Position numbers and translations under genes: made by a program. The notes below the pieces were generated by a model. That model was not told the origin of the DNA, did not search any database, and saw nothing but the letters and a program-made list of their open reading frames with translations. From the NCBI GenBank assembly GCA_031556455.1, contig JAVBSX010000084.1:1-51869 (forward strand): a DNA stretch of 51,869 nt. Direction: 5' to 3'. Below are positions 1 to 51,869 of this stretch, in pieces (positions within the stretch are counted from its first letter, which is position 1; every line of letters begins with the position of its first letter). The DNA comes from Thermoguttaceae bacterium. GTDB taxonomy: Bacteria; Planctomycetota; Planctomycetia; Pirellulales; Thermoguttaceae.

Positions 1-3000
1 ACCGTCGGCAGTTCCGACCAGAACATCGACCGGAGCGGCGGCTCGATCCAGCTCCTCGGCAATCCCCGGCACAAGGTGTTGATCACCTCCTATGCCGACG
101 AAACCGTCGGCCGCGACACCAACCCGCTGCAAACCAAACCGGACGGCGGAAACTGGGGCGGGATCGTGATCCGCAACGACCTCGATTACGAATTCATCAA
201 CAAATACACGGCCTCCAACTCTGCCAAGCCGCGCGAAGTGCTTGAAAAACAAGGCATCTTCCTCAACTATATCAACAATGCCGACCTCCGGTACGGCGGC
301 GGGGCGCTCAGCGCGACCGATAAGCTGAACTACGATCCGATTCACGTCGTCGATGCCCGACCGACCATCACCTTCAATACCATCACCTACAGCGCCAACG
401 CCGCGATCTCCGCCTCGCCGCGCAGTTTCGAGGAAACCCGTTTTCAAAACTGGGATCATACGACCCCTTACACGTTGGACTACACGCGGATCGGCCTTCA
501 CGTGCACGGCAATACCGTCGTCCGCAACGCGATCAACGGCCTCCTCGTCCAGGTCCGCACCCCCGTCGGACAGCAGATCCAAAAAATCGACGTCGCCGCC
601 CGATTCGACGACCTCGACATCGTTCACGTCCTTTCGGAAAACCTCACCCTCGCCGGGGCTCCCGGCGGCAACACCCTGGTCTCCGCGACGACCGAGGGGC
701 TTTGGTACGACCAGTCGACCCAACGCCTCTCCGTCGAATTCGATATTCGTTTAGACCAAAGATTCGAAGTGGACCATCCTGTGCTCAATTCGAGCAACCC
801 GATGCGGCCGACCGACCGCGATTACTTCTCGTTGAGCGACGGCGAAACCAAAGTCACCTTCGAATACAACATCGTCGATTTCGAGAGCGACAAGGTTTCC
901 AATATCCGCCGTGTCGCGACCGGACACGTCGCGATCGACATTCTCTCCAACGACACGCCCGAGGAAATCGCTCGCAAAACCGCCGCCGCGATCAACGCCG
1001 TCAATGCCAATAAAGAAGTTTGGGTCAACGCGGCCGGTGTCGCGAACCCGGACCCGGACGCTGGCAAAACCGCCAACTACCCTTACGCCAGATACCTGAT
1101 CGGCAACCCGAGCGATCCGACCATCACACCGACCCAAAAACTGACGCCCAATCAGTTCAAGATCACCGCGACGTACACCGCCGGGTCCAACGGGATGATC
1201 CTCAAATCGACCGGCATCGGACTCAAGACCGACGGCATCCAGGCCGCGACCCCCGATCCGGCCGCGACCGCGACCGGCTTGGCCTATGACCCGGTTGCCC
1301 GGAAAATCAATTTCGATTTCCAGGACACGACCGATCCGGTCAAACCGGCCTCGGGCAATTATTCCTTCGCCCCGATCCGGCCCGTCGAAGGAGATTATTT
1401 CTCGATCTCCGATTACTCCAATATTTACGGCGAAACCAAGGTCTTCTTCGAATACAACTACATCGATTACTACAAACAGGACGTCACCAACCAGGGCCGC
1501 GTCGCTGCCAACCGCGTCGCGATCGACATCCTCACGACCGATACCGCCGAACAAATCGCCCAAAAAACCGCAGACGCGATCAACGCCGTCCGGACGAAAA
1601 TCGAAGTCTACGAAACGGTCAACGGAAAGCAGTATCCCCGCTATCTCGTCGGCGATCTCGGATTGGCTCGAAACCAATTCCGCATTACCGCGTCGCTCGA
1701 TACGACGACCGCGACGTTCAGTTCGACCGTGGGCCGTGAGGTCTTGACCGGCGTTCTTCTCCAAACCGCCAAGGATATCGACCCCAGCGATACGGAAACC
1801 GCCACCGATCTCGCGGTCAGCGGCATCCAACGCGTCCAGCCCGGCAACCTGCCCGGGATGCTCAAATCGCGTACCAACGGAACGCTGAACATCAGCCCCG
1901 GCATCATCGTCAAATCGAACAATGCCCGGATCGAACTCGAAATGGGGACCCAGCTCCTCGCCGAAGGGACCGTCGAGCAGCCGATCATTTTCACCTCGCT
2001 CTACGATACCCGTTACGGGGTCGGCGGGATCTACAAAACCGCCTCCAAAGGGGACGGCAGCGCCGTCGGAACCGTCCAGCCCGGCAACTGGGCCGGAATC
2101 TTCCAACTCCCCGATTCCAACTTGAGCATCGACCATGCCGTGATCGCCTATGCCGGCGGCAGTTCGCCGATCGACGGGGTTACCGCGAAATTCAATCCGA
2201 TCGAGATTCACGAGGCCGATGCGCGGATCGCGAACTCCCGATTCGAAAACAACATGGGCTCTTACGCCGGCGACCGGACCGGCCGCGGGGCGACCTCCCC
2301 CTCGGTCATTTACGTTCTCGGTTCTCAGCCGATCATTCTGCACAACACGTTTATCGACAATACGAACAACATTACCGACAGCGCGAGTTCCCTCGCCGTC
2401 ATCAGCATCAACGCCAACTCATTGACCGATGAGGTCGTGATCGACAAGGGCCGCAGTTCCGGGGCCCTCGACCGCAACCCGGCGTACGACGGCAACTACG
2501 GGCCGCTCGTCCGCGAAAACCGCTACACCAACAACTCGATCAACGGGATGATCGTTCGCGGCGAGGTTTTGACGACCGCCTCGACCTGGGACGACACCGA
2601 CATCGCCCATGTCCTGTTCTCGGAAATCATCGTCCCGAACTTCCATTCGACCGGCGGGCTGAAGCTCACAAGCGATGCGGGCAATTCCCTCATCGTCAAG
2701 CTCTTCGGTCAAAACGCCGGCTTTACGACCAGCGGCACTCCGCTCGAAACCGACGAGCGGATCGGCGGGGCGATGCAGGTCGTCGGCGTTCCCGGTTACC
2801 CGGTCGTTTTCACTTCCCTGCGGGACGATACCGTCGGAGCCGGTTTCGACTTGGCCGGAAAAGTGATGTATGACACCAACAATACGTACAAATACGATTC
2901 CGAGTCGAAGAAATGGAAAGAGACCGCTCCCTCCGCCGCCCCGGGCGACTGGCGCAGCATTAAATTCGCCAACTACAGCAACGATCGCAACGTCCTTGTC

Positions 3001-6000
3001 ATCAAGGAATATGAAAAGGCCGGAGACCTTCTCGATTCGAACGGCACCCCGGCGACGGCCCAGGATCTCGGCTATCTCGCTCCCGATATGAAGTCCGGAG
3101 ACGACGTCCGCCGGCTCGGCTTCGAAGTCAACGGCTCGATCCGCAGCGGCGGAACCGATCCGACCACCTTCCAGTTGCAGCCCGCCGAAGCCGATGTTTA
3201 CAAAATACACGCCGATTCCGGAACCGAAATGTGGATCGACATCGACTGGACCGGTCGTTCGCTCGATACGATCATCGAAATTCTCGACAAGGACGGCAAC
3301 ATCCTCGCTTCGTCCGACAGTTCCTTCTACGAAGGTCCGGACGCCTACGGCCGTTACATCAACCGCGTTTTCGACGCCCGCGGCGAAGAATACGATCACG
3401 GCAACACGACCAGTTTCGCCCGCGAGAACAACGCCTTCCCCATGAATAAAAGCATGTGGGCCCGCGCGCAGACCGGCGTTTCCGGAGCCGGGCGTTATAC
3501 CGACGCGGACGGGCTCATGTGGTATTATTACAACACGGCCGACGGGATCGGGTACAACGATCTCTACAGCACCAACGTGCGCGACGCCGGGCTGCGTTAC
3601 GTCGCCGAAGGGCCGGGCGATAAGGATTATTACATCCGCATCCGGAGCGTGCTCTCGATTTCCTGGGCCAATTCCCTGACCAGAGCATCCCACGGCAAAA
3701 CCTTCTACATCCAGGATGCCGACACCAAAGAGAAGGTGACGTACGAGCTCGATTTTGATTCGGCGGATTCCAGAATCTCCAATACGCCCAACTACATCTA
3801 CATCGGTCTCGGTTCGCTCAAGGCCGGGGAATCGTACGCGACGCGAATCGCCGCCGCGATCACCGAGCTTACGGCCAACACGAACAAGAGCGTGAGTGTT
3901 GCCGCGAAAGTGACGAAAACTTCGCTCGGTGACACCAACCCGACGATCGTCCTGGACGGCGTCAACCTGATTTTCAATCCGTGCGAAAGCGGTTTAGTGC
4001 TCCAGGAAAATTCCTCCGGGGCTTACCAATTGCAGGTCCGGCTTCAGGAAACCGACGAAATTCCCGGCTGCTCGGTCGCGTATGCCGACATCCGTTACGG
4101 GCTGCAGGGGATCGAAGTCTACGGTTTTCCGCAACATTCTCCAATCATGGGGGAGGTACAAAACCGTCCCAACCTCGACCTGCCAGGCGGCATGGGCAAG
4201 GGGACGTATTTGGGCAATCTCGTTCAATCGGACTTGGGAACCATTTCGGTGGGAGGATACCTGAGCAGTCTGAGCGACGTCGATTGGTACGTCTTTTCCA
4301 TGGACCCGACCGGCATGCAGTCGCATAGTGGTTCGACGCCGAACACGTTCCTTTGGCCTGCGATTTTCGACATCGATTACACCGACGGTCTGACCCGGCC
4401 GGACCTTTCGCTCTGGGTGTTCGATTCCCTCGGGCGTTTGATTTACATGGGCGGCGATTCGAACATCGCGGACGACCGGCCCGGTCCGAACACGGACATC
4501 AACATCCAAAAACTCGGAGCCGGTTCGGTCGGATCGTCGGATCCGTTCATCGGTCCGGCGCTGCTCGGTCCGACTTTGGGAGCGGAAGGCTCGGGATTGG
4601 TCGACGCCAGCGGCGAACCGATCACGCTGCCGGACGGCTCCTCGGTCGAACGGGCCTATTTCGTCGCCGTGACGAGCAAATACGCCGTTCCCGCGATCTT
4701 GAGCACGTTCCTGACGAAAGACTTTACGGCCAATGCCGCGACCCGGGTCGAACCGATCGACTCGATTTACCGCATCGCCGAGGAGCACGTCAACGGCGGC
4801 CAGAACACGGGCAACAGCGATATCGACGAAGGCCAGCAGCGGTTGACGCTTACGCCGGACGAATATCACTTGGGGGACGTCGTCTGTTACATCAGCGTCG
4901 AGTATCCGACCACGGGGCGTCCGGGAGATCCTGAGGGGACCAGCAAGGTTTACATGATCAATCCCTTTACCGGTGAGATCATCCTCGGTGGGAATACGAA
5001 TAAAATTCACCAGACCGGCTACGACATGTCCATGGCCCCGGACGGCCGCCTGTTGGCGTCCTATAACATCTTGGACCAATTTCACGTTTATGCCGTCGAT
5101 CAGTCCAAATACTCGAATACGTTTGCCTACGGAGGACGGGTCGACGGAACGATGGTCGACAGCGAATTGTATCCTTGTTGGTATAAGGATGGCGAGCTCG
5201 TAATCGAGGAGGTCGAAGATACGATTACGGGTTTTCAGCTGAACGCCTTGACGAGCAATCCCTACTTGTGGCTTGATATTCGCTCGCAAAGCGAAGAAAG
5301 TCATGATTATGCCGTCGAAAATTTGTCCGCCTATCCTTTTATCGGCTACTCCGTCGCGATCGGTAACATGCCGTGGGGCGACTATCCTCGCTATGGCTAT
5401 AGCGTGTATCCCTCGAATGCCAATGTCATGTACCTGCTGGATCCGAGCGGCTATGCGATCGATGCCATGTTCAGTAGCCGGAACGAACCCAAACCTGTTT
5501 CGGGAGTCGTTCCTTTTGCCATCTTCTATAACGGCGTGGATGGCCCTGTCGATTGGGATGGAAATCAGCTGTTCGCGAATGAATTCCAGAACGTCGGGGA
5601 AATCATCACCGGGACGACGTTCAGTGCCGATGGGAAAAGGCTCTTTGCCGGGACCAACTTCGGCGCGATTTACGAGATCAAGAACTGGGCTTCCCGCCGC
5701 TACGGTCATTATTATGAGCCTCCCGGCGACGGCCCGGAACAAAAAATCTATAGTACGGGTGGTGGTGCTACGCTTGATTTTCTCGGTTATGTTTTCGATG
5801 ACGAGGGCAACATTCTCCCGATCAGCGGTCTCGAGATGGGCCCGGAAACCGTCGAAGGGGGAATTTACAAAGACCTCCTTTTCGTCACCTCTCAGAAGAC
5901 GAGTTATTATTCGGGCGACAACGTACTGTTCAATTCCAGTGCCAGTTTCTCAAATACCGGTGACTCCAAGCTGGTGGCCGTCGATCCTTCGAAATTGGAT

Positions 6001-9000
6001 TCCGGCCTCGTGGCGAATATCCAAAGAAGTGGCAACAATTTCGTTTCCGGAAAGATCGTCAGTTCGTGGAACATCACCCTGCCGACCTCGCAAAATGCCG
6101 TTGGGCACGCTGACCTCACCGTCAGTCAGGCATTCCGGAATCTGGAGAATCTCATCTTCCAAATCACTTCGAACGGAGGAACGGTCAATACGATCAATAT
6201 TTCCACTTCCACTCCTGTTCCCAACCCTAACTACAATCCGTATCGACCTGCCGATCCCGTCTACAATGCGGAATATCTTTCGATACCGATCGCGAAAACC
6301 ACCGATCCCAGCAAACCGATCAATCCTTACACCAATTTCCCCTACGAGCTTTTGTTTTCGGCCAAGTATAATCCAAATTACTCGACCGAATTTCCCACGG
6401 ATCATTTCACGAATTCTCTCTATATTTATGCCGCGGCTCCGAACCCGCGGTACAACCCGGCGGTTGCGGAACACGAGGTCACCAACCCGCGGTATCTGCT
6501 CCAACCGACAGCGAATCCGACCTACGATCCGAACCAGCCGGACAACGAAGCGACCAACTGGCCTTATCTGTTTGCCAATGTCCCCAACCCTTATTTCAAT
6601 CCCAGTGCCGTGGAAGGCCCGGGCAATCCCCGTTACCTGCCGAATCCGCAACCTAACCCCGGTTTCGACAGCAGTCAGCCCGAGGATGTTTATTACAATC
6701 CCAAGTATTATTATGCTCCTCTCGTCAACGAGAATTATAAAAATGATGAACCGGCCGATCCCACCACGAATTGGCCTTACTTCGTGACTCCTTCCAAGAA
6801 TCCCGATTACAACCCCTCTCTGCCGGACAACACGCAAACCAACTGGCCTTACCTCTTTACACCTGATCTCAATCCTTACTACAACTCCGGACTGCCGGAA
6901 AATTATATCTACGATCGTGAGAATCCCGGCACATATAACCCGAAGTATATTACTTTACCCAGTAGCGAGCCCGTTCTGACTTGGGCGAGTGACCAACAAC
7001 TGGCGGAAAGAATCGTCGCGCAGGCCCGTGGATTCGGACTCACCACCACCGCCGTCAAAACGGGAAGTCACTGGCGCGTCGTATTCGAAGGCGTCGCGGA
7101 GATCGGCAACGAGACCCCTCGGTCTACTCTCGATATCCAGGAACCTTGGGAAAAGGCCAACAATCCCCTTGCGCCGATTTTCGTCAACGGACAAAAGGTG
7201 TTGACCCTGTTGAAAAACGACGGTTTGCCGGCGGACACCGCCCATAACAGCGTCGTCAGTATCACGTTCTCGAAGATGGATTACAACCTCTGGCACCGGA
7301 CCGGAACCGACGCCGATTTGGTCGGACCGACGGCAAGTCGTGTTCGTTCGATCACCGGTTTCGACACGCCGCCGGAACAGGAAGATTCGATGACCCATAA
7401 CGGGGCCGGGACGAGCTGGTACTTCGGTTTGGAGCCGGACAAATCCCCGAACCGCAATCCTTACGATGACGAGAGCACTCCCAACGCCAATTTATTGACG
7501 GACGATTATTTCGCATGGGGGGCCACCGCCTCCGGCTACACTCCGGCCGTTCTCAACGCGGTAGAGCCGAGGAACCTGACGGGGACCGACGTCAATATCG
7601 GTTCCTACGACATGCCCGGCGGAACTTATGGGGCTTTGACGTCCAGCACCTTCAGCCTTGCCGATTATTCCGCCGGCGACCGGCCGATGCTCTATTATTC
7701 CTACCGCTTCGACGCCGAAGGGACGCAGGACTTCCTCAATTACGGCGATGATGCGCTGATGGTGTACGTCTCGGCCGACGGCAAAAATTGGAAGCGGATT
7801 TCCGCATCCAACTACGATCTGTTCTCGGATCCGTCCAATAATTGGGAGATGACGCAGCCGGACAATTTCGTCACGCTCATCCAGGACAACCGTTGGCGGC
7901 AGGAACGGATCGACCTGAGCGAGTTCGCCGGCCAGACGAACGTCCGGATCAAATTCGTCTTCTCGACCGCCGGCGGGCAGATCGGCCTCGGCAAAGTCAA
8001 TCAGGCAGGAACGCTCCTGACCTCGGTCTCCGCCTCGCAGCTGTTCGACTCCCGCAACGGCGTCACTCAATTGCCGGACGGACATTACGACCATTTCCCG
8101 ACGCAGGGCAATGTGACTGCGAGCACGTTGAGCCCCAACAGTTCCACCTCCTACTTCGATTATTTCAATTCTAGTTCCGCGTTCGTCGTGAGAGATGGCG
8201 CCAAAAAAATCGACGGTACCAGTGATAACACACGGTTGAACACGTATTATACAACGGCCGCCGACGCCCTCGATTCGAGCGTCGTCTACCGTTATTCCCA
8301 GGGATACTCCCTTTACGTTCCGATCGCTACCGGCGGTCAGGGACAGGCGACGCTGACCGATTGGATCCAAGTCAACGATGAGAGAATCTACTTCGGTGAT
8401 CTGGTCGGCAACTCGACCGACAGTGATGAGGTCAAACTTCTCAAACTCCGGCTGCTCAACAGCGAAGAGTTTATGAACCTCCTGATCAACGCGGTCAACG
8501 AACGGGTTGATGGTGCGACGGCCAAACGTTACACACTGCACGGCGGGAATGCGTCCGTGTCGAATCCCTACTACGGACAACAGATTTACTTCGAAGGCGT
8601 CACTTTGCTGAAAACTTCACAGCCGACGAAGTATATCGTGACCGGCGATTCGCAGGATACGACGCTGGACGAAATCGCCGCGATGTCGAACGACCAGCTG
8701 CTTGCCTGGTTGAACGCCAACAGCCAAATCGGCAGCAACGCCATCGAGAACGCAGCTCGGTACAACAACGCCGTTCCGGTCCCGATTCGCGGGGACATGA
8801 CCGCCGAGCAGGTTGCCGGCAGCGTCGCCTTCATGGTCAACCTGACGATGAACGAGGATTTGAAGAACTATCTCCGCCTCAACCCGAACGCGACGATTGG
8901 CAGTGCTTGGACATCGCTCGATACGTATTACAATCTCGATGGGAATCTTGTGAACCTCGCGACGGATGCTCGTGGGAGTTACGACCCGAGAGAGCTGGTC

Positions 9001-12000
9001 GAGTTGTTCAAGGTCGAAAGCCAAACCCTCGAACGAACGATGCGGCTCGACGTGCTCCGCAACAGCCTTAACGATGATGTCAAATCGGCATCGTTCACTC
9101 CTTCCTCCATGGGAAGCGGAACGACCGCCCAAATGACCCTCGTCGGCAAAGCCGTCGTGTCCTATACGCAAAACGGCAAGACCAAATCCGGCGGCATGGC
9201 CGTGCAGACGACCGAACTCCAGGGAGCCAACCAGAGTGATCGCTACAACGTCGTCAAGGATTACAGCAAGGCGACGCTTTACGGAGTCGATCCGGACGGG
9301 ACCGTTCGTCGTGCCACCGACAACGCGCACGGCGGTGTGATGATCGACAACATCATCATCGGGGCCGCCGAACGCGGGGAGATGGTTTCCTACGTTTCCT
9401 ACGACAACAGCACTGGTGCCGGAACGGTCAAGGTGGAAACCGGAGCCGGGGCGATGATGGCCGGATTCCTTACCCTCGCCGATGCCAAGCTCAACGGCAA
9501 CTCGGTCATTCCGGTGGGACAGGAAGCGTTTACGCCCTATGTCACGAACCGGGTTCCAGAGACGACCGTCCAGTTCGGGGCCTACCAGTTGGAGATTCGG
9601 CGAGGGGCCGAGACGGTCGATTATTACCCGAGCTGGACGAATCCGACGGCCAGCTACGCGAATTTGATTTCGACGATCCATACGAACGAACGCATGACCG
9701 ACGGGATCACGCTCGTCACCCCGCTCGCTTCGGAGATCTATCACGGGCAGAAATTCTCCCTGAGCGACGGGGTCAACAAGATCGATTTCTGCTTCCTGGC
9801 CGATCACCTGCCGCAGGCGGCGACCGGCAGCGCCGAGAAGATTCTCTTCAACCAGTCCGATAGCGTTTACGCGATCGCCTCGAAAATCGTCGCCGCCATC
9901 AACAAGGCGTACGCCGAGAAAAAATTCAAGGTTAGCGCGAGCCTCTTCACCAACGGCACGCTCATCGATCTTTTCGATGCGACCGATTTCAAAAACGGCG
10001 GCCTCGAAGCGATCCCGCTCGATGCCTCGGGCAACTCGGTCGCCCTCGATTCCGAGGAATACAACGATTGGTTCCTCCGCAACGGTGAAGGGGGCAAACC
10101 GATCAAGCACATCATTTACGGGCCGGTTCATGAAACGAGATCCTCGTTCGATTACAACGGCAAAACCGACGCCTACGAATCCTATTACGCCTATTTGGAT
10201 CCCTTGACGGGAAATGTCGTCCCGATTCGCGAAGAGCAATACTCGGGCGGCTCCGTCCTGGCTCGATTCATCGACCGATCGCTGGATTGGAACGACCCGA
10301 ATTACGCGCACTCCGCCTTCGGGTCGGATCTCGCCAACGTCAGCCGTCTGTACATCGACACCTGGAACGGCAGCCTCCGGCGTGGGGACACCAACACGGT
10401 CCGGGAGAAGGGCCAGTTGAACATCATCGGTTCGAGTTTTATGGCGATCGACGGTTTCGGCATTTACATGCTGCCGGTCGAGTTGACGCTCGAAGATACG
10501 GCTCCGGGCAAGTTCTTCAATCAGATGGCCCAGCCGGGCGGTGTGATCAACGGCAACGAGCCGGTGATCGACGCCGAAGGGAACGCACGTCTGGGCGGCT
10601 CCTGGGTGCCGGGCGTCGCGATCATCAACAACATCTTCGCCTACAACGGGCTCGGACAATTCAACAACGAGCTCGGCGGCGGGATCGCCCTCCTCGGGCT
10701 CGAGGGCTACGTCCCGTTCGTCCGGATCGTCAACAACACCTTCTTCGGTTACGCCGAAGAACGTAGCGGTCAAATCGTCAATCAACAGTTGGGGATCGGT
10801 ATCGCCGTCGGGCAGAACACGACCCCGACGATCATGAACAACATTTTCTCCAACCTCATGGCTGGGATCATGCTGTTCGAAATCGAAGACGGTGATATCA
10901 ACACGATCGGCAACTGGAATTCGACCATGGAACCGGTTGTCGCTTTGGCCAACGTTTTCAAGAACAACGGTATCAACCAACCGACCGGGATCGGCGACGT
11001 CGAATTCGACAAGTACCTTTCCGCGAAGAATTGGAGTTTGAGCTTCCCGAGCGATTTGAAGGCCGCCCTCCCGAACGGAAAACCACTGATCCTTCAGGTC
11101 AACGGCACCACCCTGACCGTCGAGACGACGCAGACCGTCGATGAGGTTACGAGCACGGTCGACGCCGCGACACTCGCCGAACGGGTGATCGCCGCCCTGA
11201 ACGAGGCCGATGTCCCCGGCACCGTTTCCGCGCAGCCGAAACTTAATAACGGAGTCGTCGTCGGCCTGACGTTCTACGGAGCTCTGCTCGTCCAGTGCGA
11301 TAATACCAATTTCGCCACCGCCCCTTCGGCGGAGGACCCGTTGTTCGTCAATCCGAGCATCCAGAAACGAAATTTCTATCTGGTCGAAAATTCCCCGGCG
11401 ATCGACGCGGGGCGGGAAAGCCTGAAAGAGCGGGAGTCCTGGTACAACCGGTACGTCCAAAACTATGGGATTCCGGACTCGACCATTTATGCTCCGACGA
11501 CGGACTTTTACGGCCAAATCCGGAAATCGGATACCGAAACCGATCATTCCGGAGGCGGCGGCTCCCATCCGTTCGTCGACATCGGGGCGATCGACCGGGT
11601 CGACAAGGTCAAGCCGACGGCCTCGCTCCTCAAGCCAATCGATAACGACACCAACGACAGGAATCCGGTCGATTACGACATTTTCCTCGTCAACGCGGTG
11701 CTCGATCAATTCATCGTCCAGCTCAACGATCTCGGGATCGGGATCGACGATATGACGGTCGCCGATGATCGGGGTAACGTTTACGAAAACGTCGTCACGA
11801 TTCTCGAACAGGGTTGGGACAACGTCAACCAGGCGTTCTACGTCAGGAAACTCGTCCTCGGCACGGACTACTTCGCCAACTACAACGCCGCGAACGATCA
11901 GATTTATCTCGTCCCGACGAAAGGACGCTGGAATTCCAACGCGACCTACACGATCATTCTCGACAACGACGCGATGCCGCAATGGGAATTGAACTTCCCG

Positions 12001-15000
12001 AGCGATTTGGAGGCCGCATTCCCGAATCATGAACAATTGACCATTTGGATCGGCGGCACCGCCTTGTCCGTCGAGACGACGCAGATGATCGACGGAGTGA
12101 CGAGCACGGTCGACGCCGATACACTCGCCCAACGGGTGATCGACGCTCTGGCTGAAGCCAATATTCCCGGTACGGGAAGCGGCGTCGTTTCCGCGGAGCC
12201 GAAAATCGTCGACGGAGCCGTCGTCGGCTTGACGTTCGCCGAAGCGCAGTTCGTCCAGTGCGACAATTTCGATTTCGATATCACTTCGACGATCGGCGAG
12301 ACGAGCACGACCCGCAACGGCATCGCCGATCGGGCCGGCAATTCGCTCGAATGGAACCGCGCCAACGGCCAAACCTACTTTACCGTCGTCTTGGGCGGTT
12401 ACGATTACGGGGACGCGCCCGCGAGTTACCCGACCCTGAACGACAATAATCCGGCACGGCACATCGTATGGAACGGCTTCTGTCTCGGCAAAGGGGTGAC
12501 GGTCGAGCCCAACGGCCAACCGTCCAATCATCTGCTCGACTCGAACGGCAAACAGACGCACGGCGATCAATATGACGACGGCGTGAGTGCCCTCGACGGC
12601 GGGGAACTGGTTCTGACTCCCGGAAAAACGATCGAATTCACGATCAACGTTTCCGCGAAGAACGAAAACTTCAAACCGGATGCCGACGGTTACGTCGGAT
12701 TCGTCAATGCGTTTTTCGATTGGGACGACAGCGGCTCCTGGAACGATAACGGCAACGACGAGCGGATGGTCTGGATCGACGAAACCGGGGCCGAGCGGAC
12801 CGATCCGTTGCCGGTCAAACCGGGCGCCAACACGGTTAAGATCGTCGTCCCGAGCACGTATCGCGAAAACGGAACGACCAAGCTTCTTGAAGAAGGGGAG
12901 GTGTTCGCACGTTTCCGGCTCAGCTCGAAGGCGGAAGAAGTGAACGAAAAGGGCGAGAAAATCGGAACCCTCGGCCCGGGCGGTCTTGCGGCCGACGGCG
13001 AGGTCGAGGATTACAAGTTCGTCCTCGCCCTGCATCCGCGGTCTTACGGCGACGCTCCGAAAGGCACGTTCGTCAATCCCTACACCGAGAAAAACAAGAC
13101 CTACACCTATCCGGTGAGCAAGGCGGAAGGCGGAGCCTGGCACGCGACCGACATCAAGTACGGCATCGACGCGAGCGGCAAGGCGGTTCGTTACGACGCT
13201 TCCGTCGATCCGACGACCGAAAAATTCCGTGATCAGGGCGGCGCCGTCCATTTCGGCGTCTTGGCGCCTCTCCAGCGGCTCGACGCCTCCTACAACGCGA
13301 CCGCGACGGCCAACGCGACCGACGACGGCATCGATCTGAACAAAGGTTACGGCTCGCTCATGTTCGTCGACGGCGAAACGGCTCATGTCGAAATGACGGT
13401 CACCGTCCCGGATGCGCTCAAGGCCTACATGCAGGCCAACCCCAGTGCGAGAATTCATATCGCCGGCTGGTTCGATCTCAAGGGAACGGGAACCTGGGAC
13501 GCCAACTCGATCTCCGCGACCCAAACTTTAAGTTTAAGCGACCTGAGTAATGCCAAGCTCGTTCCGGGCACGACGGACCAATACTACGTAACGGTCGATG
13601 TCAAAATCCCGAAAGGCACGATCACCGCGAAGGGAATTTCCTTCGCCCGATTCCGGATCGCCACCTCCGACAACGGCATCTCCCCGATCCCGGGGCCCGG
13701 CGGTCCTTCCGAGACCGATACGCCCAAGGCGATCGACGGCGAGGTCGAGGATTACATGATCTACATGATGCCGTATCGGACGAACTACAGCGACGCGGAA
13801 GATCCGAGCACGCCGCTTGAAGATCGCGCGGTGCACCGGATTCCGGTCGATGACAACGGCAATCCGATTTATTACTACCTCGGCGATAAAGTCAACACGG
13901 GATTCGATCCGCGATTCCCCGAGGTCGTTTCCTCTTCGGAAAACGACAACGACGGCGTTACGATTCCGACCATGAACATCAACGGCGTCGATTACGCCGC
14001 GTTTATGGCGACGGGCACGACGACGATCATCGTCAACGCCTCGACCGCCGGTCGGCTCAGTTTCTGGATCGACACCAACGGCGACGGCGTTTACCAGGAA
14101 GACGAACGGATCACCGATCCCAAGACCGGCAACCCGTGGTTCGAGGTCAAGGCCGGACCTAACGAAATCCCCGTCACGCTTGATCATCCCGAGATTTTCG
14201 GCATGCTGGAAACCGGGGCCCGGTTCCGCTTCACCGATCCGACCGTCGATCATAACAACCTCAGGGCGACCGGGGAAACGAAAAACGGCGAAGTCGAGGA
14301 TTACGTCGTTTACGTGATCGGCGGGCACGCTTCCATTTCCGGGACGGTTTACAACGACGCCAACGGCGACGGCCAGCACGGCTGGGACGAGGTCGGGATC
14401 GGCGGTGCGACGGTTTACCTGCTCGATCAAAATATGAAAACGATCGACACTAAGACGACGGACGTCTACGGCGAATACGTTTTCGACGGACTTTATCCGA
14501 GCGTTTACTACGTCCGGATGGAACCTCTCGCCAAGCCGTGGGTGATGACCAATCCGGCGAACGGAACCAGCGGCAAAATCCAGTTGGGAGAAAACCAAGA
14601 GTACAACTACGTCGATTTCGGCAACTTCAAACCGGGAACCGTTTCGATCGGGGATGCGATCATCTCCGAAGGGAACAGCGGCTACAAAACCGTCGAGATT
14701 CCGGTCTACCTGACCGGCTCGTTCGGGGCGGCGACGCAAATTACCGTCAAAACCTCGGACGGAACCGCGATTTCCGGACAGGATTATCTGGGCGGAACGG
14801 CAACGTATACCTTCGATCCGCAGAGTACGCCTTCGACGACCTGGAACATTTCGACCGTTTCTTCCGGTCTGGGAACCGATTCCGGGCAGTACGATTCGAG
14901 CGTTTCCGGCAACACCCTCGCCTATGCTTCCAAGATCGGCTCGACCTGGCAGATCATGATCGAATCACTCGATGATCCGAGCGGCGTTTTCACGCTCACC

Positions 15001-18000
15001 AACAGCACCCGCGACAGCATCGCCCCGCAGGTCCTGCAGGTCGGCGACAGCGTCTACGTCGTCTGGTCCAGCTACAACGGAACGAATTACGAGGTGTACT
15101 ACTCTTACGGGAGTTCCAAAGACCTTTCGAGTTTGAGGCAGAATATTCACCGCCTCAATGCCGGAACGATCGGTAACAACTCGGACAACCTGACCCCGCA
15201 GATTTCCGTCGACTCGAGCGGCAAGGTGTTCGTCGCCTGGTGCGTCAAAGACGCGACCGGGAATTCGAGCATCGTTTGCCTGGAACCGAGCGAATACAAC
15301 CTCGACAACAACGCTATCGCCTTACCGATTAAATACAACGGGGACGCGTATTCCGGGAAGGTGAGCCGGATGTTGCTCGACGGCCAAACGGTCGCCTGGA
15401 GCACTTCCGGTTCGGAAATTTACGTTTCCAGCATCCAAAACGGCAACCGCCAGACCGTGTTGGCCTCCAACGGCGGCACGAACCAGAACCTGCGGATCAA
15501 GAACGGGATCGCGGCCTGGGAATATCAAACCGGCAGCGGTTCGAGCATGATTCGCGAAATCGCGGTGTACAACGTCCAATACGGCAAACTGCTCTTCCTG
15601 GCCCAGGACGATGCCTACTTGACGGCCCCCGATGTCAACGACAAATGGGTCGTTTGGCAATCGGAAACCCGACTCGCCTCGGGCAACCGTTCGAGATACG
15701 AAATCTACTCCCTCAACCTCGAATCGGTTTTCGGGGCGCCCGACTCGGACAAGTGGAGTTCGTACCGGAACGGGACCGGCTTCCTTGACGCGTACACTCC
15801 GGAATATGCGGAATTCAACAGCACGGGTTTGACGACGGTTCAAGTCAACACCCGCGAGGATTTGAACAACCTGCTCTTCTCGGACCCGAGCGCGTCTCTC
15901 TCGGTTCAATTCGTCGATGAGACCTTGTTCCGCGAGTTCATGCAGAAAAAATCGCTCACGGAAACCAGTTATTCCTGGATCATGGCGGTTCCGCCCACGG
16001 AATTTTTGCCGGCGGCCCTTCCGAACAAGGAGAACCTCGACATCGTGATCAACGGCGTTACGGTTTCCGTGCCGACCGTCAAGGAAGTTCCGAATCCGGA
16101 TTATGATCCGGACGCGGAAGTGGACCCGAACGCGGAACCGGTCAGCGAAACCATCATGACCTGGCTCACCGATGAGGAACTGGTCGATGCGATCGTCAAG
16201 GCCGTAACCGATGCGAAAATCGCCGGAGAGTTGGAAGAGACGCTTGTTACCGCGGAAGTGAAAACCGAAGGGACACGGTTCGGTGTCGAGTTCAAGAACG
16301 CCAAGACCGCCGTTCCCCAAAACAGCGCTTTTAGCGTGATCACCTACATGTCGATCCCGACGACGGGCGATCTCTCCCGGGTTTTCCCACAAAAGGAAGA
16401 CCTGAAGATCACCGTCAACGGCACGGTGGTGACCGTTCCGACCGTGAAGGTCGATCCGAACGATCCGGAAGCGACCGTTTGGCTCAGCGACACGGAACTG
16501 GCCGATACGATCATCGCGGCCGTCAACGCTCTCAAAATCCCGGGAGGTTTGAATTCCTCCGTAACCGCGAAACGCTACACCGATTCCCTCGGCTACGTTT
16601 ACGTCGATTTCTCGAACGTGACGAGCGTCGTTCCCGATCACGCGGCCTTGTCCGTCGCCTCCGACCAGGAAGAGACCGAGGTTCCGGAAACCGAAAACTA
16701 CGGCAAGAACGTCAAGGAAGCGATCCTGTTGACCGATCTTACCAAATCGGTCAGTATCGCCCACGCGAACCTGGAAAGTCTGGTCTTCGCCGGTGCGGTC
16801 AACGCTCCGATCACGATCGCCGCCGGGGCGACCCCGGCCCTGCAGTTCGTGCAATTCAACGAGGATATCAACGCGACGGTTACGGCTAACCTTCCCGCTG
16901 CCAAGTCGTTGTTCTTCGGCGGGGACGTCAATGCCGCCGTCAACATCACCAGCCCGACGCTCAAGGATGTCGGATTCTTCGGAACCGTTGCCGCCGAGAT
17001 GAACTTCCGGGGCTCGACGTTGCACTCCCTGATCAACCTCGGAACGATCCGGGCTCCGATCACGGCCAACTGCCAGACGTTCGTCAATTACGGAACCGTT
17101 TACGACGGAAGCGTCTTCGCCGGTACCGGCGTCCAATCGATCATCGTCTTCGACATGATCGATTACACGATGATCGCCAAATTGCCGGAAGTCGTCAATC
17201 GTCCCGAGCTCCAGATGTTCCTGACCGATGTCGTGAAACCGTCGCTCGTCTCCTATTCCTCGTATTATGCCGATAACGTTGCTCCGCGACTGAACGGCAA
17301 CCAGGTCGTTTGGAGAGGCTCGGAAACGTTACGATCGGATTATTGGTACGCGTACCATGCCGACCTCGCCAATCCGATGACGTCGACGTCGATCGTTTCC
17401 GGCAACGGCTACTCCGCCTGGGCGCCGATCCTCTCCGAGAGTCGCGTCGTTTGGCGGGCCCAGGTCGGGACCAACTACTCGATCTTTACGGCGACGGCCA
17501 ACGCCCCGGTCGTCAAAGGAACCGTCAAGTTCCAGATCATCGGTGATACGATGGTTGAAGACGACGAATACTTTTACGTTGAAATCGTCGGAGCTTCGAT
17601 CATCGGGGAAAGCACCATCCCGGTCGATCCGAGCGATATCATCGGCGAAAAATCGAAGGGAATCGTTTGGATCCTTAACGACGACGGGCCGTTGGACTAC
17701 GGCGATCTGCCGGCAACCTATAGCACGTTGGTCAAGGACGACGGCGCCCGGCACATGGTCAACATGTATGACCCACTCGCTCTATTCGATCCGCGACGCA
17801 ACCCGAACACCTCGGTCAACGTCGATACCGAAAACGACGGCATCCCGAGTTCGGGAGCCGACGGAGACGATTTGAACACCATCATCGGTCGCAACGACGA
17901 GCAAGGGGTCTTCTTCGGCTATTATAACGAAGAGACGAAAAAATGGGTCGAAAGCCCTTGGGTCCCGGGCCAAAAGGTGACGATGCAGGTTTACGTGACC

Positions 18001-19434
18001 AAGGATTGTTACCTCAACGCCTTTGCCGATTGGAACCAGAACGGCGTCTTCGGGAAACGAAATCTGGCTCAAGGGACCGTAGCCTATGATTCGCAGGAGC
18101 GTTTGGAAAACCTGTTCGACGACAAGACGCGACTCGATTCCCAGGGCTACAAATTGACGGAAGGACTCAACACGGTCACCTTCACGGTTCCGCGAACCGC
18201 GAAGTCCGGAACGACCTATGCCCGATTCCGCGTCAGTTCGGCGGGCGGCCTTTCGTTCTTCGGGCAGGCCGCCGACGGCGAGGTCGAGGATTACAAGGTC
18301 AACGTCGCCCAGGGAAGCACGTCCTCTTCGCCGGTCAGTCTCGATAAGGCGACCGGAACGTTGACGATCACCGGTTCCGTCCTCCGGGACGAAATCGTGA
18401 TCCGACGGTTGGACCAGAACACCAATCGCCTGAACAAGCTCTCCGTGATGTACAACGGAACGTACTACACGTACAATCCCGAAGACGTCAAAACGATCAA
18501 TTACGACGGAATTTACGGTTCCGATATCGTGACGGTCTACGGTTTGGCTTCGGATGCGGAGCATGTCACGATGCGGCCTTTCAATACGGATTCCTCGAAA
18601 GAGGGAACGGTCATTGTCGGGACAGGATTGACGATCAATCTCAAGAATGCTCCAAACGTCGTTTTCGACGGCGGGGCGGCCGTGAGCGGTCAAACCAAAG
18701 CCTTGGATTCGGCTGATTTGTATGATTCCTCCGACAGCGACCGATTGACGATGCGACCGAACCAGACGACGATGTCCGGTTATTCCTACTCGAATACGAT
18801 CCTCAACGTGCAGAACGTTTTCGCTTATTCGGAAAACGGCGGTTACGACGAGGTTTGGATGTACGGGATGGGGGCCGCCAACAACACCCTGACGATGACG
18901 CCGGGTTCGGCGACGTTCAGCAACACCGGATACCAGGCCAAGGCGGAAGGCTTCCGTTCGATACACGCGTACAACGTCGCCGGAAGCAAAAACAACGTCA
19001 TGACCTTTGATGGGACGAAGGTGAGCAATATCGACCTGACCTTTACCCGCAGTACGAATCCGCTTTCGAACATTTTGGCCGGGACGTACGGTTCGATCTC
19101 GCGGCCGACGAGCATCGAGTTGATCGGATTCGATCAACAGACCGTTCGGGGCGACGTCGGTTCGCAGATCAACGTCTTCGGGACGATACAGAGCGAAAAA
19201 TTGCTCGGTCGAAAAGGTTCGGACGGTCTGTTCAACTCGCCGCCCCAGACGGTCGATAGTCTGCGGTTTTCGCAGATCAACCCGACTTCGGACGACGACT
19301 ACATGTTGGAACTCCTCGCCTTCGAGCATGTAACAGCCCGAAGCGTCGGCTCGACACCGAACAAGAAGGACGTCGCGACCGATTTGGCGATCCAGTTGGC
19401 CAACGGCCTCCTGTTCGAAGGAGAATGGATGTAA
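1..19434 (+). CDS. Giant secreted/cell-surface multidomain protein, 5'-partial (>6,452 aa): parallel beta-helix blocks, PPC-like domains, MAM/jelly-roll-like domain, 4 GEVED-type domains, SdrD-B/Cna-B-like domain, 2 Calx-beta-like domains, propeller-like blades
   Basis: Frame 1 is open from base 1 (no stop before the GTG at 76 used by the ORF track) to TAA 19432-19434, with G/C third-position bias throughout. Motifs read by eye: PbH1-like turns (IANSRFENN, LHNTFIDNT, RYTNNSINGMIV approx 2220-2560; INNIFAYNG, IVNNTFFGY, IMNNIFSN approx 10400-11000) closed by DPLFVNP..SPAIDAG..DIGAID (11330-11600). PPC-like DVDWY/EADVYKI signatures (approx 3050-3660 and 4190-4520). DYGDAP...GEVEDY units (12398-13015, 13043-13755, 13780-14304, 17691-18295). 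GTVYNDANGDG..YGEYVF (14335-14560). Calx-beta-like segments (14635-14820, 17510-17690). Confidence 0.9.
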   Translation, partial: TVGSSDQNIDRSGGSIQLLGNPRHKVLITSYADETVGRDTNPLQTKPDGGNWGGIVIRNDLDYEFINKYTASNSAKPREVLEKQGIFLNYINNADLRYGGGALSATDKLNYDPIHVVDARPTITFNTITYSANAAISASPRSFEETRFQNWDHTTPYTLDYTRIGLHVHGNTVVRNAINGLLVQVRTPVGQQIQKIDVAARFDDLDIVHVLSENLTLAGAPGGNTLVSATTEGLWYDQSTQRLSVEFDIRLDQRFEVDHPVLNSSNPMRPTDRDYFSLSDGETKVTFEYNIVDFESDKVSNIRRVATGHVAIDILSNDTPEEIARKTAAAINAVNANKEVWVNAAGVANPDPDAGKTANYPYARYLIGNPSDPTITPTQKLTPNQFKITATYTAGSNGMILKSTGIGLKTDGIQAATPDPAATATGLAYDPVARKINFDFQDTTDPVKPASGNYSFAPIRPVEGDYFSISDYSNIYGETKVFFEYNYIDYYKQDVTNQGRVAANRVAIDILTTDTAEQIAQKTADAINAVRTKIEVYETVNGKQYPRYLVGDLGLARNQFRITASLDTTTATFSSTVGREVLTGVLLQTAKDIDPSDTETATDLAVSGIQRVQPGNLPGMLKSRTNGTLNISPGIIVKSNNARIELEMGTQLLAEGTVEQPIIFTSLYDTRYGVGGIYKTASKGDGSAVGTVQPGNWAGIFQLPDSNLSIDHAVIAYAGGSSPIDGVTAKFNPIEIHEADARIANSRFENNMGSYAGDRTGRGATSPSVIYVLGSQPIILHNTFIDNTNNITDSASSLAVISINANSLTDEVVIDKGRSSGALDRNPAYDGNYGPLVRENRYTNNSINGMIVRGEVLTTASTWDDTDIAHVLFSEIIVPNFHSTGGLKLTSDAGNSLIVKLFGQNAGFTTSGTPLETDERIGGAMQVVGVPGYPVVFTSLRDDTVGAGFDLAGKVMYDTNNTYKYDSESKKWKETAPSAAPGDWRSIKFANYSNDRNVLVIKEYEKAGDLLDSNGTPATAQDLGYLAPDMKSGDDVRRLGFEVNGSIRSGGTDPTTFQLQPAEADVYKIHADSGTEMWIDIDWTGRSLDTIIEILDKDGNILASSDSSFYEGPDAYGRYINRVFDARGEEYDHGNTTSFARENNAFPMNKSMWARAQTGVSGAGRYTDADGLMWYYYNTADGIGYNDLYSTNVRDAGLRYVAEGPGDKDYYIRIRSVLSISWANSLTRASHGKTFYIQDADTKEKVTYELDFDSADSRISNTPNYIYIGLGSLKAGESYATRIAAAITELTANTNKSVSVAAKVTKTSLGDTNPTIVLDGVNLIFNPCESGLVLQENSSGAYQLQVRLQETDEIPGCSVAYADIRYGLQGIEVYGFPQHSPIMGEVQNRPNLDLPGGMGKGTYLGNLVQSDLGTISVGGYLSSLSDVDWYVFSMDPTGMQSHSGSTPNTFLWPAIFDIDYTDGLTRPDLSLWVFDSLGRLIYMGGDSNIADDRPGPNTDINIQKLGAGSVGSSDPFIGPALLGPTLGAEGSGLVDASGEPITLPDGSSVERAYFVAVTSKYAVPAILSTFLTKDFTANAATRVEPIDSIYRIAEEHVNGGQNTGNSDIDEGQQRLTLTPDEYHLGDVVCYISVEYPTTGRPGDPEGTSKVYMINPFTGEIILGGNTNKIHQTGYDMSMAPDGRLLASYNILDQFHVYAVDQSKYSNTFAYGGRVDGTMVDSELYPCWYKDGELVIEEVEDTITGFQLNALTSNPYLWLDIRSQSEESHDYAVENLSAYPFIGYSVAIGNMPWGDYPRYGYSVYPSNANVMYLLDPSGYAIDAMFSSRNEPKPVSGVVPFAIFYNGVDGPVDWDGNQLFANEFQNVGEIITGTTFSADGKRLFAGTNFGAIYEIKNWASRRYGHYYEPPGDGPEQKIYSTGGGATLDFLGYVFDDEGNILPISGLEMGPETVEGGIYKDLLFVTSQKTSYYSGDNVLFNSSASFSNTGDSKLVAVDPSKLDSGLVANIQRSGNNFVSGKIVSSWNITLPTSQNAVGHADLTVSQAFRNLENLIFQITSNGGTVNTINISTSTPVPNPNYNPYRPADPVYNAEYLSIPIAKTTDPSKPINPYTNFPYELLFSAKYNPNYSTEFPTDHFTNSLYIYAAAPNPRYNPAVAEHEVTNPRYLLQPTANPTYDPNQPDNEATNWPYLFANVPNPYFNPSAVEGPGNPRYLPNPQPNPGFDSSQPEDVYYNPKYYYAPLVNENYKNDEPADPTTNWPYFVTPSKNPDYNPSLPDNTQTNWPYLFTPDLNPYYNSGLPENYIYDRENPGTYNPKYITLPSSEPVLTWASDQQLAERIVAQARGFGLTTTAVKTGSHWRVVFEGVAEIGNETPRSTLDIQEPWEKANNPLAPIFVNGQKVLTLLKNDGLPADTAHNSVVSITFSKMDYNLWHRTGTDADLVGPTASRVRSITGFDTPPEQEDSMTHNGAGTSWYFGLEPDKSPNRNPYDDESTPNANLLTDDYFAWGATASGYTPAVLNAVEPRNLTGTDVNIGSYDMPGGTYGALTSSTFSLADYSAGDRPMLYYSYRFDAEGTQDFLNYGDDALMVYVSADGKNWKRISASNYDLFSDPSNNWEMTQPDNFVTLIQDNRWRQERIDLSEFAGQTNVRIKFVFSTAGGQIGLGKVNQAGTLLTSVSASQLFDSRNGVTQLPDGHYDHFPTQGNVTASTLSPNSSTSYFDYFNSSSAFVVRDGAKKIDGTSDNTRLNTYYTTAADALDSSVVYRYSQGYSLYVPIATGGQGQATLTDWIQVNDERIYFGDLVGNSTDSDEVKLLKLRLLNSEEFMNLLINAVNERVDGATAKRYTLHGGNASVSNPYYGQQIYFEGVTLLKTSQPTKYIVTGDSQDTTLDEIAAMSNDQLLAWLNANSQIGSNAIENAARYNNAVPVPIRGDMTAEQVAGSVAFMVNLTMNEDLKNYLRLNPNATIGSAWTSLDTYYNLDGNLVNLATDARGSYDPRELVELFKVESQTLERTMRLDVLRNSLNDDVKSASFTPSSMGSGTTAQMTLVGKAVVSYTQNGKTKSGGMAVQTTELQGANQSDRYNVVKDYSKATLYGVDPDGTVRRATDNAHGGVMIDNIIIGAAERGEMVSYVSYDNSTGAGTVKVETGAGAMMAGFLTLADAKLNGNSVIPVGQEAFTPYVTNRVPETTVQFGAYQLEIRRGAETVDYYPSWTNPTASYANLISTIHTNERMTDGITLVTPLASEIYHGQKFSLSDGVNKIDFCFLADHLPQAATGSAEKILFNQSDSVYAIASKIVAAINKAYAEKKFKVSASLFTNGTLIDLFDATDFKNGGLEAIPLDASGNSVALDSEEYNDWFLRNGEGGKPIKHIIYGPVHETRSSFDYNGKTDAYESYYAYLDPLTGNVVPIREEQYSGGSVLARFIDRSLDWNDPNYAHSAFGSDLANVSRLYIDTWNGSLRRGDTNTVREKGQLNIIGSSFMAIDGFGIYMLPVELTLEDTAPGKFFNQMAQPGGVINGNEPVIDAEGNARLGGSWVPGVAIINNIFAYNGLGQFNNELGGGIALLGLEGYVPFVRIVNNTFFGYAEERSGQIVNQQLGIGIAVGQNTTPTIMNNIFSNLMAGIMLFEIEDGDINTIGNWNSTMEPVVALANVFKNNGINQPTGIGDVEFDKYLSAKNWSLSFPSDLKAALPNGKPLILQVNGTTLTVETTQTVDEVTSTVDAATLAERVIAALNEADVPGTVSAQPKLNNGVVVGLTFYGALLVQCDNTNFATAPSAEDPLFVNPSIQKRNFYLVENSPAIDAGRESLKERESWYNRYVQNYGIPDSTIYAPTTDFYGQIRKSDTETDHSGGGGSHPFVDIGAIDRVDKVKPTASLLKPIDNDTNDRNPVDYDIFLVNAVLDQFIVQLNDLGIGIDDMTVADDRGNVYENVVTILEQGWDNVNQAFYVRKLVLGTDYFANYNAANDQIYLVPTKGRWNSNATYTIILDNDAMPQWELNFPSDLEAAFPNHEQLTIWIGGTALSVETTQMIDGVTSTVDADTLAQRVIDALAEANIPGTGSGVVSAEPKIVDGAVVGLTFAEAQFVQCDNFDFDITSTIGETSTTRNGIADRAGNSLEWNRANGQTYFTVVLGGYDYGDAPASYPTLNDNNPARHIVWNGFCLGKGVTVEPNGQPSNHLLDSNGKQTHGDQYDDGVSALDGGELVLTPGKTIEFTINVSAKNENFKPDADGYVGFVNAFFDWDDSGSWNDNGNDERMVWIDETGAERTDPLPVKPGANTVKIVVPSTYRENGTTKLLEEGEVFARFRLSSKAEEVNEKGEKIGTLGPGGLAADGEVEDYKFVLALHPRSYGDAPKGTFVNPYTEKNKTYTYPVSKAEGGAWHATDIKYGIDASGKAVRYDASVDPTTEKFRDQGGAVHFGVLAPLQRLDASYNATATANATDDGIDLNKGYGSLMFVDGETAHVEMTVTVPDALKAYMQANPSARIHIAGWFDLKGTGTWDANSISATQTLSLSDLSNAKLVPGTTDQYYVTVDVKIPKGTITAKGISFARFRIATSDNGISPIPGPGGPSETDTPKAIDGEVEDYMIYMMPYRTNYSDAEDPSTPLEDRAVHRIPVDDNGNPIYYYLGDKVNTGFDPRFPEVVSSSENDNDGVTIPTMNINGVDYAAFMATGTTTIIVNASTAGRLSFWIDTNGDGVYQEDERITDPKTGNPWFEVKAGPNEIPVTLDHPEIFGMLETGARFRFTDPTVDHNNLRATGETKNGEVEDYVVYVIGGHASISGTVYNDANGDGQHGWDEVGIGGATVYLLDQNMKTIDTKTTDVYGEYVFDGLYPSVYYVRMEPLAKPWVMTNPANGTSGKIQLGENQEYNYVDFGNFKPGTVSIGDAIISEGNSGYKTVEIPVYLTGSFGAATQITVKTSDGTAISGQDYLGGTATYTFDPQSTPSTTWNISTVSSGLGTDSGQYDSSVSGNTLAYASKIGSTWQIMIESLDDPSGVFTLTNSTRDSIAPQVLQVGDSVYVVWSSYNGTNYEVYYSYGSSKDLSSLRQNIHRLNAGTIGNNSDNLTPQISVDSSGKVFVAWCVKDATGNSSIVCLEPSEYNLDNNAIALPIKYNGDAYSGKVSRMLLDGQTVAWSTSGSEIYVSSIQNGNRQTVLASNGGTNQNLRIKNGIAAWEYQTGSGSSMIREIAVYNVQYGKLLFLAQDDAYLTAPDVNDKWVVWQSETRLASGNRSRYEIYSLNLESVFGAPDSDKWSSYRNGTGFLDAYTPEYAEFNSTGLTTVQVNTREDLNNLLFSDPSASLSVQFVDETLFREFMQKKSLTETSYSWIMAVPPTEFLPAALPNKENLDIVINGVTVSVPTVKEVPNPDYDPDAEVDPNAEPVSETIMTWLTDEELVDAIVKAVTDAKIAGELEETLVTAEVKTEGTRFGVEFKNAKTAVPQNSAFSVITYMSIPTTGDLSRVFPQKEDLKITVNGTVVTVPTVKVDPNDPEATVWLSDTELADTIIAAVNALKIPGGLNSSVTAKRYTDSLGYVYVDFSNVTSVVPDHAALSVASDQEETEVPETENYGKNVKEAILLTDLTKSVSIAHANLESLVFAGAVNAPITIAAGATPALQFVQFNEDINATVTANLPAAKSLFFGGDVNAAVNITSPTLKDVGFFGTVAAEMNFRGSTLHSLINLGTIRAPITANCQTFVNYGTVYDGSVFAGTGVQSIIVFDMIDYTMIAKLPEVVNRPELQMFLTDVVKPSLVSYSSYYADNVAPRLNGNQVVWRGSETLRSDYWYAYHADLANPMTSTSIVSGNGYSAWAPILSESRVVWRAQVGTNYSIFTATANAPVVKGTVKFQIIGDTMVEDDEYFYVEIVGASIIGESTIPVDPSDIIGEKSKGIVWILNDDGPLDYGDLPATYSTLVKDDGARHMVNMYDPLALFDPRRNPNTSVNVDTENDGIPSSGADGDDLNTIIGRNDEQGVFFGYYNEETKKWVESPWVPGQKVTMQVYVTKDCYLNAFADWNQNGVFGKRNLAQGTVAYDSQERLENLFDDKTRLDSQGYKLTEGLNTVTFTVPRTAKSGTTYARFRVSSAGGLSFFGQAADGEVEDYKVNVAQGSTSSSPVSLDKATGTLTITGSVLRDEIVIRRLDQNTNRLNKLSVMYNGTYYTYNPEDVKTINYDGIYGSDIVTVYGLASDAEHVTMRPFNTDSSKEGTVIVGTGLTINLKNAPNVVFDGGAAVSGQTKALDSADLYDSSDSDRLTMRPNQTTMSGYSYSNTILNVQNVFAYSENGGYDEVWMYGMGAANNTLTMTPGSATFSNTGYQAKAEGFRSIHAYNVAGSKNNVMTFDGTKVSNIDLTFTRSTNPLSNILAGTYGSISRPTSIELIGFDQQTVRGDVGSQINVFGTIQSEKLLGRKGSDGLFNSPPQTVDSLRFSQINPTSDDDYMLELLAFEHVTARSVGSTPNKKDVATDLAIQLANGLLFEGEWM
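685..1830 (+). repeat. Tandem duplication of a ~190-aa unit inside the giant ORF (unit 1 approx 685-1260, unit 2 approx 1261-1830)
   Basis: Both units run TGL(W/A)YD...DYFS(L/I)SD..GETKV(T/F)FEYN..VAIDIL(S/T)(N/T)DT(P/A)E(E/Q)IA(R/Q)KTA(A/D)AINAV..YP..RYL(I/V)G..NQF(K/R)ITA. Nucleotide similarity is visible, e.g. 821-1010 versus 1393-1590. Confidence 0.8.
6211..6960 (+). repeat. Degenerate Pro/Asn/Tyr-rich repeat region of the giant protein (10 NPxY tetrapeptides, 3 TNWPY(L/F) units)
   Basis: Translation contains NPNY (x2), NPRY (x3), NPTY, NPKY (x2), NPDY, NPYY plus NPYF. There are three copies of TNWPY(L/F)(F/V)..P..NP.Y(F/N/Y) at approx 6550, 6765 and 6835. Confidence 0.85.
11032..11304 (+). 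repeat. Internal repeat R1 of giant ORF (WSLSFPSDL...VQCDN)
   Basis: About 60% aa identity by eye to R2, with clear nucleotide similarity (ttcccgagcgatttg.., gtcgagacgacgcag.., acgagcacggtcgacgcc.., gtccagtgcga). Confidence 0.85.
11983..12266 (+). repeat. Internal repeat R2 of giant ORF (WELNFPSDL...VQCDN), 951 nt downstream of R1
   Basis: Same module as 11032-11304, four codons longer (95 versus 91 aa; extra residues around the GTGSGVVSA segment). Confidence 0.85.
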
Positions 19435-19442
19435 TACGACGC

Positions 19443-19517
19443 AAACAGCAGCCCGAAGCGTCGGCGCCGGGTTCATCCGATTGGAAAACCCGGCGCTGAC
19501 GCTTCGGGCTGCTGTTT
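19443..19517 (+). terminator. Near-perfect 31-bp-arm hairpin followed by a T-rich tract, 8 nt after the giant ORF stop; also a member of REP family F1
   Basis: Left arm aaacagcagcccgaagcgtcggcgccgggtt (19443-19473), loop catccgattggaa, right arm aacccggcgctgacgcttcgggctgctgttt (19487-19517). One G-T position in the stem, then ttttgttgtt. Confidence 0.55.
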
Positions 19518-19609
19518 TGTTGTTGATTCGATCGTGTCCTTGTTCCCTTCGGCATTCGTGTTAAAATGAAACGGATTTTTCCAATGAATTTTACACGTTT
19601 TCTCGAAGC

Positions 19610-20920
19610 ATGACCCAATACATCGAAGCGAAAGCGGGGCGGATCACCCCGGAAATGGAGGCCGTCGCCCGGGACGAACGGTTGGACGCCGAATTCGTCC
19701 GGACCGAAATCGCCGCCGGTCGGCTGATTATCCCGGCCAACAAGCATCACCTTGCGCTCTCGCTTCGGCCGATCGGGATCGGGATCGCCGCCCGAACCAA
19801 AATCAACGCCAATCTCGGCAACTCCCCCCTCGCCGGAGACGCTCTCTGCGAACTCGCGAAAGTGCAATACGCGATCCGCTTCGGCGCCGACACGGTGATG
19901 GACCTCTCGACGGGGGTGGAAATCGATTCCCTCCGGGAACGGATCGTTCGTTCGGTCGATGTGCCGCTCGGGACCGTGCCGCTGTACCAGGTTTGCGAGC
20001 AGCTGGACGACATTCTCGATATGACCCCGCGTGATTTTCTCGCGGCCGTCGAGCACCAGGCGAAGCAAGGGGTCGATTACATGACGATACACGCCGGGCT
20101 GCTGCGGGAGCATATTCCGTTGACGGAGAGCCGTTTGACGGGAATCGTCTCCCGCGGCGGCTCGTTGACCGCGAAATGGATGGTCGCGCACGGCCGGGAG
20201 AATCCGTTTTACGAGCATTTCGATGAACTGTGCGAGATCATGCGGGAGCACGACGTCGCTTGGAGCATCGGCGACGGGCTGCGGCCGGGCTGCCTGCACG
20301 ACGCTTCGGACGCCGCCCAGTTCGGCGAGCTCGAAGTGATGGGCCGGCTCGCGAAACGGGCCTGGGAGCTCGGTTGTCAAGTGATGATCGAAGGGCCCGG
20401 GCATGTTCCGATCGACCAGATCGAGGCGAACATCAAGCGTCAGATCGAAGTTTGTGCCGGGGCGCCGTTTTACGTTCTGGGGCCGGTCGTCTGCGATATC
20501 GCTCCCGGTTACGATCATATTACCAGTGCGATCGGGGCGGCCCTCGCGGCGACGCACGGAGCGGCGATGCTCTGTTATGTAACGCCGAAAGAGCACCTCG
20601 GGCTGCCGAATCTCGAAGATGTCCGCAACGGAGTGATCGCCTACAAAATCGCGGCCCATGCGGCCGATGTCGCCCGGGGCCGACCCGGGGCGAGGGACCG
20701 GGACGATGCGATTGCCCGGGCGAGATACCGTTTCGATTGGGAAGAACAATTCCGACTCTCGCTCGACCCGGAACGGGCAAGGGAGTATTACGAGGAATCA
20801 CGCAAAGACCTCCCGAAAACCGACGACTGCGACCGCAACTTTTGCACGATGTGCGGCCCGAAATTCTGTGCGATGCGAACGACCGCCGATCTAAAACGGC
20901 TCCAACAAGAAAAAGGGTAA
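19610..20920 (+). CDS. thiC: Phosphomethylpyrimidine synthase ThiC (short ~436-aa form; a ThiC-paralog of BzaF/HBI-synthase type cannot be excluded)
   Basis: ATG 19610. Full-length ThiC-like sequence ([84 protein letters not shown]) and C-terminal [11 protein letters not shown] Fe-S cysteine motif. Confidence 0.85.
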
Positions 20921-21089
20921 CACTTCAGCCGTAGGATGCTCTTCGTCATTTCAACTGAATCGCAGTGTAAGGAGAAATCTCACCCTCGCGAGTGAGGCTG
21001 ATTTCCGACCCTTTCGGCAAGGGTGAGATTTCTCGCTTCGCTCGAAATGACGAACAGAGGGGGCAAAAAACTCCAAGTTAAAGTATTAC
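20917..21089. mobile_element. MITE-like nested palindromic element, family F2 copy a (TIR GTAACACTTCAGCCG; inner arms GTCATTTC...GAGAAATCTCACCCT)
   Basis: Left end gtaacacttcagccg is identical to copy c. Inner inverted arms are cgtcatttcaactgaatcgcagtgtaaggagaaatctcaccct / agggtgagatttctcgcttcgctcgaaatgacg. Right end is degenerate (ctccaagttaaagtattac). The element overlaps the thiC stop codon. Confidence 0.7.
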
Positions 21090-21103
21090 GAAGAGGTTAT
21101 TAT

Positions 21104-22000
21104 ATGCAACTCGACGAATCGCAATTGATCGACGATCCGCAATCGACGCCGCCCGAGGCCGCAACCGAAAACGCGGAGACTTTGCCCGCTTCGGAGCCGG
21201 GAGATATTCCCGCCCCTTCGAAACCTCCGGTCGACGAATCGGAATCGGTTCGTCTTTTGAGTCAATCGCTTGAAAAGCACGGCATTTCGCTTTCGGCGAA
21301 AAAGATCACTCTGTTGGCCCGATATTCCCGGTTGCTTTGGGATTGGAACGAGAAGATCAATCTGACCCGGCATACCGATTACGACAAGTTCGTCGGTCGG
21401 GACGTGGTCGATTCGTTGGCGCTCGGGGAATTTCTCGAACAAGGCGAACGGGTTCTCGATGTCGGAACCGGCGGCGGCGTGCCGGGGGTGATCCTCGCGA
21501 TTCTCCGGCCCGATCTGAAGGTCGAGCTTTGCGATTCGACGGGGAAAAAAGCGACCGCCGTCGGGAACATGCTCGAATCGCTTCGTTTGGAGGTGCCGGT
21601 TTGGCACTCGAAGGCGGAAGACCTGTTTCCGGGCCGGCGTTATTCGACGTTGCTCGTTCGAGCCGTTTCCAAAATGCCGAAGCTGCTCGAAATGTTCGCC
21701 CCGCATTGGCAGTGCTTCGAACGCCTCTTGTTGCTCAAGGGGCCGAATTGGGTTGCCGAGCGGGGGGAATCCCGGCATTACGGGCTGCTGAAGAATCTTG
21801 CGCTCCGCGTCCTCAAAACCTATGCGGTTCCGGACACGACCACATCGGCTGCGGAAGAGACGCAAGGCGGCAGCGTCGTGCTGCAGATTTGTCAAAAAAA
21901 CAAATTGGACCGGCTTTCGCAGGAAATTCTTGCGTCGTTGCAAGAGAAACCGAAAACCAAACCCGGCGCTAACGTTCGTAACGACAGCCGGAAGCGTTAG
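21104..22000 (+). CDS. rsmG: 16S rRNA (guanine527-N7)-methyltransferase RsmG/GidB with acidic N-terminal and repeat-encoded C-terminal extensions
   Basis: Start chosen at ATG 21104 (MQLDES) because the ORF-track start 21023 lies inside repeat F2 (MRFLASLEMT). Core: WNEKINLT, VLDVGTGGGVPGVILAI, ELCDSTGKKA, RAVSK. Stop TAG 21998-22000. Confidence 0.85.
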   Translation: MQLDESQLIDDPQSTPPEAATENAETLPASEPGDIPAPSKPPVDESESVRLLSQSLEKHGISLSAKKITLLARYSRLLWDWNEKINLTRHTDYDKFVGRDVVDSLALGEFLEQGERVLDVGTGGGVPGVILAILRPDLKVELCDSTGKKATAVGNMLESLRLEVPVWHSKAEDLFPGRRYSTLLVRAVSKMPKLLEMFAPHWQCFERLLLLKGPNWVAERGESRHYGLLKNLALRVLKTYAVPDTTTSAAEETQGGSVVLQICQKNKLDRLSQEILASLQEKPKTKPGANVRNDSRKR

Positions 22001-22053
22001 CGCCCGGTTTTCGAGCGGAGTAAACCCGGCGCTAACGCGCCGGGCTGCTGTTT
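21958..22053. repeat. REP family F1 copy 2 (three arms, degenerate) filling the gap between convergent rsmG and the glycosidase gene
   Basis: aaacccggcgctaacgttcg / acgacagccggaagcgttagcgcccggtt / loop ttcgagcggagta / aacccggcgctaacgcgccgggctgctgttt. Confidence 0.75.
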
Positions 22054-22069
22054 CTGATCAACGTCCGGC

Positions 22070-25000
22070 TTATGGGGCGACGACTTCGACGCTTTCGGCC
22101 GAACGCAAGCGGACCGGGCCGAGCAGTCCGGACGGGAGCAACGGCGAATCGGGCTTCCAATGCTTTTTGATCGCGAACGCGTACTTCTTTTCGACGCCCG
22201 GTTGATCGTCCCCGACCAGCCGGTTCCACCAAGTGTTGACAACCGCGATTTCGAGCGTGTTCGAGCCCGATTGAGCGGCGTCGGTGATGTCGAGCAGGTA
22301 CGGCGGGTTCCAAAGCGTCGCGATTTCCTTGCCGTTGAGCTTGACGGTCGCGATTCCGAGCACTTCGCCGAGATCGAGCGAGAGTCGGCGGTTCTCGCGC
22401 AAATCCTCGCCCGTTACGTCGAAGGTTTTGGAATAGACGGCCGTTCCGGAATAGTATTTGACGCCCGGCTCGGGCCGTTCGGTCCAAGAGACCAGCGAAT
22501 CGAAGGTGATCAATTCCGGGCCGCCCCAGTTCGGGTCGAACTTGAGCTCCCACGGTCCGGCGATCTCCCGGGGCGCGGGGAGTTCCGGCACGTCGACGGT
22601 AATCTTCTTGCCCGTTGCGGTCTCGGCCTCGAATCGGCCCGACTCCCACGTTTTCAAAACGTATTGGTCCTTGTCGCCGAACGACCAGACGGTTTTCGGA
22701 TAGTCCGCGCATTCCGGTTTGATCGGATCAAGATTCCCAAATGGTTGCCGGAAGACGACAAACGTCGATTCCCCGGGCCCGAGGAAGACCGACATTCGAA
22801 CGGCCCCTTTTTCCGACGCGAAAACCGCCGGGAAATCAAGGCTGCCGTCGACCGGGTTCCAGATTTCCGGCCGCTTGCCGTCAACCCGAAAGGTGATCGT
22901 TTCGGTGCGATCTTTGAGCTGTTGGTTCGAAAGGAAGTAAATGTCGGCATCCTTCGTTTGACGATGCGTCCAGAAAATGTCGTCCGGACCGATCAGGTCG
23001 GGCTTCATTTCAAGTCGCCGCATCGCCTCTTCGAGATCGATCCCCCGGAAAACTCGCCCTTTGCCGAATTGTCGTTCGGTCTTCGTCGTTCCGTCGCAAT
23101 CTCCCCAAAGTTCGGCGGCGAGCGTTTTGACGCGGTCGTCCGCTTGCGGAAATTGGGCCAAACTCGGGGAGCGTTCCGGCGGATTGCCGAGCACGACCGC
23201 CCCGTTCTTGACCAGTTGGACGATTTTTTCCAACAGTTCGGGCCGCATCGTTTTCAAATCGGGCAAGACGAGAATCCGGTATTCGGTGCCGTGCGGCAGG
23301 GCGAGCTTGCCGTTGCGGACCGAAAGATCGTTCCGGATCACTTCGCCGTTGATGTAATCGAAACTCAGCCCCTTCGGCAAGGCGGGGTTGCGGATGCCCC
23401 CCATTTTCGGAGCGTCTTCGCCGATAAAATAGGCGACATCGGCGACGTTATTTCCCTGCTGCAAAAGAGCATGACAACGCCGGGTGTAATCGATCCAGGA
23501 TTTCGAGGAAGGAAACCAGGTGCAATTCCGGTTGAAATCGGAGCCGAACCAGGCGCACATGCCGGGCTTCTTGTCGTCCCACGGTTGGTGAATATTGACG
23601 TGCAGGACGAAATGGTTGATCCCTTCGCAGTATGCCCAATCGCCGCGGGTTTTCATGTTCCGGGGCTGGTCTTGGAACGAACGTCCGGAAGTGAACGCTT
23701 CGGCCGAGATCACCGGCTTGCCGTAAATGTGTCCCGCCGAACTCGCGTCCCGACATTCGATGTTGCCGAGATCCCCTTGAGCGTACCAGAATTCGCCGGA
23801 AATCTCTTGCGAAGCTCCGCCGTATTGCAGGAACTCGGCGGGAAAACCCCAGTGTCCGTAATTTTCCAACCAAAGGGTCAAACCATGTTTTTTCGAGATT
23901 TGCTTGAGCGCCCCGACGTAGTTGCTCGCGACCCGATCGGCGACGAGACGCCGCAAGTCCCAGAGAAAGCGGTTCGATTGCTCCGCCGTTCCGACGATCC
24001 GGCCGTCGAAAACCGGCAACCAGGGGATCGGATCATATCCGTATACTTTTTGAAAATCGGCGGCAAACCCGTCGGTCCAGTTCTCCGGACCGGTTTCATA
24101 ACTGTCGGCGATCACATGCCGCAAGCCTTTGCGCTGATTCGCCGGCATCCGCTCCAACAAAGCCCCGACATAGGAATCGAAATGATGCTGCAAGGCGGCG
24201 GCGTTCATTTTATCGACCTCAAGCCCGGTCGCTTCCTCGGTCGCGGGAGCGTTCTTAACCCCGGTCGGGGTCATTCCAAAGCGCTGAACGATCCAATCCC
24301 CTTCGGGCACGTCCCAGACGAGCGAACCGTCTTTGCCGACCCGTTTCGTGAGATCGACAATCCTTTCCGGGGCGACGTTCAAATCGGCGGTGTCCGATTC
24401 GGCCTGCTCGGGCCAAAGATAAGTGTCCCACATCGGGAGCGGCGTCGGATGCATTTTGCCGAGCTGCTTTTCGAGATAGCGCTCCAATCGTGCGGCGCCG
24501 CTCAGTTCGATCTCGGCGATACTCCCTTTGCCCTTGCCGCCGGAAAGCGTGATCCGGAATTTTTTGGCCGTAACCGCCGGAAAGGCGACCGCGACCGGAC
24601 CGAACGGGATCGGGCCGACACTGATCTGGACGTTTTCCCGGTTCATGGGAAAGCGTTCGCACACCTTTTTCCAATTCCCTTCCGAATCGAAGTATTCCAA
24701 ATCGCAGTCGAAGACGATTTCCCGTTCCGCCGGATACAGGAGCAAGCTCCGGGCCGTAAACGGCTCGGCAACCTCAAGTTCGACGACGAGCGGCCAGTTT
24801 TGAGGTGGGGCGAACGTTTTGCGATTGCCGTCGAACCATTTTTCCGCCCCCTCGATCGCCGGTTCGGTCGTGATTTTCGGAGCGTGTCGGCCGATCGTCT
24901 CCCGATCGTTTCGCGGGGTAGGAAACGCGAGGACCGCGATCTGTTGGAACGGTTCCTTCGGTGTGTCGAGCCGCAGTTCGACCTTTTTCGGGCCGCTGAG

Positions 25001-25423
25001 CCGGACCTTCGATTCGACGACGTACCGCATCGCCTGTTCCGGCTTGATCCAAGGGCCGCCGGATTGGCTCCAACCGGGGCAATTGAACATGCCGACCTTG
25101 ACGCCGAGCCGATCGGCTTCCCGGACGGCGTGTTCGATCATTCCCCACCACTCTTCGCTGAGAACCTTAACCGCTCCGGGCACGATGTCCGGCTCGTGAA
25201 TATTGCCGATAAAGGCTTCCCCGACACCGAGCCGGGCCATATTCTCAAGGTCTTTGGTGATCCCCTCTTTGGAAATGTTGCCGGAAAGCCAATACCAGTA
25301 ACACCACGGCTTGGTCTGTTCCGGCGGGTTTTTGAAGACCTGTTCGAGTTGGTCCGCCCGGGCGACAACGACCAGGGAAAGGATAAAAAAGACCGAAAGG
25401 ATTTTTGCGAGAATTTTTTGCAT
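22070..25423 (-). CDS. Secreted glycoside hydrolase (GH106-like N-terminus; C-terminal GH2-type sugar-binding-like domain)
   Basis: Start set at ATG 25423 (MQKILAKILSVFFILSLVVVARA signal peptide). The N-terminal KPWCYWYWLSGNISKEGITKDLENMARLGVG pattern and C-terminal YSGTAVYSKTF...LDLGEV..IATVKLNGKEI..LWNPPY..DIT..GSNTLEIAVVNTWWNRLVGD pattern are typical of this hydrolase class. Confidence 0.65.
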   Translation of the reverse strand: MQKILAKILSVFFILSLVVVARADQLEQVFKNPPEQTKPWCYWYWLSGNISKEGITKDLENMARLGVGEAFIGNIHEPDIVPGAVKVLSEEWWGMIEHAVREADRLGVKVGMFNCPGWSQSGGPWIKPEQAMRYVVESKVRLSGPKKVELRLDTPKEPFQQIAVLAFPTPRNDRETIGRHAPKITTEPAIEGAEKWFDGNRKTFAPPQNWPLVVELEVAEPFTARSLLLYPAEREIVFDCDLEYFDSEGNWKKVCERFPMNRENVQISVGPIPFGPVAVAFPAVTAKKFRITLSGGKGKGSIAEIELSGAARLERYLEKQLGKMHPTPLPMWDTYLWPEQAESDTADLNVAPERIVDLTKRVGKDGSLVWDVPEGDWIVQRFGMTPTGVKNAPATEEATGLEVDKMNAAALQHHFDSYVGALLERMPANQRKGLRHVIADSYETGPENWTDGFAADFQKVYGYDPIPWLPVFDGRIVGTAEQSNRFLWDLRRLVADRVASNYVGALKQISKKHGLTLWLENYGHWGFPAEFLQYGGASQEISGEFWYAQGDLGNIECRDASSAGHIYGKPVISAEAFTSGRSFQDQPRNMKTRGDWAYCEGINHFVLHVNIHQPWDDKKPGMCAWFGSDFNRNCTWFPSSKSWIDYTRRCHALLQQGNNVADVAYFIGEDAPKMGGIRNPALPKGLSFDYINGEVIRNDLSVRNGKLALPHGTEYRILVLPDLKTMRPELLEKIVQLVKNGAVVLGNPPERSPSLAQFPQADDRVKTLAAELWGDCDGTTKTERQFGKGRVFRGIDLEEAMRRLEMKPDLIGPDDIFWTHRQTKDADIYFLSNQQLKDRTETITFRVDGKRPEIWNPVDGSLDFPAVFASEKGAVRMSVFLGPGESTFVVFRQPFGNLDPIKPECADYPKTVWSFGDKDQYVLKTWESGRFEAETATGKKITVDVPELPAPREIAGPWELKFDPNWGGPELITFDSLVSWTERPEPGVKYYSGTAVYSKTFDVTGEDLRENRRLSLDLGEVLGIATVKLNGKEIATLWNPPYLLDITDAAQSGSNTLEIAVVNTWWNRLVGDDQPGVEKKYAFAIKKHWKPDSPLLPSGLLGPVRLRSAESVEVVAP

Positions 25424-25490
25424 GGGGATTTTCAGGAACAAAATGCGGGATCGGATCAAAAAACGAGGGATATCATAATTTATTTGTACT

Positions 25491-25623
25491 AGCCCCAAGC
25501 GTAAGCGCGGGGGGATATGAGCAGCTTAGCGGTCAGCGGCTTAGCAGCTTAGAAGACTGTTTTCAAAGCTGCTAAGTCGCTAAGTTGCACGTTTTTTATC
25601 CCCCCGCGCTGACGCTTGGGGCT
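25491..25623. repeat. 133-nt nested hairpin: 25-bp outer stem (core AGCGTNAGCGC related to family F1) enclosing an inner hairpin built from GCTTAGC-type short repeats
   Basis: agccccaagcgtaagcgcgggggga (25491-25515) pairs with tccccccgcgctgacgcttggggct (25599-25623) with one mismatch. Inner cttagcagctt / aagctgctaag stem. Confidence 0.8.
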
Positions 25624-25800
25624 CGTATTGTTAACGAAAAACGACTGCCCCGCATTCTAGTCGATTCCTTTCCTGATTTCAATCACGCAAGAAAATGGAC
25701 AGTATTTTTTCGCTAAGCGATACGACCGGCAAAAGCCCAAATTCTTTGATTTCCGGGGAAGCGAAAGGCCGATAGAACATTTGTTTTATTGTTCAAACAG

Positions 25801-25823
25801 TTGGTGCGCCATTTGGTGCGCCC
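25801..25823 (+). promoter_or_regulatory. Tandem decamer TTGGTGCGCC x2 with 11-nt period, about 45 nt upstream of the porin start; candidate operator
   Basis: ttggtgcgcc a ttggtgcgcc c read directly, located in the divergent glycosidase/porin intergenic region. Confidence 0.25.
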
Positions 25824-25867
25824 AACAATTTAACCGATTAACAAAAAGAAAAACATTTCGAGAAAAA

Positions 25868-27151
25868 ATGAAAAGAATCAAGGATGTGTCGATTTTAAGG
25901 TATTTGGCGATCTTGCCGGTTGTTCTTTGTCTTTTTAGTACGGCTCAAGGCCAGGAAATCGCGAACCAACCGCCGGGCGCCGCGACGAACCACCCGGAGA
26001 CTTCCGGTGGTCGGCAATACCTGCCTTTGGAGCGTCCGACAATGGTGATGCCGGAGTCGGAAGGAATTCTCGGCCCGGTTTTTCCGAATATCCGCGGAAA
26101 TGAGGCTTTGCACTTGGATTACGTTTACACCGGCGGGATTTTCAACAATTCCCGCGGCGGGTTACAAACGAAAAACGCAAGCGCCTATGTCGGAATCGCG
26201 AATATTTCAATCGTCGGGGACACCGAAAAACTCGGCCTTTGGAAAAACGGGACATTTTTTGTCAATTCGTTTTTTTCGCACGGCCCTTCGCCGAGCCGTT
26301 TCGTCGGGGATGCCCAAGGGGTCGCGGTTTTCGCCTACGAAACTCCGGCGCAAGTTTCGGAATATTGGTATGAGCATCGTTTTTTCCGGGACAAACTTTC
26401 GGTTAAAATGGGAAAAATGGATGCCGGCACCGACTTTTTCTATTTGGATTCGACCGCCGATTTCATCAACTCGTCCTACACCTGCATTCCGACGACGCGA
26501 ATCCCGACCGCTCCGAGCAGTGCTTGGGGAGTTGCCGCGAATTGGAAGTTGACCGATCAACTCTGTCTCAAATTCGGCATTTTCGACGGGCAGGGGAATG
26601 CCAACAAATTTTGGATGTCGGAAGCGGGCGATTATTACGCGACCTACCAAATCGAATACCATTATTCCCTTTGCCGGAGATTGCCCGGCTTCGCCTTCGT
26701 CGGCGGTTGGAACGACGATTGTTCGTATTCGATGCTGTATGATGAGACGATCACGAAAACCGGCAATGCGGGCATCGCCTTCGGTTTCGAGCAGACGCTT
26801 TACCGTCGGAACATTTGCAACGAAGACGATTTGCGGGGCCTGTACCTGTTCGCCAATTTCGGCAACGCGAAAGACGACCGGACCGAAATCGACAAATACT
26901 GGAGCACCGGATTGCTTTGGCGCGGAATCGGCCGTCGCAACGACGATTCGATCGGAACCGCGGTCAACTACGCCTACTTCAGCGATCATTTGGGGACGAC
27001 CTATGCTTACGAATCGGCTTGGGAACTGTTTTACAAATTTCAGTTGACGCGCAACTGTTCGCTCCAACCCGATTTGCAATACGTCGCCCATCCCGGCGGC
27101 GAGGAACGCGACGCCGTCGTTACCGGATTGATTTTTCAAATGATTTTCTGA
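25868..27151 (+). CDS. Carbohydrate-selective porin, OprB family-like
   Basis: Start set at ATG 25868 (MKRIKDVSILRYLAILPVVLCLFSTAQG signal peptide). Pattern YTGGIFNNSRGG...DTEKLGLWKNGTFF...EYWYEHRFFRDKLSVKMGKMDAGTDFF resembles OprB-family porins. Aromatic C-terminus (LIFQMIF). Confidence 0.6.
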   Translation: MKRIKDVSILRYLAILPVVLCLFSTAQGQEIANQPPGAATNHPETSGGRQYLPLERPTMVMPESEGILGPVFPNIRGNEALHLDYVYTGGIFNNSRGGLQTKNASAYVGIANISIVGDTEKLGLWKNGTFFVNSFFSHGPSPSRFVGDAQGVAVFAYETPAQVSEYWYEHRFFRDKLSVKMGKMDAGTDFFYLDSTADFINSSYTCIPTTRIPTAPSSAWGVAANWKLTDQLCLKFGIFDGQGNANKFWMSEAGDYYATYQIEYHYSLCRRLPGFAFVGGWNDDCSYSMLYDETITKTGNAGIAFGFEQTLYRRNICNEDDLRGLYLFANFGNAKDDRTEIDKYWSTGLLWRGIGRRNDDSIGTAVNYAYFSDHLGTTYAYESAWELFYKFQLTRNCSLQPDLQYVAHPGGEERDAVVTGLIFQMIF

Positions 27152-27202
27152 GAAACTCACTCTTGCTTATCGGTTGAAGTCTTTGAAGAAAAAACGAGGG
27201 TT

Positions 27203-27238
27203 GTCATTTCGAGCGAAGCGAGAAATCTCACCCTCGCC
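27203..27238. repeat. Solo arm of family F2 (gtcatttcgagcgaagcgagaaatctcaccctcgcc)
   Basis: Matches the inner arm of copies a, c and d; no partner arm is present. Confidence 0.7.
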
Positions 27239-27451
27239 GAAAGAGTCGGTGCTCTTTCCCCTCGCGACAAACCATTGTGCGTACAAATATTCCCCTCTTT
27301 TTTATCAACGGATTGACATGGATGTCCGCAGATGGTTTTATGGAAGAAAAGAATCTCTCTCAAAATCCGTGAACATCGTTATCACCTGTTGAAAAACAAA
27401 GCAAACCGCCAATCATTCGCGTTTACTGATCTTTACAAAACTTCCGGATCA

Positions 27452-27536
27452 GGACAGCAGCCGGAAGCGTTAGCGCCCGGTTGTCCAATATAGAAACGCG
27501 AGGCAAACCCGGCGCTGACGCTTCGGGCTGCTGTTT
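27452..27536. repeat. REP family F1 copy 3
   Basis: ggacagcagccggaagcgttagcgcccggtt / loop gtccaatatagaaacgcgaggca / aacccggcgctgacgcttcgggctgctgttt. Confidence 0.85.
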
Positions 27537-27600
27537 GCTGCTTCGATATTTTATGTGAAAATCAATAAACGACATTTCCTGCGATTCGTCCCCCGCCCTC

Positions 27601-28584
27601 ATGCCAAGACCTCTGATTCTCCTCTGTTGCCTTGCTATTTCAAACGCCGCTTTCGCGGCGGAGCGGTTCGAGTTCGAACAGATGAAAATGGCCGTACCGG
27701 TTCGGATCGTTCTTTACACCGATTCGGCGGAACAGGCGAAAACGCTCGCGGATGAGTCATTTCGGCGATTCGACCAGCTGAACGGGATCATGAGCGATTA
27801 CGAGAACGACAGCGAAATCGTCCGATTGGCCGTGCAAAACGACCGGCGTTTCGCGACGGCCGCATCCGGCGAGCCGGAGTCGAAGGCCGCCGAGGGTTGG
27901 ATGCCGCTCAGCGAAGACCTTTTTCGCGTGCTCAAGGCAGCCCGGCATTACGCGGAAATTTCCGACGGAGCCTTCGATGTGACGGTTTCGCCCCTGGTTC
28001 AAATCTGGCGGCGGGCCAAACGACTTCGCCGTCTGCCGACGGAAGCCGATCTCAAAAACGCCAAAGCCCGGGTCGGGACCTTGCTCTGGGAACTTCGAGA
28101 GCCGGAACGCGAAATGCGGTTTTTGAAAAAAGGGATGCGATTCGATCTCGGAGGCATCGCGAAGGGATATGCGATCGACCAGGCTTTCGAACAGATTCAA
28201 GCCGCGGGCGTGCCGACCGTTTTGATCGACGCCGGCGGCGATATGCGGCTTGGGACGGCTCCCCCGGACGGTTGGAAAATCGGGTTCGGGTCGGCTGAAA
28301 ACGACGAAAATCCCCTTCAAAATGTCGAGCTTGCCGATATCGCGATCGCGGTTTCCGGGGACAAATTCCAGTATTTCGAGCTGGACGGCAAGCGATTCTC
28401 TCACATTATCGACCCTCGAACCGGTTGGCCGCTGGCCGATCAGTGTCTTGTTACGGTTTTTGCACCGACCGCGACCGAAGCCGACGCCCTCGCTTCGGCG
28501 CTGAGCGTTCTCGGCCCGGAAAAGGGACAAGCCCTGCTCGAACCCCTGCCGAAGGTCAAAGCTCATTTTCTCCGAAGCCAATAG
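27601..28584 (+). CDS. apbE: FAD:protein FMN transferase ApbE (periplasmic flavin-trafficking protein)
   Basis: Signal peptide MPRPLILLCCLAISNAAFA. ApbE-like blocks: FDQLNGIMSDYENDSEI, GAFDVTVSPLV, DLGGIAKGYAID, LIDAGGD, SGDKFQYFELDGKRFSHIIDPRTGWP, TATEADALASA. Confidence 0.85.
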   Translation: MPRPLILLCCLAISNAAFAAERFEFEQMKMAVPVRIVLYTDSAEQAKTLADESFRRFDQLNGIMSDYENDSEIVRLAVQNDRRFATAASGEPESKAAEGWMPLSEDLFRVLKAARHYAEISDGAFDVTVSPLVQIWRRAKRLRRLPTEADLKNAKARVGTLLWELREPEREMRFLKKGMRFDLGGIAKGYAIDQAFEQIQAAGVPTVLIDAGGDMRLGTAPPDGWKIGFGSAENDENPLQNVELADIAIAVSGDKFQYFELDGKRFSHIIDPRTGWPLADQCLVTVFAPTATEADALASALSVLGPEKGQALLEPLPKVKAHFLRSQ

Positions 28585-28652
28585 CCCCCGGTTCGCCGAT
28601 TGGACGTAAAGGGTTAAACTGGTACATCACACAAACCGGTTTTGTATCGTCT

Positions 28653-28679
28653 GTTTAGCCGAGCGGCGCAGACGCCGGT
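28653..28679. repeat. Family F4 27-mer GTTTAGCCGAGCGGCGCAGACGCCGGT (copy 1)
   Basis: Identical 27/27 to 37921-37947. Contains a CGGCG-caga-CGCCG mini-hairpin. Confidence 0.8.
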
Positions 28680-28729
28680 GCCGACAAGGCCGCAACATCA
28701 CTGAAATCGCAACCTTGTAGGCCGTCGCG

Positions 28730-28759
28730 GCGCAACCGGGACCACAGGTCCCGGCTCGT
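28730..28759. repeat. Family F3 palindrome (gcgcaaccgggaccacaggtcccggctcgt)
   Basis: Reverse complement of the 39614-39643 copy with one mismatch. CCGGGACC-N3-GGTCCCGG core. Confidence 0.8.
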
Positions 28760-28796
28760 GGTCTTCTATTCTCTATCCTCTGCTCTCTATCCTCTC

Positions 28797-29831
28797 ATGA
28801 AAATCGGTCTGATCGGTTACAAAGGAAGCGGCAAAAGCACGCTGTTCGAATGGTTGACGCAAGCGAAGGCGGATCCGGCCCTTTCTCACGCGACGCAGTC
28901 GGCGATGTCGGCCGTCCCGGAACCCCGGGTCGGGAAATTGTGCGAAATCTACAAACCGAAAAAAGTCACCTACGCTTCGTTGGAGATCGTCGACACCCCC
29001 GGTTTGGCGCGGGACCAGCAGGGAAATCCGGCCCGACTTGCCCAACTGCGGGAATGCGACAGCATCGTTTGCGTGATCGGGGTGTTCGACGGAGCCGATC
29101 CGGCCCGGGAGATCGCCGCCTTTAACGAAGAACTGTTGCTCGCCGATTTGGAAATTCTCGGCAATCGGCTCGCCAAGGTTGAAGAGCAGAAAAAACGACC
29201 GCTCCCGAAAGCGGAACAGGATCGCGTTCAATTCGAATACGAAACGCTTCAATTGGTGCAAGCGGCCCTCGAATCCGGCAAACCGCTCCGGGAGGACGAA
29301 TTGACCGAGGAGCAGGGGAAGGTAACCCGGGCGTTCCGGCTGATGAGCGAAAAACCGAGGATGGTCCTCATCAACACGGCCGACGACGAACTCGACCTCG
29401 GACGTTTTCAGGAACTTTCGAAGCCGGGTGTCCCGGCGGTCGCGGTTTCCGTCGGGTTGGAACGGGAACTCGAAAAGATGCCGCCCGAGGAGCGGACCGC
29501 GTTTCTCGAAGAGATGGGCTTGCAGTCGACCGACCGGGACGCGATCGTGCGGATGATTCTCGACGCTTCCGGCTTGAGCCTGTTCCTGACGGCCGGGGAC
29601 AAGGAGGTCCGGACCTGGTTGGTCCGCAAGAACGCGACCGCCCTTGAAGCGGCCGGGGCGATACATACGGATATGGCCAAGGGTTTTATCCGGGCGGAAA
29701 TCTTCAAGTGCGAGGACTTGCTCCGCTTGGGGAGCGAACGGGCGGTCAAGGCCGAAAACCTCGTCCGCCGCGAGCCGAAGGATTACGTCCTGCAAGACGG
29801 CGACATTGTCCTGTTCCATTTTAGTGGTTAG
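28797..29831 (+). CDS. ychF: YchF/OLA1-family ribosome-associated ATPase/GTPase
   Basis: Start set at ATG 28797 (MKIGLIGYKGSGKSTLF, P-loop). IVDTPGL; C-terminal TGS-like end (IRAEI....DGDIVLFHFSG). Confidence 0.7.
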   Translation: MKIGLIGYKGSGKSTLFEWLTQAKADPALSHATQSAMSAVPEPRVGKLCEIYKPKKVTYASLEIVDTPGLARDQQGNPARLAQLRECDSIVCVIGVFDGADPAREIAAFNEELLLADLEILGNRLAKVEEQKKRPLPKAEQDRVQFEYETLQLVQAALESGKPLREDELTEEQGKVTRAFRLMSEKPRMVLINTADDELDLGRFQELSKPGVPAVAVSVGLERELEKMPPEERTAFLEEMGLQSTDRDAIVRMILDASGLSLFLTAGDKEVRTWLVRKNATALEAAGAIHTDMAKGFIRAEIFKCEDLLRLGSERAVKAENLVRREPKDYVLQDGDIVLFHFSG

Positions 29832-29873
29832 GACCTGTAACAAAACAACCTTAACAATCATCTTTTTTTAACT

Positions 29874-29948
29874 ACGGAATACGCGGAATAACGGAATAGA
29901 CGGAAATGTAAAAATTTCCGTGATTTTCCGTCTTTCCGTGTGTTCCGT
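29874..29948. repeat. Imperfect hairpin whose arms are short CGGAA(T/A)A direct repeats
   Basis: acggaatacgcggaataacggaatagacggaaat / gtaaaa / atttccgtgattttccgtctttccgtgtgttccgt. About 27 of 34 arm positions are complementary by eye. Confidence 0.7.
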
Positions 29949-29974
29949 GTTAAAAAACAGATAATGAAAATGTT

Positions 29975-30157
29975 GTAACACTTCAGCCGAATGGTAATTT
30001 TGTCATTTCGACTGAAGCGTAGCGCAAGGAGAAATCTCACCCTCGCGTGAGGGCCGGAATTCCAAGTCTTTCGGCGAGGGTGAGATTTCTCGCTTCACTC
30101 GAAATGACGAACAGCGGGGTATTATTCGAAAAAAACTCCAAACGGCTGAAGTATTAC
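29975..30157. mobile_element. MITE-like element, family F2 copy c, 183 bp, 15-bp TIRs, flanked by 8-bp direct repeat AAAATGTT
   Basis: TIRs gtaacacttcagccg (29975-29989) and cggctgaagtattac (30143-30157), 14/15 complementary. aaaatgtt at 29967-29974 and again at 30158-30165. Inner arms gtcatttcgactgaagcgtagcgcaaggagaaatctcaccctcgcg / cgagggtgagatttctcgcttcactcgaaatgac. Confidence 0.8.
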
Positions 30158-30253
30158 AAAATGTTCGGTTTTTGTGTAATTGCAAAGGTTATTTTGACAC
30201 GGCTCCTTGCGAGAAAAGAACATCAACAAATTCGGGTTTCGGTCGGGAATATC

Positions 30254-30282
30254 TTGACATTCCCGCGAACATTCCCTAAATT
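30254..30282 (+). promoter_or_regulatory. Sigma70-like promoter candidate for tex (TTGACA-17 nt-TAAATT)
   Basis: ttgaca 30254-30259, 17-nt spacer, taaatt 30277-30282, about 110 nt upstream of ATG 30393. Promoter rules in this lineage are not established. Confidence 0.3.
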
Positions 30283-30392
30283 GCTGGTTTAAAGTGGGAT
30301 GCTCTTTCCCGCATCTTCGTTTCGTCGATATTCAAAAGCGGCGTTTTTTCCGATTCCGCAACCTGTGTAGTCCAAAAAAGTAGGCACGATTT

Positions 30393-33300
30393 ATGAGTGA
30401 GCCTGTTGTTGTCAATCTCCGGCTGTTGGCCCGGGATATCGATCTGCCCGTTGAAAAAGTCCAATCCGTTGTCGGACTCCTTGACGAAGGGCATCCCGTC
30501 CCGTTTATCGCGAGATACCGAAAGGACCAAACCGGTAACCTGAACGAAGATCACATTCGGGCGATTCAGTCGGAATTGCAACTTCAAAGAACCCTCGCGG
30601 AACGAAAACAGGTGATCCTCCGTTCGATCGACGCCCTGGGTAAACTCACTCCCGAGCTTGAGAAAAAGATTCGCGAGGCCAAATCGACGAAGCGGTTGGA
30701 AGACCTTTATCTTCCGTACAAACCGAAAAAACAAACGCTCGCTTCGACGGCAAAAAGCAAGGGCCTTGAACCGCTCGCTCTCGAAATTCTCGAAGCGAAA
30801 TTTTCGCCCGAGGACCTCGACCGCAGGGCGGGGGAATTTATCAACGAGGACAAAGGGGTCAAATCCGTAGCCGATGCTTTGCTTGGGGCTGGACATATCA
30901 TTTCCGAGATTTTCAGCGAAAAGCCGGAGCTCCGGCATCAGGTTCGCGAACTCGTCCAGCGGATCGGCGTCATCGTTTCGAAAAAGATCGAAACCAAAAA
31001 GGAAGCCGAAGGAACGGTCGCGTCCGAATCCGGAGAAGCCGCGAAGCCGGAAAAAAAACGCAAAGAACGAAAAGGCAAGAAACCGGGCGAATCGACCGAA
31101 TCGCAGGAGGCCGAAAAACCTTCCGAAACCGCTTCGCAAGAGTCGACCGAAACGGCGGCGCCCAAGACCGACGCTCCGGTCGTCTCGGAGTCGGTTGCCG
31201 CGACAGGGACAGCCGCCCCGCCCGATGTTCTTGCACAAACGACCGTCGTTGAGCAATCGGTTGAAGCCGAATCCGTTCCGTCGCCGTCCGAACCGGTTGC
31301 CGAGCAGCCCGAACCGGTTGCAACGCAATCCGAAGCGGAAGATCATGCCGGAGCAGGCGGCGGGGAAGCCGAACCGGCCGAATCACCGGCTGAGCCGAAT
31401 GCGGCATCTCCCGAACCTCCCGTCGTTGAAATCCCCGTCGCGAAAATTTCGGCTCCTGAAGCTCAGGACGACTGCAAAGCCGAAATTTCAGAAAAAATTT
31501 CGAATCGGACAGCAGCCGGAAGCGTCAGCGCCCGGTTATCCAATGCGGAAATTCAGGGCAAACCCGGCGCTAACGCTTCGGGCTGCTGTTTGCCGCATTC
31601 GACTTTGCAATCCTCGTCTCCTGAAACACTGACTGCCGAATCCGCTCCCGTCGAATCTCAAGCGGTCGCTTCCGACGATTTCTCCGCCGCTCCCGAAAAT
31701 TCGAGTGCGACTGGATCGGAATCGAATGTCGCGGAACAAACCGAGCCCGCTCAACCGCAACCGTCGACTTCCGTCGATCAGGAAGCCGAAAAGGTCGACC
31801 GGGAATTCCAACAATGGAAGGAACAGCAAAAAGAACAGGGGATTCCGGTCGTCAAATCGCAAAACCAGTTGAAAAAGAAAAAACAGGCCGAACGCAAAAA
31901 GGCAAAGGCCGCCCGGCAACAAAAGCATCACGAACAGTTGGAGCGGCTGTATCACGATTATTTCGATTTTCAACTCGACGTTCGCAAGATGCCGCCGCAC
32001 CGGACGTTGGCGCTGAACCGCGGGGAAAAGGCGAAGCTCCTCCGGGTCAAATTGCAGGTCGATCCCGAATCGCTCGGCAAAACGGCCGGGGACATCTGCG
32101 TCCCGCAAGATCACCCGCACGCTTCGTTTCTCGCCGCCTGCGTTCAAGATGCGATGAGCCGGCTCATTCTTCCGAGTATGGAACGGGAGGTCCGCAACGA
32201 TTTGACCGAACACGCCGAGGCGCAGGCCGTGCACGCGTTCGCGAAAAACCTTCGCAGCCTTCTCTTGCAGCCGCCGCTGTACAGGAAGCGGGTGCTCGCT
32301 CTCGACCCCGGTTTCAAACACGGTTGCAAGATGGTCGCTCTCGATGAGTTCGGGAACGTACTCGCGTACGAAACCGTTTACCTTTTCGGGAGCGAGGAGA
32401 AAAAGCGGCGGGCCGAAACCGCCGTTCTCGCCTTGCTCGAAAAATTCAAGATTTCCGTGATCGCGATCGGCACCGGAACCGCATGCCGGGAAACCGAGGA
32501 GTTCGTCGCGAACCTGATCGCGAACCGTTCGGCGGTACAACCGGACGAGACCGCGGTCGAAGCGGCAAAGCCCCAAAGCAGTCCCGGGATTTCCTATGTG
32601 ATCGTCAACGAAGCGGGCGCAAGCGTTTATTCCGCGAGTCCGCTCGCGAAAGAGGAATTTCCCGATTACGACATTTTGCTCCGGGGAGCGATTTCGATCG
32701 GTCGGCGGTTGCACGATCCGCTCAACGAGTTGGTCAAGATCGAGCCGGGCAGTCTCGGGGTCGGTATGTACCAACACGATCTCAAGCCGAAGTTCCTGCA
32801 AGACTCGCTCGGGAATGTCGTCGAATCGTGCGTCAACTATGTCGGCGTCGATTTGAATACGGCGACGCCCGCGATTTTGCGGTATGTCGCCGGTTTAAAC
32901 CAATTGACGGCGAAACGAATTTACGAATATCGACAAGAGCACGGCCCTTTCAAAACCCGGGAAGATTTGAAAAAGGTGCCCGGGATCGGCGAGGTCGCCT
33001 ACACCCATTGCGTCGGCTTCCTCCGAATTCCCGGCGGTTCGAACCCGCTCGATGCGACCTGGTTACATCCGGAAACCTACGAAACGGCGACGCGGCTGCT
33101 CGAACAGCTCGGCTACACACCCGAAGACCTTCGCCAGCCCGAAAAAATCAAGGAGATCGCCGCCAAAACCCGGACGATCGACGTTCCGGCGATGTCGGAA
33201 TCCCTGGGCGTCGGGCCGCACACGATCCGGTTTATTCTCCAGCAATTGGCGAAGCCGGGCCGCGACCCCCGGGAAGGCTTGCCTGCTCCGATTTTCAAGA

Positions 33301-34283
33301 AAGGAATTCTCAAGCCGAGCGATTTGAGCCCGGGAATGGAACTCACGGGAACGATCTTGAACGTCGTCGATTTCGGGGCGTTCGTCGATATCGGCCTGCA
33401 TGATTCCGGGCTGATTCATATCAGTCAAATGGCCGACCGTTACGTCCGGGACGCTTACGATTACGTTTCGGTCGGCGACGTCGTCCGGGTTTGGGTCGTC
33501 GAAGTCAACCCGGAACGAGGCCGGATTTCGTTGACGATGGTCCCCCCGGGCTCCGCGAAGCCGCAGCAAGACCGCAAACGCGAACACGGCCCGCGCCCGC
33601 GACGAGACCGCGATGCCGCCGCCCCGTCGGGGGCTCAGTCGGCCGACGGCAAACCATCGGACAGACGGCCATCCTCTTCGCCGCCGAGGGAACGCTCCTC
33701 GGAACCGAGAGAACGCAAAGCTCCGGAATCGGGAACTCCGAATCAAGAGGCGGGAAAAAGCTGGGACCGTTTTCGTTCCCCGCAAAAACCGCAGGACGGC
33801 GGTTCGCGCGAAGGGGCGTCTCGGGACGGCGGCCGACGGGATTCCGGTCGTCGGGATTCGGGGGCCGGCCGGCCGCCGCGAGACGGCAACCGGGACAAGG
33901 CCGGAGGCGGTCGGGGCTGGGGCGACAAAGGGCGGCGGGACGGTCGTCGGGACAGGGATCGGCCGGATCCGACGCCGAAAGTGTTCGTTTCCGCCCCGCA
34001 GGAAAAGGTGATCGCCCCGATTTCCGATGAGATGAAAAAAGGGAAGGAGCCGCTTCGGAGTTTCGGCGATCTCGCCCAACTGTTCGGCCGGGTACAGGCG
34101 GTCGATCCCGCCGAGGAAAAGCGTCGCAAAAAGGAAGAGAAAAAGCAACGCAAAGCGGAAGGGAAACCGACTCCCGAGCAGGCAACAGTGGCCGCGCCCG
34201 AGCCGGTTCAAACAACCGCTCCCGAGCCGACTCAAACGCCGGCTCCCCAACAACCCGTCGCGGAGCCTTCCGCCGACGTTTAG
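30393..34283 (+). CDS. tex: Tex-like transcription accessory protein (Tex_N, YqgF/RuvC-like, HhH, S1) with ~310-aa internal low-complexity insertion and ~250-aa Arg/Asp/Gly-rich C-terminal tail
   Basis: N-terminus FIARYRKDQTGNL, LEDLYLPYKPKK. After the insertion: YFDF..MPPHRTLALNRGE, LALDPGFKHGCK, IAIGTGTACRETE, VNEAGASVYSAS, AISIGRRLHDPLNELVKI, VGVDLNTAT, LKKVPGIG; S1 block GTILNVVDFGAFVDIGLHDSGLIHISQM...GDVVRVWVVEVNPERGRISLTM. Confidence 0.85.
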   Translation: MSEPVVVNLRLLARDIDLPVEKVQSVVGLLDEGHPVPFIARYRKDQTGNLNEDHIRAIQSELQLQRTLAERKQVILRSIDALGKLTPELEKKIREAKSTKRLEDLYLPYKPKKQTLASTAKSKGLEPLALEILEAKFSPEDLDRRAGEFINEDKGVKSVADALLGAGHIISEIFSEKPELRHQVRELVQRIGVIVSKKIETKKEAEGTVASESGEAAKPEKKRKERKGKKPGESTESQEAEKPSETASQESTETAAPKTDAPVVSESVAATGTAAPPDVLAQTTVVEQSVEAESVPSPSEPVAEQPEPVATQSEAEDHAGAGGGEAEPAESPAEPNAASPEPPVVEIPVAKISAPEAQDDCKAEISEKISNRTAAGSVSARLSNAEIQGKPGANASGCCLPHSTLQSSSPETLTAESAPVESQAVASDDFSAAPENSSATGSESNVAEQTEPAQPQPSTSVDQEAEKVDREFQQWKEQQKEQGIPVVKSQNQLKKKKQAERKKAKAARQQKHHEQLERLYHDYFDFQLDVRKMPPHRTLALNRGEKAKLLRVKLQVDPESLGKTAGDICVPQDHPHASFLAACVQDAMSRLILPSMEREVRNDLTEHAEAQAVHAFAKNLRSLLLQPPLYRKRVLALDPGFKHGCKMVALDEFGNVLAYETVYLFGSEEKKRRAETAVLALLEKFKISVIAIGTGTACRETEEFVANLIANRSAVQPDETAVEAAKPQSSPGISYVIVNEAGASVYSASPLAKEEFPDYDILLRGAISIGRRLHDPLNELVKIEPGSLGVGMYQHDLKPKFLQDSLGNVVESCVNYVGVDLNTATPAILRYVAGLNQLTAKRIYEYRQEHGPFKTREDLKKVPGIGEVAYTHCVGFLRIPGGSNPLDATWLHPETYETATRLLEQLGYTPEDLRQPEKIKEIAAKTRTIDVPAMSESLGVGPHTIRFILQQLAKPGRDPREGLPAPIFKKGILKPSDLSPGMELTGTILNVVDFGAFVDIGLHDSGLIHISQMADRYVRDAYDYVSVGDVVRVWVVEVNPERGRISLTMVPPGSAKPQQDRKREHGPRPRRDRDAAAPSGAQSADGKPSDRRPSSSPPRERSSEPRERKAPESGTPNQEAGKSWDRFRSPQKPQDGGSREGASRDGGRRDSGRRDSGAGRPPRDGNRDKAGGGRGWGDKGRRDGRRDRDRPDPTPKVFVSAPQEKVIAPISDEMKKGKEPLRSFGDLAQLFGRVQAVDPAEEKRRKKEEKKQRKAEGKPTPEQATVAAPEPVQTTAPEPTQTPAPQQPVAEPSADV
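31488..31591. repeat. REP family F1 copy 4, embedded in-frame in the tex coding sequence
   Basis: tcagaaaaaatttcgaatcgg + acagcagccggaagcgtcagcgcccggtt / atccaatgcggaaattcagggca / aacccggcgctaacgcttcgggctgctgttt. Translated as SEKISNRTAAGSVSARLSNAEIQGKPGANASGCCL. The left flank is shared with copy 5. Confidence 0.85.
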
Positions 34284-34398
34284 CGCGTTGTAAAACTTAA
34301 TGATTGGGATAAGGTGGGCGACCGACCTCCGGGCGGTCGCGTCGGCGAAAGCCGACTTGTCCCGGTTTTCGGTGCGGACTGTATTTCGGAAATACGGC

Positions 34399-34429
34399 GT
34401 AGGTTGCCGCTCTGAGGTCGGCAACCTAC
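34399..34429. repeat. 11-bp-stem hairpin gtaggttgccg/cggcaacctac downstream of tex
   Basis: Read directly; loop ctctgaggt. Confidence 0.6.
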
Positions 34430-34457
34430 CTTCCCAAAATTGAATCTTAACAACGCA

Positions 34458-34656
34458 CTGGTACAAAGTCGTATAAATGGCCTTTGCCAAAAAACGCGAC
34501 GTCATTTCGACTGGAGCAACGCGCAAGGAGAAATCTCACTCTCGCGCGAGGGCCGGAATTCCTGCCTTTGGGGCGAGGGTGAGATTTCTCGCTTCGCTCG
34601 AAATGACACGGTTTTGTATTTTTTACACGAAGCCCAATTCGACGACTTTGTACTGG
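34458..34656. mobile_element. MITE-like element, family F2 copy d (sub-family with different ends: CTGGTACAAAGTCGT / ACGACTTTGTACTGG)
   Basis: Inner arms gtcatttcgactggagcaacgcgcaaggagaaatctcactctcgcg / cgagggtgagatttctcgcttcgctcgaaatgac. Outer inverted ends are 13/15 complementary. Confidence 0.7.
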
Positions 34657-34678
34657 TATAAGCGAAAACGTGTCATGC

Positions 34679-37342
34679 TTACGGCGATTCCCGGTTTTCA
34701 ACCTCGTAGGCCGTGATCGTCCCCGGGTCGGAAACGAGCAATAGTTTCTTGTTGCCGCAGGCGGTGCCGGCGTACCCGGTCAGCCGCTTGCCGTGCGCGT
34801 ATTTCGCGAGCGCCTTGCCGTAGGAATCGAGAATGTGCAACACGCCGTCGGCCGAGGCGAAAACCCATTCTTTCGTCGCATCGCCGAGCAAATCGGTCGC
34901 GAGCATCGATTCGATCGGGACCCGGTGCTGGGCCTGCTCCAACGGGTATTCCCAAAGCTGGCTGCCGCTCCGGTCGATTTCGGCGATATGTATTTTGTTC
35001 TTTTCCCCACGGTGAGGAATTTTGACGCAAATCTTGGAATTGTCTTTGCCCGCGAGATCGGCGACGACGAACCAGCCGATCGGATTGCCGTCCTTGAGTT
35101 CGATTTCCCGCATCCGATTACCCCTGGGATCAAGCTCGAAAAGCGTCGAGGTCTCGTCTTTCGGGTTCATTGCAAGGACCGACGGCCGTTCTTGCAAATG
35201 GGCGATCCCGATTTGATACGGATCCGAAATATCGACATATTTCCAAAGCTCCGTTCCGTCCAACCGCAAAGCGCGAACGGAGCAAGCCGAGGCGCCCGCC
35301 GCACTCTCCGTCCCGATTCCGGCCGCACTCTCTGTTCCGATTCCGGAAACGAGAATTTCCGGCTCGCCGTCCTCGTCCAAATCGGCGAATCGGACGTCCG
35401 TAATCATCATCTTATCGGCCTCGGCCTTGGTTTTGGGGTAAAAACCGATCACCTCGAACGATTCGTTGAACAGGTGTATCCGGCTGCCGTTCAGTGCCGA
35501 CGCCGCGAAAAGGCGATTCCCTTTCGAATCGACGGCCGTTCGCACGAAAGTGATCGGTTCGTCCGAAAGAACCGACTTGAGAACGATCCGCGAACGAATG
35601 TTCCCCTGAGCATCGAAATGGGCGAGCGAATTCAACTCGTAAGGAACGAGAAACGTCGGCTCCGCCCCCTCTTCGCTCGGAGGGACGACGAGAATGTTGC
35701 CCGGCCCCTTCAGATCCCGAATCGCGAACCGTTCCTGAAACGAGAGGTTTTCCGGAAAATGCTGCGGAAGAATCGTCGCGTCCGGTTCCTGCTCGTCTTC
35801 GTCCGGAAGAGCATAATAATCGGATTCCGCGAACTCCTGAACCATCTCCCGATATTCAACCTGCTGCCGTTGATAATCGCGTTGAATCGTCAGGTTATCG
35901 GTTTTTTGTTCCAAAATCTCGTTGATCCCGGCGGTAATCTCCTCGGCCGGAACCGTGCCGGGCGGGTAGTATTTGGCGAGCACCCCGCCCGGAGCGAGCA
36001 TCACGAGCGAGGGGAACAGGTCCAAATGCAACGACAGCCGCAAATCGAGCGAGGTCAACCGGCAGGTCGGCAGCTGCGGCATGCCGAGATCGGCGAGCGT
36101 TTTGATCACCTCGTCGTTGGAGACCGCGATTTCCTCATCAGCCGCCGCGTTCGCCTCTTCCGGATCGGTCGGGGCGGCCGGGTCCTTGTCGACGCACACG
36201 GCGATCATCCGAATATTCGGGTTGTCCTTGAGCGATTGATAAACCGTATACATTTCCCGGAGCGCCGGCGGGCAGTATTCGCTTTTCGCGCTCCAAAACA
36301 ACAGGACGATCGTCTTTTCGGCATATTGGGAAAGCGGAATCTCTTTGTTGGCGAGACTTTTGATCGTGATCGAATCGAAATTCGCGAGCTTTTTGTCCAA
36401 CAAGAGCAGCGGCCAAGGGGTCAGCTGTTTGAGCAGGACCGCATCCTCCGGCCAGCCCATTTGGAATGCAACGGACTCGAGGCTCGGATTGAGCAGTGCA
36501 TCACTCATGTCCAAACGCAAGGAGACCACCCTTTTTCCTCCTTGCTCCGGAAGATTCTCGACCGGAAAATCCCATCGCAAAAGTGCGAAAGTTTGCCGGT
36601 CGATCCAAAAGGTTCGAACGCCGTCCGGCCCTTCGACTTCAATTTTGTCGCACGGATTTTCCCCTAACCATTCCGGCTCGACGAGAACAACGGTCGCCTT
36701 GTCCGGCAAGAGCGTTTTGAGCGGATCTTTGGCGAAAAAAAGCAGCAGCTGCGGCGGGACCCAGGTGATCTGCGGAGAAATCGGCAGGTTCATGGCCTGG
36801 GCGAGGAGCAAATCGGGATACAACTCCGGAATCGACAGTTTCCGGGGGGCGGGCAGTTCCAAAACCTGGCCGTAAAGCGGAACGATTTGCGCGTACAGAT
36901 CGGCGCCGTTGCAGACTAGTTGACCGAGAGCGACCTCCATACGGACGAGATTCGGTGATTGAAAGACGAATGTGCAAGGCCAATCGGTGATTTCGCCCCC
37001 TTCGAGTTCCATAATAATGGTCCCGTGATCCCCGTAAGAATTCGCCGATTTGTATGTCGCGACCATCTTTTCGAGAATATCGTTCGCTGTAATCCCGGGA
37101 AACGGCTTCAACGGCTGACCGGGAGCCGGTTGTTCCGCCGAACGTTTCGCGAAACGTTCCTCAAGGCTGAGCCGGGGCTCGACGGTTTTCGCAGCGGACT
37201 TGGGATCGATTTTCGTCTCGGTCGGAGAGGCGGCTTCTTGCGATCCTCCGGCCGGTTCCGGGGTCGGTTCCGCCTTTTTGCAGCCGGAAAGTGAGAGAAT
37301 CAGCAAAACCAGGAAGGCGGAAAACGCTTGGGATTTTGACAT
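34679..37342 (-). CDS. Lipoprotein with a single-Cys thioredoxin-like (TlpA/redoxin-like) central domain and C-terminal FG-GAP/propeller-like region; N-terminal region unassigned (LolA-like fold is only a guess)
   Basis: The ORF-track start 37348 is TTG; ATG at 37342 gives MSKSQAFSAFLVLLILSLSGC (lipobox LSGC). Redoxin-like TIVLLFWSAKSEYCPPALREM...MIAVCVDKD (around 36200-36330). FADLDEDGEPEILVSG. Confidence 0.65.
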   Translation of the reverse strand: MSKSQAFSAFLVLLILSLSGCKKAEPTPEPAGGSQEAASPTETKIDPKSAAKTVEPRLSLEERFAKRSAEQPAPGQPLKPFPGITANDILEKMVATYKSANSYGDHGTIIMELEGGEITDWPCTFVFQSPNLVRMEVALGQLVCNGADLYAQIVPLYGQVLELPAPRKLSIPELYPDLLLAQAMNLPISPQITWVPPQLLLFFAKDPLKTLLPDKATVVLVEPEWLGENPCDKIEVEGPDGVRTFWIDRQTFALLRWDFPVENLPEQGGKRVVSLRLDMSDALLNPSLESVAFQMGWPEDAVLLKQLTPWPLLLLDKKLANFDSITIKSLANKEIPLSQYAEKTIVLLFWSAKSEYCPPALREMYTVYQSLKDNPNIRMIAVCVDKDPAAPTDPEEANAAADEEIAVSNDEVIKTLADLGMPQLPTCRLTSLDLRLSLHLDLFPSLVMLAPGGVLAKYYPPGTVPAEEITAGINEILEQKTDNLTIQRDYQRQQVEYREMVQEFAESDYYALPDEDEQEPDATILPQHFPENLSFQERFAIRDLKGPGNILVVPPSEEGAEPTFLVPYELNSLAHFDAQGNIRSRIVLKSVLSDEPITFVRTAVDSKGNRLFAASALNGSRIHLFNESFEVIGFYPKTKAEADKMMITDVRFADLDEDGEPEILVSGIGTESAAGIGTESAAGASACSVRALRLDGTELWKYVDISDPYQIGIAHLQERPSVLAMNPKDETSTLFELDPRGNRMREIELKDGNPIGWFVVADLAGKDNSKICVKIPHRGEKNKIHIAEIDRSGSQLWEYPLEQAQHRVPIESMLATDLLGDATKEWVFASADGVLHILDSYGKALAKYAHGKRLTGYAGTACGNKKLLLVSDPGTITAYEVENRESP

Positions 37343-37657
37343 GGGCAAGGTTCTCGGAATAATTGATTGCTTTTTTTGTCGAGTTTGCTTTCGGGTCCGA
37401 TTTTCGGCATTATTCAGGAAAGGAGCCTAAAAGTCAACGTCAATTAGCCCAAGTTCGCGACAGGATATCCGATACGATCCCACAAAAAATTGGATAAAGC
37501 TCCTATTTCGAAAGGCTTCCTTGCAATAACTCGCTTGTTTTTCGTGAGAATTCCAGGTATCTTATCGTTTTGCGTACAATTGATTTGAGAACTCAAGTTA
37601 TTGGGAAACGTAAGCAACGGCCCCTTAACGGCCCCTTCATTTTCAAAAACAACCCCA

Positions 37658-37909
37658 ATGCCTTTCGGACTTTTCGGCCCCAAGGTCGGGCATCAGGCCT
37701 TGTATAACGACCTGTGCAAATTTCACACGATCGATCGGAAAACGAAAATGCTCCTCGATCAAATCGTGCAGACCCTCGACCTTCGGCAACCGGCGATGAT
37801 TTTTCTCGACGCGGATTGCTTTCAAAAAGCGCTCGCCCTTCCGGATTTCGCCTCGCAGACCGATCCGATCCGGGAGCTTTGTTTCCAATGGTTCGGCCGA
37901 AGAATTTAG
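37658..37909 (+). CDS. Hypothetical small protein (83 aa)
   Basis: ATG 37658 (MPFGLFGPKV...) with moderate G/C third-position bias. No recognisable motif. An overlapping minus-strand ORF was judged a shadow. Confidence 0.35.
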   Translation: MPFGLFGPKVGHQALYNDLCKFHTIDRKTKMLLDQIVQTLDLRQPAMIFLDADCFQKALALPDFASQTDPIRELCFQWFGRRI

Positions 37910-37920
37910 ACGCTCTCGCC

Positions 37921-37947
37921 GTTTAGCCGAGCGGCGCAGACGCCGGT
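37921..37947. repeat. Family F4 27-mer (copy 2), 53 nt upstream of the HEAT-repeat gene
   Basis: Identical to 28653-28679. Confidence 0.8.
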
Positions 37948-37999
37948 CCCCGAACCGACAACGCAATCGGCGGAGCCGACCACGAATTTTTTCTTTCGT

Positions 38000-39598
38000 A
38001 TGACGACAGCCTTTTTTGAAAAAACGGTCAAATTTCTCGCCAAAACCGAAAACCCCTCGGCCAACGATCTTTTGCGCGTTCTTTTGGACGATTCGGATTG
38101 GCAAATTCGGTCCCTCGCCTTTGATGCGCTCTATTTGAAACAAGATCCCGCGATTCATATCGAACTTTTGATTCGTTTTTTGGCCCAACCGGAAGCTTGG
38201 ATCAAAACCAAGGCGGTGCACGCGGACCGTCTCGCGAAGCTGTTCGACGCCGCCGTACGGAGCAACAATTTTAAACTGCTGCAAGCGGCCGTCCCCGCGT
38301 TCCTGAAATACCGCGTTTACGATGCGATGAAATCGCTCCTCCCTTTCCTGGAATCGCCGAAAGAGGAGCTTTCGAAACTGGCCGGGGAATCCGTCCTCGC
38401 CTTCGCCGAGCGGTTTTACGAAGAAATGGCGGCCTGCAACAGCGCCGTCGATCTCCGCAACCTCGACCGGCGGCGGGAATGGTTCTCCGCCGAGCTTGAA
38501 AATCCGGTCCGCCGGTATTCGGTGCACCAAAAAATGGAACCGCTCAAAGCGTTCCTGCTGGTCACGAAAAAGGATTATCCATCGTTCCTGAACGTGGTCC
38601 GCGATCATCATTCCCAGGCGAGCCAACTCCTTTTCGAACTGCTGGAAAAAGGAGAGCACGGCGGTTATCTCCGGCTGCTCCTCGGTTTTTTGGATGATGT
38701 TTCGACTCCCCCGCATATCGACATCATCATCACGAAACGGCAGGACGAGCGTTTCGTCCGGAACCTGCTCGATGTGATCGGCCCCGCGCCGAAACCGCAG
38801 GAAAAACAGGCTTACAAACGGTTCCAGGGTTTCGATTGGATCAAAAGCGACAACCCGAATCTGCCCGGCTTGATCGAAGGTCTCGAACCGAATTTCGTGC
38901 AGCTTTTGACGAGCATCTCCCTCCCCCGGCAGGATTTGATCGAAATGTTGCGTTTCGTTTTTTCTAAATGCGTTCCCAAAGGCCGCAGGGCCGCGGCCGA
39001 AGCCTTACGATCCCTGAGCGGGGAGGATTACAATCTCTTTCTCCTGGAGGTTGCCGAAGACCCCGATCCGATCACCTGTTCGATCCTTTTGAAACTGATC
39101 AAATCGCGGCATCTCAAGGAAGCCGACGCGGTGATCATGCGCTGCATCGAACGGACGGAGCCGGAGGTTTTGGAAACGATTTACGAGCTCATGCCCGATT
39201 TTCATATCGAATCGTACCTGCAAAAAATCGAGCAACTGCCCGAAAAGGTTTCTCGGACATTCGGTCGGATCGTGCGAAAAATCGACCCGAACACGAGCCG
39301 CATCCTGCTTGAGGAATTGAATTCGATGCTCCCGATCCGGAGGGTCGCGGCGATCAATGCGATCAAAGACACAGAGCTCGGTCCGGAATTTCAAGAAGCC
39401 CTTTGTCATCTCATTCAGGAAGATCGGGAAGCGAACGTCCGGCTCGCGGCCTGCAACGCTTTGGCCGAGGTTTTAACGGTCGAATCGCTGCAAGCTCTCA
39501 AGGCGGCAACCGAAGACCGGGCCTTCGCCCTTCGCGCGGCCGCGACCGAGGCAGTCCAAAAATGGTCCGAACTCTATGCCAGGGCGAAACCGCAATAA
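38000..39598 (+). CDS. HEAT/armadillo-repeat protein
   Basis: ATG 38000. Helical repeats with HEAT-like signatures (DSDWQIRSLAFDAL, RRVAAINAI, EANVRLAACNALAEV, DRAFALRAAATEAV). Confidence 0.65.
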   Translation: MTTAFFEKTVKFLAKTENPSANDLLRVLLDDSDWQIRSLAFDALYLKQDPAIHIELLIRFLAQPEAWIKTKAVHADRLAKLFDAAVRSNNFKLLQAAVPAFLKYRVYDAMKSLLPFLESPKEELSKLAGESVLAFAERFYEEMAACNSAVDLRNLDRRREWFSAELENPVRRYSVHQKMEPLKAFLLVTKKDYPSFLNVVRDHHSQASQLLFELLEKGEHGGYLRLLLGFLDDVSTPPHIDIIITKRQDERFVRNLLDVIGPAPKPQEKQAYKRFQGFDWIKSDNPNLPGLIEGLEPNFVQLLTSISLPRQDLIEMLRFVFSKCVPKGRRAAAEALRSLSGEDYNLFLLEVAEDPDPITCSILLKLIKSRHLKEADAVIMRCIERTEPEVLETIYELMPDFHIESYLQKIEQLPEKVSRTFGRIVRKIDPNTSRILLEELNSMLPIRRVAAINAIKDTELGPEFQEALCHLIQEDREANVRLAACNALAEVLTVESLQALKAATEDRAFALRAAATEAVQKWSELYARAKPQ

Positions 39599-39613
39599 GC
39601 GGCGTTTCGAACA

Positions 39614-39643
39614 ACGAGCCGGGACCTGCGGTCCCGGTTGCGC
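39614..39643. terminator. Family F3 palindrome between convergent genes; candidate bidirectional terminator
   Basis: acgagccgggacctgcggtcccggttgcgc, with an 8-bp CCGGGACC / GGTCCCGG stem. 16 nt after the HEAT gene stop and 45 nt from the stop of the minus-strand gene. Confidence 0.45.
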
Positions 39644-39687
39644 TCACAGCGGGAAAGCTCCCAATTTGAGGCGGCTGCAACCCGCCC

Positions 39688-40536
39688 TCACAGAGGGCGG
39701 CTCGTTATTTCGTTCTCCGCGAGAAAAGAGAGACAGCAGCCGATCAGATCGAACGGCTGGGAAATCAGCACATCGGCGCCCGCCTCCAACAGAGCACGTC
39801 GTTCCTCGAAACGCGGGAAGCGGCAAAAGAGTACGATTCGCGATTTCGGAAAGCGTTCCCGTAATGTTCTCAGCCGTTCGCCAACCCCGGCCCTGTCCCG
39901 CTCGCCGATATCCCAAACGAACAAATTCGGCTTGTTTTCGGCTTGTTCAAAATCTTTGACATATTCGACCGTCTCGTAAGAGGTTGCCAAGATCGCACCA
40001 AAAAGGCGATTGATTTCGTAGTCGCCGTTTTCCGTAAAAACCCAGACGATCTTGCCTTGCCGTTGCCCTATTTCGTTCCCTTGCATTGAAAGGGGACGCT
40101 TGGCCGATTCGAGAAAAATTTCCTCTTCGGCGGCGGTCGGGGGAAGTTGCCAGGTCGAAAACTCCCCTCGTTCGAGCGAAGTCAACTCCGGTTCCCCGAG
40201 CAACGGCCAATCGTACCAGAAGAGCCGATGTGCGGGCAGCAGCGGTCGGCCGGTTCGCGTTTCCCCTTCGCACCAGGAACCGAGAACGAAGACAATAGGG
40301 GTGATGGGATAATGCTTGCGAACGCGGTCGAGATCGTATTGCCGATGCTCTCCGGGAAACAATTGGACGATCACGATCAGATCGACCGGCGGGACGAGGT
40401 TGGACGGCCCAAGCGCCGCGGCCGCGTCTTTGAGTTTCGCGAAGCGACGGCAATCCGTCCGCGCGAGAATCGCGGCGGTTGCCTCCGCGAACTCCCGATA
40501 TCCCGCTGCGCCGATCAAAAGTGCTCGCGGTTTCAT
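39688..40536 (-). CDS. Protein with two tandem CheY/receiver-like halves (no output domain)
   Basis: MKPRALLIGAAG..VDLIVIVQLFPGE..IVFVLG and KIVWVFTENG..NLFVWDIGERD..RIVLFCRF..EAGADVLISQPFD. Start ATG 40536-40534 overlaps the TGA (40535-40533) of the upstream RND gene. Confidence 0.5.
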   Translation of the reverse strand: MKPRALLIGAAGYREFAEATAAILARTDCRRFAKLKDAAAALGPSNLVPPVDLIVIVQLFPGEHRQYDLDRVRKHYPITPIVFVLGSWCEGETRTGRPLLPAHRLFWYDWPLLGEPELTSLERGEFSTWQLPPTAAEEEIFLESAKRPLSMQGNEIGQRQGKIVWVFTENGDYEINRLFGAILATSYETVEYVKDFEQAENKPNLFVWDIGERDRAGVGERLRTLRERFPKSRIVLFCRFPRFEERRALLEAGADVLISQPFDLIGCCLSFLAENEITSRPL

Positions 40537-43500
40537 TTACCCTCTGTCTCGTTGGCCCTTGCCTCGTTAGCTTTTGTTTCGAGTTTCTGATTCCCCAGCA
40601 TTTTGTTGAAGGCCGCGCCGAAGCTCTCGGCCGTTCCCTGGAGCATCACGAACAGGACCGGGGTTACGAACACGCCGACCATCGTTTCGGTCAACATCCC
40701 GCCGAACACCGCCGTTCCGATCGCGTGCCGGCTCACCGCCCCGGCCCCGCTCGCGATCACCAGCGGGAAAATGCCGAGAATGAACGCGAACGAGGTCATC
40801 ATAATGGGCCGCAGCCGCAACCGGCCCGCTTCGTAGGCCGATTGAATGATCGGCTCGCCGGCCCTTCGTCGTTCGACGGCGAATTCCGTGATGAGAATCG
40901 CGTTCTTCGCCGAAAGCCCAACCATCAAAATCAGGCCGATCTGCGTGTAAATATTGACGTCGAGTCCGCGAAGGGCGACCGCGAGAAACGCCCCGCCGAC
41001 CCCGAGCGGCACGGCCATCATAATGATAATCGGCGTCGACCAGCTCTCGTATTGGGCGGCGAGCACCAAAAAGGCGAACACGATCGACATCGCGAAGACG
41101 ATCATCGTCGAGGTTCCGGCGTGCATTTCCTGATAGGTCATTCCGGTCCAGTCGTAACCGATTCCGCTCGGCAACTCGATCGACTTCAGCGCTGCGATCG
41201 TCTGACCGGTGCTTTTGCCCGGCATCGGAATCGCCGTGATCGAAGCGGTCGGATAAAGGTTATACCGGGAAAGCAATTGCGGCCCGACCAGTTCGCGAAC
41301 GGTCGCGACCGAACGGAGCGGGAGCATGTTCCCCTCGCCGTTCTTGATTTTCATGTTCAAGACATCTTCCGAATCGCGGCGATACTGCCCTCCAGCCTGG
41401 GTCGTAACCCGATACACCCGATCGAAGACGTTGAAATCGTTGACATACAGCGAGCCGTAATACACCTGCAGGGCGTCGAAAACCTCTTGCAGGGAAATCC
41501 CCATTTTCTTGACCTTGTCGCGGTCGATATCGAGCCGGACCCGCGGGGCGTTCGGATTGAACGTCGAGCTGATGTAGGCGACCGTTCCCGTTTGCATCGC
41601 CTCGTCCAAAAAGTTTTCGGCCGTTTCATACAGTTCCTGCGTGCCGACCCCCTGTTTGTCGAGCATCTGGTAGGCGACGCCGTTCGAGTTCCCGAGCCCC
41701 GTGATCGCCGGCGGGGAAAAGACGAAGACGTTGGCGTTCGGGATCTCGGCGAAGGCGAGCGAGAGCTTTTTGTGCAGGGTGTCGCCGTCGAGCCCTTTGC
41801 TTTTCGGCCGTTCTTCCCACGGTTCGAGCACGAGGATCGCCGAAGCGACGTTCGAGGAATTCGTCCCGTCGAGCATCGAGAACCCGCCGATAAAAATCGT
41901 GTTGTGTATCCCGGCCCGATCTTTGTCGAGTATGCCCTGAATCGTATCAAGCACATCCTGCGTCCGCTCCAACGAAGCCCCTTCGGGAAGCCGGATGTCG
42001 ACGAAAAAGACTCCTTGATCCTCGTCCGGGATAAAGCCCGTCGGCAAATGCGTGAAACCGTAATAAAGCGAACAGACGACGGCGACCCAAAAAAGGAGCA
42101 CGAAAATCCGGTCGCTGATGATCTTTTTGATGGTCCAAAGATATGTCGCCGCGAAGGTGTCGAAGCAGAAATTGAAGATCCGGAAAAAGAACCATTTCTT
42201 TTCCGGGGCGATCGAAGGTCGCAGGAGAATCGCGGCAAGCGCGGGGGCGAAGGTCAAGGCACACATCGCCGAAATGAGCACGGCCCCGGCAATTGTTAAG
42301 GCGAATTGTTGGTAAAGCTGCCCGACGATCCCGCCGATCATCGCAGTCGGAATAAAGACCGACATGAGCACGAATGTCGTCGCGATGATCGGCCCGGAAA
42401 CCTGGAGCATTGACTGCTCCGCCGCCTCGCGCGGGGAAAGTTTTTCCTCGTCGATCAACCGCTGCGTGTTTTCGATTACGACGATTGCGTCGTCGACGAC
42501 GATACCGATCACGAGAATCAATCCGAAAAGCGTGAGGGAGTTGATGCTAAAGTCGAGACAACTCATCATAAAAAACGTCCCGATGAGCGAAACCGGGACC
42601 GTCAAGGTCGGGATGATGACCGCCCGCCAATCCTGCAGGAAAATGAACACGACGAACACGACGAGAATGACGGCCTCGAACAGGGTGTGCTTGACCTCCT
42701 TGATCGAGACGCGGACGTATTCGGTCGCGTCGTACCCGACGAAAAATTCGAGGCTGTCGCGGTCGAAATCGCTTTGCATCCCTTGCATTGCTTTGACCAC
42801 CCCATCGGCGACTTCGAGCGAGTTGGCGCCCGGCAGCTGATAAACGCAGATCGTACAGGTCGGCCGATCGTTAAAGGTCGAGGTCTGTTGGTAAGACAGC
42901 CCGCCGAGCTCGACGGTCGCGACATCCCCGAGCCGGAGGATCGCCCCGTCCTTGCCGGTCCGGAGCATCATTTGTTCGAATTCCGAAACGTCGCTGAGAC
43001 GGCCCAGGGTCGTCAGCACCAGGTTGGATTGTTGACCCGGGGGGACCGGCGGCTGCCCGAGACGACCGGACGCGACCTGGACGTTTTGTTCCTGAATCGC
43101 TTCGGTGATTTCCTGGACCGAAAGGTTGAACATCGCCATTTTATTCGGATCGAGCCAAATCCGCATGCTGAAATCCTGCGAGTTGACGACGGTCGCCTCG
43201 CCGACGCCGTTTACACGGGAAACGACGTCCTTGATGTTCCGGGAGGTGTAGTTGGCCAAGTACAGAGAGCGTTGATCCCGTTCCGCGGCGGTCGACTTTC
43301 GGGGATTGTTTTTGTCCTCCTCCTTGATCTTATCGACGATGTTCAAGACAAGGACGATGTTCGGGGATTTCTTTTTAATGGTCAATCCCTGTCTCGTAAC
43401 CTCGGTCGGCAACTGGGGGGTCGCGATATTGACCCGGTTTTGCACGAGTACGGTCGCCATATCCGGGTCGGTCCCGACCTCGAACGAAACGGTGAGCGTG

Positions 43501-43766
43501 TAGGCCCCGTCGCTCGTGCAGGTCGAAGACATGTAAATCATGTTGTCGACGCCGTTGACCTGTTCCTCGATCGGAATCGCGACGGAGTTGGCGACGTCTT
43601 CGGCACTGGCCCCGGGATAGGTTGCGGTTACGGAAACGGTCGGCGGGACGATGTCCGGAAACTGGGCGTTGGGCAAGTTGCGGTAAGAGACCAGCCCGAG
43701 CAGTGTGATGATGATCGAAATAACGCAGGCGAAGATCGGCCGTTTGATAAAAAAATGGGAAATCAT
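40533..43766 (-). CDS. RND efflux transporter, HAE1 (AcrB/MexB-like) family inner-membrane component
   Basis: Start set at ATG 43766: MISHFFIKRPIFACVISIIITLLG...LPNAQFPDIVPPTVSVTATYPGASAEDV..VNGVDNMIYMSS aligns by eye with the AcrB N-terminus. About 1,077 aa with 12-TM-type hydrophobic blocks. Confidence 0.9.
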   Translation of the reverse strand: MISHFFIKRPIFACVISIIITLLGLVSYRNLPNAQFPDIVPPTVSVTATYPGASAEDVANSVAIPIEEQVNGVDNMIYMSSTCTSDGAYTLTVSFEVGTDPDMATVLVQNRVNIATPQLPTEVTRQGLTIKKKSPNIVLVLNIVDKIKEEDKNNPRKSTAAERDQRSLYLANYTSRNIKDVVSRVNGVGEATVVNSQDFSMRIWLDPNKMAMFNLSVQEITEAIQEQNVQVASGRLGQPPVPPGQQSNLVLTTLGRLSDVSEFEQMMLRTGKDGAILRLGDVATVELGGLSYQQTSTFNDRPTCTICVYQLPGANSLEVADGVVKAMQGMQSDFDRDSLEFFVGYDATEYVRVSIKEVKHTLFEAVILVVFVVFIFLQDWRAVIIPTLTVPVSLIGTFFMMSCLDFSINSLTLFGLILVIGIVVDDAIVVIENTQRLIDEEKLSPREAAEQSMLQVSGPIIATTFVLMSVFIPTAMIGGIVGQLYQQFALTIAGAVLISAMCALTFAPALAAILLRPSIAPEKKWFFFRIFNFCFDTFAATYLWTIKKIISDRIFVLLFWVAVVCSLYYGFTHLPTGFIPDEDQGVFFVDIRLPEGASLERTQDVLDTIQGILDKDRAGIHNTIFIGGFSMLDGTNSSNVASAILVLEPWEERPKSKGLDGDTLHKKLSLAFAEIPNANVFVFSPPAITGLGNSNGVAYQMLDKQGVGTQELYETAENFLDEAMQTGTVAYISSTFNPNAPRVRLDIDRDKVKKMGISLQEVFDALQVYYGSLYVNDFNVFDRVYRVTTQAGGQYRRDSEDVLNMKIKNGEGNMLPLRSVATVRELVGPQLLSRYNLYPTASITAIPMPGKSTGQTIAALKSIELPSGIGYDWTGMTYQEMHAGTSTMIVFAMSIVFAFLVLAAQYESWSTPIIIMMAVPLGVGGAFLAVALRGLDVNIYTQIGLILMVGLSAKNAILITEFAVERRRAGEPIIQSAYEAGRLRLRPIMMTSFAFILGIFPLVIASGAGAVSRHAIGTAVFGGMLTETMVGVFVTPVLFVMLQGTAESFGAAFNKMLGNQKLETKANEARANETEGK

Positions 43767-43906
43767 CGTTTCGTGTTGGGAATATCGCTGGAAATCGCAA
43801 AACAAAATTCGCTGAAAAATCGGGCCTCGAATCCTGAACGATTATACACGCTCGCGGAAGAACGGGAAACAGGGCGGGCCGGGCGAAACGGATAAAGTCG
43901 CGTTTC

Positions 43907-45925
43907 TCAACCGCGATAGGCGACCCGATAGGCGACGGCGGCGAACGCGAACCGGAGCGGCCAGATCACCGTGACGCAAAAGCAATACCAGAGAAAGAGG
44001 ACAAACAAAATGATGAGAGCGGCAGGCATCGGATTGCTCGCGATCTGTGGCTCTAAAACGGCAAAGAGGCCGGACGACAAACCATATGTCATTAACCAGG
44101 GAATTCCGCAAAATAGCAACGTCCCCGACAAGGTCGTCGGGAAATTTCGGAAAAAGAAACCAACCGAATAAATCAACGCCTGCAAGGGACCGGCATTACA
44201 ATCGATGATGTAAAAACAGGACCAAAAGGTGAGGATGCTGAGAATCAGGAACCCGTACATATTGAAGGAAAAAAACCACGCCACTTTTTTCGCATCCTTT
44301 TCTCCGGGGACCACCTCGCCGTTTTCATCAGCGGGCGTTTTCGGAAGCTCTTGTTTAAAACGGTCTCCGGAATCGGGAGCAGGGGGCAACAACCTGGAAG
44401 GGGAAGCGTCTTGGGAACGGGGACGCCTTCGTTTTATTGTCGGTTGGCCCGATGATTCGGCTTCGGTTGTCCCGGTTCCCGGAGCGAGATGGGGAGCCTG
44501 ATCTGCCGGAGGCAGGGGCGTTTCCTTGGGAGCGGGCGGCAAATACTCATTTCTCGCGGGCGACTTTTTTTCCTCTTGAGACGGCGGCTTGTCTTCCGGG
44601 GGCGGCGTTTTGTCTTCCCGGGGTGGTGTTATGTCTTCTTGGGGTGGCGTTTTGGCTCCCGAGGAAGGGGCGGTATCCCACCAGGTTTCGGCGTTTCTCA
44701 TCGCGAGGTAAATCGGCTGAGCCTGATCCGTTCGTCCCTGTCCCACATCGAGACTGGTGCCGATAACGATGCCGTAAACCGGTATGCTGAGCAAAAAGGC
44801 CGCGAAACCGAGCAGACCGTTGAGCAGCAGGAACTTCCAAAAATCTCCGGCAGCGAAAGAAAAAAAATCACCCGCCGGCTTACCGGAAGCGATTCGGTAA
44901 GACACGGAATACATTCCGATCGATAAAAGAGGGTAAAAAAACAAAAAGGACAGACAGAAAAATGTCCCCATAAATCCAATTACGACAGACAAAGGGGCTT
45001 GCCCTTGAGAGGCCAAGGCAACCGCCAGGACGATAAACGTCAGTCCCATCAACAACGACACGGCAATCCAAGTCAGAAAAGCGAGGAAGGCAAATTTAAT
45101 CCCCAGCAGGAAAAGGGCGCCGAAGTTTTGGGAGGAGGTTCGGTAAAACCGTTGGAACACCTCTCCGATCGGGGCGGTGCCGTCGTAGGTCCGTCGCGGC
45201 GATTGATAGATCGGCCGGGTTGAAAATGACGGCGGCTGTTGCGAAAAGGGATCCTGCGAAAGCGGCGCCGTCGGCTGCGGACCGTAAAACCCGGCAAAGG
45301 GATCGGCGTTCGGCAATTCGGGCAAATCGGCAAGAGCATCGAGCGGATCGTAAGCGGCCGGGTCGAACGGCGGCGCGACCGCCGGAACGGAAAGAGGTGC
45401 TGCCGTCGGCGGTTGGGGAGGCGGAGCGGGCGACGGTTTGGGAAACGAATTTTCCGGCCGAGGAGGGCTTGACGGCAAAGGGGCCGGTCGCCGGTCCGGC
45501 TTGGGGACGTTTTTGACCGGCGCGGGAGGGGCGGTTGCGGGAGAGGGAGAGACAGGGGCGAACAGATCATCATCGAGAATCGGAACCCTGGAGCGAGAAG
45601 AGCGCGTCGGGGGAGATTGAGCCGGTTCTTGAGTCGAAGAAAAAACCAAGGTCGCATTGAGCGGGACCTGCTGCACATCGTCGCAAAACGGACAGGCGAT
45701 ATCCTGCCCGAGGACGCTGGTCGGCACCTCCAACGAATGACCGCAGGTTTTGCACGCGAAAACGACCTTGGGGCCTTCGGGAGCGGGTAATAAGATTTCC
45801 GATTCGTCCTTATCGGGAATCAGCAGCGATTTGGAGCAATACGGACAGCGAACCTGTTTGCCGCGTGCATTTTCCGGAGCTTTCAATTTCCGGGAACAAT
45901 ACTGACAATGAACGACGATCGACAT
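43907..45925 (-). CDS. Membrane protein with two N-terminal CxxC...CxxC zinc ribbons, Pro-rich linker and polytopic C-terminal half
   Basis: Start set at ATG 45925: MSIVVHCQYCSRKL..VRCPYCSK and FACKTCGH..IACPFCDD. Several hydrophobic segments. Internal Pro/Glu/Lys loop with a 3 x 21-nt tandem repeat. Confidence 0.7.
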   Translation of the reverse strand: MSIVVHCQYCSRKLKAPENARGKQVRCPYCSKSLLIPDKDESEILLPAPEGPKVVFACKTCGHSLEVPTSVLGQDIACPFCDDVQQVPLNATLVFSSTQEPAQSPPTRSSRSRVPILDDDLFAPVSPSPATAPPAPVKNVPKPDRRPAPLPSSPPRPENSFPKPSPAPPPQPPTAAPLSVPAVAPPFDPAAYDPLDALADLPELPNADPFAGFYGPQPTAPLSQDPFSQQPPSFSTRPIYQSPRRTYDGTAPIGEVFQRFYRTSSQNFGALFLLGIKFAFLAFLTWIAVSLLMGLTFIVLAVALASQGQAPLSVVIGFMGTFFCLSFLFFYPLLSIGMYSVSYRIASGKPAGDFFSFAAGDFWKFLLLNGLLGFAAFLLSIPVYGIVIGTSLDVGQGRTDQAQPIYLAMRNAETWWDTAPSSGAKTPPQEDITPPREDKTPPPEDKPPSQEEKKSPARNEYLPPAPKETPLPPADQAPHLAPGTGTTEAESSGQPTIKRRRPRSQDASPSRLLPPAPDSGDRFKQELPKTPADENGEVVPGEKDAKKVAWFFSFNMYGFLILSILTFWSCFYIIDCNAGPLQALIYSVGFFFRNFPTTLSGTLLFCGIPWLMTYGLSSGLFAVLEPQIASNPMPAALIILFVLFLWYCFCVTVIWPLRFAFAAVAYRVAYRG

Positions 45926-46065
45926 GAGGTTGACAAGGATTCGCGAAAAACGGGAGATCGATGGGCCGAACCGCGATTTCGGCGACGGCCCGAAAACCGA
46001 TACCAAAAAACCGCCCCCTCCGCGATCATTATACTTGCCCTTGGCGATTTAGGGAATCCCGCGCC

Positions 46066-46168
46066 AACACGAGCCAATACGAGCCGGGACCTGCGGTCCC
46101 GACTGCCCGTACTCGTGTTGATGCGTTTTTCCGCTGTGAACGGGTCGGGACCGCGGGTCCCGGCTCGT
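46066..46168. repeat. Two family F3 palindromes (46079-46101 nested in a 9-bp outer stem; 46142-46168) downstream of the 46201-48429 gene
   Basis: acgagccgggacctgcggtcccg and gggtcgggaccgcgggtcccggctcgt. Outer stem caacacgag (46066-46074) / ctcgtgttg (46112-46120). Confidence 0.75.
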
Positions 46169-46200
46169 TATGCGTTCGTTATACGCTCATCAGCAGCTCA

Positions 46201-48429
46201 CTAACGCTCCGACCAAGCGGGGAACATCGAAGTGTTGTCGGCGACCTCGAACATCGCCCTAAGCGGGTTGCATGCTTTCGAACCGGCTCCGCCGTGCGGG
46301 TAGAAGACAAGCGAAAACGAGACGCCCCAGTCTTCCCGCCGGTCTGAAACGGTCGGGCTGTCGTCCTTATCACCCCGGGCGATCATATAGGCGAAATCGG
46401 TCCGCAGCGAAAACTTCTCATGCAACGGCTGCTCCCATAAGGCACCCAGGATCGCCTCGCCCGTGCCGCTGACTCCGGCATTGAAGCCGGCGTAAGAACC
46501 GCAGAAGAACGGCGTTTCCAGGAACACGAGGTATTGATCGACCGCTCGAATTTTATAGAGTTCGTTTTCAAACGGGTCGGAATCGTTCGTGCCGAACGCC
46601 CCACGAAAACCAAATGTGCAACCGTAATTCGTCCGGTACGAAACTTCCGTCCGGATTTGGCCGAATTGGATTTTCTTGTCAAACTCGCTACCATCATATT
46701 TACTGTCGCTCATCCAATCGTAAACCGCGCCGAATTGCAGGGGATTGCAACGCGAACGTTTGAACAGACCGATCGTGATATACGATTGCCCTTTGCCGGT
46801 ACTGCTCCAATCCGGATCGGAAAATGCGGGATTGTAGCCGTCGATCGTCCGCTGGATCGCCCGAATCCCGAATTGAGCCGAGATGCCGAGTCGCGGGGAA
46901 ATCCGGCCCGCCCAGTTGATTCCTTCCTGAATGCCGAAACTCCGCTCATCGATCGGATCGTAACGATTGCCGAAACCGGTCCCGCCGAGAAACAGCGTCA
47001 TATTGTCGAACAACCAGCCGAAAGGCCGTTCCGGGTAAGAGTCGAAACGCGGATACCCGAGAAAATCGGTACCGCCGAGTGGCCCGAGCTGCAGGAACGG
47101 GGCTTGGGGGTCTTCAATGAAGAGATTTCCAAAATTGCAGAAATTGCCGAATTCCGAACCGCAGTCGTAACCGTCGGCGAAGTTGATCGGCGGACCGATC
47201 GTGCAACTCGAATCGCACAAGCCGGTTGTCCGTTTCGGTCGGTAAGCGGCTTGCGGGGCAACCAAGATTCCCATTTCGTCGTAATCTTCGCTCTCGTCAA
47301 TCGTGTCCGGCCCTTCGGGATAGATATAATCCGGTTCTTCGAGATACTCAACATCGCCTTCTTCGCTCGAAAGCGTTTCGTCGTCTTTCGTTTCAACCGG
47401 CAAGGGCCGGGAGGGAATGTAACTCGGCGGAGACGCAAGCTGTCGCGAGGGCTTTGGGGAAGTCGTCGGGGGAACCGCCGTTTTCGATTCTCTTTCAACC
47501 GGCGGCTGGAGAGGGAGGGACTGCTGCGTGCCCGGTTGCCGAACGGACGGTTCCTGCTCCGAACTCGCTTGCCAATCCGGTTCCGTTTCGACGACCGGGG
47601 GCGGAGCGGGTTGACGTTGTTGCCGCGGTTGGGTTTGCTGCGATTGTTGCGACGGCTTCGACTGTTCCGATTCGTCGGTTTTTCTCGGACCTAAATCTTG
47701 CAGGTCAGGGTCGTTTCGAATCGCTTCCTCAAGTTCGGAATAATCTCCCTTCCCGGGGTCAAGTCGATCCAAATCCGGCTCATCTTCAAGAATGAACCGC
47801 GAATCGTCGCGGGACGGCGGCACGGACGTCGGGGCGGACGACCTCGGCCGTTGCGATGTCGCCGGAACGGACACCCCCGCCTTGGGAGTGCTCCGGGGAA
47901 GTGTTGTTTGCGATAGGACTCCTTGCGACGGGGCGCCTTGTGTTGATGCGTCTTGCGCCGGAGCGACTTGTGTTGAAACACCGGTCCCTTCGCCGGTCGC
48001 CGGTTGAGCAATACCGGTCGCGAACGGGTCTTCGATCAACTCGCTCATGCCCGGGTCCCCGAGCGGCTGCAATTCGTCGATCGGTTGGGAACCCGAAGTC
48101 GTGTCGGGGCCGTAAGGGTCGTCTTCGAGAGGAATCTTGCCAATAGGCGCAAACTCATCTTGAAGTGTGAGCGTTGTTTGAGGACGCTGGGTTTCGGCCT
48201 GAGCCAACAGAATCGAGCGGCCTTTCGGTTCGGAACGGAGAGTGTAAGGGGCTTTTCGAAAGACGGCTTTTTTGGGTAACTCTTGCGGAGCTCCGACCTG
48301 ATCATAGGGGATTGCATTGATCGGAGTCCGGTTTTGCGCAAAGACAGAGGGAACGCCAAGCGAAAAGGCTCCTGCAAATCCGAGAATCATTAAAAAAAAC
48401 AGCAGAGGCTTTTTGACCAATCTTTTCAT
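46201..48429 (-). CDS. Secreted protein: disordered Pro/Gln/Ser/Glu-rich N-terminal half and Gly/aromatic-rich C-terminal half (possible outer-membrane beta-barrel)
   Basis: Start set at ATG 48429: MKRLVKKPLLFFLMILGFAGAFSLGVPSVFAQ signal peptide. The C-terminal ~330 aa has alternating hydrophobic/aromatic pattern (ISAQFGIRAI, VSYRTNYGCTFGFRGAFG, WGVSFSLVFY). Confidence 0.6.
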   Translation of the reverse strand: MKRLVKKPLLFFLMILGFAGAFSLGVPSVFAQNRTPINAIPYDQVGAPQELPKKAVFRKAPYTLRSEPKGRSILLAQAETQRPQTTLTLQDEFAPIGKIPLEDDPYGPDTTSGSQPIDELQPLGDPGMSELIEDPFATGIAQPATGEGTGVSTQVAPAQDASTQGAPSQGVLSQTTLPRSTPKAGVSVPATSQRPRSSAPTSVPPSRDDSRFILEDEPDLDRLDPGKGDYSELEEAIRNDPDLQDLGPRKTDESEQSKPSQQSQQTQPRQQRQPAPPPVVETEPDWQASSEQEPSVRQPGTQQSLPLQPPVERESKTAVPPTTSPKPSRQLASPPSYIPSRPLPVETKDDETLSSEEGDVEYLEEPDYIYPEGPDTIDESEDYDEMGILVAPQAAYRPKRTTGLCDSSCTIGPPINFADGYDCGSEFGNFCNFGNLFIEDPQAPFLQLGPLGGTDFLGYPRFDSYPERPFGWLFDNMTLFLGGTGFGNRYDPIDERSFGIQEGINWAGRISPRLGISAQFGIRAIQRTIDGYNPAFSDPDWSSTGKGQSYITIGLFKRSRCNPLQFGAVYDWMSDSKYDGSEFDKKIQFGQIRTEVSYRTNYGCTFGFRGAFGTNDSDPFENELYKIRAVDQYLVFLETPFFCGSYAGFNAGVSGTGEAILGALWEQPLHEKFSLRTDFAYMIARGDKDDSPTVSDRREDWGVSFSLVFYPHGGAGSKACNPLRAMFEVADNTSMFPAWSER

Positions 48430-48715
48430 TTTTCCTGCCTTCGCGATTCCGACTTGGGCAAAATCGAGTTGCAATTTCCGATTGTTAACGACGTTGCGAT
48501 TGATTCCTGAAAAATCACCAAATTGATTGCAAATCAAGAAATCGGACTATCTTTCAACTTGTTTTATCGGATCATTAAAGTCGATTCTTTCGGAAAAATT
48601 TAAAAAAAAGGAAAAGTTGGCGTATTTATCCTATATTGTCATTTTTAATTTTTGTATTTGCTATATCGTTATAAATTTTCTGATCTTTTCATATTTTGAG
48701 GGGCAATCATCATGA

Positions 48716-49072
48716 GACAGGATTACAGGATCAACAGGATGAAATCGACAAATAAAAACCGTGATTGGCGTTAAACCGGAGAATATAAAAGATTTGTAAC
48801 CGTTCACGGTTTTCCTATTGGAGCGCGGGCGTCCCGCCCGCTCCTGGGTCGGCAGGCGTCTCGCCTGCAAGAAGCCGTCGATATTTGGAATCAATTTTCC
48901 TTCTCGCGTGATATCATCGCGAAGCGGACTCCGGGGAGGCAAAGGATTTTTCGGCCTCCCACTGTGCGGGCGGGACGCCCGCGCTCCAGGTTTTTGCGTG
49001 AACGGTTACAACCGGAGAATATAAAAGATTTGAGTTAAGACAAACCCATCCTGTCAATCCTGTGATCCTGTC
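48716..49072. mobile_element. Composite nested palindrome: outer ACAGGAT-repeat arms; inner ~214-bp element (48796-49009) with 13-bp TIRs GTAACCGTTCACG and flanking 22-23-bp direct repeats
   Basis: Outer arms gacaggattacaggatcaacaggatg (48716-48741) / catcctgtcaatcctgtgatcctgtc (49047-49072). Direct repeats aaccggagaatataaaagatttg at 48774-48796 and 49010-49032. TIRs gtaaccgttcacg / cgtgaacggttac. Sub-terminal ggagcgcgggcgtcccgcccgc / gcgggcgggacgcccgcgctcc. Confidence 0.75.
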
Positions 49073-49187
49073 AAAAAAACCGCCCCCTCAAAACGCGAAA
49101 CAATCAGAAAAATTGATGTCTGGAGTGATCTTTAGGATCGCCGAAAAATGTTTCCTTATTTGAAAATGAATACCCATGCCAACCGTT

Positions 49188-49475
49188 TTAACGGCGATAA
49201 TATCGGTAATAAGGGAAACGGTATTCGTACGGCGGCCCAACCCTGAACAGCGGACGCGCGAAATAGGGGCGAGGCGCATAAGGTCGTACGACAGGAGAAA
49301 CCACGACGCGAACGTAAGGCGGAACCACGACACGAACATAGGGACGAACGTAAGGCGGATAAACCGCGCGAGGAACATAGCGTCCCCGGACCCACACTTG
49401 TGCCGAGACGGAAGAGGTGCCGACAAACAAAGTCAGTATTATAAGGACCGCGAAAAGAATACGCGAGATTTTCAT
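49188..49475 (-). CDS. Small secreted, highly cationic Arg/Pro/Tyr/Val-repeat peptide (95-aa precursor)
   Basis: ATG 49475 preceded by gggaga 7 nt upstream. Signal peptide MKISRILFAVLIILTLFVGTSSVSA. In the last 69 residues R=14, P=14, Y=13, V=16, with one acidic residue. Repeats PPYVRPYVRVVV / PPYVRVVVSPVV. Confidence 0.55.
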   Translation of the reverse strand: MKISRILFAVLIILTLFVGTSSVSAQVWVRGRYVPRAVYPPYVRPYVRVVVPPYVRVVVSPVVRPYAPRPYFARPLFRVGPPYEYRFPYYRYYRR

Positions 49476-49641
49476 GGTTTGTTCTCCCTGTTGTGATTTT
49501 GGAAACGATTTTCAATCAAAAATCAATCGACTATGCGAGAAATTATAGACAAAGCGTTGTCGGTCGACCGGCAAAAAATCAAGGGACAAAGAGAATTGAA
49601 TCCCGAACAGGACGAGCGGAGCGGCCCCGCGTCTGCAACGC

Positions 49642-50673
49642 TCAATCGAGCGGGACGGCTTCTTGAAATCCCGGAGGGCTCGGGACCAGACGACGGGAAA
49701 TGTTTTCCAACAAACGGCTCAAGCCGATCGAATCTTTGCCGCTGACGGCCAACGGGTTGTCAAATGCTTGCAGCCTCTCTTGAACTTCGGGCAAATCGCA
49801 TTTGCTGAAAACGGTCAAGGTTCGTTCGGAAGAATGCGGCAACACCGTTTCCCCCGTCGCGGAAGAGAGGTCGATGATCCGCAGCACCAGGTCCGCGAAG
49901 CGGACCGCCTCGACGCCGCGGTCGATCCCTTCCCGTTCGATCGGGTGGTCCGTCTCGCGAACCCCGGCCGTGTCGAGAAATCGGACCGGCCAACCGTCGA
50001 GCGCGGTTTCGGCGGCGACGACGTCCCGCGTCGTTCCGGGCGAGGCATCGACGATCGTTCGGCCGAAACCGAGGATCGCGTTGAGCAGCGAACTTTTTCC
50101 CGCATTGCTCGCCCCGGAAAGCACGACGCTGAACGGTTCGGTCAAATGTCGGCCGAGCCGCCGGTTTTCTTCGAGCCGTGCCCAACGTTTTTTCGCTTCC
50201 GGCTCGGGCAGGGAACGGATCGCCTGCAACTCCCGCTCCAAGGCACCGTTGCATTGATCGAGCAAAATTTTCGCGGTCCGCTCGGTTTTCGCGAACGGCA
50301 GCATCGCGAATGCCTTCTGCTTCGAACGACAGGTTTCTTCAACGCCGTCGCGTAAGAGCCAATCTTTCCAGGCAAGGGCGACCGCGCCCTCTTCGGCGAA
50401 AATCGCCTCGATTCGGGACAGAACGGCTTCCGAACCGTGCGTGTGCAATTCGATCCGGTTCGAATCGAGAAGATGGGCGACAATTTCTTCCGCGAGCGAG
50501 GTGTCTCCGATTCGAAAACGTCCGAACACCGGTTTGTCCGGAACCAGTGCCCCTCCGGAAAACCGCGATCGGACCAACGCAAGAGCGTCGTCCCCGGCCA
50601 GAAGCAGCGTCGCGACGGCGCTGCGGCCCGGCGGGGTCAATCGAACGACAACGGTTGAATGAGAATGCGACAT
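49642..50673 (-). CDS. MnmE/TrmE-like GTPase lacking the C-terminal helical segment and C(I/L/V)GK motif
   Basis: Start set at ATG 50673 (MSHSHSTVVVRLTPPGRSAVA); the longer ORF-track start is a TTG inside a REP loop. IELHTHGS; G domain GASNAGKSSLLNAILG, ASPGTTRD, LDTAGVRE, SKCD. The protein ends ~40 aa after the G domain. Confidence 0.65.
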   Translation of the reverse strand: MSHSHSTVVVRLTPPGRSAVATLLLAGDDALALVRSRFSGGALVPDKPVFGRFRIGDTSLAEEIVAHLLDSNRIELHTHGSEAVLSRIEAIFAEEGAVALAWKDWLLRDGVEETCRSKQKAFAMLPFAKTERTAKILLDQCNGALERELQAIRSLPEPEAKKRWARLEENRRLGRHLTEPFSVVLSGASNAGKSSLLNAILGFGRTIVDASPGTTRDVVAAETALDGWPVRFLDTAGVRETDHPIEREGIDRGVEAVRFADLVLRIIDLSSATGETVLPHSSERTLTVFSKCDLPEVQERLQAFDNPLAVSGKDSIGLSRLLENISRRLVPSPPGFQEAVPLD

Positions 50674-50689
50674 GAGAGACGACTTATCT

Positions 50690-50793
50690 TCAGAAAAAAT
50701 TTCGAATCGGGCAGCAGCCGGAAGCGTCAGCGCCTGGTTGCCCAATACGAAAACGCGAGGCCAACCCGGCGCTTACGCTTCGGGCTGCTGTTT
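50690..50793. repeat. REP family F1 copy 5
   Basis: tcagaaaaaatttcgaatcgg + gcagcagccggaagcgtcagcgcctggtt / gcccaatacgaaaacgcgaggcc / aacccggcgcttacgcttcgggctgctgttt. Confidence 0.85.
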
Positions 50794-50845
50794 GCAGCGT
50801 TTGATTATTTACGTGAGGATCAGAGAACGCGAAACTTCGGCTAAA

Positions 50846-51869
50846 TCAGTCGATGATCATTTCTTCGAATTCTTTCGGCACGTTCGAGGAAAGATTTTCG
50901 TAGCCGGTCTTCGTTACAAGGATGTCGTCTTCGATCCGGACACCGCCCCAACCGGGCAGGTAAATGCCGGGCTCGACGGTCAACACCATTCCCGGCTGCA
51001 ACACCGCTTTGTTGCCTTGGGAAAGGCGGATGTCTTCGTGTACCAACAGTCCGATGCCGTGTCCGAGTCCGTGGGAGAACGCCTTGCCGAATCCTGCGTC
51101 TTCGATGATCGAGCGGGCGATGCGGTCGATGTTTCCGGAAATTTCCCCCGGCCGGATCGCTTCGATCGCCTTCTTCTGGGCCTTGAGAACGGTCGTGTAA
51201 ACCTTGCGAAGTTTTGGGGACGGCTTTTTCGTAATCCAGGTTCTCGTCAAATCGGAAATGTACCCCTCGCACTTCGCCCCCCAATCGATCAACAGCAATT
51301 CCGATTCGCGGACCGTTTTCGCGGTCGGCACGGCATGAGGGAGCGCCGCCCGTTCGCCGACGGCGAGAATCGAGGGAAAACTCTTGTCGTCTGCGCCGAA
51401 CTTCCGCATCGCGTATTCCAGTTCGTTACGAAGCTCGATTTCCGTCTGATCTTCCTGTAAGGAACAGCGGAGTAAATCAAGCCCTCGATGCGCACAGCGA
51501 ATCGCGGTCCTGATTTTCTCGATTTCCCGCTTGTCTTTGATCATGCGGAGGCCTTCGACCAGGCCGCAGGTCGGAGCGACGTCCCATTTCGGCAGTTTCT
51601 CGGCGAGTTTGTCCCGCTGGGCGACCGTGATCGAATCCGCTTCGACGCCGATCCGAAGCGAGGCCCCGCGAAATCCGGCGAAAGTCTTCGCGACGGCATC
51701 GAACAGCGAAAGGCTGCCCGGCCGGATCAAAGATTCCAAACCGGGGCATTCTTCCTCGATCTGGGTCCGGTATCTCCCGTCGCTGATGATCAGATCCCCC
51801 CGCGGATGCACGAGCAGGAAACTGTCGTCCCCGGAAAATCCGCTCAGGTAGGTTACATTGGTAAAGTTC
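50846..51869 (-). CDS. pepP: Xaa-Pro aminopeptidase / M24B peptidase (PepP-like), 5'-partial at window edge
   Basis: The frame stays open to base 51869 (NFTNVTYLSGFSGDDSFLLVHPRGDLIISDGRY = creatinase-N-like start). Metal-binding blocks: IDWGAKCEGYISDLTRT, HGLGHGIG, VEPGIY, RIEDDILV. Stop TGA 50846-50848. Confidence 0.85.
   Translation of the reverse strand, partial: NFTNVTYLSGFSGDDSFLLVHPRGDLIISDGRYRTQIEEECPGLESLIRPGSLSLFDAVAKTFAGFRGASLRIGVEADSITVAQRDKLAEKLPKWDVAPTCGLVEGLRMIKDKREIEKIRTAIRCAHRGLDLLRCSLQEDQTEIELRNELEYAMRKFGADDKSFPSILAVGERAALPHAVPTAKTVRESELLLIDWGAKCEGYISDLTRTWITKKPSPKLRKVYTTVLKAQKKAIEAIRPGEISGNIDRIARSIIEDAGFGKAFSHGLGHGIGLLVHEDIRLSQGNKAVLQPGMVLTVEPGIYLPGWGGVRIEDDILVTKTGYENLSSNVPKEFEEMIID

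Follow-up and report, generated by a model that had tools for sequence, protein, structure and literature searches.

The attachment of planctomycetes to particles and algae and their capture of polymers are believed to be shaped by giant surface proteins, and to our knowledge none of these proteins has been characterised so far. Kohn et al. reported genes >5 kb in 29 of 29 planctomycete genomes and genes >20 kb in 15 of the 29 (PMC5177795), and Planctomycetota ranks near the top of the phyla for enrichment in proteins >5,000 aa (PMC11573180). The original prediction for the locus described here held that proteins of this size are rare, which is untrue for Planctomycetota (PMC5177795, PMC11573180). 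The locus lies in a 51,869-nt stretch of a Thermoguttaceae bacterium (GCA_031556455.1, contig JAVBSX010000084.1, hereafter the window), and it belongs to the same phylum and size class (>5 kb, >5,000 aa) as the planctomycetal giant genes and huge proteins described before (Reva & Tummler 2008; Kohn et al. 2016, PMC5177795; Amaral & Devos 2024, PMC11573180). Like them, the giant is not a PKS/NRPS, carries domains of extracellular type and has a predicted surface role; unlike them, it is composed of mostly unique domains and has no periodic cadherin, Big or dockerin array. No description of a colinear family with its architecture, i.e., a metzincin/PPC head, beta-helix, split jelly-roll, GEVED units and a C-terminus with 47-aa repeats, was found in the giant-gene literature.

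Three other described systems are close to this protein. The PF07595 (Planc_extracel) proteins (Studholme 2004; Mahajan 2021, PMC8567305) carry an N-terminal motif that has been described as a signal by which cell-surface proteins are exported; in T. immobilis, proteomics detected 20 of 52 motif carriers (PMC8567305). The orthologues of the giant match this motif by pattern and have no hydrophobic signal peptide, whereas their motif scores below the gathering score and stands farther from the start, and the window does not include the N-terminus. The CshA-type fibrillar adhesins (Barringer et al. 2023, PMC10952558) have in common with the giant the GEVED domain, present in four copies and known as adhesin-associated (PMC10952558), an SdrD_B domain of the stalk type and the very large size. 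In contrast to these adhesins, CshA_NR2 was not found by Pfam anywhere in the 6,477 aa, including sub-fragment searches at E <= 1, there is no periodic stalk (internal duplications are few and diverged), neither LPxTG nor a hydrophobic or other known anchor closes the C-terminus, and the host has a diderm envelope of the planctomycete type. The RTX adhesins and serralysins (LapA, MpIBP, the CyaA RTX domain) resemble the giant in size, in acidic character, in C-terminal beta-solenoid repeats with a conserved tail, in the conserved N-terminal element of its family and in the metzincin head of relatives; they differ in that the giant shows no nonapeptide repeats, no significant structural match and no neighbouring T1SS genes. 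Three candidates were rejected, namely a periodic fibrillar adhesin (no periodic stalk), a T9SS, PEP-CTERM or LPxTG cargo (no such C-terminus) and a PKS/NRPS (no synthase domains).

Our results demonstrated that the gene is real and undivided. Frame +1 is open from base 1 to base 19431 (6,477 codons) and is closed by a stop codon at 19432-19434, which bears out the proposed uninterrupted ORF of >19.4 kb; the probability of 6,477 codons without a stop is ~1e-100 given the base composition, and the longest open run in shuffled controls (n=200) was 343 codons. GC3 in frame 1 was high and uniform along the ORF, 0.64-0.79 in every 1.5-kb bin. The listed ORF (GTG at 76, 6,452 aa) begins at what is only the first start codon in the window; the frame is already open at base 1, and the alignment with orthologues takes in the very first residue. 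Two independently assembled orthologues, P0031 (7,194 aa) and P0032 (6,685 aa), are colinear with aa 1-6476 at 37-55% identity, and their domain order is the same from end to end. Together with the Pfam domains, these full-length proteins agree with the view of one gene encoding a mosaic of extracellular-type modules. Since they have 916-995 extra upstream residues, the gene extends beyond the window as had been supposed, ~2.8-3.0 kb of its 5' end are missing by comparison with the orthologues, and the full product comprises ~7,400 aa; of one gene of ~22.3 kb, the window holds the 3' 87% as bases 1-19434. The worry that repeats had collapsed in the assembly is largely answered, because no DNA repeat within the ORF exceeds 79% identity. 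The terminator-like hairpin past the stop codon has a folding energy of -78.4 kcal/mol (z = -11 vs shuffles) and was also detected as a generic long hairpin. The features of the locus are listed in the table.

Table. Features of the giant gene in the window; residues are counted from base 1 in frame +1
Feature	Position (nt)	Strand	Basis or remark
Giant gene, 3' 19.4 kb	1..19434	+	Open frame, GC3, colinear P0031 and P0032
Conserved block A, aa 1-228	1..684	+	Beta-helix-like, cut by window edge, ends FDDxDIVHVL
Two ~190-aa tandem units, aa 233-611	697..1833	+	Self-similarity, module HMM
Conserved block B, aa 612-1000	1834..3000	+	Paralogue of block A, predicted right-handed beta-helix, motif WDDTDIVHVL
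PPC-like beta-sandwich 1, aa 1040-1350	3118..4050	+	Sub-threshold Pfam PPC
Block S4, aa 1335-1690	4003..5070	+	Probable second PPC-like unit (DVDWY motif), then first blades of probable propeller
N/P/Y-rich low-complexity insert, aa 2045-2330	6133..6990	+	12 NP.[YF] motifs; lineage-specific
Putative jelly-roll-like domain, aa 2385-2665, then block S6	7153..10035	+	Conserved motifs
Third predicted right-handed beta-helix block and Ig-like stretch, aa 3455-3995	10363..11985	+	Closing motif PLFV..A.GNFY...S.AID
Second type II module, aa 4005-4094	12013..12282	+	61% identity to first type II
Three consecutive GEVED-type units, aa 4133-4343, 4346-4590, 4593-4772	12397..14316	+	Pfam GEVED
SdrD_B-like, aa 4778-4857, and Calx-beta, aa 4896-4951	14332..14856	+	Pfam, 47-52 and 25-31 bits
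Poorly assigned region, aa 4960-5895	14878..17685	+	Weak propeller signal, type II modules
Fourth GEVED unit, aa 5896-6103	17686..18309	+	Pfam GEVED aa 6004-6101, E = 1.5e-14
C-terminal domain, aa 6105-6477	18313..19431	+	Predicted beta-solenoid, partly 47-aa repeats, tail ...DLAIQLANGLLFEGEWM
Intrinsic-terminator-like hairpin	19441..19527	+	31-bp stem, then U-rich tract, directly past stop

Judged by sequence comparison, the gene is a member of a large colinear family that occurs, often in multiple copies, in Pirellulales/Thermoguttaceae. The search with block A found at least 516 loci in the GTDB species genomes; the best 80 of these were all from Planctomycetota, as were all named homologues, with Thermoguttaceae closest. 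MAGs that carry relatives include some labelled Blastopirellula marina, Aureliella and Thermogutta. The ORF continues for >3,500 aa past block A in most of the best 80 loci, and the order of the conserved blocks was identical across the fetched loci (n=80). Family proteins of 6,000-7,500 aa are present in hundreds of Pirellulales genomes, and one of them, P0032, is deposited at NCBI as MGL6227137.1 and annotated 'GEVED domain-containing protein [Thermoguttaceae bacterium]'. Neither orthologue, P0031 or P0032, shows downstream synteny with the window, and no conserved operon partner, secretion and anchoring genes included, was found beside the family genes among the 80 loci. The word-index homologue search returned nothing but GEVED matches for aa 5280-6477 and no match for aa 2385-3480, though relatives of the latter exist. 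The locus adds one more member to the giant surface proteins, which leaves the general picture of such proteins unchanged, and a by-product at the family level is a domain map for the colinear Pirellulales proteins of 6,000-7,500 aa.

Pfam coverage is absent from ~80% of the protein and no NCBIfam family matched the giant at E <= 0.01, and no PDB match came from sequence and profile searches, whether these used the whole protein, the C-terminal domain or block A, B, S4 or S5. Block A was present in 80/80 fetched loci with 43-74% identity and block B in 74-77/80. Pfam Beta_helix matched block B in 17 of 40 relatives and the third beta-helix block in 15 of 16 (NosD in 10/16, DUF5123 in 9/16), while the window copy of block B was not matched at E = 0.1 and that of the third block was likewise unmatched; the two beta-helix (PbH1) blocks that had been read by eye therefore hold at the family level only. 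The PDB search with the third block gave a tailspike at E = 0.07, which is an unproven lead. The first PPC-like module was recovered as Pfam PPC at aa 1064-1118, with 20-23 bits under the gathering score of 25.9, and block S4, conserved in 51-71/80 loci, is by its motif probably a second PPC-like unit with the start of a propeller. Of the propellers as such, only sub-threshold PD40 and PQQ_2 matches were obtained, the weak PQQ_2 signal lying at aa 5130-5230. The NPxY-rich region was found as described; this insert was matched by 0/80 loci, is absent from P0031 and P0032, and is where GC3 falls to 0.64.

Small recurrent modules, of alpha/beta type as far as can be judged from prediction, were shown by their HMMs to be inserted within or between larger domains. 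The two ~190-aa tandem units were confirmed at 42% identity (aa 233-434 vs 426-611), and each contains one small module of type I (aa 264-358 and 455-556; HMM E = 1e-23 to 1e-25). These units occur in just 5-17/80 loci, and their insertion site between blocks A and B is variable. The AF2 model of aa 1-1010 was unusable for a fold search (overall pLDDT 45.6); local secondary structure of the type I module was b-b-b-alpha with pLDDT 61-77, and its PDB profile search gave FliD, flagellin and tail-sheath proteins at E = 0.03-0.3, again as unproven leads. Further type I modules interrupt the first PPC-like domain (aa 1223-1324, HMM E = 1.5e-17) and lie in block S6 (aa 3240-3330). A type II module (aa 3688-3773, type II HMM) interrupts the third beta-helix block, and apart from the copy in the table two more are located at aa 5338-5446 and 5460-5552. 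Variable insertion also splits the region that had been called MAM/jelly-roll-like. MAM found no match in Pfam or PDB, and a jelly-roll fold is predicted from conserved motifs for aa 2385-2665 together with a late strand, MIDNIIIGAAERGEMV (aa ~3115-3130), which is cut off by a variable insertion of ~455 aa. The gap between the jelly-roll strand motifs is 11 aa in locus L063 and 150-765 aa elsewhere, and the S5-to-S6 distance was 556-1434 aa in 24 loci. The stretches to which no name could be given are accordingly mostly nested insertions and recurrent small modules rather than serial unknown domains.

In the second half, Pfam matched the four GEVED units (4 stretches, 111.8 bits summed vs a gathering score of 24.4; motifs of the consecutive units at aa 4333, 4580 and 4763), the SdrD_B domain and the first Calx-beta, all as originally read. 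A second Calx-beta had no Pfam match and aligned with the first copy only at E = 2.1 in BLAST, and the supposed solenoid-like repeats gave no periodicity signal. From aa 5745 onward the sequence is conserved with distant family members.

The N-terminal region is known from the relatives. The motif RRLxxExLExRxLLA was present in 59 of the 66 loci with a complete 5' part, and the orthologues carry it as RKLALEQFENRELLS or RQLQMEQFEVREMLS at ~45-60 aa from the start, farther than the median position of 30 in other carriers. Pfam PF07595 gave 12.3-18 bits to the orthologue motif against a gathering score of 25.5, and the pattern itself matches. The upstream sequence had been expected to hold a signal peptide; no hydrophobic h-region was seen in the orthologue N-termini, which have the RRLxxExLExRxLLA-type motif instead of a classical hydrophobic signal. 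Behind it, heads of the metzincin, subtilase or C25 type are seen among relatives. The metzincin motif HExxHxxGxx[HD] was found in 30 of the 66 loci with a complete 5' part, so about half retain an intact zinc site, and Peptidase_M10 and PPC matched 5 and 8, respectively, of 10 family members, the PPC count being per protein without regard to position. P0031 and L047 have the site intact, whereas P0032/L001 has lost it. As P0032, the nearest orthologue, has no zinc-binding motif, proteolysis is not constant across the family. No HExxH occurs within the 6,477 aa of the window. Because the window does not include the N-terminus, orthologues of 37-74% identity serve as the model for its export motif and protease head, and the giant itself would begin with the export motif, followed by a metzincin-like head and a PPC domain.

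At the other end, the protein closes with a domain built in part of acidic, G- and D-rich 47-aa repeats of the consensus GNDVATLYDSAGDDTF.... The triple repeat of ~45 aa that had been proposed here corresponds, at aa 6173-6328, to two clear units of 47 aa and a marginal third. The tail is conserved as ...D[FY]xLxxxGxW and often as ...GxWxD[VIL], and the giant ends in FEGEWM. At E <= 1e-3 this domain was matched by 696 cluster representatives; among the 150 best of them, 84% have it <=120 aa from the C-terminus. Its AF2 model was an all-beta solenoid (pLDDT 82.7, pTM 0.83). No match to it was found in Pfam, NCBIfam or the PDB; at E <= 1 in NCBIfam, three canonical repeat proteins gave none and the window domain only a chance-level match, and Foldseek with the model against the PDB and viral structures gave nothing significant. 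The domain and the N-terminal motif occurred together in 79 of 134 proteins vs 0.5% in shuffles. A widespread C-terminal repeat domain which is missing from curated libraries is strongly associated with a known N-terminal export motif, and this pairing is the one point of the present analysis that may be new. A tentative extension, which we regard as possible and still somewhat doubtful, is that the solenoid and the motif form a two-part signature for substrates of an uncharacterised secretion or anchoring pathway of planctomycetes. The C-terminal domain would then be an undescribed sorting module, the route might be type-I-secretion-like, the giant would rank among its largest cargoes, and the family could show clearly how proteins evolve when small alpha/beta modules are nested in loops of beta-sandwiches and beta-helices. 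If the pairing does mark a dedicated export or anchoring route, it offers a concrete handle, in motifs and cargo, on planctomycete surface biology.

It is unlikely that the giant is a type-I-secretion substrate in the style of RTX adhesins or serralysins, in which the C-terminal solenoid and tail would serve as calcium-dependent folding ratchet and secretion signal, and the N-terminal region as a retention element rather than an export signal. Such a role would fit the orthologues' lack of a Sec-type hydrophobic N-terminus, the acidic, G/D-rich repeats with their conserved extreme tail, often ...GxWxD[VIL], and the serralysin-like combination of metzincin head and C-terminal repeats in relatives. 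The sole top PDB hits of Foldseek were also RTX domains (7rah_E, 9cse, 6sus), but with E = 8.6e-3 and TM 0.22 they are not significant. HemolysinCabind and the GGxGxDxUx motif were matched neither in the giant nor in the canonical repeat proteins of the C-terminal family, no ABC, MFP or TolC genes adjoin the gene in the window (32 kb downstream) or its relatives P0031 and P0032, and published work reads the N-terminal motif as an export signal.

We consider it likely that the single gene of ~22.3 kb encodes an exported surface mosaic of ~7,400 aa, a member of the colinear family with a binding role. The product is strongly acidic (785 acidic vs 457 basic residues), has 0.19% cysteine and showed no transmembrane segment within the window. 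It would be exported as a long fibre without periodicity that is either displayed at the cell surface or released from it, and its lectin-like and beta-helix modules may bind surfaces as well as polymeric or particulate substrates. The head of some paralogues might additionally cleave what is bound, and the C-terminal repeat solenoid with its ...GxW tail may serve in export or anchoring.

That the protein is instead mainly a secreted degradative enzyme, whose long scaffold would carry a protease and/or a polysaccharide lyase and be released for polymer breakdown and not for attachment, seems quite improbable. The metzincin, subtilase or C25 heads of relatives, the three beta-helix blocks of pectate-lyase/NosD type and the GH106 rhamnosidase and OprB porin nearby point in this direction; however, about half of the family, the nearest orthologue included, no longer has the zinc site, and no catalytic family model matched the 6,477 aa of the window. 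Beta-helices are equally common in non-catalytic adhesins, which also counts against an enzyme. An artefact, either an assembly chimera or a pseudogene region mimicking one ORF, is extremely improbable: the window begins inside the gene, which may mark a break in the contig, MAG assemblies tend to fragment giant genes and most homologue matches are labelled 'partial', but the very low chance probability of the open frame, the uniform GC3, the low repeat identity, the same domain order in two independent assemblies and a dedicated terminator past the stop all speak against it.

With respect to the surroundings of the surface protein, the GH106 and OprB genes give the locus the setting of a polysaccharide degrader. 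The only pump found downstream was of the AcrB-type RND class, at 40.5-43.8 kb. A gene of the DUF6666 family, which we take to be planctomycete-associated, is also located nearby in the window.

The giant gene is free of stop codons in frame +1 from base 1 to base 19431, i.e., over 6,477 codons, and ends with a stop codon at 19432-19434. Such a run has a probability of about 1e-100 at the base composition of this ORF, and the longest open run among 200 shuffles of it was 343 codons. GC3 was 0.64-0.79 as compared to a GC of 0.37-0.45 at codon position 2 in each 1.5-kb bin of frame 1, so the coding signal is continuous across the gene, and the open frame of more than 19.4 kb in the original prediction was confirmed. 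The GTG at base 76, which yields 6,452 aa in the mechanical ORF list, is merely the first start codon within the window, and long antisense ORFs inside the gene (e.g., 13527-8620) are its shadows. Tandem Repeats Finder detected only a 37-bp array, and the top dispersed DNA repeats within the giant ORF were 72-79% identical. Because the internal repeats have diverged to this extent, their collapse or expansion during assembly, about which a caution had been raised, is unlikely. In the 5001-7000 bin the overall GC content is down to 0.51, and frame-1 GC3 drops to 0.64 in the bin 6001-7500.

Two full-length orthologues, P0031 (7,194 aa) and P0032 (6,685 aa), turned up when the last 373 aa were used as query in an exhaustive HMMER search; both are colinear with the giant protein over its residues 1-6476 and carry 995 and 916 further residues upstream, respectively. 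This agrees with the earlier claim of one gene longer than the window. Giant residue 1 corresponds to residue 996 of P0031 and residue 917 of P0032, therefore the window lacks about 920-1,000 codons of the gene, and these alignments project a complete protein of about 7,400 aa. P0032 is NCBI MGL6227137.1, a 'GEVED domain-containing protein [Thermoguttaceae bacterium]', and is the gene of family locus L001. The block order is the same through the C-terminal domain in the distant members P0045 (6,637 aa) and P0121 (7,169 aa). Named homologues of the first 1,200 aa were all from Planctomycetota, the closest being from Thermoguttaceae with 57% identity. A profile built from aa 1-228 retrieved at least 516 related loci when each GTDB species was represented by one genome, and the best 80 of these were all in Planctomycetota MAGs (Thermoguttaceae, Pirellulaceae, Pirellulales) with 43-74% identity. 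In these 80 loci the block matching the window start typically lies 750-1,550 codons into its ORF, which in most of them continues for more than 3,500 codons past the block, beyond the fetched DNA. Several genomes have at least two family genes. Giant genes are already documented for the phylum, with genes over 5 kb in 29 of 29 genomes, over 20 kb in 15 and the largest of 36,239 bp (PMC5177795), and Planctomycetota are among the phyla most enriched in proteins of more than 5,000 aa (reviews and survey; PMC12673574, PMC11573180); the giant gene therefore belongs to a known kind. No description of the end-to-end colinear giant family, or of its C-terminal repeat domain and the association of this domain with an N-terminal motif, was found in the literature or curated libraries searched. 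Flanking genes showed no synteny between the window and P0031/P0032, and none was conserved among the 80 loci. The sole local conserved neighbour seen was a PETase/PAF-AH-like esterase gene, which in the closest orthologues lies just 5' of the giant gene in divergent orientation; the matching position of the source genome falls outside the window.

The orthologues start with MRFW(N/D)S.FG... and carry RKLALEQFENRELLS or RQLQMEQFEVREMLS about 45-60 residues from the start. This pattern fits the motif RRLxxExLExRxLLA, which was reported for cell-surface proteins of Rhodopirellula baltica and has been proposed as a novel export signal (Studholme 2004, cited via PMC8567305). Pfam PF07595 matched the orthologue N-termini below threshold (12-18 bits versus 25.5), and no hydrophobic h-region was found there (maximum Kyte-Doolittle 0.67-1.23, 15-aa window). 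Of the 66 family loci whose 5' part is complete, 59 have the export-type motif. Downstream of it, relatives carry a metzincin-like domain (consensus AMHEIGHxLGLGH) and then a PPC domain. P0031 (locus L081) and locus L047 retain the zinc site HEIGHCLG(F/L)(N/G)H, whereas P0032 (L001/L082), the nearest relative, has VVRGIGFGIGLGY in its place. Since the full HExxHxxGxx[HD] site was found in only 30 of the 66 loci, the sequences suggest that metzincin heads have repeatedly been converted to pseudo-proteases across the family. Additional heads in other members were subtilase with P-domain, C25, or FG-GAP/integrin.

At the other end, the last 373 aa matched 696 cluster representatives (E <= 1e-3), and in 84% of the top 150 matches no more than 120 aa separate the end of the domain from the C-terminus. 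It is composed of 47-aa repeats with the consensus GNDVATLYDSAGDDTFVATPTYATLSGSGYSNRASGFDSVTAYATAG, followed by a conserved tail (..DTK..(V/I)D(F/Y)xLxxxGxW.. in the family, FEGEWM in the giant protein). No Pfam or NCBIfam model covers it. AF2 with a 17-row alignment gave a confident all-beta solenoid (pLDDT 82.7, pTM 0.83), for which Foldseek found nothing significant among PDB or viral structures. The N-terminal motif was present in the first 150 aa of 79 of the 134 M-starting proteins bearing this domain; the controls gave 0.66/134 in shuffles, 0.23% in internal windows and 9/188 in flanking ORFs. We tentatively propose, as a possibility below even chances, that the motif and the C-terminal domain form a two-part sorting signature for a planctomycete pathway of export or anchoring that is so far uncharacterised. 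For the export step, a type-I-secretion-like mechanism is the main rival; the top three PDB matches of the C-terminal model were indeed RTX domains, but all were weak and the fold match was not significant (best E = 8.6e-3, TM 0.22), and neither RTX repeats nor neighbouring transporter genes were found. In loci L030 (3427-4605) and L018 (3476-3871), the gene that directly precedes the family gene ends in the same 47-aa-repeat domain, so cargoes bearing it can adjoin in the genome. Eight loci have another very large ORF directly upstream of the family gene.

Features of the giant protein, the window and related loci
Feature	Position	Strand	Remark
Block A	aa 1-228		near-universal in family
Type I modules (5)	aa 264-358, 455-556, 1223-1324, 2909-2985, 3240-3330		2909-2985 partial
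Block B	aa 612-1000		near-universal in family
PPC	aa 1064-1118		Pfam, sub-threshold
N/P/Y-rich region	aa 2045-2330		12 NP.[YF] motifs
Third right-handed beta-helix	aa 3455-3995		family-level Pfam matches
Type II modules (4)	aa 3688-3773, 4005-4094, 5338-5446, 5460-5552		
GEVED (four units)			Pfam
SdrD_B	aa 4778-4857		Pfam
Calx-beta	aa 4896-4951		Pfam
47-aa repeats	aa 6173-6328		two clear copies, one marginal
thiC	19610-20920		just after the giant gene's terminator
GH106 alpha-L-rhamnosidase	22070-25498	minus	
OprB-type carbohydrate porin	25781-27151	plus	
889-aa ORF	34679-37348	minus	weak thioredoxin/AhpC-TSA and beta-propeller (lambda-carrageenase-type) matches
Two large genes beside AcrB pump	43907-48537	minus	
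PETase/PAF-AH-like esterase	L081:2307-3770; L082:7481-9301 (= L001:4736-6553); L047:2913-4532	divergent	

Pfam covers little of the giant protein, and neither NCBIfam (E <= 0.01) nor a phmmer search of PDB sequences (E <= 0.1) gave any match. The beta-helix-like blocks A and B are paralogous and have the common motif (F/W)DDxDIVHVL, and 17 of 40 relatives have a block B that Pfam Beta_helix matches. The third beta-helix closes with the common motif PLFVxxAxGNFY..S.AID, and its counterparts in relatives are matched by Beta_helix (15/16), NosD (10/16) and DUF5123 (9/16); that Pfam missed it in the giant protein is probably due to the type II module interrupting the domain. Between blocks A and B the giant protein has two tandem units of about 190 aa (42% identical), where some relatives have a single unit and others a different insert. 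In many relatives (P0004, P0006, P0007, P0009, P0012, P0014 and others) an fn3-like insert, sometimes duplicated, with the motif GxYxYxxTxVDxxGxES...RR(I/L)YRS replaces the type I module units. The type I module is about 90 aa long (consensus DGxxFxIxDGxxxVxFEF...(I/V)AxxIAxAIN...VxA) and occurs 5-13 times in other full-length members; in the low-confidence AF2 model it is locally b-b-b-alpha (pLDDT 61-77), and its profile had just weak FliD, flagellin and tail-sheath matches in the PDB. One type I module splits the first PPC-like domain, and the conserved block at aa 1335-1690 is a second PPC-like unit followed by probable propeller blades. The N/P/Y-rich region had no counterpart in any of the 80 loci and is absent from P0031 and P0032, and thus is lineage-specific. 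Because it also coincides with the GC3 dip (6001-7500 bin), a recently acquired or expanded low-complexity segment is suggested. The conserved block at aa 2385-2665 has the motifs DYNLWH, PGGAxGSL and WRQxRIDLSxFAG..LRFxF, and the strand GxYIDDIIIGFAERGEMV follows it after 11 aa in locus L063, 150-765 aa elsewhere and about 455 aa in the giant protein. We read block and distal strand as a putative jelly-roll-like domain with a variable nested insertion, which would explain most of the largest stretch left unnamed previously; PDB and Pfam gave no support for a jelly-roll at aa 2385-2665. The overall interpretation in the original prediction was supported in part: the single long gene stands, a second Calx-beta had no Pfam match (BLAST against the first copy E = 2.1), the solenoid repeats gave no periodicity signal, and the propellers had just sub-threshold PD40 and PQQ_2 matches.

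Judged by its sequence, the giant protein is built from domain types of extracellular proteins, and GEVED has been tied to fibrillar adhesins (PMC10952558). It is strongly acidic (785 D+E versus 457 K+R), has 0.19% cysteine and contains no transmembrane segment. It would be exported by the route handling proteins with the RRLxxExLExRxLLA motif, and would then form a long non-periodic fibre that either remains on the cell surface or is released from it. Binding of polymers or surfaces would fall to the PPC-like, jelly-roll-like and beta-helix modules, a metzincin head would add proteolysis in paralogues keeping the zinc site, and the strongest candidate for the export or anchoring element is the C-terminal solenoid with its tail.

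Directly 3' of the stop codon lies an unusually long hairpin (19441-19527) with a perfect 31-bp stem and then a U-rich tract (folding energy -78.4 kcal/mol, z = -11), so the giant gene has its own terminator before thiC. The U-tract is mirrored by an A-tract on the 5' side, an arrangement also seen in bidirectional terminators. The Rfam search of 19435-19609 revealed no TPP riboswitch upstream of thiC, at gathering scores or at E <= 1; its only matches were to the terminator, by generic hairpin (miRNA) models. The downstream region, encoding ThiC, RsmG, GH106 rhamnosidase, OprB porin, ApbE, YchF, Tex, an AcrB pump and a DUF6666 protein, is ordinary chromosomal. The long ORF at 34793-36667, on the strand opposite the 889-aa ORF, had no matches. 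Beside the AcrB pump, a 699-aa ORF had just a weak HypA-like zinc-ribbon match, and the DUF6666 protein there is 778 aa long. The GH106 and the adjoining OprB porin (22070-27151) may be a small sugar-utilisation pair.
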